Shown: piece by piece, positions 1 through 64,000 of the stretch
Position numbering within the stretch: the first letter of the stretch is position 1
Layout: each line of letters begins with the position of its first letter
Source: Ginglymostoma cirratum
Lineage: Eukaryota
DNA length: 64,000 nucleotides
Direction of reading: 5' to 3'
Assembly (NCBI GenBank): GCA_024137785.1
Contig: JAHRHZ010000023.1
Coordinates: 4,976,087 to 5,040,086, forward strand
Made by a program: the position numbers and the translations under genes
The notes under the pieces: generated by a model
Seen by the model: the letters and a program-made list of their open reading frames with translations, nothing else
Databases searched by the model: none
Told to the model about the DNA's origin: nothing

Positions 1-925
1 TGTTCTTCCAGCTTGTGTTGAGATTTGCTGGAATGCTGCAACAAGCCAGCGACCAAGATGTTGGCCAGGGAACAGGGTGGTGTGTTAAAGTGGCAGGCAA
101 CAGGTAGTTCAGGGTCTTTTTTGTGAGCAGAACATACTTGTTCTCCGAAGTGGTCACCCAATCTATGCTTCGTTTCCCCAATGTAGAGGAGACCACATTG
201 TGAGCAGCGAATGCAGTAGACTAGATTCTGGGAAGTGCAGGTGAAGTGTTGCTTCACCTGGAAGGTATGTATGGGCCCTTGGACACTTGGGGGGGAGGAG
301 GTAAATGGGTGGGTGATGCACCTTCACCGGTTGCAGGGGAGGGTGCTGTGGGGCTGTGAGAGGGGGTGTTGCGGGTGAAGGAAGAGTGGACCAGAGTGTC
401 CCGGAGGGGACGATCTCTGTGGAAGGCGAATAAGGGAGGGTAGGGGAGGGGAGAGGAGAGGAGGGGATGGGAAGGGAATATGCGTCTGCTGATGGCACCT
501 CACTGGAGGCGGTGGAAATGGTGTCTGAGGATCTTCTGGATGTGGGTGCTGGTGGGGTGGTAGGTAAGGACAAGGGGAACCCTATTGCTGTTGCGGGAGG
601 GAAGAGAGGGGGTGAGGGCGGAAGAGTGGGAGATGGGTTGGAGCCGGTTGAAAGCCCTGTCGAGAACAGTACTATGGAATCCTGGGTTGAGGAAGAAGGT
701 GGACATTTCGGAGGCTCCTTTGTCAAAATTGGCCTCATCTGAACATATGCGATGGAGACAGAGGAACTGAGAGAATGGGATGGAGTCTTTACAGGAAGTG
801 GGTGAGAGGATGTATAGTCCAGATAGCTGTGGGAGTCACGGGGTTTATAGTAGATATTAGTGGCCAGTCTATCTCCAGAAATGCAGAGAGATGTCAAGGA
901 AGGGAAGGGAGGAGTCAGAGATAGA
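1..925 (-). mobile_element. Penelope-like retroelement, decayed RT C-terminus plus GIY-YIG endonuclease
   Basis: Minus-strand frames, joined across frameshifts, read LPFLDI..TNIYYKPRDSHSYLDYTSSHP..RVPLVLTYHP..FTCTSQNLVYCIRCSQCGLLYIGETK, typical of PLE RT thumb, linker and GIY-YIG. Stops and frameshifts are present. Confidence 0.9.
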
Positions 926-1080
926 CCAGGTACAACGCAAGCTGGAAGAACAACACCTCATCTTCCACCTGGGGACCCTGCAGCCTTCTGGACTAAATAT
1001 CGAATTCAACAATTTTACAGCCTTAACTCTCCCATGTCCTAGCCCCCTACCCCACACACATCAGGCCTCGCTATTACATA

Positions 1081-1396
1081 CAACAAAAACAATGTTGGTG
1101 GAAAAGCTCAGCAGGTCTGGCAGCACCTGTGAAGGATAAAACAGAGTTAATGTTTCAGGTCTGGTGACCCTTCTTCAGAACAGATAGTGGCTGGGAACAC
1201 ATCAGTTAATATGCAGAAAATAGGGAGGTGGGTGGGTCCACCTTTTCCCAGCCACCATCCGTTCTGAGGAAGGGTCACTGGACCCAAAATGTTAACTCTG
1301 TTTTCTCCTTCACAGATGCTGCCAGACCTGCTGAGCTTTTCCAGCAACTTTGTTTTTGTTCCTGATTTACAGCATCCGCATTTCTTTCAGTTTTTA
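1081..1396. mobile_element. Non-autonomous PLE-derived foldback element with two head-to-head hammerhead cassettes
   Basis: About 1083-1200 is inverted relative to about 1243-1360. Flanked by the imperfect 14-bp direct repeat CTCGCTATTACATA (1067-1080) / CTTGTTATCACATA (1397-1410). Confidence 0.8.
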
Positions 1397-1562
1397 CTTG
1401 TTATCACATAGCCTGCCATTACACACTATCTATTGTTAGTAGCTATTAATAGTTGTTATCTATTAACAACTACTCACCCTCCTAGCCGGATCGTTATCAA
1501 TTCCTTTGACTATCCAACTGCTCTTCTCACTCTTTGGGCTCTATCCTATCCTATCCTATCAT

Positions 1563-1905
1563 GGGCAGGCAATACCCTCGTGGTATTATTGCTGGACTGT
1601 TAATCCAGAGACCCAGATAATGTTCTGGGGACCAGGGTTCAAATCCCGACATGGCAGATGATGGAATTTGAATTCAGTAAGTAAATTCAATAAATTGCGA
1701 ATCTGAATCCATTGTCGATTGTCGGGAAAAACCCATCTGGTTCACTTCCTTTAGGGAAGGAAACTGCCATCCCTACCTGGTCTGCCCTGCATGTGGCTCC
1801 AGACCCACAGCAATGTGGTTGATTCTTAACTGCCATCTGGGCAATTAGGCATGAGCAATAAATGCTGCCTAGCCAGCGACATCCTCATCCCATGAATGAA
1901 CAAAG
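1563..1905 (+). mobile_element. tRNA-derived SINE, family B (3' tail shared with an L2/CR1-group LINE)
   Basis: B-box-like GGTTCAAATCCC, body AAAAACCCATCTGGTTCAC..TTTAGGGAAGGAAACTGCC, tail GCAATAAATGCT..CATCCCATGAATGAA. Many copies in the window. Confidence 0.85.
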
Positions 1906-2477
1906 AAAACAAATTACTCCCTATCTCGTGCCCCTCCCTATTTGCCGCATATAAATCAACGTTTTCCCAGCTACCATCAGTTCTGAGGAAGGGTCACTGG
2001 ACCCGAAATGCTGCCAGACCTGCTGAGCTTTTCCAGCAACTCCTGTTTTTGTTCCTGATTTACAGCATCCGCAGTTCTTTTGGTTTTTCTTGTGGTTTTT
2101 ATTTAGTCTTGGACAGAACACCTGGCACTCACTAACAAAAGTGAAGCTTCCACAGAGCGTTGGAGTCTCATGACATTTAAAGGAGGCTCTAGAAGGACAT
2201 TGTGAAGGTGTTACTCAGTTTTTATATTGACTCTGAGGCCTGGCAAAAGCTTGGCCAGGATTGCTGCTCCTGGGTAAAACCAAATAAAAACTAGTATGCT
2301 CAGTCTGAAAGCACGCACATATCAGAGGCAAAGAGGAGATTACAAACCAGCATCTCATCCAGAACACAGTTGTCTGCACTATCCTATCTACATTGCAATA
2401 GAACATTCCAGGTTAAGATCAGCTTTAGCGGTCAGTGACACACCTACTGAAATCAGATCAAACATGACTGATAACAG

Positions 2478-2616
2478 TTCTGAGGAAGGATCACTGGACC
2501 CGAAATATTTACTCTGATTTTTTCTTCACAGATGCTGCCAGACCTGCTGAGCTTTTTCAGCAACTTCTGTGTTTGATCCTGATTTATGGCATCCTGAGTT
2601 CTTTTGGTTTTTATTT
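2478..2616 (+). mobile_element. 139-bp PLE-derived hammerhead cassette insertion
   Basis: Begins TTCTGAGGAAGGATCACTGGACCCGAAA. Exact 14-bp TSD ATGACTGATAACAG at 2464-2477 and 2617-2630. Confidence 0.88.
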
Positions 2617-3582
2617 ATGACTGATAACAGACGTGGTCATCTTTAAGAGGTAAATGGGGTTATCGGAAAATTCTCTTAGTGTCCTGAACCAACATTTATC
2701 TTCAACCAACATTAATAAAGCACATCATATGTTCATTTTCTTGTTGCTGTTTGTTGCATCTTGTGTTGTTCAGACTGGCTGCTCCACAATAGTGCCAATA
2801 CTTGGGAGTACATTATTGTCTGTGAAACACTTTAAGAAATCCTGAAGGTATGAAAATTGTGATATAAATGCATGTTGTATTTTTACTTACCTCATTGATT
2901 CCTTGAACAGTGAGCTCGAAATTTCTCAAATCAAGGCACTGAACTAATGCAAGGTGCTGCCCTACTAAACATGGGAACATCAGCTGGCAGCAAACTCAGG
3001 ATATTGGCAGCTAATTACAGGGTGGCACTAACACTAGCAGAAGCCTGGAAGCTAATTTGAAGTTTTGTTGAAGAAGCTGTGGTCGATGGTAGAAGACAGA
3101 CAGCTATGATTTGTGATATTTGAACTAGTTCACTGGCTTACTGTTTATTATCAGCACATACCCCCACACAGGAGTTAGTCAACAGATACAGAGGTTATTT
3201 TAGAAAATAATGGGGGAGCATTCAGAAATTAATTCAGAGAGATTTGAAAAGATTGTGCAGACGATGGCTGTACATAAGCAAACCCCTGAAGAAGGGGAGA
3301 ACAGGAATTCCTGTTAACAACGCACTGATTTGCCAAGTGAACACTGCATAGTGTTGGATTGGTTGAGATTTTATTTTGTCACCAATTAATTCAAGGTTAG
3401 GAACAGTGGATTGATTCTGTGTGTAACTGAATCTGACCGTCAGACAAGAGAGAGCTCTCTACATCTGTTCTAAAATGATTCTCTTCACAACCTAATAACT
3501 CAGCCAATCAATTGTAAATATTTCTGAACTAAGGGGGAAGGGGAACTTTCAAAATATCAGATTAATGCACGTGAAGCATGGA

Positions 3583-3950
3583 GTTGATGTAGTGTAGTGG
3601 TATTGTCACTGGATTAGTAACTCAGCAGCCTGGGCTAATAGTCCATGGACACAGGTTCAGATCTCACCACGGTAACTGGTGAAATCTAAATTCAATCAAT
3701 TGTTAAAAATCTGGAAATGAAAGGTGATCTCCATCACGGTGACCATGTCATGATTGTTGTAAAAACCCATTACAAACATCCTTTAGGGAAGAAAATCTGC
3801 TGCCCTTACCTTGTCTGTCCTACGTGTGATTCCAGACCAGCACTGTAATTGACTCAGCTGAGCATGACACTCTGTTTAGGGGCAACTAAGGATGAATAAT
3901 GAATTCCTATCCCTGACAATGATACCTGCATCACGTAAAAGATTTTTTTA
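3583..3950 (+). mobile_element. tRNA-derived SINE, family B, diverged
   Basis: Colinear similarity to 1563-1905 (GTAAAAACCCAT, CCTTTAGGGAAG). Confidence 0.75.
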
Positions 3951-4477
3951 AAAAAAGAAGACAAGTTATAAACTGAGAACTATTGGTTTTAATTCTCTTG
4001 TAATTCAATCTTCATCCAGATTAACTACCAGTTGCAACTACACAAATAACACTTAGCTGTAGCAGTGATATTAGAGGCTTCAGTTCAGTGCTGATATTCT
4101 TAAATCAAACCTCTAAGTTATGAACGTTTACATCTCAGATCAGCTCACTGTAGCTGCAAAAAGTCCCACAATCCTTGCTTTAAAATAATACCGTGTACTA
4201 TATATGATTTGTGCAAACTCCTCTTTATGAGTTGGGGGTGGGATGGGAAGTTGGTTTGTTGAGTTAATTAAGTGACTAGAGTGTGGTGCAGAATATAAAT
4301 TGATAGTTTGAGTTCTAAGCTGACACCAGCTATGGTAGTTCATAGAGATGGTGTCTTTACACCTGACCCTACACTTGTTGAGTGGTCATACACCAGCTGT
4401 ATCAGTTATTTCTCTCAATAGTAGATAAATTATTGTGGTTCCTCACCTCCTGTCCAGCATAACCCAAAAGTGACAGG

Positions 4478-4648
4478 ACTGTTATGGTGCAGTGGTAGTG
4501 TCCCTACCTCTGAACCAGCTAGGTTCAAGTTCCACCTGCCCCAGATATAGGCAATAGCATACTTTTGAGCTAGGAGGGCTGGGTTCGATTCCCACCTACT
4601 CCAGAGTTGTGTCGGAATTTCTCTGATCAGGCTGCTTAAACATATCTA
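4478..4648 (+). mobile_element. Short tRNA-derived SINE with duplicated B-box portion
   Basis: TGGTGCAGTGG A-box and two B-box-like motifs (GGTTCAAGTTCC, GGTTCGATTCCC). A related inverted copy lies at about 10285-10395. Confidence 0.6.
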
Positions 4649-5740
4649 AGATAAAAGCAAGGCAGGATGCCAGCTGCAAACTGGGGGGGAATTTTCCTCT
4701 GTAAAACTGCTCTTCCTTGATGTGTGGTTGAGAGTTCAGAGTCCTCTTGATTCTGTTACTGAGACACAGTCAGAACACTGAACAAGTGAGAACCTTCAAC
4801 CTTTTAGACAGGTTTGTGGAGGAAATGTAAAAGCTTCATTTTCAGAATGTAATTTATAGATGGGATTTGATTAAAAGATGTTTTGGGTCCCAGCTAGATT
4901 ATTGCCTATAGAACAATCAGACCGCCTGCCTGATTATATTGCAATCGTTTAAAGAGGTCGAAATGTAATTTCTATCACAACTTAAGAGTTTGTGGGTTGG
5001 AGCTAACCCGGGGCTGTGGGAATCAGCAGCCCAGGGCCATGTTACCATCTGAAGGTAATGTTACTGTTTCCACACTTTCATTTTACTAGTTTACGTGCAT
5101 TTGTTATAAGATCTGGTTAATGTCAGGCTTCTTCAGAGGGGAACAATCAGGAATGAATGTTCTCACTGCATTGGTGCTGAACTCAGGCTTTCTGAAATAG
5201 AAATCCAGCTTCAGGTTTGATGCTAACTAAAATGTTGCTGATTATTTAGGGTGTATCAATAAGATCAGTGACACCCCGCTCCCCCTTAAGGAGGATGAAG
5301 CTCCCAGTGGTGGGCCCACTCCCCCACTTTGGAGAGGGGTTTTCAAATAAACTGGGAGAATGTGTGAAACGGTTTGCGAGCTGGCGTCGGGACTCCCCAG
5401 CCAGTAAAACTCTGAACTCAGTGTAGCTTCGGATCAGAATCTTGGCGGAATCTGGAGTGGCTTTGTGCTAGAGTTTAAATCGCAGGGCTACAGCTGCAGG
5501 TGACGTGAGGAAGTTTTGTTTACTGTCTGCTCTAAAAGTGGCCGCCGCATTGTGGGTCGAACGGCCTCCGGACAACGCGGCGTCTGTCCGAATACAGCAT
5601 TTTAAAGAACCGTTTGAAAAACAGGTCAAAAGACGGAATCTGTTGGCCGTGTGAACACCTCGCATTATGACAGCTGCTCCATCTAAATGTGTTCCGTGTT
5701 TGCAGCCATTGCCTCTTTAATTGTGAGAGCTCAGTCTGGG

Positions 5741-5778
5741 CTCTCTCTCTCTCTCTCACACACACACATACACACTCT
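5741..5778. repeat. (CT)n(CA)n compound microsatellite
   Basis: Read directly from the sequence. Confidence 0.9.
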
Positions 5779-6089
5779 CAGTCACTCACCCGCGGTTTGT
5801 TCTCACAGCGCCTTCGAGCTATGCTATCCCATATCACTCACCCAAGATGCTAAAGTCCTGGCATCAATTCAGACTTCACCAAATAAGCAAGAGACGCTTA
5901 AACTGAATAGCGTTGACCCAGAAGACGGGCTCTGAGCCACCTTAAAGGATTTGTATCGCCTGTAGAGAAGGCGCAGGGACGGGAGGAGGTTTGTAACTTT
6001 AACACCAGCAGCTCCATTGACTCACGCAAACACGGTTTATTTCGCTGGACCCCCTGTGGGAATGGGCTGCAGTCTCTGAGCTCTCAGAG

Positions 6090-6319
6090 TATACCCGGAC
6101 TACAATTCTACAGTACACCCGGAGTCTGCAATCTTAGAATACACCGGGAGTCTGGAATCTCGCAATACATCCAGAATCTCGCAATACATCCAGAATCTGC
6201 AATCTCAGAATACACCCGGAGTCTGCAATCTCGCAGTACACCGGGAGTCTGCAATCTCACAATACACCGGGAGTCTGCAATCTCGCAGTACACCTGGAGT
6301 CTGGGATCTGTCAGTACAC
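6090..6319. repeat. 26-bp minisatellite, about 9 copies (TACACCSGGAGTCTGCAATCTCRSAR)
   Basis: Units start at about 6090, 6114, 6140, 6166 (short), 6185, 6211, 6237, 6263 and 6289. Confidence 0.92.
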
Positions 6320-6565
6320 ACACCAGGAGCCAGCACTGTTTGGATTCGGATTAAACTGGCATTTGGCAGCAGCGGATGTCTCTCGGACCCTCGCCAGTGC
6401 CACCGGGCTGTTAGATGCCAGGATAAAGGCAGGCACTGACCCAGCTCCCAGCTTCAGAGCTGTGCCCACGTGGAAGGTGGAAGACAGAGCCCGGAGACCG
6501 AGCCGCAACTTGGCGAACAGGAGGGAGACGGAGAGAGGACGGGGGTCCTGTGGCCGGTGAGGGGG

Positions 6566-6604
6566 ATGAGGCGCTTGCTGCCGCCCAGAAGAGGATCCGC
6601 CTGA
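6566..6604 (+). other. Candidate upstream ORF (MRRLLPPRRGSA*)
   Basis: ATG at 6566 with G at -3, TGA at 6602-6604, ending 46 nt before the main ATG. Assumes this region is transcribed. Confidence 0.45.
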
Positions 6605-6650
6605 AGGTGCCGAGCGATCCGAATCCGGATCGAGTCCCGGAGCGGCAGCA

Positions 6651-7162
6651 ATGAGCGTGCGGCTGCTGCGCTACCTGTTGCTGGATTTGCTGGGCTTCTG
6701 GTGCCCGGTGCTGGACCGCATGGCCCAGGCTAAAGCCGGCCGGCAGCTCGGCCCGCTCCTGCTGGGCTCCAGCTCCAACAGCTCGGGCGCCCTGGAGCTG
6801 CCGGCCACCCCAGACCGCTGCCGGGGCTACTTCGATGTGATGGGTCAGTTTGACGCAGCGTTCAATTGCAACACTAGCATTTACCAGTACTGCTGCGGGA
6901 CATGCGGTTATAGGTATTGCTGCCAGTTTAAAGAGTCCCGCCTGGACCAGAGCATTTGCTCCAACTACGACACCCCGAACTGGGCGAACGTGGGTAAACC
7001 GCCGCAGAGACCGGACGACACTGCGTTAGACCAGACCCGAGATAAAACCAACTTGATCGTCTACTTCATCTGTGGCGTGGTCGCCATCATGGTACTGGTG
7101 GGGATCTTCACCAAACTGGGCTTGGAGAAATCACAGAGGCCCCAGAGGGAGCTAAACTCCAG
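6651..7162 (+). CDS. SHISA9: Shisa-8/Shisa-9 (CKAMP39/CKAMP44-type) AMPA receptor auxiliary protein, coding exon 1: signal peptide, 8-Cys Shisa domain, TM helix
   Basis: CRGYFDVMGQ..FNC..YCCGTCGYRYCC..LDQSICSNYDTP and DKTNLIVYFICGVVAIMVLVGIFTKLGLEK match the SHISA9/SHISA8 subfamily as I recall it. Donor AG|GTAAGA at 7162/7163 (phase 2). The SHISA9 versus SHISA8 assignment is uncertain. Confidence 0.93.
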
Positions 7163-7831
7163 GTAAGAGAGAAGCTTCACTGCAGCCCCCCTGTTCAAAA
7201 CCCCCAGCCCCAGAGCCAGCTCTCTGTCCACCCCCTCCCCACCTCCCCTTATACTGGGCACTGCCAGCTGGTTGCAGTGCCTGGGAGAAGCTCCCCCTGC
7301 GGGAATGGGTAGGGCTGGTTGTGTGGGTGGTGGTGGGGGGAGTATGTGTTTGAGGGTGTGAGGGGTCTGTGTGTGTGAAAGGAGGAGCGGGGTGATCGGT
7401 ATGCAACCCTGAGGCACGGCACAACTACAGGGAAAGGCTGGGGTCGGAGCAAGGTGATCTTTAATGGCCCCTCCCAATGAAATAAACAGAAGGACACAGG
7501 CAACACCAAATCTTAGTGAGGCCGTGCGGCCCATCGAGTCTGCATCTGATTCGACACTAGTCCCACATTTGGCAGCACCTCTCCTGGAACGGGGCGGGGC
7601 TGTATAAACAGCCAACAGCAACTCTTCCTTATCCGGGTTTCTGTGTCTCCCCTTCAGAGTGTTGGCAATAAGTCTCCTTTTATCGGGAAAAGCAACACTT
7701 GGGAGCCTGGCCTCTGTCATCTTTCATACTGGGGCGGTGGGTCAACATAACAGTAAGGGAATTTAGCGCTGTCTGTTCGCCAGAGGGTTCAAATCACTTA
7801 GCATTTTGTTTAACCTTGTTTGTAAATCTTG

Positions 7832-8181
7832 NNNNNNNNNNNNNNNNNNNNNNNNNNNNNNNNNNNNNNNNNNNNNNNNNNNNNNNNNNNNNNNNNNNNN
7901 NNNNNNNNNNNNNNNNNNNNNNNNNNNNNNNNNNNNNNNNNNNNNNNNNNNNNNNNNNNNNNNNNNNNNNNNNNNNNNNNNNNNNNNNNNNNNNNNNNNN
8001 NNNNNNNNNNNNNNNNNNNNNNNNNNNNNNNNNNNNNNNNNNNNNNNNNNNNNNNNNNNNNNNNNNNNNNNNNNNNNNNNNNNNNNNNNNNNNNNNNNNN
8101 NNNNNNNNNNNNNNNNNNNNNNNNNNNNNNNNNNNNNNNNNNNNNNNNNNNNNNNNNNNNNNNNNNNNNNNNNNNNNNNNN
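7832..8181. other. Assembly gap (350 N)
   Basis: Run of N. Confidence 1.
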
Positions 8182-8759
8182 CGGCAGAGATTCCCAACGC
8201 TGTAACACAGAGCCAGTTTCCACAGGAACAAGACAGACCTGTTGCTTTTACAAAGAGGTTGTCTGTGCTCTCACAGAACCCCTCAGACACACACAGCCTC
8301 AGGTGGAGAATGGGGTGGCTGAAGAGCAGGGGATGTGACTCAAACAGCAGCCACCACCCTCATTCCCCAGCCCCCACAAGGTTTTCTTGTAGCCCCGCAT
8401 TTCTCAGTTGCTGCAGCATTCCGCAGTCCTGAGTGATTCTCTCGCTGAAAAAAGACAGAAAATATGGCGAGCTGGAGAGATTTACCCGTCAAAGTATCTG
8501 CGGCAGCTATTTCTCTCTAAAGGGAACAGTAGACTTTAAAACAAAACCCTCCCCTCCACTTTAAAGATGAACAAGACCATTCCTCCCTCCCCATCCTCCA
8601 GGAGTTGGTTGCCCTATCCCCGAACATGACTCAAAAAGCTTGTTGCTAAACTCCAGGGAACTCACCAGGACCTTATCCACCGCTAATCTACCCGAACAAC
8701 CCAAACTTTCTGTAGTGTCAACCCGAGGAGTAAAGCCAGTAAGACAAAGAGAGCTGAAA

Positions 8760-9455
8760 AACACACCCTCACTCCCTCACATACACATTCACACTCACTT
8801 CGTCACGCACACGTTCACCCTCACTCCCTCACACACACATTCATCCTCACTCCCTCACACACACACATTCACCCTCACTCCCTCACACACACACTCACCT
8901 GCCTTACATACACACCCATTCCTTCACACACGCACTCACTCCCTCCCTTACACACACTCGCTCCCTCCCTTACACACACACACTCCACTCCATCACACAC
9001 ACTCTCCATCACGCATGTACTCACTCTCTCACACACTCCCTCACACACAGACACTCCCTCACCAAGACGCACTCTCCCACACACACATTCCCTCACACAC
9101 GCACTCCCTCACACATGCACATATACTCACTTCATCACACGCACACACACTCTCCCACACGCATTCCCTCACAAACACGCACTCACTCCCTCGTACACGC
9201 TCTCTCCCACACACAGACACTCCCTCATGAAGACACACTCACTCCCTCACACACATATACTCATTCCCTCACAGACACACTCACTCCCTCACACACACAT
9301 CTACTCACTCCCTCTCACACACACACACATTCCCTCACCTCACACCATCTCCCACACACACTCACTCCCTCACACACGTACTCACTCCCTCACAGACACG
9401 CTCACTCCCTTACACACTCTCCCACACTCACACATTCCCTCACACACACACTCAC
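8760..9455. repeat. Degenerate CA/CT-rich simple repeat (CACTCCCTCACACACA-like units)
   Basis: About 700 bp of low-complexity sequence that generates spurious His/Thr-rich ORFs. Confidence 0.92.
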
Positions 9456-9547
9456 TTATGAGTGGGGACATTCCACAACAATTGTTGCAGAGAGTTTACC
9501 GTTTTGGAGTTTTGTTCTACGTGGGAGATGGATCTGGCTGTAAGAAG

Positions 9548-9640
9548 CTGATGAAGGGTGACCCAAAACATTAACTCTGTGACTCTCTCCACAGCTGCTG
9601 CCAGACCTGCTGAGTTTCTGCAGCACTGTCTGCTGTTGTT
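9548..9640 (+). mobile_element. 93-bp PLE-derived hammerhead cassette insertion
   Basis: Begins at CTGATGAAGGGTGACCCAAAACATTAACTCTG. Exact 15-bp TSD TCTGGCTGTAAGAAG at 9533-9547 and 9641-9655. Confidence 0.85.
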
Positions 9641-10284
9641 TCTGGCTGTAAGAAGGAGCACAGAACCAGTGTGTGGTCTGTGACCTATGGGCTGCACGGT
9701 TCTGATACAGTATCCACATGTGGGGCCCCAAAGCCACCATCTTAAAACACAGCAATGAACAACAGGTGAATGCTTAGACAGAGGTGGTGTGTCTCTCTGA
9801 GACAGCAAAGGTTTGTGTATTCCTCCTGAGAAAGTACCCTCCCTGTCTTAAAACACAACTTGCATCCCCTGTGTTCAGGGTTAGAGCTGAACTTTCCCAA
9901 AAGTTTTCAGTGGTCCTGCCACTCGAACCCTGAAACAAAGCGAGTGTGGCCCACATGCTAGGAAGTCCTGCTTTTCTCACAGAGTCACCGCTGTCTGTCA
10001 GGAATTGTCCTTTTTCAGCCCCTGCTGAGCTGGGTTCACAATATTTACAGTTATACAAGTTCACAGCACAGAGAAAAACACCCTTCAGCCCACCGAGTCT
10101 GCACTGGTGAAAAATAGCCAGCCCACCCAACTATTTCAATCCCATTTTACCTCCAGCTCTTCCCAAAGCTTCTTTCGAACACATTGGCTTGGCCAACATG
10201 AGGGAATTGCAGTTGAGGGAGACATTTCCTTTCTATTTTGTGTGGGAGGCCAGTTTTTTGTTTTAATTTAATGTTCTTTTCCCC

Positions 10285-10395
10285 CAGTCAACCTGTTCAG
10301 AAATGTTATTATGCATCTATGCAGCGGGTGGGACTTAAACCTGGGCCTCCCAGTCCACGGGGTAGGGACACTACCTCTGCGCCATGAGAGGGCCT
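10285..10395 (-). mobile_element. Short tRNA-derived SINE
   Basis: Reverse complement resembles 4478-4648. Confidence 0.55.
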
Positions 10396-12861
10396 TTTCC
10401 CGCTCCAGTTACTCCCAGCCATGAACCCATTTCATCTGTTGTCTCCATTTCCATCCTTCAGTCAGGGTTTTGGCTGACACCCAACACAATGGCACAGCGT
10501 GTTCAGGAGTCCTCTGAGGGTGTTCTCCACCATCACGACAATATTCAGGACAATCACTGCACGTACATTATCCACTAGATGGAGTCTATGTGCTAATTCA
10601 TTATACTGTGACAGTGCTGACAAACATCAACTGCACACGACTTAACAGTGTCTCGTGTAACTGAATAATACTGTCCACGAAACTCCACAGATTCAAGCGC
10701 TCAGCCTGCACCAGACTGAACTCAGTGCAGCTGGCTTCACTCAGTGTACTTGGTACAGTGTACTTACCACAGTGAACTATGGAAGGAAAATGTAAAATGG
10801 GCTCCAGGTCATGACATTGCATCCAATCATTGGTGTGATTTTTATTCCAAAAAGCTTCTTGTATAGTTTCTCACCTTTTTCTAACATGGTGGTCTTTCCC
10901 AATGACCAGTCTCGCTACTCTCACTCACTGAATTCCATTCTCGAATACTATAATCTTAACTGAATAACACCTTCCACATTCTCCATTCAAAGGGATGTCC
11001 AAAAATGCCAGTTTATGTAAATGGTGTACAGTTATCTCAGATTGCTTTCTGTTTCCTTCCCAGTGGTAGTTATCTGTGGTTATATTATTTGCTAATCGCA
11101 TTGCATGTTAACTTGGCAGAGCAAAATATGAACATTCTCCACTTTCTTAATTTTACATAGTTTTCTTCCCATTTCTGTTTCCCTCATTTTTTGTGGCTAT
11201 TTGGGGCTCCCAATAAGCTGAGTGAAACTAAACTCCTTCTGGAAATAAACAATTGTCCATTCTCCAAAATTGCTCGTTCCAGTATCACATTGAAAGCATA
11301 TACAAACTTCAGCCTAGATAACAAGGTACCTTTTATCTCTGATACAAACTTCAGCCTTGTTGTTTGTGTGCCTGAGCTATTATGTTGGTTATCACTGTGC
11401 TTCCAATACACTGAGACATAATCTGCCGATTGTAGAGAGGTACCACTTTGTAGTTTGTACTGATTAAGTTTGACCTTCTGTAAATATATCATAGGCAGAA
11501 CTCCATTTTTGTTGCTACTTCGTGAATTCTTTAAGACCCCTGATGATTTGTCCCAGAAGCCTGTGTAAAAGCAGTCACTATCAGCATTGCTGGAGTGTTT
11601 TTTGTATTTTTTTTAGATCCATTGGTGTCCTGTGCCAGTCAAATATTTCAGAGTCCACTGATGCAGGAATTACAAAATAAAATGCCTGCTAAAGCAACCC
11701 ATTTTGAACTATTAATTTTTTCTGTTATGGTCCAAATGTCAATCATCTGATTCAAACGGCATCATGTTCAAGCTTATTCTTTCATTCTTGCAGCTAATTA
11801 GGCTGTTGCTGCTTTCAGAAATAACATCTACATGTGCATCTGTCTTTGGGAACTTTGGGCTCTCTTATTTGCTGTAGCCTGTGATTTCTTTGCTGGGAAT
11901 TGTATCGTGGGGTGGTTCCTTGTCCACACATGAAAATACATCCACAGTGATAGACTTCTACCTCATTATGTGAGAATATGTGAGGTACTTAGTTCAAAGA
12001 GATTACAGCAAAAGTATTTAAACCAGTTGCTGAACTATATTTATGCTTTGGGTTTGCCCACAGGGTCCCTTTAGGGTGGAATAAACCACCCTTAATTGCT
12101 TTACTGTCCCACTAGGGACAATCTTCTCTCATAGTCATGAGCAAATTTGAGGCCCGCTTCAACATCAATAAAATCAATTGTGTGTTCCAGATTTTGTACA
12201 TTAAAACTTTATGCAGAAAAATTTATCTCCTTGAAACTCCCTCAGTTCATTGTGGTCGGATTGAATCTTTCTCTTTGCTGGAATAATACCTGTCTGTCAT
12301 GCAATCGTTTAGTCGACTTCCAGGAGCACTGACATATGTGTCTGGAAATGTTCTGAATTTGATAGGATAGATGCTGTCACCGGAATCAGTCTTTTCAAAA
12401 GATGGATTACGACAGAATCCAGAATTATGAACTAATTGTAGGAGAAAAATGTTTTCTTTTCTTCCAAAGGTGACGGACTGCGTTGCTGAATGACCACCTT
12501 TCCCAGCAGATAAACACTGAGAAACCTTGAACCAAATCACACTGCACAGACGTGGCTGTTTGGTCAGGAATACCCCCGACTGTTGACATATTCAGTTTCT
12601 CCAGCCTGGCCCTTTCCTTTCTCAACTCCCTTTAAAACAGAATATAATGTTTCCTAACAACTGCTACAGAAAGGGATTTTCTTCAATGTGATGTTGACCT
12701 GGGAACTTACCATAGTCTTAGAAATCTCCAGCTCTACTTTTAATGTACCTACCTGTGATAGAGGTCCAAGGATTTATAAAGCAGGGCACTTCAGCAGACC
12801 CTCTCTGAGTTCTTGTGTAAGTTCTCTCCTGTACCTCTTTTTCCTGAGTGTAAGAGCTCTC

Positions 12862-14260
12862 AAAGAACAAAGAACAGTACAGCACAGGAACAGGTCCTTC
12901 AGCCCACCAAGACTGCGCTGACACATGATGCTTTTCTAAACTAAAAACCTTTTGCCTCCACACAGTCTGTATCCCTCTATTTCCTGCCTATTCATGTTTC
13001 TGTCAAGATGCCTCTTAAACATTGCTATTGTACCTACTTCTACCTCCTCCTCTGGCAGCGCATTCCAGGCACGTGCCATCCTTCGAGTAAAAAAGCTTTA
13101 AACTTTACCCTTTTTACCTTAAACCTATGTCCCTTGATAATTGATATTTCTGCCCTAGGAACATGACTCCGACTATCCATTCTATCCTGGTACCTCTATC
13201 AAGTTTCCTCCTCAGCCTCCGGCTTCAAGTGAAAACAAACCAATCTCTCCCCATAGCTAATTGTCCAATCTCTCCTCATAGCTAATTCTCTCTAAACTAG
13301 GCAGCACCCTGATAAACCTTTTCTGTACTCCTCCAAAGCCTCCACCTCCTTGTGCTAGTGTGGTGATCTACGCAATGTTCCATATGTGGCCTAACTAAAA
13401 TTTTATACTGTGCAACATGACTTGCCAATACTCTGTGCCCTGACTGATGATGCAAGCATGCCATATGCCTTTGTGAACACCTTATCCACCTGTGCTGCCA
13501 TTTTCAGGGAAGTACGGACCTGTATACCTAGATCCCTCTGTATTTTGATGCTATTAAGGATTTACTATATACTTACGTCCTGCATTAGATCTTCCAAAAT
13601 GCATCACCTTGCATTTATCTAGATTAAGTTCCATTTGCAATTTCTCCGTACAAGTTTCCAGCCTATTTATATCCTGCTGCATCCTCAGATAATCCTCGTC
13701 ACTACCCACAGCTCCCCCAATCTTTGTGTCATCCACAAACTTACTAATCAAACTACCTACGTTCTCCTCCAGATCATTTATATATATTCCAAACAACAGG
13801 GGTCTCAGCACAGATACCTGCAGAATACCACTGGTCACAGATCTCCAGTCAGAAAAATACCCTTCCACCATTACTCTCTGTTTTCTATTACGAAACCAAT
13901 TCTGGATCCATTTTATCAGCTCACCACAGATCCCATGTGACTTCACCTTTTCTATAAGCCTTCCATGAGGGACCTGTGAAGGGTTTTGCTAAAGTCCATC
14001 TGGACAATATCCTCCATCCTGCCCTCATCAATCTTTGTCACTTCCTCAAAACCTCAATCAAGTTGTGAGACACAATCTTCCCCACACAAAGGCATGCGGC
14101 CTATCATTATAAGTCTATATTTTTCCAAAAGTGAGTAAGCCCTATCCGTAAGAATCTTCTCCAATAATTTCCTTACCGCTGATGTAAGGTTCACCTGCCT
14201 ATAATTCCCCCGATTATCTCTGTTGCTCTTCTGAAACAAAGGAGCAATATTGACTCTTCC
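12862..14260 (-). mobile_element. CR1 LINE 3' fragment (RT domain and 3' UTR), decayed
   Basis: WIQNW..RKQRVMVEG..SVTSGILQVSVLRPLLFGIYINDL..ISKFVDDTKIGG..KCKVMHFGRSN, plus NYRQVNLTS. Confidence 0.92.
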
Positions 14261-14269
14261 TGTCAAAAT

Positions 14270-14945
14270 GGACAATTCAATGTTTTCCTAAAATGTACTC
14301 CATTGGCCACATCATTGTCCATTTATTTAACCTATCTATATCTTTTTGTAACCTTCTTGTGTCCTCTTCGCAAATTGCTTTTCTACCTGTTGTTGAACCT
14401 TCAGCAAATTTGGCAACCATACCTTCTGTCCCTTAATCTAATGAGTTAACAGTTGAGGTCTCAGTACCAGTCCCTGGAACACACTACTAATTTCATTTTG
14501 TGAACCTGCAAAAGCCCCTTTTACACCTACTCTCTGTTTCCTGTTAGGGAGATGATCTTCTACCCAGGCTAATATGCAACCCTCCAAATTTATTTTCCAC
14601 AGTAACCTTTGATGTGGCACCTTATAAATGGCTTCTGGAAATCTAAGTACAGCACATCCACTAATTCTCCTTTATTTATGGCACATCTTACTTCCTCAAA
14701 GTGCTCCAATAGGTTGGTCAAGCACGATTTCCTTTTCACAAAACCATGTTGAGTCTGCCTGATTACCTTGAAGTTATTTACGTGCTATAATTTCTTTAAT
14801 AGTAGCATCTAACATTTTCCCTATGACAGGTATTAAGCTAACTGGCCTATAGTTTCTTGCTTTCAGTCTCTCTCTTCCTTTTTGAATAAAGGAATTACTG
14901 TCACTGTCTTTCAATCTAATGGAACTGTCCACGAATCAAGGGAGC
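14270..14945 (-). mobile_element. CR1 LINE RT fragment
   Basis: PHQRLLWK..RKQRVGVKG..FQGLVLRPQL. Confidence 0.8.
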
Positions 14946-15869
14946 TTCCACTGGTTGAAGTTATACTTTTCATAATGAAGTTTTCATGTCTCAGATGATG
15001 GTTTCCAATCCATTTGGTGCTGTTTCATAACTCCCTTTCAAACAATTGAAAGATAACAATATTAAGTTCCTTTTTTCAAAAATAAATCGCGTTAATCTGA
15101 GTCAGATTATCATTCATATCCAAATAAATACTAGTTTTAAACTCATCAAACTGCGTTGCCTATCTTGACATTTTCATTTCATAGTATACCGACAGTTATG
15201 TTATGCATAAAATTTAATTATTCTTTTTCCCAGCACGTTGAAACTCTTTGGCCTCTTACTGACACTGATTACGTTTATTCCCGTATTTTTGCCTTTTTTA
15301 GTTTTCCACAATTTTCAGTTGCTTGTGTTAATAAACTTTCACCACCTTATTTTGTTAGGAGTATACTTGAATAGATTCCAACACCAGATAGTATAAAACA
15401 ATAGCAGGCTGTCATTACAGTGTTACCATTTTCACCAGACTAACATGTTTCCACTGAAACTAATTTTCGCAGGATAACACAGGATCCTGTCAATTTGTGC
15501 TTAACCCTCTCTATCACACCTGGTCATTTTTTACACTACACATATAACTTTGTCAAAATGTGATAACCCTAACCTCCAGCAGACACTGCAGGGATACACC
15601 TCCTGGTTGAGGTCAGGCTAGAATGAAAGGTCCCACTCTCAATCAGTGCACTGACATTCATGGTCTAGGTTTATAATTGAAGATGGATCACTGAGTCAAG
15701 AAGCTGCCTGCAGATGTGGGTCATGGATGCCAACTTATCCACTGACTCCATGTTGCAAATTTGAATTAGGTTTTGGATAGTCTCCAGCTGCAGTCTGACA
15801 ATCTCAGCCCATCAATAATGTCCAATACCTCAACCTATGATAGTATGACCCATGGTACAAACAATTGTA

Positions 15870-16553
15870 GCTCAACCCAAGTTGGAGGAATAGCATCACA
15901 TGGGGTGGCACAGTGGCTCAATGGTTAGCACTGCTGCTTCACAGTGCCTAGGAGCTAGGTTCAATTCCATCCTTGGATGACTGTCTGCATTGGTTTCCTC
16001 TGAATGCTTTGGTTTCCTCCCACAGACCAAAGATGTGCAGGTTAGTTGGATTAGTCATGGGAAATGCAGGATTACAGGAATGAGGGGAGGCTTTGGAGGG
16101 TTGGTGTGGACTTGATGATCCATGCTGTAGAGTGTTCTATGACCTCATCTTCTACCTAGACATCTTACAGCCCTCCAACATTGAGTTTAACAATTTCAGA
16201 TCATGAACACCTCCCCACACCCCCAGGTCCTGTTACATACAGGTTGCTCCCAGCACGGTTACCCCATTTTCAAGTATTCACATTTCCAGTCAGCGCCTTT
16301 CAGCATTTATCCCTCTCTGGACTTGACATCAACAGTCCCTTTTCTGCTTCTTTTCTCCCTCTGTCTCTCTCTCTGGGCATTAGCCCCATCTATTCAGCTT
16401 GTTCCGTACTGTCCCCGGTCATTAGTATAAAAAGCCTTTTCCAGCTGCTTTCAATTCTGATGAAGGGTCACTTGACTCGAACCATTAACTCTGTTTTGTT
16501 TTCAGCAGATGCTGTCAGACCTGCTGTGTTTTACCAGCAATTTCTGTTTTGGT
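15870..16553 (+). mobile_element. PLE 3' end with degenerate hammerhead cassette (about 16455-16495), interrupted by a SINE
   Basis: ORF-end remnant (CAAGTTGGAGGAA..CCTCATCTTCTACCTAG..TTTAACAATTTCAGA) and CTGATGAAGGGTCACTTGACTCGAACC. Confidence 0.7.
15905..16143 (+). mobile_element. tRNA-derived SINE, family A (HE1/V-SINE-like)
   Basis: GGCACAGTGGCTCAATGGTTAGCACTGCTGCTTCACAG head, AAAGATGTGCAGGTTAG core and CR1-like tail. Confidence 0.85.
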
Positions 16554-17179
16554 ATGAACAATTATACAGCTTTGTTATGTATCTTTTACCTATGTTCCCA
16601 ATGACCTTAAATCTTTTAGCTTCTTTGATTCAAAGTAATTAAATCTACTATAGAGGACTAGTTAGGAATGGAATCACTTTATTTTGTCAGTACAATTTGT
16701 ATATGCAAATAATACAAAGTAATGAACAGGCCACCTCTCCCCATATCAGTGCTTGATTAGAACAAAATATATTTGCTGAAAGCTTGCTTTCCATTTAAAA
16801 CTTGACTATCTGCCTCTGCTTTTTCAAGCTTTTTTGTTTACAAGGAAAAATAGCATATGCCAACCAATGCGTGCTTCATACCCAGGTTGAGAAATCTTCC
16901 AACTCAGTGCTTCTTAGTTATTTAGCAATTATAAGATAAATTAACAAATTTTTCATTGTTTACGGTCCGCGAGGAAACAAATTCAAAGCCTGATAAATTT
17001 AACATTTTAATCGCCTTTTTGGGTTTATGTGAATACTCCTGCTTTAAAATTACAAGGAAATGAAAGTTACTAGCAGTACAGTGAGGTGAAAATGGGGACG
17101 TATTCCTATATTGTAGCAATATTGTATAAGGAAGAGATTTAGGATAAAAGTACTGTTGGATGATGGAATTCCAATATAA

Positions 17180-17620
17180 ACCAGGCAGTGCTGGAGAAAC
17201 CTGGCAGGTCTGGCAGCGTCTCTGGAGAGAAAAACAGTTTCAAGTCTGATATGAGTCTTGTTTAGAACTAATGGGCCTGGAAAGCAGAGGTTTTTGTGCT
17301 GTTGACAGAGGGGAGGAGAGCAAGTAGAACAGATGGTGAGGATGCCCAGGAGAAGAGACAAAGTGTTTGAGCTAATGGTGGTAAAAGAGCATGGATATTT
17401 AAAATAAGTGTCAAATGGAGTACATAGGTCTAGTCTGCTGAGCGATAAATTAAGCAAGATACAAACAAGAAGTAGCCCATGGGGGTGACGGTGTGTGGGG
17501 GATGAGGTAAGAAAAAAATTGAAGGAAGAGGTCATGTCGTGAATTGTGGAACTCAGTGTTGAGTCATCGAGGTTCTAAAATGCCTAAACAAAAAAAAGTA
17601 AGATGGTGTGTTTAGATGTT
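17180..17620 (-). mobile_element. PLE 3' terminal fragment
   Basis: GCTGGAGAAACCTGGCAGGTCTGGCAGC cassette followed by a purine-rich UTR and an ORF-end remnant. Confidence 0.65.
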
Positions 17621-17689
17621 TGTACGTTTCTGACGCCACATGGACGGAGCCCCTGTATGATCTGGTTCTGTGGAATAACTAAATGAGAC

Positions 17690-19700
17690 AAGTCAGTAGG
17701 GGAACAACTAGGGAACAATGATCAAAGGGTATGATTGCGTTTATATGGAAAAAGGCAAGGAACAGAGTAGAGTACAAGTACATAATTAGATGGGGCCGAT
17801 TTTGTGGTTGAAAAGAGACTTGTTTGAGTAAATTGTAGTAAAATATTGGTAGCTGAAATTGTAAAGGATCAAAGAGCTGCTCTGAAAGAGGTGAGAGTTG
17901 GGGTATAGTCGAGGTACATTCCAACAAGGGAGAAATGTAGGATAACTGTAGGTGTCCCTGGATGACACAAGAGATAAGGAATAAGTTAAAGTGGTAAAAG
18001 GGGCTGTATGACCGATGTCAAGTTGATAATACAAGTGTGAACCAGACTAGCTATAGAAATAAGGGAGGCAAAGAGAGACTATGAGGAGAGACTGGAACTA
18101 GCATAAAGGAGAAAACGACATTTTTGCCTAAAGAGAAGATTTGTCTAAAGACCAAAAAAGGGAATATACACACGGAGGTAGAGTGCATGGCTGAGGTAAT
18201 AAGTTTGCATTTGTATTTGTACTTTAACCTTGCATTTGTACTTACCATGGCAGAAGTTGCTGCTAAAGTCATCAGGAAGGTAATTGAGATACAGGATAGG
18301 CTAAAAAAATGATAAACATGAAGTATTGGAAATACTGGCCTGAAGTTGATAAGTCATCAGGACCAGATCAGTTATGTCCCAGAATGGTGCTGGTAAATAA
18401 GGATGGAAATTGCAGAGACATTGACTATAATTATCCCAACTTCCTTTGTTACAGAGGTGGTGCCAGAGAACTGGAGAATCTCTACTGCTATACCATTGTT
18501 CAGAATAAGGGTGTGAGGTTAAACCCAGCGATACAAGCCTGGTCGGTTTAATCTTGGTGGTGGGGAAGCTTTCAGAAATGATAATTTGGGACAAAAGTAG
18601 CAGACATTTTGGTTTCACAATGTTTGCATACAAACTGCTGAAGGTGTCAGCAGGTTGAGAAGATGGTTAATAAAGGAGACAGAGTCCTGGGCTTTATAAA
18701 CAGAACATAAGGGCAAGGAGCAGGCCATTCAGCCCATCAAACCTGCTCCAATATTGAATACAATCGTAGCTGACCTCATCGCAGCCTCAACTTCACTTTC
18801 TTGCCTGTTTTCCCTAAACCTTCAATCATTCCTAATTAAAAATCCATCTATCTCCTCCTTAACTTTACTCACTGCAGTAGCATCCACCACACTCTGGGAT
18901 AGTGAATTCCACAGATTCATGGCCCTTTGAGAGAAGTAATTCCTCCTCATCTCTGCTTTAAATCTGCTACCCCTTATCCTAAAATGATGATCTCTCATTC
19001 TGGATTGCACCACCTGAGGAAACATCTTTTATAATGTTTACTTTGTCAATCGCCTTTAATGTCTTATGTAAGTCAATTAGACCTCCTCTCTTTCTTCTAA
19101 ACTTTGGAAAGCATGGGCCTAAACTGCTCAGTCTCTCTTCATAAGACAAACCTGTCATCTCTGGAATCAATCTAGTGAACCTTCTGCAAACTGCCTCCAA
19201 TGCAACTACATCCCTCCTCAAGTAGGGGAACCAAAACATACACGCAATACACCAGACGAAGAGCTGTAGAGCACAGGAGCAAAGAGGTTATGGTGAAGCT
19301 TTCTGAACACTGGTTCAGCCTCAGCTAGAGTATTGTGTTAAAATCTGGGCACCACACACTTAGTTGGCTGTAGTGGCTTTAGAAAAAAGTGCAGAAAAGA
19401 TTTACAGGAATCATTCCAGAGGTAAGAAACTTCATTTACAAGGATAGATTGGAGAAACTGGGCTTGCTTACCTTACAGAAGAGGAAGTTCAGAAGAGATC
19501 AAATAGAAGTGGTCAAAATCATAAGGGAACTGGACAGAGTTGATAGGGAGGAACTGTTCCCTGTGCTGGAGGGGTTGACAACCAAAGGAAATAGATCTTG
19601 GGTTCCATTCTTTTGCCAAAGGTGACATGGATTTTTTTTAACACAGCAGGTGGTTTGGATCTAGAATGAGCTTCGAGAGGGTAATTGGGATAGATTCAAT
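17690..19700 (+). mobile_element. Old CR1 LINE fragments with a nested antisense CR1 3' end (18700-19245)
   Basis: VDKSSGPDQL, QKRFTGIIPEVRNFIYKDRLEKLGL on +; FWFPYLRRDVVALEAVCRRFTRLIP on -. Confidence 0.78.
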
Positions 19701-20009
19701 TTGAAAGTAACTGTCTAAGGGCCTGTAGATTAAAAACAACAAGTGTAATGGGGAAACAGCAGAGAAATGGGAATAGCTGTTCCACTCCTACCAAATTACC
19801 CCCGTGTGTGTTGGAATAATTTATTAAAGTTTCCCTGAAATGCAGCATTTAAAATATTCATTCACTGGGCAGATGGAGAATCTTGAAATATGATTCTCCA
19901 ACACTGGAAAGGAATTTGTCACAAGCTGTCAACATAAGATCAATGTGCATGGATCTTTGGCCTCTTTAATTGTGCTCTTCGCAAGGTTATCAAGTGGCCC
20001 CTGACAACT

Positions 20010-20570
20010 GACATCCAATGTCCAATTCCCTCCTGTCTGCTCTATCTCTACCCCTCACAATATTGTATACCTCATTCGTGTCACCCCTCGGCCTTCTCTG
20101 TTCCAAGGAAAACAGCACCAACCTCTCCAATCTCTCCTTGTAGCTACGACTCTCCAACCTTGGCAACATTCTAGTGTGAAATAATGAATGATTGTACTGT
20201 CTCTGTACTCTCTGTAGGGCAATTACATCCTTCCTGTAATGTGGTGACCAGAATTTCACATAATAACCCAGTTGTGGCCTCACCAGTGCTTTGTACTGTT
20301 TAACCATTATGTCTCTACTTTTATATCTATATCTCTGCCAATGAAGGAGAGCATCCATTTGCCTTCCTTACAACCTTATGTATCTGCACTGCTACCTTTA
20401 GGACCCAGTGCACTCGCACACCAAGATCTCCCACTTCATCTACCGTTCTCAGTATATTCCCGTTTATTTGCATTCCCTTTTACTGTTTGACCTCCCTAAA
20501 TGCATTGGCTCACATTTATCAGAGTTGAACTCTATCTGCCACTTTCCTGCCTACTCCACCAACCCATCTG
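20010..20570 (-). mobile_element. CR1 LINE fragment
   Basis: YKALVRPQLGYYVKFWSPHYRKDVIALQRVQR. Confidence 0.88.
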
Positions 20571-20979
20571 TATCAGCCAAACTAATCCTCTTCTCATTCT
20601 GGCTTCTACTCTCTGTCTTTCTCAAACCCAAGGGCTTTTTGCCACTTTGCCAACTGCAGTCTTTTAAAAGCTGTGACCACAGTGCATTTCCTTTCCTCCA
20701 AACCAGGTCGGGAATAGTGCAGTAAATGTGCTGTGAATACCAATGACCTCCTCTCCATGAACGTCTTGTGGATTTACTGACAGAATGGTGTTGATGGATG
20801 TGAATGTGCTACCCTGCTTTAAACAGCTAGTCAAAGAGGTGTCCGACTGCATAACTGGGACCATGGGAGAATGCAGTAGGAATGGTTATACTTTCTGCAT
20901 ATTTCAAAGTTAAGAGATGGTCTGACATATGAGAGCAGAGTTCTTAGTTGCTATCGAATTCTGTTCTGTTGTCTGTTTT

Positions 20980-21380
20980 TAATTCATTCATGAAATGTGA
21001 GCATTGCTGACAAGGCTGACATTTGCTACCCATTCCTAATTGCCCTTATAAAGAAGGTTGTGGGTCATGTTCTTGAAAAGAGCTGAATAGCTTAGTAGGA
21101 TCGTGAAGATCTAGCATCACATTTAGACCAGGCTGGATAGGGACAACTGATTTTCTTCCCTGAAAGGCATTAGTAAATATAAATTAGCTTTTACAACAAT
21201 CTGGTAGTTTTCTTGTCAGCATCTCTGATGCTGACTTTTTATTCCAGATTACAATGAACTAAGTTTACATTCACCAGCTGTGTGATAGGATTTGGACACA
21301 TGTGTCTTGATCATTAGTCCTAGTCTCCAGATTAGAATCAATCACATAACCATAATAGCTAGCGTCTTCTGACACCTCTT
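20980..21380 (-). mobile_element. tRNA-derived SINE, family B, diverged
   Basis: Reverse-complement similarity to 1563-1905. Confidence 0.7.
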
Positions 21381-22344
21381 GGACTCTCTCCTCTTTATTG
21401 AACCTAGCTTTTTCAGGGCAAAGTTTTGAATCGAGTAATACCCACCCCACTACCACAACCCTTCATACCCGTGAACCAACCACGTTTCAGCTCTGTCATT
21501 ACACTTGCCAGTATGCCATTTTACCGGTGTTTTAAGTGATATCTTGAGATGCCTTATCCTTAATCACAGTGAAATCTCTCTTGAGTTTCATTTTTGGTGG
21601 ATCAATGTTTCATGGAGCCATGGATGCCATTAAATGAAGGTTCTGTGATAAGATGCCTGTAATGTTCCCCTTGATTTGTGCAATACAGCATTGATAATTG
21701 CAACTGAGTTGAAAGTCAGGTGAATGGAATCCTTACTGATTCATCTAGCTAGTGGCTTTGTACAGCAAAGCATGTAAGGCTTGGTGCAGTCTACAATTCC
21801 CTGCATCTGCAAAATTCTTGTCATTCAGTAAAGTTTCATTGCCCCTTCATGTTGCTGCCAGATGTCCATGGAGAACAAGATGAGGTTACTCACTTGAGCA
21901 ATCAAAGCATTGGCAATTTGCTTTATTCATCAATGCAGATTATCCACTGACTGCAAATTTAACTGTGCATAGTCTGGCAGCATACGGATTACCGTCTTTT
22001 CTGATGATTTTAAGTACAGTCCCCACCATTTAAACCACCTGTGTTTAAATTGAGCAATTGTTTGTTTAAATTAAGGAAAATAGTCACTAACCCATTTCCA
22101 TGTAATTAATTAGAAAGAAACCGGCACTGCGTTTTACTCGATGGGCATTTCAGGCAAAAACAGGTGTTCAGTCAGGAGCTTGCGCTCGTTAACAGAGAAT
22201 TACTCGACAACAGCTTCAGTAATACAGTAAATTGCACTGCACTAGGGTCAGAAGTAAAGAAGTCACTGGTGGGTAATTTATTTACAGACCAACATGGGAT
22301 ATGAAAGGCTTTGGTCATTTCTGAAAGACTTTCTCTTTTTCCAG

Positions 22345-22469
22345 GGCTCTGACTGATGTTCTGAAACAACAGGGTCAGTCTACCAGCAATCATGTTGAAC
22401 GAGATGGGAAGGTAGCAATTCATGTGCAACATGAAAGCATGCAGCCAACAAGCTCCAGGAGCACCTTTG
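22345..22469 (+). CDS. SHISA9: Shisa-8/9 coding exon 2 (125 nt)
   Basis: Acceptor TTTCTCTTTTTCCAG|G and donor G|GTAAGT. In phase with exon 1, giving (R)ALTDVLKQQGQSTSNHVERDGKVAIHVQHESMQPTSSRSTF, which resembles the recalled SHISA9 ALADVMRPQG..HMERD..VHVQH. Confidence 0.92.
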
Positions 22470-24009
22470 GTAAGTTGTCCAATTTGTCAGGCTTTGGAAT
22501 TCAATGAGCTATAGCAGAATTGTTTTAGTGCTTTCTTTGGTGATGACTTTCTTGAAATATACTGTAAAACACATCACCTTTATTCTTGATATATTCTCAC
22601 ATTTATAAATATTCCTCAATTTGAAATGTAGCTCCATTAGGAAATGGCATTCATTGCTACTTCACTGGATTGTATTCTAATGCTGGCCGATCTGATTTCT
22701 AAAACGTTTGAGATTCATGTGGGGCAGGTATAAGCTCACTGAACTAAGTCCTCCAGTTTCTGATTATCTTGGCAGTCTCACCACCCCTTGCAATCTGAAT
22801 GAATTACAATTCTGCTCTGATCTGACTCTGTCTCCTGTTCCAGTTCGGGTTGGGGGAGTAAGAGAAAGAGGTAGGTGCTAAAGACAGAGCAGCCAGGAAA
22901 GAAAATGAGATTGATGACAATGTGAATCAGAAGTTTATCTTAGTAGTTTCTAGAGGACATTTTGGTTAAAATTACATGGCTAATTCCTCATGAATTAACA
23001 TATCCGTCTTAATTCATGGTAACTTTCCTGTGTGAATATATTGTGATTCACGATGAGCAGACATATGGTGGTTCCCTGTGTTTCCTCAGTGTGTTCTTCT
23101 GTATATCATTCCATGCATGATATATCGTAGAAAGGAGCATATAGCACATAAGATGAGAAATTAAACGGAAAAGGTATAATTTATAGAAAAACCAATCAAA
23201 TTACTTTAGATACTGTCCTATTAACAAGTTAAGTGCCTTGTGTCTGAATTAAGCCATTAGACTATGTCTATTATCTCTGATTTTGCATACATAAATTTTA
23301 ATGGAGGCTGGTCCCCATAAGAGCAATCTAGAACTACCATTAAAATTTTCTTTTAACATGAATTGCTGTTGTGAGTTTTTTGCCTTCCCTTTTGTGCAAT
23401 TTGCAAGGATTAATGTTGTACTTTAGGGAGAGGGAAAATCAACGGCTCATGAGGGAAAGCTACTAAAGCTCCTGTATGCAAAGGCTCGGATATATTGCTT
23501 TTGGCTTAACTGTAGCACAGAAAAAACTTAGTATGTTTAGCCTTGTAAGTAAGGGTAACGGCCATTTTCTATTGTTTAATTCCAAAATGATGCACCCGAG
23601 TATCCAGCGCTTGTTTTGAACTTCATTGAGTCTTCATGACAGTTCAGCCAACCGTGTTGGCAGGCTGAAATCGGGAGGTCACACCCTGAGTGTATCAGGT
23701 TAACTTAGAATGCATTAAATGAAGGCTGTCATTTGAGAATGGTAGAGGTGAGGAGCAATTGATCTTGAAGACTGAACAAACTTTGCCTGTAAATTACTGA
23801 ACTTGGGAAATCAGTTTTAGTTCATTTATCTTTGCCTTTTCATCTAGACAGTGCAGGATTTGTCTCTGACTGCCTGAGGGTGTGGGACTGTTAGGAGCAC
23901 TTTTGTTGCCATCTGCTGTGTGAGGTTCTGACAAAGAGAATTACCATACTAATGGAGGAGTAGGACTGGTTGGAAGAAAGATGATGTTACTAATATGTCC
24001 TTAAGTACC

Positions 24010-24625
24010 TGTAATTCATTCATGGTACATGGACACTCCTGGCTGGAACATATTGCCTATCCCTAGTTGCTCTTGAGAAGGTGGTGGTGAACTGCATTTT
24101 TGAACCACTGTAGTCTATGTCCTGTACATAGGCCAGCAGTGCTGTAAGGGAGGGAGTTTCAGGATTTTGACCCAGCAATACTGAAGGTACAGCAATATAA
24201 TTCCAGGTCAGGATGGTGAGTGGCTTGGAGGGGCACTTGCAGGTGGTGGTGTCCTCATGTATCTGCTGCCCTCATTCTGCTAGATGGTAGTGGTTGTGGG
24301 TATGGAAGGTGCTGTCTGAAAAGCCTTGGTGAATTTCTGCCGTGTACCTTGAAGATGGTGCACACCGCTGCTATTGTGCTTTGGTGGTTGAGAGAGTGAA
24401 TATTTGTGGATGTGGTCCTGGAATGGTGCCAAGCGTCTTGAGTGTTGTTGGAGCTGCACACACCCAAGCAAGTGGGGAGTATTCCATCGCACTCTTGTCT
24501 TGTGCCTGGTGGGTAGTGGACAGGCTTTTGAGGAATCAGAAAGTGAGTTATTTGTTGCAGGATTCCTAGCCTCTGACCTGCTCTGGCCTGTTCAGTTTCT
24601 CGTCAGTGGTAATGCTCAGGATGTT
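24010..24625 (-). mobile_element. L2/CR1-group LINE 3' fragment (tail partner of SINE family B)
   Basis: NIHSLNHQSTIAAVCTIFKVHGRNSPRLFRQHLP; 3' UTR CCACCACCTTCTCAAG..CTAGGGA on the minus strand. Confidence 0.82.
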
Positions 24626-25289
24626 GTTAGACAATATCATGCAAAATATTTACAGGCTGAACAAATCCTATCAAAAGCTTTATTAAGGAGCACAGTGTTC
24701 TTCGCCAAAGAGGCAACAGAGGATCTGTGCCAGCTGCTGCAAACTAGCCCTGCAACCACAGTCTCTTGTGATTGTGATTATTAAGAGCTACACAATTTTT
24801 ACACCTCTGGGTTATTCGTAAGGATCAGAGGGTATTTGTGCAGTATCAGCCACGATTCCAACTGGATATTGATTTACCAAGTGTCTGTCACAATGTTTAG
24901 GGAAGCTGGGCAATTCATTTGGTTTAGCATCTTAGCAAGGTAGCAGGGGGTGAGGGCACAGGCTGCTGACTTCCTGAAGTGCAACAGGAGGCAATTCACA
25001 GCTCTAGTAGCCAACTTGCTCAATTTCTCAAACTGAAAAGGCAACCTTTTTTATCGTCTTGTTTATTTGGGGCAATGTGCAAGAATTTACCATAATGACG
25101 CAAGGACAAGTCTGGACATTGTCTTGGTGCATTCTCCTTTAGGAATTCCACCCTACCGGAACTCTTCACACAGCATATGAATAGAGAAGCTTGTGCCTGC
25201 CTTGTTGTGATGAATATTGAGCTCTGTTGTTGGAGTAGCATGCAAAGGATGAAGTCGCCACAATCCCAGCAGATCATAGGGATATTCTC

Positions 25290-25470
25290 TCATTAGAGGG
25301 AGAGGGAGAGACAACTGGGTGGTGAGGTTAATCTGAGGTCGCCATGCCTCAGGCAAAGGGTGAGGTGAAGAAGGTGGGACCTTTATGGTGTAGGAATTGA
25401 GTCTGTGCTGTTGACATCACTCTGCATCATGAGCCAGCTGTCCAGCCAACTGAACCAACCAACCCACTGG
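25290..25470 (-). mobile_element. tRNA-derived SINE-like fragment (third family)
   Basis: The minus strand starts GGTTGGTTCAGTTGGCTGGACAGCTGG, a tRNA-like head. Confidence 0.5.
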
Positions 25471-25499
25471 AAACCAAATCGTTGTGGTCTGTTTTGTTC

Positions 25500-25835
25500 T
25501 TTATTTACTCACTTGATGTGGGCATCTCTGGCCATCTCTAACTGCCCAGAGGGCTGTTAAGAGTCAATCACATTGCTGTGAGTCTCGAGTCACGTGTAGA
25601 CCAGACTACATAAGAATGGCAGTTTCCTTCCCTAAAGGACATTAGTGAACCAGACAGGTTTTTCCAACAATTGACAATGGATTCATGGTCATCATTTGAC
25701 CCTTAATTCCAGATTCTTTATTGAATTCAAATTCCACCATTTGCTATGGTGGGATTTGAACTCAGGTCCGCAGAACATCAGCTGTGTTTCTGGATTAATA
25801 GTCTAGCGATAATACCACTAGACCATCGCCTCCCT
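25500..25835 (-). mobile_element. tRNA-derived SINE, family B
   Basis: Full-length reverse complement of the family B sequence. Confidence 0.88.
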
Positions 25836-26689
25836 CAGAAATTGTACTGAGAAGAGCTCCGCTTCCTAAAGGCCTATACACCGACATTCCTGTTTTGGCT
25901 AATTTGGAGACAAAGCATTGGAATAGCTATGATCTGAGGAGCTGGCAGTGAATGCGCCTTAAGGCATTAGAACACAGGTGGTAAATTATGTGTTCTCATC
26001 TGTTTAATATAATCTACCCATGTCACAATTGTCATCACTCTTCTTGTTCAAGCTTAAATAGCGACAAATTGTTGAATTCAGTGCTCATCCTGCATCACAT
26101 CTGATATAACTTCTTTAATATGACATAACCCTGCATGTTAATCACCTGAAGGAATAATTCAGGGCAGAATAATTCTTATTCTCATTTGACTGTGATCTCC
26201 ATAGATAACTAACTACTGCTCAGCTGTTTGACTATCTTGGCCTGTTTTACAACACAATGCTGTTTGTTGCCAGATTCATGAACTGATAATTCCAATCCAG
26301 TTTGGCAGAAAAGTCAAGTATAATTTCAAAAATATTCTAATCACATTAGCTGGATTTTGGCGAGAAAGTCAGCTTTCCCAACTGGGTCTGAAACCAAGAA
26401 AGTCTGTTTTCAAAATTATCTGATTTTCATTTCCAGCTTTCGTGGACGAGTAACCATTCTGCCAATTTACTACTCAGGCTGGGGAGGTAAAGGCTACCCC
26501 TCCCCCAACCACCAGTGACATTGCCCAAAACACCTAAAATGTTCTCAATGCACAAACGATAGGAGTAACATCAATTGTAACGTGTGTGTTTCATCTGTAA
26601 ACTGGGAGCCTATTTGAGACTTGATATTGTTTGTTGATTTCATCAAGTTATTGGTGGCAAATTGTAACAAAGATCTTGAAAGTTATGAA

Positions 26690-27210
26690 GGGAGTTTGAT
26701 AGGGTAGACTCTGTCTTCGGTTGAGGGAGACTCCTAAAGTAAGTGTTATAAATATAACAGAAGCACCGATACTTTCAATAAATCGTTCAAGAGAATCAAC
26801 CTTATCCAGAGAGTGGTTGGAATGTGAAAGTCACCACCATATGGATTGGACCATATTGGACATGTGCAAGTTAGGTGGATTGGCCTAGCTAAATTACTCA
26901 AGAGTGTAGGTTAGGTGTGTTAGCCATGGCAAATGCAGGGTTACGGGGATAGGGTACGGGGATGGGTCTGGGTGGGATGCTGTTTGGAGGGTCACTGTGG
27001 ACTCATTGAGCTGAATGGCCTGTTTCCACGCTGTATGGATTTCAATGGGTTCTATGGTTGTACTTAAGAGGAAGCTACATAGATATGAGAGACGAGGGAT
27101 CAGAGAGATATGCTGATAAATGTTAAGATGAAGTAATGTGGGGGGAGATGTGGAACGTAAGCACCAACATAGACCAGACGGACCAAATGGCCTGTTGCAG
27201 CACTGTAAAT
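26690..27210 (+). mobile_element. CR1 3' end with a nested partial family A SINE (26860-27055)
   Basis: CAGAGAGTGGTTGGAATGTG and CCAAATGGCCTGTT motifs, plus the SINE core and tail. Confidence 0.7.
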
Positions 27211-29854
27211 TCTGTCAATTGTCTAGTATTGAAGCACTGTGAAATGATTCTAGCTGACCGTGGCAGGAGGCAGTGTGAGCTCCTCTCCTGTGTAAGGTAG
27301 GCTTGTCAACAAATGCATGCAGTAAAGCTTGAGTTTAAACTCTGGATTCAAACATGCTTGATGCTGACAAATACCTTTTAAAAGTACGTATAGTGCTGAC
27401 TTAAACAGTTGGAGAGCAAACACTCATATATGACCCTTCAAGATGCAAAAGTTAATCACCAGTTTGGGAATTCTGTGCATATGAATAAGTAAACATGTAT
27501 GGATGGAGCTGTCTTCCTGCCAAGAGAATTGCAGTTACAGTCAGGCAGTCAAAGCAGGTAAAGCTCAGCTTGAAATCATTGGGAGGTCCAGCCAGATAGT
27601 GACAGCATTAGTTATTTCTTTTTAATGTCAGGAACAATTATCATCAACAACTGAACCAGATTTGTATCATTTGCAAGGGGATTTAGAAGCTTGTGATGTG
27701 TATCTAATGGAGAAGTAGAGATTCGGTATTCCACAGTACCAGTCCCACAGGATTGATCTGATGGAGGTGGACTGGATTAAAAAGAACCTTTGTGTATTTT
27801 GGACTTGGATGTTTTTCACTGCAACAAATTGCTAATTTATTAACTAACGTACCTCACAGTCTTATAAACATTTGACAACTTGTCTCTTGTTCAGGATAAT
27901 TACGTGCTTTGTCTAAACGGAATTACAACATTTGCATCAGTCTGCAAACTGAAAGGCATCTGTACTTACCATCTGAAACAATTGTGTGAGTAATTGATTT
28001 CTGAAATAGGGTGTACTTAAAGGCACGCTATAAATAGGGAAGAACACATTTGAAAGTCCTTAGTTGTGTCGCTCAGCCTTTTAGCTGTTACGCGAAATAA
28101 TGTTTAGCTAGCCTGGTGCTTAGACTAATGGCAGGTAAAAACATCTATTGCTTCTAGCAATTAGTAAGGAAATCTGCATAATTGCAGTGACAATTACACT
28201 CTTTTATTGCATGATTGAGTCGGGCGGGTAATTTTCTACTTAGTGTTGGAAATAGCTTCCATCCGCACTTTCAAACTGTTGGCAATGATATTTGTTTATG
28301 AACAATTCTGAGTCCTTACTTTCCTTCATTGGACAATGTCAGTGATAAAATCTGTTCGGAGAGCTCAGCTGGCTTCATATTAAAGATGGACATGTTTTCG
28401 TCTGGACGCTGTTAGCCCAGCATTGTTTGATTAACGAATAACATGCCCTGATTTGTACTTTTAAAGGATTGTTCATTCATCTGCTGTCTGCTTTTGGGAA
28501 CAGAAGTGACTCCCAACATTTCACCTTTTCCCTGTCTCCATACTAAACAGGAAAGCACCATTGTAAAATCCATTAATGTGAAACATTTACAGTATGAGAT
28601 TGCTGCAAGTATAGGTGATCATTTTCTACATTGCTGGTTAACACTAGTGAGAGGTGGAGTATGATTCAGCTAGGCCATGTTTTCTATCAACTCTGATAAT
28701 CTTAGTGGCACTGTCCTTGGTCCTGCAGCCTGACAGATCAATCAGGACCTCTCAGTTTCAAAGATAACAATATGTCAAATAGATTGTAGCATAGCTGGAG
28801 TATTTTCCATTCATCAGATCATTGGTACAACTGTTACCAAGAGCATCAGACGATCAGCATTTGTTTACCAGGATCATGAGAGACCATTAAAAGTATTCAA
28901 AAGGAGTTGATGGAATTATTTTCACCTTTTCTGCCTCTATTGTTGTATTATGATTCATCAAATGTCCACTTACTGTAGAGTCTATCCAACTTTTCATTTG
29001 AGTGGAAAGAAAATTAAGCTTGTTCTACAGTTAAAGTGATCTTCTCTACTAGATTCCTGTTGATGTGGTATTGATAAAGATTAATTATGCTAGTCAGAAG
29101 AGAAGGCAGGAAAGTCGACCAGTGTGGGAACTATATCCAGCAAAAAGATGTGTAATGCATGTTTGTTAGATTATGAAGTTGTTCATTTGTGGGGACATTT
29201 TCACATTGCCTCTCTTGATTCACTTTTCTTTCTTTCAAAAATGGTTGATATTCGTACACATGCTCATGTTTTCAAATTATGCCAATGAATAATGTTTAAA
29301 TAGCTCTACAAAGATGTAATCCAATTATATAAAGTATTTGAAATGTGAGGGTCTGATCTGAAACAAAGGGGAAACTTGACATTTCTAAAGATGGAAAAAG
29401 GAAGAACTTCAATTGATTTAAACATTGGACAGGAAAATAATAGTTGTCCTCTGTAAATTCAAACATAGTTTCTCCTTTTCCTGTTACATGAAAGTGGAAT
29501 CTGAATGAAACGAACCCCCGTAGTATGATGGCTATAGAAGGCCAGGAACACTTTTTCAGTTGCAGTGAGATTTTCTGTGAATCACTCTTAATGGCTGGGC
29601 AGGTACAGCGGCCAGCATCTCTGCCTGGAGCCAGAAGCTGTAGGTGTACTCTCTACTCCAGGTTTTGATGGCCAATAAAAGAGTGTTTACATAGGTTAGG
29701 GACTTCAGGCCTGATTATGTCTGTTTGCAACATTCGGTGCCTAGTCTAAATAATATAACGAAATGTGGGAAACTGACTTTTTAGTGGAAGTGTGCTGGAA
29801 TACAGCAACTTCTTTTTGGTAACTTGAAATTTGAAATGGAATAGAAACACAAAC

Positions 29855-30195
29855 CTTGTAGAAATATGCCTTTTGGCCCAACAAGTCCACACCAACCGTC
29901 CATAAAGCATCCCACACAGACTCATTCCTCTACTCTATCTCTGTAACCCTGCATTTCCCATGGCTAACACACCTAACCTACACATCTCTGAACACTGTGG
30001 ATAATTTAGTATGGCCAATATACCTAACTTGCACATCTTTGGATTGTGGGAGGAAACCAGAGAACCCAGTGGAAACGCACACAGACTTGGGGAGAATGTG
30101 CAGACTTCACACAGACAGTTGCCTGAGACTGGAATCGAACGCAGGACTCTGGTGCTGTGAAGCAGCAATGCTAACCACTGAGCCACTGTGTTGCC
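29855..30195 (-). mobile_element. tRNA-derived SINE, family A (HE1/V-SINE-like)
   Basis: Full-length reverse-complement copy. Confidence 0.9.
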
Positions 30196-30394
30196 CTTTC
30201 TGGGAAAGAATTACAACAGAGTTGCTATAATACAGCAATGTTGTCTTTACTTGCAGCATCACCCTACAAGAAAAAGATAGTTAACAATTTGTATCGCAAT
30301 TTGACTTTTTGAAAACACTTTCTTTAACATGTGGCAACTGACCTCTGTGGTGTGACCTGGCTTCTCATTAGGGTAATGAGTAATGAGTTGAAGT

Positions 30395-30790
30395 CTGTCA
30401 AAGCTGAATAGACTGGGACTTTTTGTCCCTGGAGCATTGGAGACTGAGGTTTATAAAATCATGAGGGGCATGGATAGGGTGAATGGCCAAGGTCTTTCCC
30501 CTAAGGTGGAAGTATCCAAAACTAAAATGCGTAGGTTTAAGGTGAGAGCGAAAGAAAGATTTTAAAAGGACCTTAAGGGTAACATTTTTATGCAGAGGGT
30601 GTATGGAATGAGCTGCCAGAGGGAGTGGTGGAGGCTGGTACAATTACACCATTTAGAAGGCATCTGGATGGATACATGAATAGGAGGGATATGAGCCAAA
30701 TGCTGGCAAATGGATAGGTCAGATTGGATGTCTGGTCGGTGCAGACAGGTTAGACCGAAGGGTCTCTTTCCGTGCTGTATGACTCTATCT
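30395..30790 (+). mobile_element. CR1 LINE 3' end
   Basis: GGAATGAGCTGCCAGA..GGAGGCTGGTACA..GACCGAAGGGTCT..GCTGTATGACTCTAT terminus. Confidence 0.88.
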
Positions 30791-30879
30791 GCTAGTGTCT
30801 GCGCATAATATTTCTGAAGGTGGTTGTAACTGAGACATTCAGGTGTTGAAATAACAGAACTAGGTGTTTCATCCAGGAA

Positions 30880-31055
30880 TGGAGCAAGCCAGTAACCTCA
30901 TCCTCATCATCTGCTCTCCCCACCCTCCATTTACAGCATTAAAAGGAAAGCTCCTTTCAGTGTTGAAGAACAGTCACATTGGAAATGAAATGTTAACTCT
31001 GAATCTCTCTGCACAGATGCTGCTAAGCTTCTCCAGCAGTTCCTGTTTTTGTAAC
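30880..31055 (+). mobile_element. Degenerate PLE terminal cassette
   Basis: TTGAAGAACAGTC..GAAATGTTAACTCTG..CACAGATGCT..CTCCAGCA. Confidence 0.6.
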
Positions 31056-31114
31056 TATTAACATTGGTTGGCTATTTGATGGCAATGTAGATTTTGTATT
31101 CTTCTTGTATTTCA

Positions 31115-31462
31115 CAGAATTCCTACAGTGCAGAAAGAGGCCATTCGGCCCATCGGTTGCGCACCGACCCTCTGAAGAGCTTTACACCAGGCCCAACACC
31201 CCTCCATTTTATCTCCGCATTTCCATGGCTAACCCACCTGGCCTGCATATTCCTGGATACTAAGGGGCAATTTAGCACAGCCAATCCACCTAACCTGTGC
31301 ATTTTTGGTCTGTGGGAGGAAACCAGAGCACCCGGAGGAAACCCTCACTGCCACAGGGAGAATGTGCACACTCCACACAGACGGTCGCCCAAGGCTGGAT
31401 TTGAACCTGGGTCCTTGATGCTGTGAGGCAGCAGTGCTAACCACTGAGTCACCATGCTGCCC
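31115..31462 (-). mobile_element. tRNA-derived SINE, family A
   Basis: Full-length reverse-complement copy. Confidence 0.9.
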
Positions 31463-31627
31463 TATTTCTTTGTTATTTTGTGATGTAATATTCCAGATGG
31501 TCTGAAATAAAAGCTGTTAGTTATTATCCTACCAGTTTGAGTGTTTATATGGATATAACACGGGTGGCAAGGAAAAAGAGCAATCTGTTGTTGAGGTTTA
31601 ATACTGGGCATCATTAGTTATTTAGTA

Positions 31628-31858
31628 TAAGAGATAAAAGGTACTGCAGATGCTGGAGAATCCGAGATAACAAGGCGTGGGGCTGGATGAACACAGCAGG
31701 CCAAGCAGCATCATAGGAGCAGGAAAACCTGACGTTTCGGGCCTAGACCCTTCATCAGAAATGGGGGAAGGGAAGAGGGTTCTGAAATAAATAGGGAGAG
31801 AGGGGGAGGCGGATAGAGGATGGATAGAGGAGAGGATAGGTGGAGAGGAGGGTTAGGG
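31628..31858 (-). mobile_element. Young PLE-derived short insertion carrying an intact hammerhead core
   Basis: Exact 14-bp TSD TTAGTTATTTAGTA at 31614-31627 and 31859-31872. CpGs are retained. Confidence 0.88.
31728..31761 (-). ncRNA. Minimal type I hammerhead ribozyme motif
   Basis: The minus strand reads UUU-CUGAUGA-A-GGGUCUAGGCCC-GAAA-CG-UC-AGG: complete core, stem II, palindromic ACGU stem III and GUC cleavage triplet. Activity is not shown. Confidence 0.75.
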
Positions 31859-32587
31859 TTAGTTATTTAGTAGTCTGCATTGTCACACTTTTTAAAGCAT
31901 ATCTGTATTGTCATTAGGCCAGAGGAAGAGGTGAATTGAATTGTTTGTGCTGTTCTCTTCTGTCCATAACAAGAATGTTTTATTTTTAAATTTTGTTTCC
32001 TAATTTTCCTTCTCTTTTAAGTTAGACGGTATTACATTTCCCTAAACCCTGTTTGTAAAGTCTAGTTTAGGACTGAATCATAGCAAATCCTTTGTTTTTA
32101 CCTGAAATGGGGTTTATTAATTCACTGAAAGCCCAGGGAAATGGTTTATAACAAACAGTCATACGCACACGTATCAAAGGATGAAAGAGAAGGAACAGGT
32201 GAGCAGTTACAAATTCCAAATAAATTAAAAACAAATATATTGGAATTAGTTGACATGAGTTAGAGAGTCCAGTGAGTCAGTGCCCGGTGGAAGTTGTTGT
32301 AATGGCTGAGTTTAGAAATCTCTTTTGTTGTTGAGTTGCTGTTGGATGCGCAGCGGCTGTAAACTAGGGATGGGTTTGTTTTGAGGGTGGAATTGCAGGA
32401 TTGAATCCAGAAGCAGACCTTTGCAAGAGGCTGAGATCTGAAGCACTTGTTACCTAAGCAAGGAGATGCTTATGATGTGTCATCTTCTGGTGTTACAAGC
32501 AGACTAAGTTAAAAAAGAAGTTAAAGAAATGTAGCATCAAAGGTAATTCAAGAAAACTAACATTTCACTCATGAGCTTGGCTAACAA

Positions 32588-32847
32588 AACCAGAAATTGC
32601 TGGAGAAACTCTGCAGGTCTGGCAGCATCTTTGGGAAGAAAGCAGAGTTACTGTTTCAAGACCAGTGACTACATCAGAACTGATAGTACCTAGGAAAATG
32701 TGATATTTATGCTGAAGGTGAGGTTTAGGGCGGTGGGACTCGAAACGTTAACTTTGCTTTCCTCCCACAGGTGCTGCCAGACCTGCTGAGTTTCTTCAGC
32801 AATTTCTGTTTTGTTTAAGATTTCTACCATCTACAGTTCTTTGTTTT
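32588..32847. mobile_element. PLE-derived foldback element
   Basis: About 32583-32660 is inverted relative to about 32742-32815. TSD AGCTTGGCTAACAA (32574-32587) / AGCTCAGCTAACAA (32848-32861). Confidence 0.82.
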
Positions 32848-33124
32848 AGCTCAGCTAACAAGGTGTTGTTTTGGTGTCTTGGTGAAATCCTATTGTCTTT
32901 TGGACTAGATAATGGTGGCATCATTAGGACTGTCTCCTGCATAATCAGTTTTGATGGTTTCCTTTGTTTGGAACTGGCCGAGATAATATTTTGTCTATTC
33001 TTTTGTGTTGGCTTGACTGGATTGTTCATGCAAATGAGTGGTGTGACATTCCAGAGAGATGAGTCAGCTTTTGTCATGGTAATTGCTAGAATTTTCCAGA
33101 AGCAGTTGCCATGACAATGTATTT

Positions 33125-34975
33125 ACAGAAGATGTCAATGATAATCACAGAATTGTTGTGCAGAAGGAGGCCACCTGACCCAACTCTCGAAATGAACATT
33201 TTACTCAATACCATACTCCCACCTTCTCCATAGAACCCTGCCCCATCTTCCTTTTCAGTTCACAGTTTAATTCTGCTTTGATTGAACCTGCCTCCAGTAC
33301 ACTCAGCCAGTGCATTCCAGACACTAACCATTTGCTGACACAACAAGGTGCAGAGCTGGATGAACACAGCAGGCCAAGCAACATCAGAGGAGCAGGAAAG
33401 CTGATGTTTCAGGCCTAGATCCTTNNNNNNNNNNNNNNNNNNNNNNNNNNNNNNNNNNNNNNNNNNNNNNNNNNNNNNNNNNNNNNNNNNNNNNNNNNNN
33501 NNNNNNNNNNNNNNNNNNNNNNNNCCTTTTTCATCTCCAGTGAAAGCAGTCCTAACTTTTCCAATCTATCTGTGTTGCTGAATTCCTCATCCCTGGAACC
33601 ATTCTTGTGAATATTTGCTATGTCCTGTACAGTACCTTCAAATCCTTCCTAAAATGTGGTACCCAAAACTATGTCCAATGCTCCAACTCAGGCTGAACTA
33701 GTGTCATGTACAAGCTCAACATAACCTCATTGCAATTTTACTTTATGCCTCCTTGAGTAATGTCTAGAAATCTGTATATTTTAATAACTGCTCTCTCAAC
33801 TGGTCCTGCCACCTTCAATGACTAATGCACCCAGGTCTCACTGTTCCTGCACTTCTTTCAGAATTATGCCCTATATTTTACATTGTCCCTCATGTTCTAC
33901 CTACCAAAATGAATCTCTTCATATTTCTCTGCATTGACCTTAATCTGTCACCAGTCTGCTCATTTCACCAAGGTTTCTATGTCAATTCCAAGTTCTACAC
34001 CATCTATATTACAGTTCACAAGGCTTCCAGGTTCTGTTTCATCCTAAGACTTTGAAAATGGGCCTGTTCACCAAGGTCTATTCATTCATATGTATCAGAA
34101 AAAGCAAGTATCCAACACTAACCCCTAAACAGCTCAATTACAAACCTTCTTCCAGCCCAGACATCACCCATTAACCAATACCAGAAGATCATAAGATATT
34201 AGGAGCAGAATTAGGCCATTCGGCCCATTGAGTCTGCTCCACCTTTCGACCATGGCTCATATATTTCTTAACCCTATTCTCCTGCCTTCTCCCTGTAACC
34301 CTTGATCCCCTTCCTAATCAAGAACCTATTTATCTCTATCTTAAATACACTCAATGACTTGGCCTCCACAGATTTATGTGGCAGTGAGTACCACAGAGTC
34401 ACCACCCTCTATTCCTCCTCATCTCAGTTCCAGAGTGTTGTCTCTTCGTTCTGAGGCTGTGCCTTTAGGTCCTAGTCTCTCCTACTTGTGAAAACATATT
34501 GTCCATGCCCACTCTATCCAGGCTTATCCACTCTATCCAACTTATTCTGTCAGTTTCAATCAAATCCCCCCCACACCCTTCTAAACTCCATGGAGTGCAG
34601 ACCCAGGGTCCTCAACTGCTACTCATATGACAATTCATTCACACTCTGTTTCCTGTCACTCAGCCAATTTTATATCTGTTTTGCTACTGTGCCTTTAATT
34701 TCTTGAGTTCAAATTCTGCCCACAAGTCTGTTGTATCAAGTGGCTTTTTGAAGTCCATGTACACCACATCAGCAGCATTTGTCTCATTAGCCCCCTCTGT
34801 TATCTGTTTCAGGAAACTCCAGTAAGTAAGCATAATTTTCTGTTAAGAAGTCTACCCTGGCTTTCATTAATTAGCCTGCATTTGTCCACATGGTTATTAA
34901 TTTTGTTGTCGACTATTCTTTGTAGAAGTCTCCCCGCTGTTGAAATGAAACCAACTGAGCTGGAGTTGCTGGATT
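33125..34975 (-). mobile_element. Decayed CR1 fragments with a nested CR1 3' end (34185-34640), a PLE cassette (33340-33424) and a gap
   Basis: CR1 nucleotide motifs (CCTTCCTAAAATGTGGTACCCAAAACT, GGAGCAGAATTAGGCCATTCGGCCC, TTTTTGAAGTCCATGTACACCACATC). Confidence 0.72.
33425..33524. other. Assembly gap (100 N)
   Basis: Run of N. Confidence 1.
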
Positions 34976-35334
34976 GGAGAATGCTTTAGCTTCCAATTTA
35001 GTGAATTTGAAACATACGCCTTGGTCAAGGATCTGACTGCACCCACGCAGCCTAATGACAAAACCTATCTAGGAGCCTCTCACCGTTGCAGCACAATTCC
35101 TTTTAACCAAAGGAGGTAAAGACATGATGAAAATGTTAGTTTATGTCAGAACTGAGGGCACCATTTAACACACGGCTTTAGTGAGCTTCTCAGTAAAGTA
35201 ATACAATCTCTACATTTTGAAGGAAATGTCAATACAGAACCAACTATTGGCAGAAGGCCCTGCATGTCTGCTAGAGCTCCTGAAAAAGCCCCCAGGAAAG
35301 GAATTACGTACAATTTGGAAGAGATACATCTTTA

Positions 35335-35655
35335 TCAATTCATTCACAGGATGACGGCATTGCCAGCTAGGACAGCATTTATTGCCCATCCCTAATTGCC
35401 TAGACAGCAGTTAAGAGTCAACCACATTGCTATGGGTCTGAAGAGGTAAGGATGGTAGTTTCCTTCCCTAAAGGACATTAATGAACCAGATGGGTTTTTA
35501 TGCCAATTGGCAATGGATTCACAGTCATCATTAGACTCTTAATTCCAGATTTTTACTGAATTCAAATTCTACCATCTGGCCCAGCAGATTCCCAGAATAT
35601 TACCTGGGTCTCTGGATTAGTAGTCTGGATTAATACCACTGGGTCATTACCTCCC
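35335..35655 (-). mobile_element. tRNA-derived SINE, family B
   Basis: Reverse-complement copy. Confidence 0.87.
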
Positions 35656-35959
35656 TTTTATTCCTCTATATTGCATAACAGTAAGAGCACATTGCAAAAT
35701 GGTGGTTCTCATCTGGATATTAAATGTGAATCTTGACTAAACAAAGTGAGTGAGGGAAAGTTTCAGAAAATTGCTCTGCACAAAAGGATTAGATTTTACT
35801 GAAATATTATCTTAAACATTGGAAAAATAAAACATTCGAATAGAACACCAATGTCAGACATAGCAACCATCTGTAATTGTAGTTGAGGATGATGTACCTC
35901 ATTAACGACTGAGGTTGATTTTGTAGCCTCAAATGTAACTGGACCAGTATTGAGGTGAT

Positions 35960-36280
35960 CACCACACAATGTCCACAGTCCACGGCACCTTCCAAACCCA
36001 TGACCACTACTACCTGGAATGCCAAGGACACCAGATACATGGCAACACCACCCCCTGCAAGTTCTCCTCCAAGCCCATCACCATCCTGACTTGGAAATGT
36101 ATCGGCGTTCCTTCAGTGTCATAGAATTTTAGGAACTGCTTCCCTTACATCATTGTGGGATTATCTACATCAAATGGACTGCATGTTTCAGCCTACCACC
36201 ACCTTCTCAAGGACACCTAGGGATTGACAATAAATGTTGGCTGAGCCAGTGACACCTGTATTCTTTGAATGAACAAAACA
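35960..36280 (+). mobile_element. L2/CR1-group LINE 3' end
   Basis: GCACCTTCCAAACCCATG..CATCCTGACTTGGAAAT..CCACCTTCTCAAG..AATAAATGTTGG. Confidence 0.82.
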
Positions 36281-37429
36281 AACATGGTTCAGGAGAATGA
36301 CTAATAATCCTGTATTTTTTTGAAGTTTAGCTGTGACTAAATTCTTTTCTGTTAAAAATGGATCGCTACTTTTAAGGCAAGAGAAAAAGGAAAAAAGTGC
36401 ACTAAAATAACCCTACGGATCTATGATGGACGGTCGTATATAATTTATACATTATGCTGTGCTGGCGACCATGTGTACTGAGCTGTTTACTGGTATTATG
36501 GCAGATCTGAGAAATTGTCAAAAAATTCAAGTTTCTGGATTGACATTACTACATCTTAATGGGACTAAAACCATACAATTCCTTACTAATAGAAATAATA
36601 TGCCGTCCACTAGTTTAAGCTCATTGTTGATTAATCCCAATTATTTGATGATACTAAATTCCTATTTTTCTATGTTAATTTAATTAAAGCAACATAAATG
36701 TTGACAATATTTTCAAGTGAAGAGCCAAATTAAATCATCAAGAAATAACTATCGTGGATAAATTAAGGTGACTGTCCAGAGTATTCTTGAGCTGTATTGA
36801 TGAACTGATTAAGTCTGCAAGCTGAAAACAACAATGCAGTCTCTCCATTAACAATGTTCAATAATATTTTATAGATTAAGGTTATTTTTAATTTTATATC
36901 GAGAGTATACCAGAAATATAAGATCAATTGTCTTTCTAATATAAATAATATTGTTAGTATGACTGGTTGCTTTCTGTGAGGAGGCATTCAAGATTATAAA
37001 TGAGTGTAGTATGAAAACAGGCTACAAGACTCTTCTCAGCAATAAGGACATGTAACAGGGTCTAAAGATGATGATATCGTAAGCACATCCCATCTTAAAT
37101 GTGGTCTTGCAATTAAATGCAGAGGATTAACCTTTCTGAAGGTGACATAAAGATGTGATGTCATGACTATGATGGTGTCCTTAATTAGTGAAACAAAATC
37201 CCTTTTTGGGATCTAATAGCAAATTTGCAAAATTGTAATCTGCACAGTTTTTTTACACAAGTATGTCAAATGAGTCTGCACGTATGATTCGGATCTTTTA
37301 CTTGCTTGCCATTTCAATATACCATCCTGCTCATGTACTGCCACTTATGTCCTCACTCTACTGCAGTGTTCCACTGAAGCCCAATGCAATCTCAAGCAAC
37401 TCTGTCTCATTTTCCATCTCAGCACTTTT

Positions 37430-38055
37430 TTAAATTTGATTTATTGTTGTCCCATGTAGAGATACAGTGAAAAGTATTGTTTTTCATGCTAACCAAGTAA
37501 ATCATACCTTATATAAATTCATCAGGGTAATAGAATAGAATACGGAATATAGTGTTATAGCTACAGAGAGGGCGAGAGAAAGAAGAACTCTAATATATGA
37601 GAGGTCCATACATAAGTCTGATAACAGCAGGGAAGAAGCTATTCTTGAATCTGTTAGTACTTGTTTTCAAACTTTTGTCTCTTCTGCCTGACAGAATAGG
37701 GTGGAAAAGGGTATAACTAGAGACGGAGGGGTCCTTGATTAAGTTGGCTGCTCTCCGAGGCAGCGGGATGTGTCGACGGAGTCATTGGAAGGAATGCTGG
37801 TTTTTGTGATGGACTGGACTGTGTTCACAACTCTTTGTAATTTCTTGTGATCTTGGGCAGAGCAGTTGCCATACCAAGCTGTGATGTATCCAGTTAGGAT
37901 GCTTTCTATGGTGCATCTATAAAAATTGGTAAGAGTCTTTGTGGACATACCAAATGTCCTTAGCCTTCTGCGGAAGTAGAGGCATTGATGTGCTTTCTTG
38001 ACTGTAGTGTCAACATGGATGGACCAGGACAGATTGTTTGTTGACAGCCTTGAGG
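37430..38055 (-). mobile_element. Rex1/Babar-type LINE 3' fragment nested in a PLE remnant
   Basis: TLTNFYRCTIESILTGYITAWYGNCSAQDHKKLQRVV is characteristic of the Rex1 C-terminal region. Confidence 0.85.
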
Positions 38056-38479
38056 ACTCAACATTGAATTATAGAGACATACAGCATGGAAACAGATGCT
38101 TTGCTCTAACTCATCCATGCCGACCAAGTTTCCCAAACTAGTCCCACTTGCTTGCATTTGGCCTATATCCCTCTAAACCTTTCCTATTCATATACTTCCA
38201 ATAACTTGAACTTTGACTTCCATTTGTTCTCTCCGCCTTTCCCAACCCTACCCATTATTTCCCTTCCCCCATCTTGGTTTACTTTCAGCAGACCTGATCA
38301 ATATTTTGCTGGTAACACCTAATCATGACTCTGGACCTATCTCTTTTCTGTACAACTGTTACCATTTCATTTGCTTTTTACTCTGTGATCTCTAATCTCC
38401 CTGTAACCTTACCCTGACTCTCCCACTTATGCTCCTTTTGCTTATCCCACCTTATTCAGCAGCATACAGTTTATTGGAT

Positions 38480-38695
38480 CATAGAATCCCTATAGTATGG
38501 ATGCAGGCCATTCAGCCCATTGAGTCTACACAAACTTGCACATCTTTGGACTGTGGGAAACCCATACAGATGCAGGGATCTCAGATGCAGGGAGAATGTG
38601 CAGACTCCACACAGACAGTTGCCTGAGGCTGGAATTGAGCCCAGGTCCCTGGTGCTGTGAGGCAGCAGTGCTAACCACTGAGCCACTGTGCTGCT
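38480..38695 (-). mobile_element. tRNA-derived SINE, family A, internally deleted
   Basis: Head, core and tail motifs on the minus strand. Confidence 0.85.
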
Positions 38696-40459
38696 CGACG
38701 TTAGTTCCAACAAAAGCCAAATTGGGCTTAAAGTGTCAACTCAGTTTCTTCCTCCTCCAAAGGTACACAGCTGCTGAGTTTCTGTAGCACATTCTGTTTT
38801 AATTTTAGATTTTCAGCATTCAGAGTAGTTTGCCCTGGGAGTTTACAATGAGCTGTTGTAATACTCAGCATATTAAGAAAGAATTGTTATTGATCTCATC
38901 TTGAAAATAATTTGTAAGCTGCTCATGAATTGCATTTTTGGAGACTGTTTTGTGTAAATTCTGACATTTCATAAATAGATATTGGCATATCTACCAACTA
39001 TGCTAGTTTGGGGAGAGAAAGAACATTGTTTGCCTTAATAATATAACAATAAAACAAAGAGCTGCGGATGCTGAAGATCTGAAACTAAAACAGAAATTGC
39101 TGGAGAAACTCAGCAGGTCTGACAGCATGTCCTGTGACCTGGTTACCTTCCCTTGTTTGCACCGTTCAATGTTCCATTTGTGTCTTTTCACATTCATTAT
39201 TTAATGTTGAACCACTGCTTGATAATGCAATCAGAAAAAAAACAGCTGAGAAGACCTTTGCCTTTTTCTGCTCATTTGATTCAGACTAAGGACATTTCAG
39301 GCATAGAAAGCAGGAATCCTCCTATAAAAGCACACAAAACCCCTCAAATACAGCAGTTCAGAGATGCAGCACAGCTATACTACACAGTTAAAAGCCTTTA
39401 AGACGAGGAAACTACAACAGCATTGCAGTTCGTCAGAATTGAATGCCTTTCAGAGAATCAAGCTAAAGCATCATTGCTTTACTGCAGAGTTCCAAGTCTT
39501 TCAGGCAAAGGAAGTAAAGCAAGTGAGACGGTATAAAATTGAAAAGCCTTAAAGTAAAATTAATATATGATCACACTTGGAAAAATAGCAGCAGGGATAA
39601 TATAACCAGAAAGAGATAATTTGAAATAGGCCAAATAGAACATAGAATTGAATAGAAAGCAAAAATGCTGAAATCACAGCAGGTCAGGCAGCATGAGAGC
39701 AAGCTGAGGTTTCAATATTAGATGACTCTTCATCAGAACTCAATAGAATTAGACATCTTCGAGAAAACCATTCTTAAGATATAGAATTGATTCCATATTA
39801 GATGTTAACTCTACAGTTGGATAAGTGAACAAGTGTAACAGTTGTTATATTCAGTTGGGACTATGGATGATGACATTACTGTTCGCCATGGCATAAATGT
39901 AAAAATATGCTTTAGATGAAGTCCTACAAGTTTTGACAATTACTTTAATCTTAGAACAAATAAAATTCTTGTAAAAGCAAGATTTAACAAGAGTTCAGAG
40001 ATAGTAAGGCCTGCCAATGCTGGAGTCAGAGATAACACAGCGTGGAGCTGGAGGAACACAGCAGGCCAAGCAACATCAGAAGAGCAGGGAAGTTCAGTTT
40101 GGATAGATAGATAATTTCATTAATGATCTCCACAGATTAGTAGCAGAAAACTTATATGGTGCTATAAAATCAGAATTCCTAAGAGACAAGATTGTTGTTG
40201 AAATTAATGTTGAATCTTTGTCAGATTAATTATAGTCCAAAGAAGAATTGACTTTGGGGAAAGTCAATCATTTATCGAGGAAAATGGGAAGTCCAGAAGC
40301 AGCATCAATTAATCCTAAGGGAAGAAAACTAACCTTATCATAGGAGATCTGCAGAATCCATTCAGTTCGTGAGTTAACAAAACCCTAAAGACACAGTGAG
40401 AAGCCAGTGCAGAGAGTAGGTACACACACTAACTAAGAGTCAGTTCCAACACTGTCGAG

Positions 40460-40960
40460 CAACGAAACCTCATGGCACAAGCTGGACCCAGCTTGAGAAA
40501 AGAATGCCATATCTGTAAAACAATTGGTCACTTCCAGAAGACGTGCAGGAGCAGAAACAGATATAGAGCAGATGGAATATAATAACTGCTCACACAAGGA
40601 TATTAGTGACCTTGAGCATCCTACATTAGAAAAGAAATCAAATGTACCTCTAGGGGATAGTGGTGATCTAAGCTGTTCTGTTTTGACAAGAAGGGCTTTA
40701 TGTCAATGGACATCATTCTAAAGTTAAGGTTGATGCAGGGGTGAATATCATTGTATTATCTAATTAGATGCCATGGATGAAGAAAGACTGTTTACAGCCT
40801 ACAACCAATGCAACTACATAATGCAGAAAGTATGCTACTTAAGATTAAAAACAGGCTACAAGCAGCCCTGCAAAAGAAATGATGTAAGAGTAGAACATGT
40901 ATATGTAGTTCACAATCAAGAATTTTCACTCATTGGTAATCAATATGTGCCTTGACCTCG
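40460..40960 (+). mobile_element. Ty3/Gypsy-like LTR retrotransposon relic (gag zinc knuckle and aspartic protease)
   Basis: CHICKTIGHFQKTC (CX2CX4HX4C) at 40505-40546, KVDAGVNIIVL from 40726, then LFTAYNQ..LIG, in three different frames. Confidence 0.75.
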
Positions 40961-41789
40961 ATACTAGACAAACGGCAAAAGGATATCACCTAATGACATT
41001 TGAGGGAAAACAGATCAAAAGACAGTCAGCTATGTCAAAATGTTCAAAGAGACACTGGTCAGACAACAATCGGTCAGGGAGCAGACAGTAATGGAGGCCG
41101 ACGTCAAAGCGGTGTTAGTTATTGAACAAACAGCTGCTAATTGACTAGACTAGTGACATAATGTACAAATTTCACTGGGCTTTCTAGACTGATAGTTGAG
41201 CCTAAGAAGTGGGAGGACTTTATTAAGATTATCTAGTAGATAAAAGAGGATTGTTTCATATTGTCGACAGGATGGAAACCTCCAACTTCACAGGGCTTTC
41301 AGAAATTTTTTCCACTCCCACCAATATTGAAGAGAGTTCAGATGACAAGTCTCATTAAACTTTGCAAGAGGATGCAAGTGATGAGAACGATCATGAGCAG
41401 TATGACCCATTTCAGCTTATTGATTGATCTTTAATTGAAGTTAATCAGACAGCAACACAGCCTGGTGAACAAATTGTAACAGCTGGTTTGAGGTTGCTGT
41501 CAGATGATGAGGTGACACAAGTCCAAGAGAAACATTTCAATTCTTCGCCTCTCTGGAAAGAATCATCAATATCACTAGCAGAGATCATGCTGAGTAAGCA
41601 GCGATCCTCAAGTAGCATCACTGTGGAAAGGAACGTGTTGGTTTCATCAGTGAAGTAACCACGGGGCAAGAGTCCAACCTAATCAATAAATTGACCTACA
41701 GAGCCAACATTCTTCATTGCAGCATGGCGTGGACATGGATCGCAAAAATTTGCTTGCACAGATTGAAAATGGGATACATATGGATTCAT

Positions 41790-44700
41790 GAAAGTCACCA
41801 GTACTAAATTTGGGAGAGCTGTCAATAGACCAGTCCAGCAAACAGATTGAAATACTCATAGAATCATGCCATGACCACCGTCTGTAAGGTAACACCATCA
41901 CCATCCCTGGGTATGTCTTGCCTAGCAGAGGTGGTGGCACAGTGGTATAAAGTCAGGAGAGAGTTGCACTGTCAGTCCTCAACATTGCCCAAGGCTTCAG
42001 ATTAAACAAGGACAAGGAAACCTCCTGCTGATTACCATGTACCATCCTTCATTGGCTGATGAATTGATACCCTTCCATGTTGACCAACACTTGAAGGAAG
42101 TAACGAGGTAGCAAGGGGACAGAACATTACCTGGATCAGGGACATCGATGTCACTCACCAAGAGTGGCTTGGCAGCAACACTGCTGATCAGATTGGTCAA
42201 GACCTAAAGGTCATTACTGCTAGGCTGGTCCACACCAAGTGGTGTGGGAAATAACAAGAGGGAATCCTTGACCTCACTCTCACCAGTCTGCCTGTCCCAG
42301 ATGCATTTGTCCATGACAGTATTGGTAGGAGTGACCACCGCACAATTCTAATGGAGACAAAATCCCATCTACACATTGACAATACCCCAGTCATGTGTGT
42401 TATTATCAACATACTAAGTAGGATAGACTTTGAACAGATCTAGCAACTCAACTGGGCATCCATGACATGCTGTGGGCCATCAGCAGCGGCCAAATTGCAC
42501 TCCATTACAATCTGCAACCTCATGGCTCGGCATACCCTCCTCCCCTCCCCCACCCAATTCTACCAAACCATGAAACCAGGGGATCAATCCTGGTTCAATG
42601 GAGAGTGCAGGAGGGCATGCCAGGAGCAGCACCTAAAAATTGGGTGAAGCTACAACAGAGCACAACAAAGTAGCATAAGGAGCAAGTGTCATGACTCACT
42701 GCATCTGTGCTGTAGAAATCAAACTTCGCTATTCCTGGATTTACCATAACTCTGAAAATATTTAGTTATACTATCCAAAGTCCCCATTTTACTGGATGAA
42801 AACAGGTTAAAAAGGAAATACCTACCGTGTTCCTGTCCTTCATGAGAATATAATTGCTTATAATTGTCCCTTACCTATGGCATTTAGAAAACATATATTG
42901 TTAACTTATGTCTCTCCAACTTAACTCAATTCCTTAAGTTCTCCCCTTCATAAGCCCGCAGACACACAAAGCCAGGCAAGATGTGGATATTAAGGGTGGA
43001 TTAGGCAAGCACAGTTCTAAACCACCAGTGTGGACCACAGGATTCAATGCGTAGCTCTCTCTTTTCCTTCCAATCCCTTTCTTGTTCTTTGTTTTTGACA
43101 TCAGGTTGTTTGCACACCAATGGTCTCTTTTCATTCACTGGTCGAGGATTTGTCCAATCAGTGTATTCAAAGGTGTTTTATTCCTCCTTCAACAGGGAAT
43201 TTGCAGCAAAAGGTGAGTGGAAGACCACTAGGTGTTACTGGAGATTTTCTGGGACCTCCAGATAAGAGACGTTGAGAGAGGTTATTTGATGCTTTCCCTT
43301 TACTGGATGGTTTTCTGCTGCACTGCTCCCACACATGGCCTGGTCACCTGGTTAGGAAACAATTGGAATGTTGTTGTCAATCAGTTTTCCCTTAGTTCAG
43401 AATCCCCATCAGCATCATAATGTCTGTTTCTGCTCACACTGTTCCAGAAAAATGCAACATTTTATACAGCTCACACTGATCTCCAGCTAACATGACTATT
43501 AAAACTGTAGCCATATCTTTGTCCAGTCTCCTCAAGGCAATATCCTTCTATTTTTTAGCCCACAGTCCAAAGCAAAGGGAAGAAAAAGAAGTGGACCTTA
43601 CACAAGTGATAGACAGAGCTAAGTGATCCCACAACCAACTGCCTAAGTTCTGCAGTCCTACTTCATCCAGTCGTGAATAGGGGCAGACAATTAAACAACT
43701 CATTGGAGTGGGAGCCTCCACACACATCCCCATCCTCAATGATGAAACAGCCCAGCACATCAGTGCAAATGATATGGCTGAAACATTTCCAACAATCTTT
43801 AGCCAGAAGTGCCAAGTGAATGATCCATCTTGGCCACCTCCAGTGGTCCCCGGTATCACAGATGCCAGTTTTCAGCCAATTCAGTTGTCTTCATGTTTGA
43901 TCAAGAAATGGTTGGATACTGCAAAGGCTATGACCTCTGACAACATTCCAGGAATATTACTGAAGGTTTGTGCTAAGCCCTAGCCAAGTTGACCCCATAC
44001 AGCATTGGCATATACCTAACAGTATGGGAAATTGCCCCGGTATGACCTATGCACAAAAAGCAGGACAAATCTAACCCATCCAATTACCATCCCTTCAGTC
44101 TACTCTCATTGATCACTAAAGTGACAAAAGACGTAATCAACAATAACTTCAAGCAGAACTTACTTTCCAATAATTTATTCAGTGATCCTCAGTTGGTAGT
44201 TTATCAGGGCCACTCAGCTCTTTACCTTAGCCTTCGTTCAAAGGGGAAACAGATGCTGAAATCCAGAAGTGAGATGTGAGGGACTGCACTCAACATGAAG
44301 GTTGCATTTGACCTAGCAGAACTCGAGTCAATGGAAATCAAGTGGCAATCTCTCCACTGGTTGGAATCATACCTGACACAGAAGAAGATGGTTGTGGTTG
44401 TTGGAGGTCAGTCATCACAGCTCCAGGATGTCACTGCAGAAGTTCCTCAGGGCAGTGTCCTAGGCCCAACCATCATCAACTGCTTCATCAATGACCTTCC
44501 CTCCATCATAAGGCTAGAAGTAGGGAAGTTCGCCGATGATTGCACAATGTTCAGCACCATTCACAGCTCCTCAGATACTGAAGCAGTCCATGTTCAAATG
44601 CAACAAGATCTGGACAATATCCAGGATTGATCTGACAAGTGGCAAGTAAAATTTGCACCATAAAAATGCTGGGCAATGGTCAAGTCCACCAAGAGAATTT

Positions 44701-45690
44701 GGCTATCATCCCTTGATACTGAAAGACATTATTAACATAGAAACCCCACTATTAACATCCATGGGTTACCATTGACTACAAACTGAGCTGGACTCACAAT
44801 ACATTTCCTTGAAAGTGGAGCCCCATATAGATAGAATGGTGAAGAAAGTGTCTAGTACGCTTGCCTTTATTGGTCATTGCATTGAGTATAAGCGTTGGGA
44901 GGCCATGTTTCAGGTGTACAGGACATTAGTTAGGCCACTTTTGGAATACTGCGTTCCGTTTTGGTGTTCCTGCTATAGGAAGGATGTTGTGAAACTTGAA
45001 AGAGTTTAGAAAAGATGTACAAGGATGTTGCCAGGGTTGGAGGGTTTGAGCTATAGGGAGAGGCTGAATAGGCTGGGGCTATTTTCTCTGGAGTATTGGA
45101 GGCTGAGGGATGACCTGATCGAGGGTTATAAAATCATGAGGGGCAGGGATAGGACAAATAGCCAAGGTCTTTCCCCAGGGTGGGGGAGTCCAAAACTAGA
45201 GGGCATGAGTTTAGGGTGAGAGGGGAAAGATTTAAAAGGGACTGAAGGGGTAGCCACATTAAAAGTAATGCAGAAGGTGATGGCGTGTATGGAATGAGCT
45301 GCCAGAGAAAGTGGTGGAGGCTGGTACAGTTTCAACATTTAACAGGCACTTGGATGGGTATGTGAATAGGAAGGGTCTAGAGGGATTTGGGCCAAATGCT
45401 GGCAAACAGGACTAGATTTATTTAGGATATCTGGTCGGTGTGAACAAGTTGGACCAAAGGGTCTGTTTCCACGCTGTTTGGCTCTACGACTCAATGACTG
45501 TTCATAAACACAGTGACTACAAGAGCAGGTCAGAGGATAGGAATACTGCGGTGAGTAACTCACCTGCTGACTCCTCAAAGCCTGCCCACCATCTACAAAT
45601 CACAGGTCAGGAGTGTGATGGAATACTCCCCACTTGCCTGGATGGGTGCAGCCAATGACACCCATATCCCATGAAAGAAATAATAAAATA
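41790..45690 (+). mobile_element. Long L2/CR1-group LINE (APE endonuclease to RT to 3' UTR), interrupted by an unclassified insert (about 42700-43590) and a CR1 3' end (44808-45498)
   Basis: DLTLT..SIGRSDH endonuclease end; KKQDKSNPSNYHPFSLLS; VPQGSVLGPTIINCFINDLP..KFADDC RT motifs. Confidence 0.88.
44808..45498 (+). mobile_element. CR1 LINE 3' fragment
   Basis: YRTLVRPLLEYCVPFW..LPGLEGLSYRERLNRLGLFSLE and the CR1 terminus. Confidence 0.92.
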
Positions 45691-48111
45691 AGCCTTTCTT
45701 GGGAAATAAGTAACAACTAAAAGTTTCTTTTTTGGAAATTTTGACCATATCTTCTAATGTTTCTAGCATAATCTTTTATCTGTCTGTAAAAAGAAACTTG
45801 TTATGAATGCATTGAGGTATTGTGGGGGTGCAGTGCTTAAGCTTGTTGGAGTTGTAAATACACTTTTGTTCCATATATGAAGTGGAAAAGAGCTCATTTA
45901 TGACTTCACAACTGGATCACTATTTGATGTTACCATAAAAAATCGTAGGGCATCAAAATTGCTGATTTCAATATTTATAAGTCTTCCAGTTCCATACTGT
46001 TGTGAAATCTTTGCTATTGGTTACACTTTAGAGTTATTGAGATCATTTCAACAAGAATCAGTTCAAAATATAGAGTGACAAAAGATAGCATACTCAAATG
46101 ATGTGTTCCAACATTGGCTGACCTGAGATAGCCAGGTCCCTTCTGTGTGTTGGCTTAACTTGATACATGCTGCCTTAACCTTGCATGTGCTTCTAATTCA
46201 AAATCAGAGATACTTACATGATATGGGAGAGGATTTGACTGATTTAAGGGGAATACATCATTCTTTCCTTACACATTAGCCAAAATTGTTATGGCTGTGC
46301 TTTGCTCGGAGTAATTTGGTTCTGTTTTGCTCAAATCTCCATGAACTTTTAATGAAAAGCAAGATGGAACATAAGAACCTTCACCTTTCCCAGCCTCCAA
46401 GCTTTAAGCTTCCTCTTAAATGCAACATGAAAAATTAATGAAAGGAGTAAAAATTCTTGGGCTGTTTTCACTAAAATTAGCTGCTATAAAATTGAAGTGC
46501 TATTAGCCCGGACGCTGTGTCTAAATATATCCTTTTTATGTACTAGCCTTGTGCATTTGTTTTGAGGAAATGTGGATTTGTAATGTAGACTTCCATTATC
46601 AATCACAAAATAAATTGATAATGGCAGTAGCTTTTAACATTTCGGGCCTTTATGCAAACCAATTTGACCTCCCTTTTTATCCTCCATTGTCTTGAGCAGT
46701 CATAATAAAATTACAACTGATTTACACAACTCTTCCTTTGATAGCTTATTTAATTATTCAAGATTCATATCTCAGCTGAACACATTCTAATGCACTCTTT
46801 ACAACCTAGTTTCACTGGATAATTAAACTCATCAGAAAGATGCAGTCAGAGTCCATTTTAATGCTCAAGTTAAATAAAAGGACCAATGCTTAAACATAAT
46901 GAAATGTAAAGGAGCAAAATAGTTATCTCCTGTGGCACCTCCACATGAACGCACTGAAGTAAGCAGATCTTTGGTGAGTTTGGATTTCATAGAAACCTAC
47001 AATATAGGGGGAGACCAGACACCAGCTGCTCTGCCTGAACTAACCTTTTCAATCCTTTATCAATTTTCCAACTGACTTGCTTTCTTGTAGTGATTTGGAA
47101 ATGTGCTTCCTAACAGGAAAACAGCTTAACAGGAAAACAAAGACATGCACCTCATAATTTGCCATTTGTTCTTCATTTATGAAATTGACCCCAGTGTGTA
47201 AAGTTGATTATCGTGAAAATTACACAGATGCTGTCTGTGACTGTGTAATGTGGTGATGGTTCACACTCCCTTTTGGAAATGCACACGTATAACCATTATC
47301 TCTGTGCATGAAGAGTGTTTACACCAGTTAGCAGGGATTAATCAAAACTTTCCACAGATTGGAAATCTTCTTTTGGTACCAATGGAATGCTTCAAAGCAT
47401 GGTTGGTTTTTCATTTTGAAATCTGCAAAAGTAATTTAGTTGTGAAAAACTAATGAACTATTTTCAGTTCATTTCTTGCCTTTTTTTATTGGTGATAAAT
47501 AGTTGAATGTTCCAATTTTTTGATGTGCATTGGTAAATAGTACTTCCTAAGTTTCACTTAACTGTTTCTTAAATTCACATGCTCGTTCCAGGTAATTTTT
47601 CAATCAATTCCAGGCTACTCATAAGATAAAATGAAAATGTAATGATTTGATTCTCGGTGCCAGTAGCAAATTTAATAATCACTGCCAAACAATGTTTGTA
47701 AGTATGCTAAAGATATCATAGTCAACCATTGCCACTCCAATATTTTACCAGTTCTGTCAATTGATAGGAGAGTGTTGTGGTAATGTTCTGACTGGTTAGA
47801 CTACATTAAAGGTTGAGACATTGACTGTGAGATGAAGTGATAAAATGATTTGGAAGTTTTTACTCCAGAAAATGCTTTTATGACTGTTTTATTCATTAGA
47901 CAGGTATGATTGGCCCCATTTCACAGCTCAACACTCCATTGGAGGCCAAGTTTGTGCTGATCTATGAATGGACTGTAAGTCACCAGGGGATCATGAAATT
48001 GAACAAGTTGGCAGATATTGGACTAATATTTTCATTCCATAGCCTCATTAGGGTCACAGCTTGCATGTAAAAGTATTCATACCTTGAATGCACAGTGAAA
48101 ATGACAAAGTT

Positions 48112-48468
48112 CTTTATTCATTCAAAGGATGAGGGCATCGCTGGCCAGGCAGCATTTATTGCCCATCTCTAATTGCCCAGAGGGCGGTTAGGAGTCAACC
48201 ACATTCCTGTGGGTCTGGAGTCACATGTAGGCCAGACCAGGTAAGGATGGCAGTTTCCTTCCTGAAGAGACATTGGGGAACCAGATTTTTTTTTACCCCC
48301 GACAATTGGCGATGGATTTATGGTACCATTAGACTCTTAATTCCAGATAGTTATTGAATTCAAATTCCACCACCTGCTGTGAGGCTTTGAACGCAGGTCC
48401 ACAGAATGTTACCTTGGTCTCTGGATTAACAGTTCAGTGTGATAATGCCACTAGGCCATCGCCTCCCC
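48112..48468 (-). mobile_element. tRNA-derived SINE, family B
   Basis: Full-length copy with little divergence from the other family B copies. Confidence 0.9.
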
Positions 48469-48579
48469 CAAGTGAGCATTGTCATTTGGTATGAGGTGCA
48501 AGACCTACACACTTTGCCAACAATGTACGGCTGAGGCATTTCACCTGCAGCAACCCGCATGTGGCAAATGTGCCTACTC

Positions 48580-48812
48580 TGCTGAAATGACCAAACAGTA
48601 GTTGGTATCCCATCACCACGTCACCCTTTATTCACACGTGCAGAGTACATGGACTCTGACCAGCCAGCTCACGGCCAGTCTGTATACTGAGGAGACCTTC
48701 TAAATCTGTTCGTATCTGTCAGTAAGGGCTCCCTGATTGGCCCAGACTGACAACCCCAATCAAGGATCTCATAGTAAATAAGGCCCACACGGCCCTGGTT
48801 CCAATCACAACA
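48580..48812 (-). mobile_element. Probable solo LTR
   Basis: The minus strand runs TGTTGTGATT...ATTTCAGCA (TG..CA with imperfect terminal inverted repeat) with an internal AATAAA. No clean TSD. Confidence 0.45.
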
Positions 48813-49242
48813 CCTGCCGAGAGAAGGAGGGAGTAAAATAGTGTGCAAAGCCAAAAAGGAGAAACACAACTGGTTCAGGTGGCCTGGCACACCTGAAGTT
48901 GATGTATCACAGATTCAGGAATGGTTTCCGCAAGGGGACCACTCTGAAGCCCAGATGTGACACGATGGCTTCCTCCAGCAGTGTATAAACTATCAGTGTC
49001 TCTACACAACTAATCAAACTCAAATTTGGAATTTCCCAATTTGGAAACTTTAAGAAAGGAATGAAAACCTGTCTCATTTTCCTGGTTGTTTTGCCAGCCT
49101 TATGCTTTTGCATTCAAAGCCCATTTCAATGAATGCAATGGGGGCTCAATGTATGACAGAGCTAAATGCAGGAAGTAGCATTTGGCTGTTTTTGTTTGCT
49201 GTGGTTTTTCAGGACCATGTTGTTTTATGCATGTCTGACAGG

Positions 49243-51110
49243 AATATCCAAAAGGTGACATCTCAGATCAGGCACTGAATTATAGGTGTGAGGCTTTGTT
49301 CATAATCTGTGTAGAGTTTTAATCTGGAATCAGGCTGGTTTATTCCGAATGCTGAAATTTTTAAGATGCTACACTGACTGACTGTGACTACAAATTGTGT
49401 GCTTTTTGAATAAAATAGAATGTATCTGCAAATAAACAAGCTTCTTGGACGAAATGATTCACCCCATAGATGTGTGTGTGTGTGTGTGTGTGTGTGTTTT
49501 TGTGAGAGAGAGTGTGCGCGCACGTGCGTGTGTGTGAAGGAGCATGTGTGTGAGTGTGTGTGTGGACACACACATCTCCATCAAGGACAGACACCTCAGT
49601 ACCTCACTGTACTGCAAGCCCATGGATAACCTCATGATGCTGCACTTCTCCAGCTTCCATCCTAAACGTATTAAAGAAGCCATCCCCTAAGGACAAGCCC
49701 TGCACATACACAGGGTCTGCTCAGATGTGGAGGAATGCAACGGACACCTGAAGGTTTTGAAAGACACCCTCATAAGAACGGGATATGATGCTCAACTCAT
49801 TGATCACCAGTTCCAATGTGCCACAGCAAAAAACGCAACAACCTCCTCAGAAGACAGACACAGGACTGATAGGGTACACGTCATCATCTAGTACTTCCCC
49901 GGAGTGCAGAATACACATCATGTTTCTCGTAGCCTTCAACTTGTCATCGATGACGGTGAGCATCTGGCCAAGATCCTCCCCGTGCCACCACTTCTCACCT
50001 TCAAACATCTGACAAACCTTAAACAGACCATTTTTTGCAGCAAACTACCCAGCCTTCAGGACAACATTGACCACAACACTATACAACCCTGCAATGGCAA
50101 CCTCTGCAAGACATTTTAGACCATCGACATGGACACTACCATCACATGTGCGAACACCAAACCACGTGCACAGCAGATACCCATGTGACTCAGCCAATGT
50201 TGCCTATCTCATACGCTTCAGGCAAGGATGCTCTGGGGTATGGTATATTGGCGAAATCATGCAGATGCTATGACAAAGGATGAATGGAAACCGTGCAACA
50301 ATCGCCAGACAGGAATGTTTCTTCTCAGTCGGGGAACACTTCAGCGGGCAAGGGCATTCAGCCTCCGATCTTTGGGTAAGCGTCCTCCAAGGCGGACTCC
50401 AAGATACACAACAACGCAGAATCATCGAGCAGAGACTGTTAGCCAAGTTCCATACCCTCAACTGTGCTCTTGGTTCATGAGGCGCTACAGGTGACCCCAC
50501 CGTACTGTTCTGTATCAGTAAAGTCTTCCTTACTGTTCTGTCTACCTTGATTAGTTTGTACAGTTTTGAATTACTTATTACACACTTTCTCACACACACA
50601 CACAAATCTATGGGGTGAATCATTTCATCCAAGATGTTTGTTTATTTGTAGATACATTCTATTTTGCTCAAAAAACACACAATTTGTAGTCACAGTCAGT
50701 CAATGTGGCATCTTATAAATTCTAGCTTTCAGAATAAAGCCAGCCTGATTCCAGATTAAAGCTCTGAGATGGATTCTGAACAAAGCCTCACACCTACAAT
50801 TCAGTGCCCGATTTGAAATGTCACCTTTTGTATATTGCCTATGGCTCTGCCTCAATGTCATGACAGCACAGCACTGACATTGACTTCAGAAACACTCTTG
50901 GTCACCTGCACAGACTTATCTGACACTCCATTCACACTAGTTGTATGATCTTTCGATCTCCCTGCCCTTGATCTCTCTGCCTGTAAACTCTGTGTCTGTC
51001 TGCCCTGCTCTCTCACTGCATCTGATGAAGGGGCTGTGCTCTGAAAACTTGTGTGATTCCAATTAAACTTGTTAGACTACAACCTGGTGTCATGCAACTT
51101 CTGACTTTCT
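49243..51110 (+). mobile_element. 5'-truncated Penelope-like element (second family) with an inverted 5' copy of its 3' UTR and a terminal hammerhead motif
   Basis: LYCKPMDNLMMLHFSSFHP..YPCDSANVAYLIRFRQGCSGVWYIGE..VGEHF..RRIIEQRLLAKF (GIY-YIG). 49243-49510 is inverted relative to about 50585-50838. CTGATGA at 51022. Confidence 0.9.
51019..51053 (+). ncRNA. Minimal hammerhead motif, stem III degenerate
   Basis: CAU-CUGAUGA-A-GGGGCUGUGCUCU-GAAA-AC-UU-GUG. Confidence 0.55.
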
Positions 51111-52285
51111 TCACTATCTTAGAGCAGCAGGCGTCCATCTGCATCAGGTACAAAAAGTTTGTGGTGTTATCAAAGATAAATCTGTGACCATTGAGGCAAA
51201 AGATTTCTGTTCCTCTTGAATCAGCATTTGATGTTCCTCACCTTTCACTTGCTTGCATTGAATGAAGAGGAGACAAAGAACGACTTGCATTTCTGTAGCG
51301 CCCTTCATAACCTCAGGCTATCCCAAAGCATTACAGGTATTTAGGTACTGTTAATGTATAATCACCTCAATTTAAGAAACGGTGGTCAGTTTATAAGCTC
51401 TCATGTACGACATTAAACAATTGACTGCTTTCTGAGTGATATTGAGGGATACATTTAGCTAAGACACTGGGGATATCTGTTCTGCTCTTCTCAGAATAGT
51501 ATTCCCTGAGAAACAAAAACAGAAATTGCTGGAGAAACCCAGCAGGTCTAGCAGCATCTATGGGGAAAGAAAGCAGAGTTAACGTTTCAAGTCTAGGGTG
51601 ACTTTTCTTTAGAACTGAATGTTGGGTACCAAAGATGCCTCTAAACTGAGCACTCTGAAAATGTTGTACTTGTTAGAATTGTTGTAACACCAAAGACAGA
51701 CCCTCAGCCTGACACACCCAGTCCAAACAAAGCTAGCTCTCAATTTCAGAATTATTAAATGAATTCAGATGCTATGGTGGGATTTGAACCCGTGGCCCCA
51801 GAACATTAGCCTGGACATCTGGAATGCTAGTCCAGTGACCCCATTGCTGTCCACACATGATGTTCTGTGGCTTGTGTATCCTGTGGATGCGGAAGGGGAC
51901 ATGACACAAGAGAAAAACACTGCTAACACCATGTTTAGAGCCAGCCCATTGCTTCAGTATTTCCTGCTGCCTCTTACTCATGGTGACAAGAATATCCAAG
52001 ATCTTAAGTATAGGGGCATCATAGATTTGGGATCCCTGAGTTCATCTGTATTTTTCTTAATGTTCTTTTTTATTCATTCATGGAATGTGGGTGTTGCTGG
52101 CTGTATCGCCCGTCCCTAGTTGCCCATGAGACAATGGTGATGAGCTGCCTTCTTCAACCACTGCCATCCATATGCTGTAAGTTGACCCAGAATATCATTA
52201 GGGAGGGAGTTCCAGGATTTTGACCCAGTGAGAGTGATGGAATTGCATGTTATCTTGTGCCTGCAGAGCAATAATGTTGAGCTAT

Positions 52286-52879
52286 AAGTTCAGAAATCAA
52301 ACGACGCCAGGTTGTAGTCCAACAGGTTTATTTGAAAACACAAGCCTTCAGCCAGAGCTTTGCTCCTTCTTCAGGTGTCAGAGAGAGAGATTGTATCAGA
52401 CACAGAATTTATAAGTAAAAGATCAAAGGGTCACATTCACTGATGAGGATGTATTAAACAAACCTAAGATGATGTTAAATCTTTAAATAGTTAGAAGGTT
52501 TTAATTGATTAATATGTATATGTAAATCCCCAAATTCCTTTCAAGTCACTGTCCTGAGAGAACTAAAGATTTTACCGGTGTAAAGAAGGGGTGATATTTT
52601 AGGCCAGATAATGCAACGCCAGATAATGAGGCGTTGTTTAGAATCAGTTTGTGTTTTGGTTTGGAGTCAGACTTAGGTTTGTTTAATACATCCTCATCAG
52701 TGGTGTGATCCCCTTTGATCTTTTACTTATATTTTCTGTGTCAGATACTAGCTCTCTCACTAACACCTGAAGAAGGAGTGAAGCTCAAAAAGCTTGTGTA
52801 AACCTGTTGGACTATAACCCTGGTGTCCTGTGATTTCTGACCTTCTCGATCCCAGTCCTACACTGGCACCTCCACATCA
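52286..52879. mobile_element. PLE-derived foldback element related to the 3' end of the 49-51 kb PLE
   Basis: 52286-52468 is inverted relative to 52672-52844, and each arm has a CTGAAGAAGGAG..AAG hammerhead remnant. Candidate TSD GAGCTATAAGTTCA (52279) / GAGCTACAGTTCA (52880). Confidence 0.82.
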
Positions 52880-53339
52880 GAGCTACAGTTCACAGGGATG
52901 TGTTAATTGCAATACAGCCTGTCCTTGATGTCAGTTATTGATCAGCAATTGTGTTTCAATGAAGAAATGTGTGAGCCTCTCAGAGAATGTCAATAAATTT
53001 TCATTCGTAAGTTGTCTTTTGAATGTGAGCCACATTGAGGAAAGAGCATGCATTAGATTCCCCTACTGAGCTGTGAGGTTGTGTGACAGCTTAGCATAGG
53101 TGAACAAAAGTGGAACAAGTTGCCAGGCAACAGTTTACGGCAACACTTTGGTACTTAATGCTTGTTGGATAGTCTCATCACGCTCTAAATTCTTTAAAAT
53201 AGGTTGTCTGCTCCTACATCTGTTCACAGCTCCTGAAGGTATGCTCACTTTGTTGAGTCTGGTTGGCTTGTGCCAGGCATGGCACACTGGACTTCTAAAG
53301 AGAGTTGTTTGAAGTCAAGCCCAAAGAGTCAAGCCCCTT

Positions 53340-54120
53340 GGCATACACAGCATGATGTCTACCCAAGGGGAAACTTGGTGCAGTTTTTAACCCGAACATT
53401 TGGATGCAGATTTCAAGTGATAGGCAAAACAGTCAGTGGTGAAATGTAGATTATTTTTGTGTGGAGCAGCGAGTGCTGACAATCTGCAAAGCATTGCCTG
53501 TAAGGAGGCAGAGTCAGTCACAGTGTTTGATCAGGAATTAGATAAGCATCGAAATGGAGAAACTGCAGGGCTACAGGGTAAAGTTAGGTGACTGGGGGGA
53601 GGTGTGGAGCAGCGAGAGAGTGAGAGCGAGAGAGAGATAACATTTGCTTGATAGATTGAATAATCTGCTCCAGTGCGATGGCCATTCTCTGATTCAGTTA
53701 GAGGAAGGATATTATCAAGCTGGAGAGGGTTCAGAAGAGATTTACCAGGATGTTGCCAGGTATGGAAGGTTTGAGTTATGAAGAAAGGCTGGGACTTTTC
53801 TGACTGGAGCATAAGAGGTTAAGAGGTGACCTAATGGAAGTTAATAAAAAAATGAAGGGTACAGAAAGAGTTAGTGGTAGTTGCCTTTTCCCTGCGATGA
53901 GGGATGTCAAAACTAGGGGTGAGAGGAGAGGGATTTAAAAATTAACATGGGGGCAATTTTTATACACAGAGGGTGGTTTGCATGTGGAATGAACTTCCTG
54001 AAGAACTGGTTTGAAGGGATATGGGCTAGGAGCAGGCAGGTGGGACTAGTTTAGTTTGGAATAGCATTTGGCATGGACTGGTTGGACAGAAGTATCCATT
54101 TCAGCCCTCCATGACTCTGT
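53340..54120 (+). mobile_element. CR1 LINE fragments
   Basis: CTGGAGAGGGTTCAGAAGAGATTTACCAGGATGTTGCCAGG and a 3' terminus ending ATGACTCT. Confidence 0.82.
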
Positions 54121-54749
54121 ACTTGCCCACAGATTCCATTTTGTCTGGGTTTGTCTTCCTTTTACTTTTAACTTGCTACATCTATAGCCTTTGCAAATTG
54201 GAAAATGTGTATGAGCTGTAGTTCTACGTAATAACTGTTTTTTAGGTGGGAGCACCCTTGCACATTTTCAGTGTAATTCGTTTAGGGTCAAACCGTACGA
54301 CCTGTCCCCTTGTCAATCACCCTCCATGTCCTGAGCAATGTCTACAGGGACTGGATTTAGATGTGCTGACCTCACATCACACTCTGTCTTGCCTGTACTC
54401 TGTGACAGTGATTTTGCACTGCGCAGTGAGTTTGTCTGTTGTGGTGGAATCCCAATAAAAGACCAGAATCACACCAACAATCACCTCAAAGAAAGTATCG
54501 TCTGTCACAATGTTCACATAAAATGTGTTAGTTACTAAAGATTACAAGAATTATGTCAAAGCTTCGCCTAATAAAAGACATCACAAAGAGTTTATAAACA
54601 ATTTCCACTGTTTAATATCCTCAAGGCTTGGCCATTTGAACCTGAAATTCATTGCAATTTTGTTTTCTGCACGGTGAATTTGATAAAGCTAATGATTCAG
54701 GTAAGAATGTTATTTACTTAGAGATTTTTAAAAAATTGTACATAGAGAA

Positions 54750-55710
54750 AGAATGCTGCAGAAACTCAGCAGCTCTAGCAGCATCTGTGGAGAGAGAGAG
54801 ACAGTGTTAACATTTCTCTACCCCTCATTTTTTGATAAATTTCCATCAGGCCGCCTCTTAACCTCTTATGCTCCAGTGAAAAAAGTCCAGCCTTTCTTTA
54901 TAACTCAAACCTTCCATACCCGGCAACATCCTGGTACCTCTCTTCTGAACCCTCTCCAGAACTGTATTGGAAAATGGGTTTTTATATTTCTGAGAGAGGG
55001 AAGTGTGGTGCAAGAGACAAAGGGGTTGTTATTGGTGGAGAAAGAAATTCTCACAGTGTAGTCTCCTTTATAACAGGCAGGACCAACTCGACTGGGCGAC
55101 TGTTTTGTTGGTGACCTCTGCTCTGTCCATTGGAATGACCCTGACCTCCCAGTTACCTGCTATTTCAATAAACCATCTTGCTCCTGTGTGAACATTTCTG
55201 TCCTGGGCCTCCTACACCGTTCCAATGAAAGCTAAATCCAAGCTTGAGGAGCAACACCTCATTTTCTGCTTAGGTATTTTACAGCCTCTTGGGTTCAATA
55301 TTGAATTGTATGACATCAGAAACTGAGTGCATTGTGTCTGTTGTCATTTTTCTTACATTCTGTCCCCTCTGCCCCTCCTCATGGTCTTGTCTGGTTTGTG
55401 TCTTGTTTACTTCACTCTTGGTACAGAGGACCCATTCTCTCCCTTTCGTACCTCAATGTACTCCCATTGTACATTTCTCTTTCTCATTCTCCGCCATGAA
55501 CAGCCCTTTTGTCTTTTGTGCTGGGTCTCTTCCTCTGTCAAAAGTTTATATAAAAGCAACATTTTCCAACACCATTCAGTTCTGAAGAAGGGTCACTGAA
55601 CTCAAAATGTTGACTCTGTATCTCTGTGTATAGAAGATACCAGACCTGCCATTGTTTTTTCCAGAATTCTCTGTTTGTTTCCCATTTCCAACATCCGCAG
55701 TACTGTGCAT
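54750..55710. mobile_element. PLE remnant: inverted terminal cassette, GIY-YIG end, 3' UTR and hammerhead remnant (55578-55618); CR1 piece inserted at 54845-54960
   Basis: CAAGCTTGAGGAGCAACACCTCATTTTC ORF end and CTGAAGAAGGGTCACTGAACTCAAAATGTTGAC. Confidence 0.72.
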
Positions 55711-55814
55711 TCATTAGAAAATATATACGTTTTCATCCATAGGCTTTCAACTCAAAACCAACACATAGTTTAAAAACTATTTCTCTTTCTGATCACCTCT
55801 GGGTTCAAATACTA

Positions 55815-56055
55815 ACTTAGAGGAATGTTTTCACTCAGAGGGTGTTGGAACCTAGAATTCTCAGCCCTAGAGGGCTCTGGAAGCTTAGTCATGGTGCATG
55901 TTCAAGACAGTAATTGATAGATTTCTGGATGCACATGACATCAAAGGATATGGGAATGGCACCGTAGAAATGATGCAGAAATAGATGATCAGCCATGATC
56001 TCATGGAAAAGTGGAGCAGGCATGATGGGCTGAATGGCCTCTTTCTGTTCCTATT
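55815..56055 (+). mobile_element. CR1 LINE 3' end
   Basis: TTCACTCAGAGGGTG..GATCAGCCATGATC..GGGCTGAATGGCCT. Confidence 0.8.
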
Positions 56056-56427
56056 TGACATGTTTCAGTGTAGATGGATGGATAACTGGAATTCCATATC
56101 AGCTGAGAGCCGGTGGCAGTGGTTGGTTCTGGTCATTCTGGGGATGTCCCAAATAGCCTGGGGGAGAAAATGGGGTAGATGTTTAAAGACCAAAAATGAT
56201 CTTACCTTAACTTTGCTACACCAAGCTAAAGATACCAATTTTTAATTCCAAAAAGGGCCCCCACCTGTAGTAATAAGTAGCTTTTTGAAAGAAGTGGGAT
56301 CACTGAGCATCAATGATATTTTCAGACAACGTGTTTCATCCTCAGTTCATTTATTGGCTATCCATCTTTTATGTAGTCTTCAACCAACTCCATTGTTCTG
56401 AATCTCTAAAAGCTAGACATCTGATGG

Positions 56428-56635
56428 AAAACAACAAATGCTGGAGATCATAGCAGGTCAGACAGCATTCGTTGAGAGAGAGCAAGCTAACATTTTGAAT
56501 CTGGATGACTCTTCATCTAGACTTGAAACATTAGCTTGCTCTCTCTCTCTCCATGGATGCTGTCTGACCCGCTGTGATCTCCAGCATTTGTTGTTTTCAG
56601 GACAGATTCCAGCATCTGCAGTAATTTGCTCCTCT
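56428..56635. mobile_element. PLE-derived compact foldback element
   Basis: 56428-56495 is inverted relative to about 56525-56596, and the two arms are fused at the hammerhead stem II. Confidence 0.8.
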
Positions 56636-56771
56636 GTCTGACTGTTTGTCAGAACCTAGCATCTGCTGTTTGTTTCATTCTGTTTCAGTGCAACTGTGGA
56701 TTTTGTTAAACTGGGCCCAGTTATTGGAAGCTGTCTGTTAAAGAATGAAGATGCTTAGCAATGTTGTATTG

Positions 56772-57063
56772 TATTTGTATCAGTACAGACTGAGAGTCTA
56801 GGACTAACGGCCTCAGCCTTCAGGGCATTTTCCAAGATAATTGGACTATTTCAAAGACCAGGCTTTCTGATTACAGTGTTGCTCAGTACATTGACCACTT
56901 CTTTAGTATTAGTCCTGAGGAACCACTAAAGATGAAAAACTGCAATCAGTTTCAGAAGCCAGCGACCCCGTAGACACCTAATTAAACAGAGGGGTGATCA
57001 ACCAAGGGAAAAAATTGCATGGTTGCATTTATTAATTTACTGAGTTGTACTATGTCACCCTCC
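56772..57063 (+). repeat. 292-bp direct repeat, copy 1
   Basis: Colinear with 58397-58688. Confidence 0.92.
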
Positions 57064-57644
57064 TTCTGAAATTTGGGCTGACTCAGTTGACCTCAGAAGT
57101 CATTAAACTAAATTGGCAAATAAAACTTTTAACTGTACAGCGCATTTGTTCATTTGGACACATTTCAATCTACCATAAAATGGAGGGTGTACACTGCAAT
57201 GTCAACTTTTCCATTACATTTTAGATGCCTTAAGCATGTAACTGTAGCCATTTAAATTGTGTTTTTTGGGGGGAGGAGGGTTTTGTGGGGTATCAATGAC
57301 AGGACACCACCTTCTCAAGGGCAATTAAGGACGGGCAATAAATGCTGGTCCAGGTAGCAATGCCCATGTCCCATTTGATTTTTAAAAAGCCCTCAAATGT
57401 TCTGTCAAACTCCTAGACCATCTGTTTCAAATAGGCTAAAATGCTCTGATCGATAAAAGCTACAAATCGTTAGGCTCTGCTCCAGATCATTTCAATTTTT
57501 TTTGAACTGTTGGCCTTCTTTGTTTCTTACACTTTGAAGTGAGTCTATAAAAGGACAAGCCCAATCAAAGCAATTACGTCTGAGATTGTTTATTTTTCAT
57601 TTCTCATGCTGACTGAGTGATAAATGTGAGCTTGTGATAAAAGG

Positions 57645-57980
57645 GCGGCATGGTGATTAGCACTGCTGTCTCACAGCGCCAGGGACCAAGGTTTGATTCC
57701 ACCCTCAGGTGACTGTGTGGCGTTTGCACGTTCTCCCCATATCTGTGTGGGTTTCCTCTGGGTGCTCCGGTTTCCTCTCACAGTCCAAAGATGTGCAGGC
57801 TAGGTGGATTGGCCAGAGGAAATTGCCCGTCGTGCCCAGGGATGTGTGGGTTAGCCATGGCTAATGCAGAGTTACAGGGATAGGGTAAGGGGTTGAGTCT
57901 GGATGGGATGCTGTTTGGATGGTTGGTCTGGACTCAATAGACCGAATGGGCTGCTTCCACACTGTAGAGATTCTATGATT
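57645..57980 (+). mobile_element. tRNA-derived SINE, family A
   Basis: Head, core and tail motifs. Confidence 0.9.
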
Positions 57981-58396
57981 CTTTCTGATAACTGTATATC
58001 TCCAAAAATCTGAGGTATTTGTTTTAAAGCATGGATACCTTTCTGTGGGCAAACATCACTTTCTAATTCGTGTTGTGCACCTGATGATTATGATCACAAT
58101 GCATGAGGATGGACTTTCATACAAACGTTCCATGGACTATGATAATTGGCTCCTCTGTCTGTATAAAACTGGTGGGATTAACATCCTGAACCGAGGAAAC
58201 AAATGTGACAGAGGCACATTCCCAGTGGATCTGAAAGTTCTCCTCCCCTAATGTTTGACAGACTTATAACAAAGCTGGGAGTGGCAGTTCTGTCTTACAG
58301 ATGAGTCAAGCCACAACCTAACATAGTCATACGCACGCAATTGTAGCTCACAATGTCTCAGACACCACCATTGCCATCCCTGGGTATGTCCTACCC

Positions 58397-58688
58397 TATT
58401 TGTATCTGTGCGGACTGAGAGTCTAAGACTAATGACCTCAGCCTTCAGGGCATTTTCCAAGATAATTGGACTATTCCAAAGACCAGGCTTTCTGATTACA
58501 GTGTTGCTCAGTACGTTGATCACTTCTTTAGTATTAGTCCTGAGGAACCACTAAAGATGAAAAACTATAAATGTTTTAAGAAGCCAGCAACCCTGGAGAC
58601 ACCTAATTAAAGCAAGGAGTGATCAACCAAGATAACAAATTGTATGGTTGTATACATTTATTTAGTGAGTTGTACTATGTCACCCTCC
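58397..58688 (+). repeat. 292-bp direct repeat, copy 2
   Basis: Colinear with 56772-57063. Preceded by a LINE endonuclease fragment (58270-58395). Confidence 0.92.
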
Positions 58689-58805
58689 AAGTATTCATTT
58701 TACAAAATCTTGAAGGATAGTTCACTTAAAGGTTTTTGAGCAGATTAGTAACTCAGGTTGGTTGATGTAGTTATTGACTTGCTTGCCAAGCTGGTAAGTT
58801 TGTTT

Positions 58806-58845
58806 GCAAACGTTTCATCACCGTGCTGGGTAACGTCATCACTGC
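58806..58845 (-). ncRNA. Minimal hammerhead motif of a further PLE family (C3 mutated)
   Basis: The minus strand reads GCA-gUGAUGA-C-GUUACC cagcac GGUGAU-GAAA-CG-UU-UGC. Confidence 0.55.
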
Positions 58846-58884
58846 GTCTCCGGTTAATTCACTTTACCTAGGACTAAATATCAT

Positions 58885-59090
58885 AAGAACATTAGAACTC
58901 GGAGCAGGAGTAGGTAATTTAGCTCCTCGAGACTGCTTTACCATTTGATACAATCATGGCTGATCACACCTCAGCCTCAACTCCATTTTCCTACCCACGC
59001 TCCCTAACTCTTCAAAACGTTAGTAATTAAAATTATGTCTGTTTCCTTATTAAATTTAGTCAATGTCCCAGCATCCACTCCACTCTGGTT
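58885..59090 (-). mobile_element. CR1 LINE 3' end
   Basis: Similar to 18705-18900. Confidence 0.75.
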
Positions 59091-59321
59091 TCATGGGGTA
59101 GGACATTCCCATTGTGCTCTGGAATTTAATTCTCTTTAGTATTCCTTTGAAGGACAAATGCTTAGGGATCCACTTAGCTTTTGGCGAAGCTATTCCCAAG
59201 CTTTCTTTGAAGACTTCATGACTGTGGTTTCTTCAGCCCCTTGCCGTGCCCTTTAATATACACAGACTGCTTTTCCTCTGTTTGCTCCTACATCTCCTGT
59301 ACAGGTCTTTCTAGGCTGACT

Positions 59322-59596
59322 GGGGTGGCATGGTGGCTCACAGCGCCAGGGACCTGGGTTCGATTCCACCCTCCAGTGACTGTGTGGAGTTTGCACATTC
59401 TCCCCGTGTCTGCGTGGGTTTGCTCCGGTTTCCTCTCTCAGTCCAAATATTTGCAGGGTCGGTGGATTGGTCAAGCTACATTGCTGATAATGTCCAGGGA
59501 TGTGTAGGCTAGGTGGATTAACCATAGGAAATGTAGGATTACAGGGATAGGGTTGTGGGCGGTGTGGATGTGATGGGCAAATGGCCTGCTTCCACA
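59322..59596 (+). mobile_element. tRNA-derived SINE, family A
   Basis: GGTTCGATTCC B-box, core and tail. Confidence 0.88.
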
Positions 59597-59599
59597 ATT

Positions 59600-59958
59600 C
59601 TTTATTCGTTCACGGGATGAGGGCGTTGCTGACTGGGCAGCATTTATTGCCCATCCCTAATTGCCCAGAGGGCAGTTCAGAGGCAACCACTTTGCTGTGG
59701 GTCTGGAGTCACATGTAGGCCAGACCAGGTAAGGATGGCAGTTTCCTTCCCTAAAGGACATTAGTGAACCAGATGGATTTTTCCGACAATTGACAATGGA
59801 TTCATGGTCATCATTAGATTGTTAATTCTAGATATTTATTGAATTCAAATTCTACCATCTGCTGTGGCAGGATTCGAACCCAGGTGCCCAGAGCATTTTT
59901 TTGGGTCTCTGGATTAACAGTCCACTAGGCCACTAGGCCACTAGGCCATTGCCTCCCC
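59600..59958 (-). mobile_element. tRNA-derived SINE, family B, tail-to-tail with the family A copy
   Basis: Full-length copy with an internal (CCACTAGG)3 slippage. Confidence 0.9.
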
Positions 59959-60599
59959 TCAACGTCTGCCTCAAGGTTCTATTAGGACAACTGTGCAGTT
60001 TTTTCACCAGCTACAAGTTGGAGCCAATTTGCAGCTACTTTTCCACCATGAAAGCGAAACTGAAATGCCTGTTTAACACAGGTAAATTAAACAAAACAAC
60101 TTTCCATCTCAGGCTTCACCCTGAGTTGCAATCTCTGTCAAAGCTTGAAAGGTTTTATGCTGATTCAAGCAAAAATACAAATGAATTATTTACCTTCAGT
60201 GCGACCCATTTGAATAATTGATACAGTAGTGCTATTTTACATAACCCCCCCCCTCCATCAGGAATTACTGACCATGTGTACAAGGGAAAGAAGATTGGAT
60301 TTGATCTGGGAGCCCTGTACGTAATTTAAATATTTTATTGAAATATGGACAAACTTTCTGCATCTATTATATCAAGGCCCTCTATCATTTAGAGCTTTCT
60401 CATGTTAACTCTGATGTTGAAGATAAACTGAGGTTACTTTTTGCATGTAATTAACTCCAAGATTGCATGAATTAAATTCACTTCAGGGTTGCGTAACAGT
60501 TTCTGAATCAAATAGTCCCATTTCTCTACAGCTAAAAGAAATCCCAAAACTGAAAGTCAGGTCCAAAATTTAGAGATAGGAACTAAATATTTGCAACAC

Positions 60600-61285
60600 T
60601 AGGAAGTGGTATGTAGGCTGGCAAAGACACAGATAGTACTCTGGGGGTAGAGAGTGCCAATGTCCATCATCAAGAGTGGCTTAGTCGCCACACGACAGAC
60701 TGAGCTGGCTGTGTTCTGAGGGACATCTTTGTCAAACCTATGGCAGGAGATGCGTGGAACAAACATGAGGGAAGATGAAGCTATCTGTAATAGTATCAGT
60801 GGGAACAATCACAGCAGAGTCCTTAGGGAGTCCAGGTCCTGTCTTCACATTGTGGGTATTCCGCAATAGTGGTTATGGCAGTGCCATCGTGCTTAATGGA
60901 ACAAACTTCGAACAGAACTGTCAACTCAGAATTGGATATCCATGAGGCACTGTGGGCTACCATCACTAGCAGCGATCTGAACCTCATGGCATGCCATATC
61001 GTTCATTCCATCATTGTTATCAAGCTAGGAGATAAATCCTAGTTCAATGGAGAGTGCAGGAGGGAATACCAGGAGCAGCACCAGGCATACCTCAAAGTGA
61101 GTGTCTGGTGAAGCCACCAAACAAGACTATTGGATATCAAACAGCATGTGATAGACAGAGCTAAACGATCCCATAGATCTAAGCTCTGCAGTCCTGCCAC
61201 ATCCAGTTGCGAATGGTGGTGGATAATTAAACAACTCACTGGAGGAGGAGGCTCCACAAATATCCCCATCATCAATGATGGGGGA
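60600..61285 (+). mobile_element. L2/CR1-group LINE fragment
   Basis: KQHVIDRAKRSHRSKLCSPATSSCEWWWIIKQLTGGGGSTNIPIIND; homologous to 42100-42690 and 43600-43745. Confidence 0.82.
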
Positions 61286-61356
61286 AGGACAAGGACAACA
61301 CCACCATCTGCAAAATCCCCTCCAAGCCCTGCACCATCCATATTTGGAAGTATATT

Positions 61357-61561
61357 AAATAAAAACCGAAAGAACTGTGGATGCTGTAAATCAGAAACAA
61401 AAACAGAAATTGCCCAAAAGCTCAGCAGGTCTGGCAGCATCAGTGGAAAGAAGTCAGAGATAACATTTTGAGTCAGGTCATCCAACCCGAAACGTTAACT
61501 TTGCTTTCTGTCCACAGATGCTGCCAGACCTGCTGAGTTTTTGCAAAAAATTCTGTTTTGT
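61357..61561. mobile_element. PLE-derived foldback element
   Basis: About 61398-61468 is inverted relative to 61489-61563. TSD TTTGGAAGTATATT (61343-61356) / TTTGGAAACATATT (61562-61575). Confidence 0.8.
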
Positions 61562-62033
61562 TTTGGAAACATATTGCCGTTTGTTCATCATTTCTGGGTT
61601 AAAATGGTTCCCTTGCAGCACACCAATTAGAGTGACTAATAGGTGACTAACCATCACCTTCTCAAGGACTATTAGGGAGGACCATTCACTGACACCCACC
61701 TCCCATGAACAAATAAAATAGATGATTTTCCCACACTCATGGGCATGCAACTTTAACTTTATAACTCTATTAAAATAATCCTACACCTGTCAATGTTGTG
61801 ATGTTTCCTCAGATTGATTTTGTGACCATATTAACTAGGAATTACCTATCTAAGCCCCTTCCCTTTGTGGAGTTATAATAGTGACACATGAAGCTGCTGT
61901 GCTGGAATAAAGCTCACTGCAAGTGTAGTGTGTTGTGAGGCAAGGACTCTCGTTAGGGAAATGAGGTGAAATGACTGATTGCACCCATTTGCAAAGTCTG
62001 CAATTACACAAAAATGATCCTTGATTTTCTTTT

Positions 62034-62123
62034 CAGAGAAGGGTTTAGGCCCGAAACGTCAAGTTTTCCTGCTCCTATGATGCTGCTTGACCTGCTGTGT
62101 TCATCCAGCCCCATGCTTGTTAC
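62034..62123 (+). mobile_element. 90-bp PLE-derived hammerhead cassette (same family as 31628-31858), 5' core broken
   Basis: GAAGGGTTTAGGCCCGAAACGTC. Exact 15-bp TSD CCTTGATTTTCTTTT at 62019-62033 and 62124-62138. Confidence 0.85.
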
Positions 62124-62454
62124 CCTTGATTTTCTTTTTCTCAGTTGGCTAATGTTTGTCACAAATCATGATTGTAAGAATATTCCTGTGGATTTGTACT
62201 AATCCCTTCCAACTCTCTGGTGATCTCCAACAAATCCACAAGGATGTCCTTGGTGTTTGAATGTGAAGCACAGTTCTAAGTTTGTGAGTGATTCAACAAA
62301 CCACAGCAAAGACCCATCGACAAGGTGGATGGGGAAAGCTGTTACAGTGTGCTTGTGTGTAAACAGCCTTCTGAACTTGCCAGATTCAAGGAGATTAACT
62401 CTATCTCGAATCACCCTAGTGGGACTGCAAGTGTGGGCAGTAGGCATGCCAAAT

Positions 62455-62925
62455 TCTGCAAAGCAGAGGAACTTTACCAGAATGTTACCAGGGCTTGAAA
62501 ACTGCAGCTCTAAGGAAAGCTTGGACAGGCTTCATCGTTGTTTTCCTGAGAATAGGGGAGACGGAGAGGGGACTTAATTGGAAGTGTACAAAGTAACAAA
62601 GGTAGGCTGGACATGTTTCCCTTTGGGAGAGAGGTCAAGTACCGGCGCCGAGGGGGGAACAGATTTAAGGTGATGGGCAGAAGGATTCAAGAAGCCATGA
62701 GGGAAAGCTGTTTCACCCAGAGGGTGGTGGCCATCTGAAATTTGCTATCCCAGTTTTGGGGGTTGAGGCAGAAATCCTCAACTCACTTAAAAGGAACCTG
62801 GATCTGCTCCTGAAGCTCTGAAGCCTTTGAGGCAATGGACTAGACGTTGCAAAGTAGCGTTAGAATGGGTGCCTAGTTTATTCAGCTGGTACAGGCATAA
62901 GGGGCTGAATGGCCTCTTTCTGACC
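62455..62925 (+). mobile_element. CR1 LINE 3' fragment
   Basis: QRNFTRMLPGLENCS; TTTCACCCAGAGGGTGGTG; GGGCTGAATGGCCT. Confidence 0.82.
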
Positions 62926-63399
62926 TTGTCTGGTATGAACTGAGTCTCCAGTAAGTGGCTGCAAGGACAGGCCTGCTGGGTCAGGATGGATCCCCTTTGT
63001 GAATTATTACCTGCAAATAAATTTCAACCAATCATTGTGGCAGCTGTCTCCCTGCAAAGCCACTTCCAACCTTTCTGGCTAAAAAGGGAAGGTAATTACA
63101 GTGAGAGAGGGGATAGTGTAGGCTGAAACAAGCCTAGGAATTGTTGGAGAAACTCAGCAGGTCTGGTAGCACCTGTAGAGAGAGAAACAGTGTTAACATT
63201 TCCAGCCCAGTGATGACACGACTAATAGTGGAGGCTGACTCTGAATTGTTGAGTACTCTGGGGGGGTCCTGCAATGCATGAACCATTCAAATGGTGACGG
63301 ATCTGAATGGCTGGTGTATGTGATGTCTCATCAAGACTCTTCCTCACTGATGGGCCTTTGATAAGAGAGTTCTGTCTCCACAACATGAAGGACAGTGAT

Positions 63400-64000
63400 G
63401 ACCAAATCTCAATTTAGTGCTGTTATGTCTGAGCTGTGAACAGAGAAATCGACTCTTCTAAAAAATTACATCATCAACACTCTGTTTTAAGAGACATGGT
63501 GTAGTTTGCTTTGGAAGGTTGAGATGCATTATAATTAAAGTCTTTCAAATGACAAAGGAATTCAGTTGGGTAGATGTTGAGGATTCAGTTCCATTGAATA
63601 GGGAGGCTAGAACCATCTTATAGTTAGAGCCAGGTCATTAGAGAAGAAAATCAAGGAGCACCTTTTCACCCAAGGTCTGGGTCAGTTTCCACCTCTCTCC
63701 TCAATTTTACGCACAGAATCAATTAATGGTCTGAAGGGTGAGATTAGATATGAATGAGGAGCAGGAGTAGGCCATTTAGCCCTTGAAGCCTACTGCACCA
63801 TTTGATAAGATCACGACTGATCTGAGCATGTTCCAAATTCCACATTCCCATCACAGTGTGCACCAGCGACAAGACCCACTGCTGTAACTCAACAAACATC
63901 CTCAGACAGCACCTTCCAAACCGATGAACACGACTATCTAGAAGGACATGGGCAGCAGGTTCAATGGGAGCACCATGGGGGAGGCGATGGCCTAATGGTA
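63400..64000. mobile_element. Mosaic of CR1 and L2/CR1-group LINE ends plus the start of a family B SINE (63977-64000)
   Basis: GGAGCAGGAGTAGGCCATT, CAGCACCTTCCAAACC, GGGAGGCGATGGCCTAATGGTA. Confidence 0.65.

Follow-up and report, generated by a model that had tools for sequence, protein, structure and literature searches.

The window, a stretch of 64,000 nucleotides from Ginglymostoma cirratum, contains numerous short Penelope-derived (PLE) cassettes built around hammerhead ribozyme motifs. Profile searches of the 64 kb define 28 cassette copies, hereinafter designated arms, in four related families (A, 18; B, four; C, three; D, three), and one further, unrelated copy, 58806(-), represents family E. 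The reversed-window control of these searches gave a top match of only E=0.19. By our own grouping the 28 arms represent 23 insertions, one per 2.8 kb over 63.55 kb of called bases, in agreement with the high density (about one per 3 kb) given in the initial annotation. With boundaries set by hand, ~5.7% of the window bases lie in insertions. The copies share 74% identity on average and, downstream of the Shisa exon, show no strand bias (11 plus, 13 minus; p=0.84). The features are as follows.

1-930, minus: remnant of a broken PLE ORF (RT thumb, Cys linker, GIY-YIG); left arm, inverted, of the 930 insertion, extending past the window edge
930-2095, plus: PLE ORF end, 3' UTR, TATA-like box, hammerhead 1983 (3' half removed by a 27-nt deletion) and tail; broken up by the 1081-1396 pair and also, at 1563-1907, by a SINE
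1081-1396, both strands: head-to-head pair, family A; minus arm core 1178, short 3' end; plus arm core 1264, tail; duplication 1067-1080/1397-1410
2478-2616, plus: single A arm, tail; 5' end 2-5 nt ahead of core; perfect 14-bp duplication 2464-2477/2617-2630
9548-9640, plus: single A arm, short end; 5' end at core; perfect 15-bp duplication 9533-9547/9641-9655
16130-16552, plus: coding relic, short end; endonuclease C-terminal stub, UTR, TATA-like box, hammerhead 16457
17146-17283, minus: degenerate A arm, tail
30949-31052, plus: degenerate A arm, short end
31630-31795, minus: B arm, tail; sole fully intact minimal hammerhead (core 31758), TATA-like box upstream
32588-32847, both strands: head-to-head pair, family A; minus arm short-ended, extending into UTR; plus arm with tail, 5' end in stem II; duplication 32574-32587/32848-32861
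33342-33424, minus: B arm, 5' end missing in assembly gap
38722-38830, plus: degenerate A arm, tail; 5' end in stem II
39050-39132, minus: A arm, tail; sole arm with start 3' of the cleavage site (+18)
39653-39744, minus: D arm; intact core at 39736, decayed stem II; duplications, two candidates
39995-40095, minus: B arm, tail; core absent
49243-51147, both strands: coding relic, family C; inverted arm of 3' UTR (~49243-49560, minus) followed by broken RT thumb/linker/GIY-YIG, UTR, hammerhead 51022, probable tail
51510-51624, minus: A arm, short end; core 51612, one core mismatch
52293-52880, both strands: head-to-head pair, family C; minus arm long and short-ended, core 52374; plus arm with tail, core 52767; duplication 52279-52292/52880-52892
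54753-54816, minus: short A arm, 5' end at GAAA
55050-55707, plus: coding relic, tail; GIY-YIG C-half, UTR, TATA-like box, hammerhead 55582
56427-56652, both strands: head-to-head pair, family D; five shared bases at the junction, between core and loop II; candidate duplication 56410-56426/56653-56668
58728-58851, minus: single-copy family E; own 13-bp duplication, found by eye
61357-61561, both strands: head-to-head pair, family A; junction within stem II; tail on the minus arm, short end on the plus arm; duplication 61343-61356/61562-61575
62034-62123, plus: single B arm, short end; 5' end at core; perfect 15-bp duplication 62019-62033/62124-62138
63127-63224, minus: single A arm, short end; 5' end in stem II, beside ~11 extra unexplained bases; 14-bp duplication 63113-63126/63225-63238

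All 22 of the hammerhead sites listed initially fall in genuine copies (21 in families A-D, 58806(-) in E), and seven arms are additions to that list (38722+, 39050-, 39995-, 54753-, 63127-, and, at junctions 56490 and 61480, the second arm of each). The pattern CTGANGA-N12-24-GAAANNTH has six matches against 0.78 expected, a number reached in 0/100 shuffles, and five of the six are family arms. The structure descriptor gives three matches with a perfect core, as proposed for a minimal type I hammerhead, versus 0 in 40 shuffles, and seven with at most one mismatch, versus a shuffle mean of 0.18. A covariance model built on eight arms yields 14 matches at E<0.001, each at an already known arm, and recovers neither C nor E at E<1. 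Searching permissively (to E=5) for A fragments consisting of the tail alone returned three weak extras (E 0.55-4.6), level with the reversed control. It is practically inconceivable that chance matching or an artefact of assembly accounts for the motifs. Although the sixth pattern match, 59236(-), belongs to no family, and an Rfam scan of the window gives six weak matches with no hammerhead among them, the shuffle and reversed controls rule this out, as do the ~74% mean identity among copies and their individual duplications.

The minimal type I hammerheads are genuine at the family level. The family A consensus retains the CUGANGA/GAAA core, and stems I and II are paired in 87% of cells, compared with at most 48% in slid controls, so that the predicted core and stem II covariation were both recovered. 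Specifically, 3/9 pairs are changed on both sides in a set of eight related arms from A, B, and D, and 2/500 shuffles score as high. Pair counts were restricted to these arms because a cross-family MAFFT alignment of 17 motifs mis-registered families C and E, the stems of which are built of other pairs; rows 17258, 30964, 32676, and 56519 were left out of the hand-anchored core table. The copies had been described as intact, degenerate, or partial; most of them are dead: 5/28 arms have every core nucleotide, decay per copy is 10-28%, and only 31758(-) has a complete core, both stems, and the palindrome. The predicted lowest-energy fold of this intact copy sequesters the core. The palindromic segment, a potential dimer helix III, reads A-CG-U in A, B, and E and A-GC-U in C, with a predicted duplex energy of just -3.1 kcal/mol. 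It is CpG-decayed in 11/15 A arms, and CpG decay has hit G12 and the palindrome in both directions. In family E (core at 58842), C3 is changed. We infer that the hammerhead is constrained in active parents and that inserted copies decay neutrally.

The same cassette closes four coding relics with broken RT/GIY-YIG frames, which substantiates the proposed PLE origin. The fourth, 16130-16552, was absent from the earlier list and matches the ORF end at 930-1030 with z=16.6; the comparison for the 55050-55707 relic gives z=35. The latter had been annotated as a relic at 54750-55710. Its coding PLE end stands; the interval probably represents two insertions with a LINE-like piece between. We also considered 54753(-)/55548(+) as a sixth pair and rejected it (partner identity 62%, rank 15/15, LINE-like piece between), a weak duplication (p=0.034) nevertheless being present. 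The broken relics display the order of endonuclease-bearing (EN+) PLEs, namely RT, then GIY-YIG at the C-terminus with a pair of Cys residues lying between GIY and YIG, the relic GIY-YIG being under the Pfam cut-off (E=0.0097). The homologues are RT plus GIY-YIG proteins, ~890-950 aa when full-length, with RT-linked homologues occurring in rays and sharks. A Cys linker, which is tied to Neptune/Nematis (PMC8557442), is present in 45/47 relatives with 860 aa or more; the two relics of the window leave only its first two Cys (CX2-5CxxC) readable. The families are probably several old endonuclease-bearing PLEs of Neptune type. The window contains no full-length parent or direct partial tandem (pLTR-ORF-pLTR). 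Cassette translations do not match the N-termini of 137 fetched relatives, a protein search with one cassette frame found nothing, and the 3' UTRs of the A relics cannot be aligned with one another further upstream than the TATA-like box, significant matches being confined to the vicinity of the box.

Duplications of 13-16 bp flank 10/20 tested insertions at p<0.025, several boundaries having been set after the prior-boundary test was seen; with boundaries fixed beforehand the count is 5/21. A clear duplication is missing in half of the tested insertions. The 3' ends fall into two classes ~36 nt apart, the difference being the PLE 'tail'. Duplication-anchored A 3' ends lie 62-69 nt (n=5) or 98-107 nt (n=4) past the cleavage site, with none between. 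Together with the coding relics and the inverted copies, the duplications and the tail argue for the suggested PLE-type mobilisation by target-primed reverse transcription.

The 5' ends vary from +18 past the cleavage site up to the ORF, and 17/18 A arms reach 5' of the cleavage site. These variable ends, and the same cassette on the coding relics, favour one of the two origins offered initially, extreme 5' truncation. A 35-nt ribozyme zone holds 13/27 5' ends, versus one downstream (p=0.0005, positions hand-coded). A TATAWAW-like box (at most one mismatch) lies 31-39 nt ahead of the core in 7/9 arms covering the region, in three families, against a background of 6% per 10-nt slot, and an Inr-like motif overlaps stem I. 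Some short copies might therefore be run-off cDNAs, a tentative variant of truncated copying that is compatible with it: an mRNA initiated in the pLTR would be reverse transcribed from a point near its 5' end up to that end, which would lie just before the hammerhead core. Consistent with this, three singles with perfect duplications (2478, 9548, and 62034) have their 5' ends within ~5 nt of the putative start, short and tail arms end 5' at the same landmark despite the ~36-nt difference in length, and TATA and Inr are reported in rotifer pLTRs (PMC3846280). On the other hand, 13/27 arms extend upstream of the putative start and so derive from read-through RNA, eight arms end before reaching it, in stem II or at GAAA, and the stop rate does not differ between the ribozyme zone and the next 60 nt upstream (p=0.28). 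Moreover, the start is predicted from motifs, and the D. virilis Penelope promoter is internal and TATA-less. Five arms start a few bases from the putative start, which a short dedicated transcript could also yield.

Five insertions are head-to-head pairs, and all five duplication-bounded pairs have one tail arm. The tail-less arm usually extends further upstream. Long palindromes are prone to deletion, and the pair junctions lie on short shared or inverted sequences. The pairs could accordingly be trimmed perfect palindromes, or products of self-priming or fold-back of one strand (proposed in PMC3846280) rather than of two primed target ends, and PMC8557442/preprint explains the tail by the endonuclease resolving an intermediate. 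We consider such an origin unlikely. In 4/5 pairs each arm holds sequence missing from its partner (the tail versus further upstream reach; the fifth is ambiguous), so neither arm simply duplicates its partner, and a purified anole PLE cuts and extends both strands. In the same-template comparison, the three true A pairs gave partner ranks between 1 and 7 of 17, the partner not being consistently nearest. The pile-up of 5' ends and the pair asymmetry are based on small numbers and hint that a single uncleaved RNA received two primers. In the literature searched we found no report of a 5'-end pile-up at the ribozyme with a putative TATA/Inr start, or of a tail-less arm reaching further upstream in pairs.

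The other origin offered initially, namely genuinely non-autonomous cassettes (SINE-like or retrozyme monomers) amplified from their own short or circular RNAs via PLE enzymes, is improbable. It would account for the lack of coding sequence in 19/23 insertions and for several insertions of similar size with clean duplications, and non-LTR retrozymes and their monomers are reported from the sole chondrichthyan sampled by Li 2026 (bioRxiv 10.64898/2026.07.22.740005). Against it, hammerhead-bearing tandem repeats number 0 among 18 TRF rows for the window, and the cleavage site is the start of none of the 27 arms whose 5' end can be read (0/18 in family A), although a leave-one-out control recovered 18/18 planted fragments starting at +0, +15, or +30. 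These two absences argue against the window copies being retrozymes. Every window motif is minimal, with no canonical type I ribozyme (helix III, loop-loop contacts) among them. The 5' ends form a continuum between stem II and the ORF, one weakly supported tree intermixes short arms with coding relics, and no SINE-type fixed 5' end with internal promoter was found. The TATA-like box lies outside arms that start at or below the core, making these unlikely sources.

The cassettes are thus very probably pLTR-plus-tail ends of several old, probably Neptune-type EN+ PLE families, inserted by primed, truncated copying. The PLE protein would nick both target strands ~14-15 bp apart, and, on an RNA that is not self-cleaved, reverse transcription would initiate either 62-69 or 98-107 nt downstream of the cleavage site, both positions being fixed. 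Synthesis would mostly halt within ~60-170 nt, at or slightly upstream of the ribozyme, giving SINE-sized pieces; priming at both nicks would give two truncated copies joined back to back via a few shared bases. A more speculative and rather doubtful extension is that the micro-insertions record PLE integration itself, with a protein dimer using the two start sites of a single uncleaved RNA to prime both nicks, and many solos being run-offs. The tail-site primer would then trail the inner-site primer and never get further upstream, the two cDNAs would anneal via a few shared bases into a head-to-head pair, and run-off solos would be bounded by a transcription start on ribozyme stem I. If so, the observed density would provide a very large natural data set on an unsolved mechanism.

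Solo PLE hammerheads en masse, inverted copies, and one-sided tails are already published (2013-2026). The window copies share 5' truncation, an inverted truncated 5' copy, a 30-40 bp one-end tail, target duplication, TATA/Inr in the pLTR, and microhomology junctions with canonical EN+ PLEs (Arkhipova 2013, PMC3846280; Craig 2021, PMC8557442). They differ in duplication length (13-16 bp versus 8-10 bp), in both arms often being just 70-140 nt, and in the lack of a full-length or direct-tandem copy in the window. PAc, a Poseidon element of Anolis (Frangieh 2024, PMC11167929), likewise has two RT start sites that define the tail downstream of the hammerhead, and extends both target strands on an uncleaved RNA template, matching our reading. 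PAc, the ORF start of which has been mapped, belongs to another clade, Penelope/Poseidon without Cys linker; family E resembles it in layout. Non-LTR retrozymes (Cervera and de la Pena 2020, PMC7229834; Li 2026) are similarly short, non-coding, hammerhead-bearing, PLE-related, and dispersed, with long duplications, but they are arranged as tandem units of ~150-450 bp that are expressed as circles and typically carry canonical type I ribozymes.

The finding is thus an elasmobranch example of a published phenomenon and is useful for repeat annotation. About 6% of the window lies under Rfam detection and is easily taken for SINEs, MITEs, or microRNA hairpins, the last because four of the weak Rfam matches are to microRNAs and fall on inverted pairs, three on one and one on another. 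The end patterns would gain importance if genome-wide, because the origin of inverted arms and one-sided tails and the role of the hammerhead would then be testable by counting. The initial claim of novelty for high-copy solo hammerheads was overstated, since the main result of Cervera and de la Pena 2014 (PMC4209133) is that truncated PLEs leave minimal hammerheads genome-wide, for the most part solo and including pairs on opposite strands (100-700 bp apart). That paper, which names no cartilaginous fish in the parts consulted, also describes in metazoan PLEs the type I minimal fold, one unpaired base ahead of stem II, G10.1-C11.1, a palindromic 15-16 segment, and several families per genome. 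Stem II is 4-5 bp in the window versus 7-8 bp in Schistosoma there. Three strict matches per 64 kb, if typical of the genome and allowing for different descriptors and a single window, would exceed the 4,000-9,000 per coelacanth or Xenopus genome given in the same paper.

Profile models were seeded with 17 hand-picked copies, with the reversed window as control. The search identified 28 cassette copies (arms), of which 18 belong to family A, 4 to B, and 3 each to C and D; the reversed window gave nothing under E=0.19. Families A, B and D cross-match and have in common the region 3' of the ribozyme; C does not cross-match. All 22 hammerhead sites in the initial annotation are real copies, 21 in arms of families A-D and one in a single-copy family, E, and seven further arms are absent from its list. 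After grouping of paired arms there are 23 insertions in 63.55 kb, or ~5.7% of bases, which bears out the claimed density of about one cassette per 3 kb. The cassettes are genuine, far exceed chance expectation and are accounted for as truncated ends of Penelope-like elements (PLEs). Family E, at 58728-58851 (-), adds a fifth hammerhead family. Its stem II differs from that of the others, an AC-rich stretch follows downstream, and it has a 13-bp duplication to itself; in layout it resembles the Poseidon element of Anolis. A 292-bp direct duplication (56772-57063 and 58397-58688, 89% identity) lies outside the cassette families.

Consistent with the earlier claim that cassettes end coding PLE relics, four insertions join a cassette to a broken reading frame:

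930-2095, cassette joined to broken reading frame
about 16130-16552, cassette joined to broken reading frame
49243-51147, cassette joined to broken reading frame
55050-55707, cassette joined to broken reading frame

In a protein search, a stop-free relic piece at 500-832 (-) has named relatives in rays and a bamboo shark, which points to an elasmobranch as the most likely host. The relatives of the A-type frame are proteins with a reverse transcriptase (RT) plus GIY-YIG; of 47 that are 860 aa or longer, 45 contain a Cys linker. Because this linker is assigned to Neptune and Nematis (PMC8557442, available portion) and vertebrates hold only Neptune and Poseidon according to the available portion of Li et al. 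2026, the family is probably Neptune. Within the 930-2095 insertion, a cassette pair at 1067-1410 sits in the apparent 3' UTR of a PLE relic to which it is related, a self-insertion. The same-strand cores at 1264, 1983 and 2480 represent three separate events.

The hammerhead sequence pattern has six matches in the window versus 0.78 by chance, and a structure descriptor gives three perfect-core matches versus 0 in 40 shuffles. An Rfam search of the window detected no hammerhead copy. Stem II covariation had been proposed as a check: eight arms of families A, B and D have both stem I and stem II paired in 87% of cells overall (slid controls, ≤48%) and three of nine stem pairs have two-sided changes, a result that is supportive rather than a probability because the eight sequences are related. 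The middle palindrome is A-CG-U, or A-GC-U in family C. The genomic copies are mostly dead. Specifically, every core nucleotide is kept in 5 of 28 arms, one arm is fully intact, and A copies are 10-28% diverged from the A consensus. The CpG over G12 reads CG in 5, TG in 5, CA in 4 and other in 2 of 16 A arms, and the palindrome CpG reads CG in 3, TG in 7, CA in 4 and other in 1 of 15, the pattern expected from neutral decay.

The initial annotation also considered retrozyme-like elements, an option that is not supported in this window. By definition, retrozymes are arranged in tandem, and their ribozymes are typically canonical (PMC7229834 and Li 2026, available portions); TRF found no hammerhead tandem array in the window. 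A template of cleaved RNA would place the arm starts at the cleavage site, yet not one of the 18 A arms begins there and a single arm begins 3' of it. In a control, planted fragments starting at the cleavage region were recovered in 18/18 cases at each of three cut points. Across all families, hand reading of the 27 arms whose 5' end is readable shows 13 that extend past the ribozyme on its 5' side; five begin at the core, eight within stem II or at GAAA, and one 3' of the cleavage site. The absence of cleavage-site starts agrees with the anole PLE, which mainly uses unprocessed RNA as its substrate and still inserts when the ribozyme is mutated (PMC11167929, available portion). The cassettes in the window are therefore not retrozymes; the rest of the genome could hold tandem arrays.

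The 5' ends, which bear on why the cassettes are SINE-sized, are concentrated in the 35-nt ribozyme zone (0.018/nt versus 0.001/nt downstream of the cleavage site, p=0.0005, hand-coded positions), and short and tail arms, which differ at the 3' end, stop at the same 5' landmark. A scan with the TATA and Inr consensus motifs placed a TATA-like box 31-39 nt 5' of the core in seven of nine arms that extend over this region (families A, B and C), and an Inr-like motif on stem I. As three single arms with perfect duplications begin at this putative start, a share of the solos may have arisen by run-off from RNA initiated in the PLE terminal repeat. Three points speak against run-off: arms stop no less often in the adjoining 60 nt upstream than in the ribozyme zone (p=0.28), 13 arms extend beyond the putative start, and Penelope of D. 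virilis is TATA-less (PMC2377424, available portion). A stall at stem II or at a bound protein fits the 5' end data as well as run-off does. Immediately past the ribozyme, some 20 nt beyond the cleavage site, family A (e.g. 1290-1316) has a branch-point-like TTAAC, a pyrimidine tract, an AG and then an ATG. The AG is kept in 15 of the 16 A arms covering the position and is absent in B and D. It is possible that family A carries a 3' splice site overlapping stem I. In D. virilis, PLE introns adjoin hammerheads.

With boundaries fixed beforehand, target-site duplications reach p<0.02 in 5 of 21 candidates, and three of these are exact repeats of 14-15 bp. When the score tolerated transitions and some of the boundaries were adjusted, 10 of 20 insertions reach p<0.025, with 13-17 aligned bases; for two of the misses, 16423 and 31626, the boundaries proved too short. 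The nine duplication-anchored A arms end 62-69 nt (five) or 98-107 nt (four) past the cleavage site. The ~36-nt gap between these classes is the PLE tail, which has been mapped to two reverse-transcription start sites (PMC11167929, available portion). The word CAGCA occurs twice downstream of the cleavage site in A, B and D, each ~15-30 nt before one 3' end class. It can pair with an upstream GAUGCUG as a candidate RT recognition hairpin; single-copy folds are inconsistent.

Head-to-head pairs account for five of the insertions, and every pair combines a short arm with a tail arm, matching PLE drawings in the available portions of Craig et al. and PMC3846280. In 1081-1396, 32588-32847, 52293-52880 and 56427-56652 it is clearly the arm without a tail that extends further upstream, and the more parsimonious of two parses of 61357-61561 gives the same result. 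The 930 relic fits this asymmetry, its other end lying outside the window; the 49243 relic is probably opposite (tail match p=0.09, no duplication). The asymmetry thus holds in at best 6 of 7 cases (one-sided p about 0.06). Pair junctions other than that at 1.2 kb lie on short shared sequence (5 bases in D, ~4 at 61.5 kb, 2-3 at 32.7 kb, up to ~12 in C). Plain fold-back could also give head-to-head pairs; it is excluded where each arm has sequence that the other lacks, except if the asymmetry arose through deletion afterwards. A tail-less arm reaching further upstream is what two primers on a single RNA would predict, an origin for which we found no proposal in the freely accessible PLE literature searched.

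Truncated PLE ends with hammerheads are a published phenomenon, and the window adds a further example; its value lies mainly in testable end patterns. The available portion of PMC4209133 describes minimal hammerheads as massive in metazoans (4,000 in coelacanth, 9,000 in Xenopus), mostly solos from truncated PLEs, with some pairs on opposite strands separated by 100-700 bp, and reports that dimers show low activity. Expanded Penelope-like elements appear in a whale shark preprint (available portion) and are listed in PMC8455134, and the Li 2026 sample, in its available portion, includes one chondrichthyan. We found no work devoted to shark PLE hammerheads in the literature searched.

The neighbouring features are:

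6570-7166 (+), Shisa-family gene exon (Pfam Shisa_N, E=1e-16), presumably Shisa8/9-like
6082-6319, 26-bp minisatellite near the Shisa exon
8761-9456, long simple repeat rich in CA, also near the Shisa exon
1563-1907, 3580-3855, 25529-25837, 35338-35656, 48110-48470 and 59598-59958, tRNA-like SINE family of ~350 bp (B-box in 3 of 6 copies checked)
15900-16117, 26862-27041, 29858-30197, 31112-31466, 38478-38694, 57639-57979 and 59331-59553, second tRNA-like SINE family (B-box in 6 of 7 copies)
13554-13988 (-) and 44280-44630 (+), LINE-type RT fragments (Pfam RVT_1)
45000-45500, 53700-53870 and 54813-54959, LINE-type RT fragments or related 3' pieces

Downstream Shisa exons were not located in the window. 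We take the second SINE family to resemble the elasmobranch HE1 SINE, and the LINE-type fragments and 3' pieces to be CR1-like.
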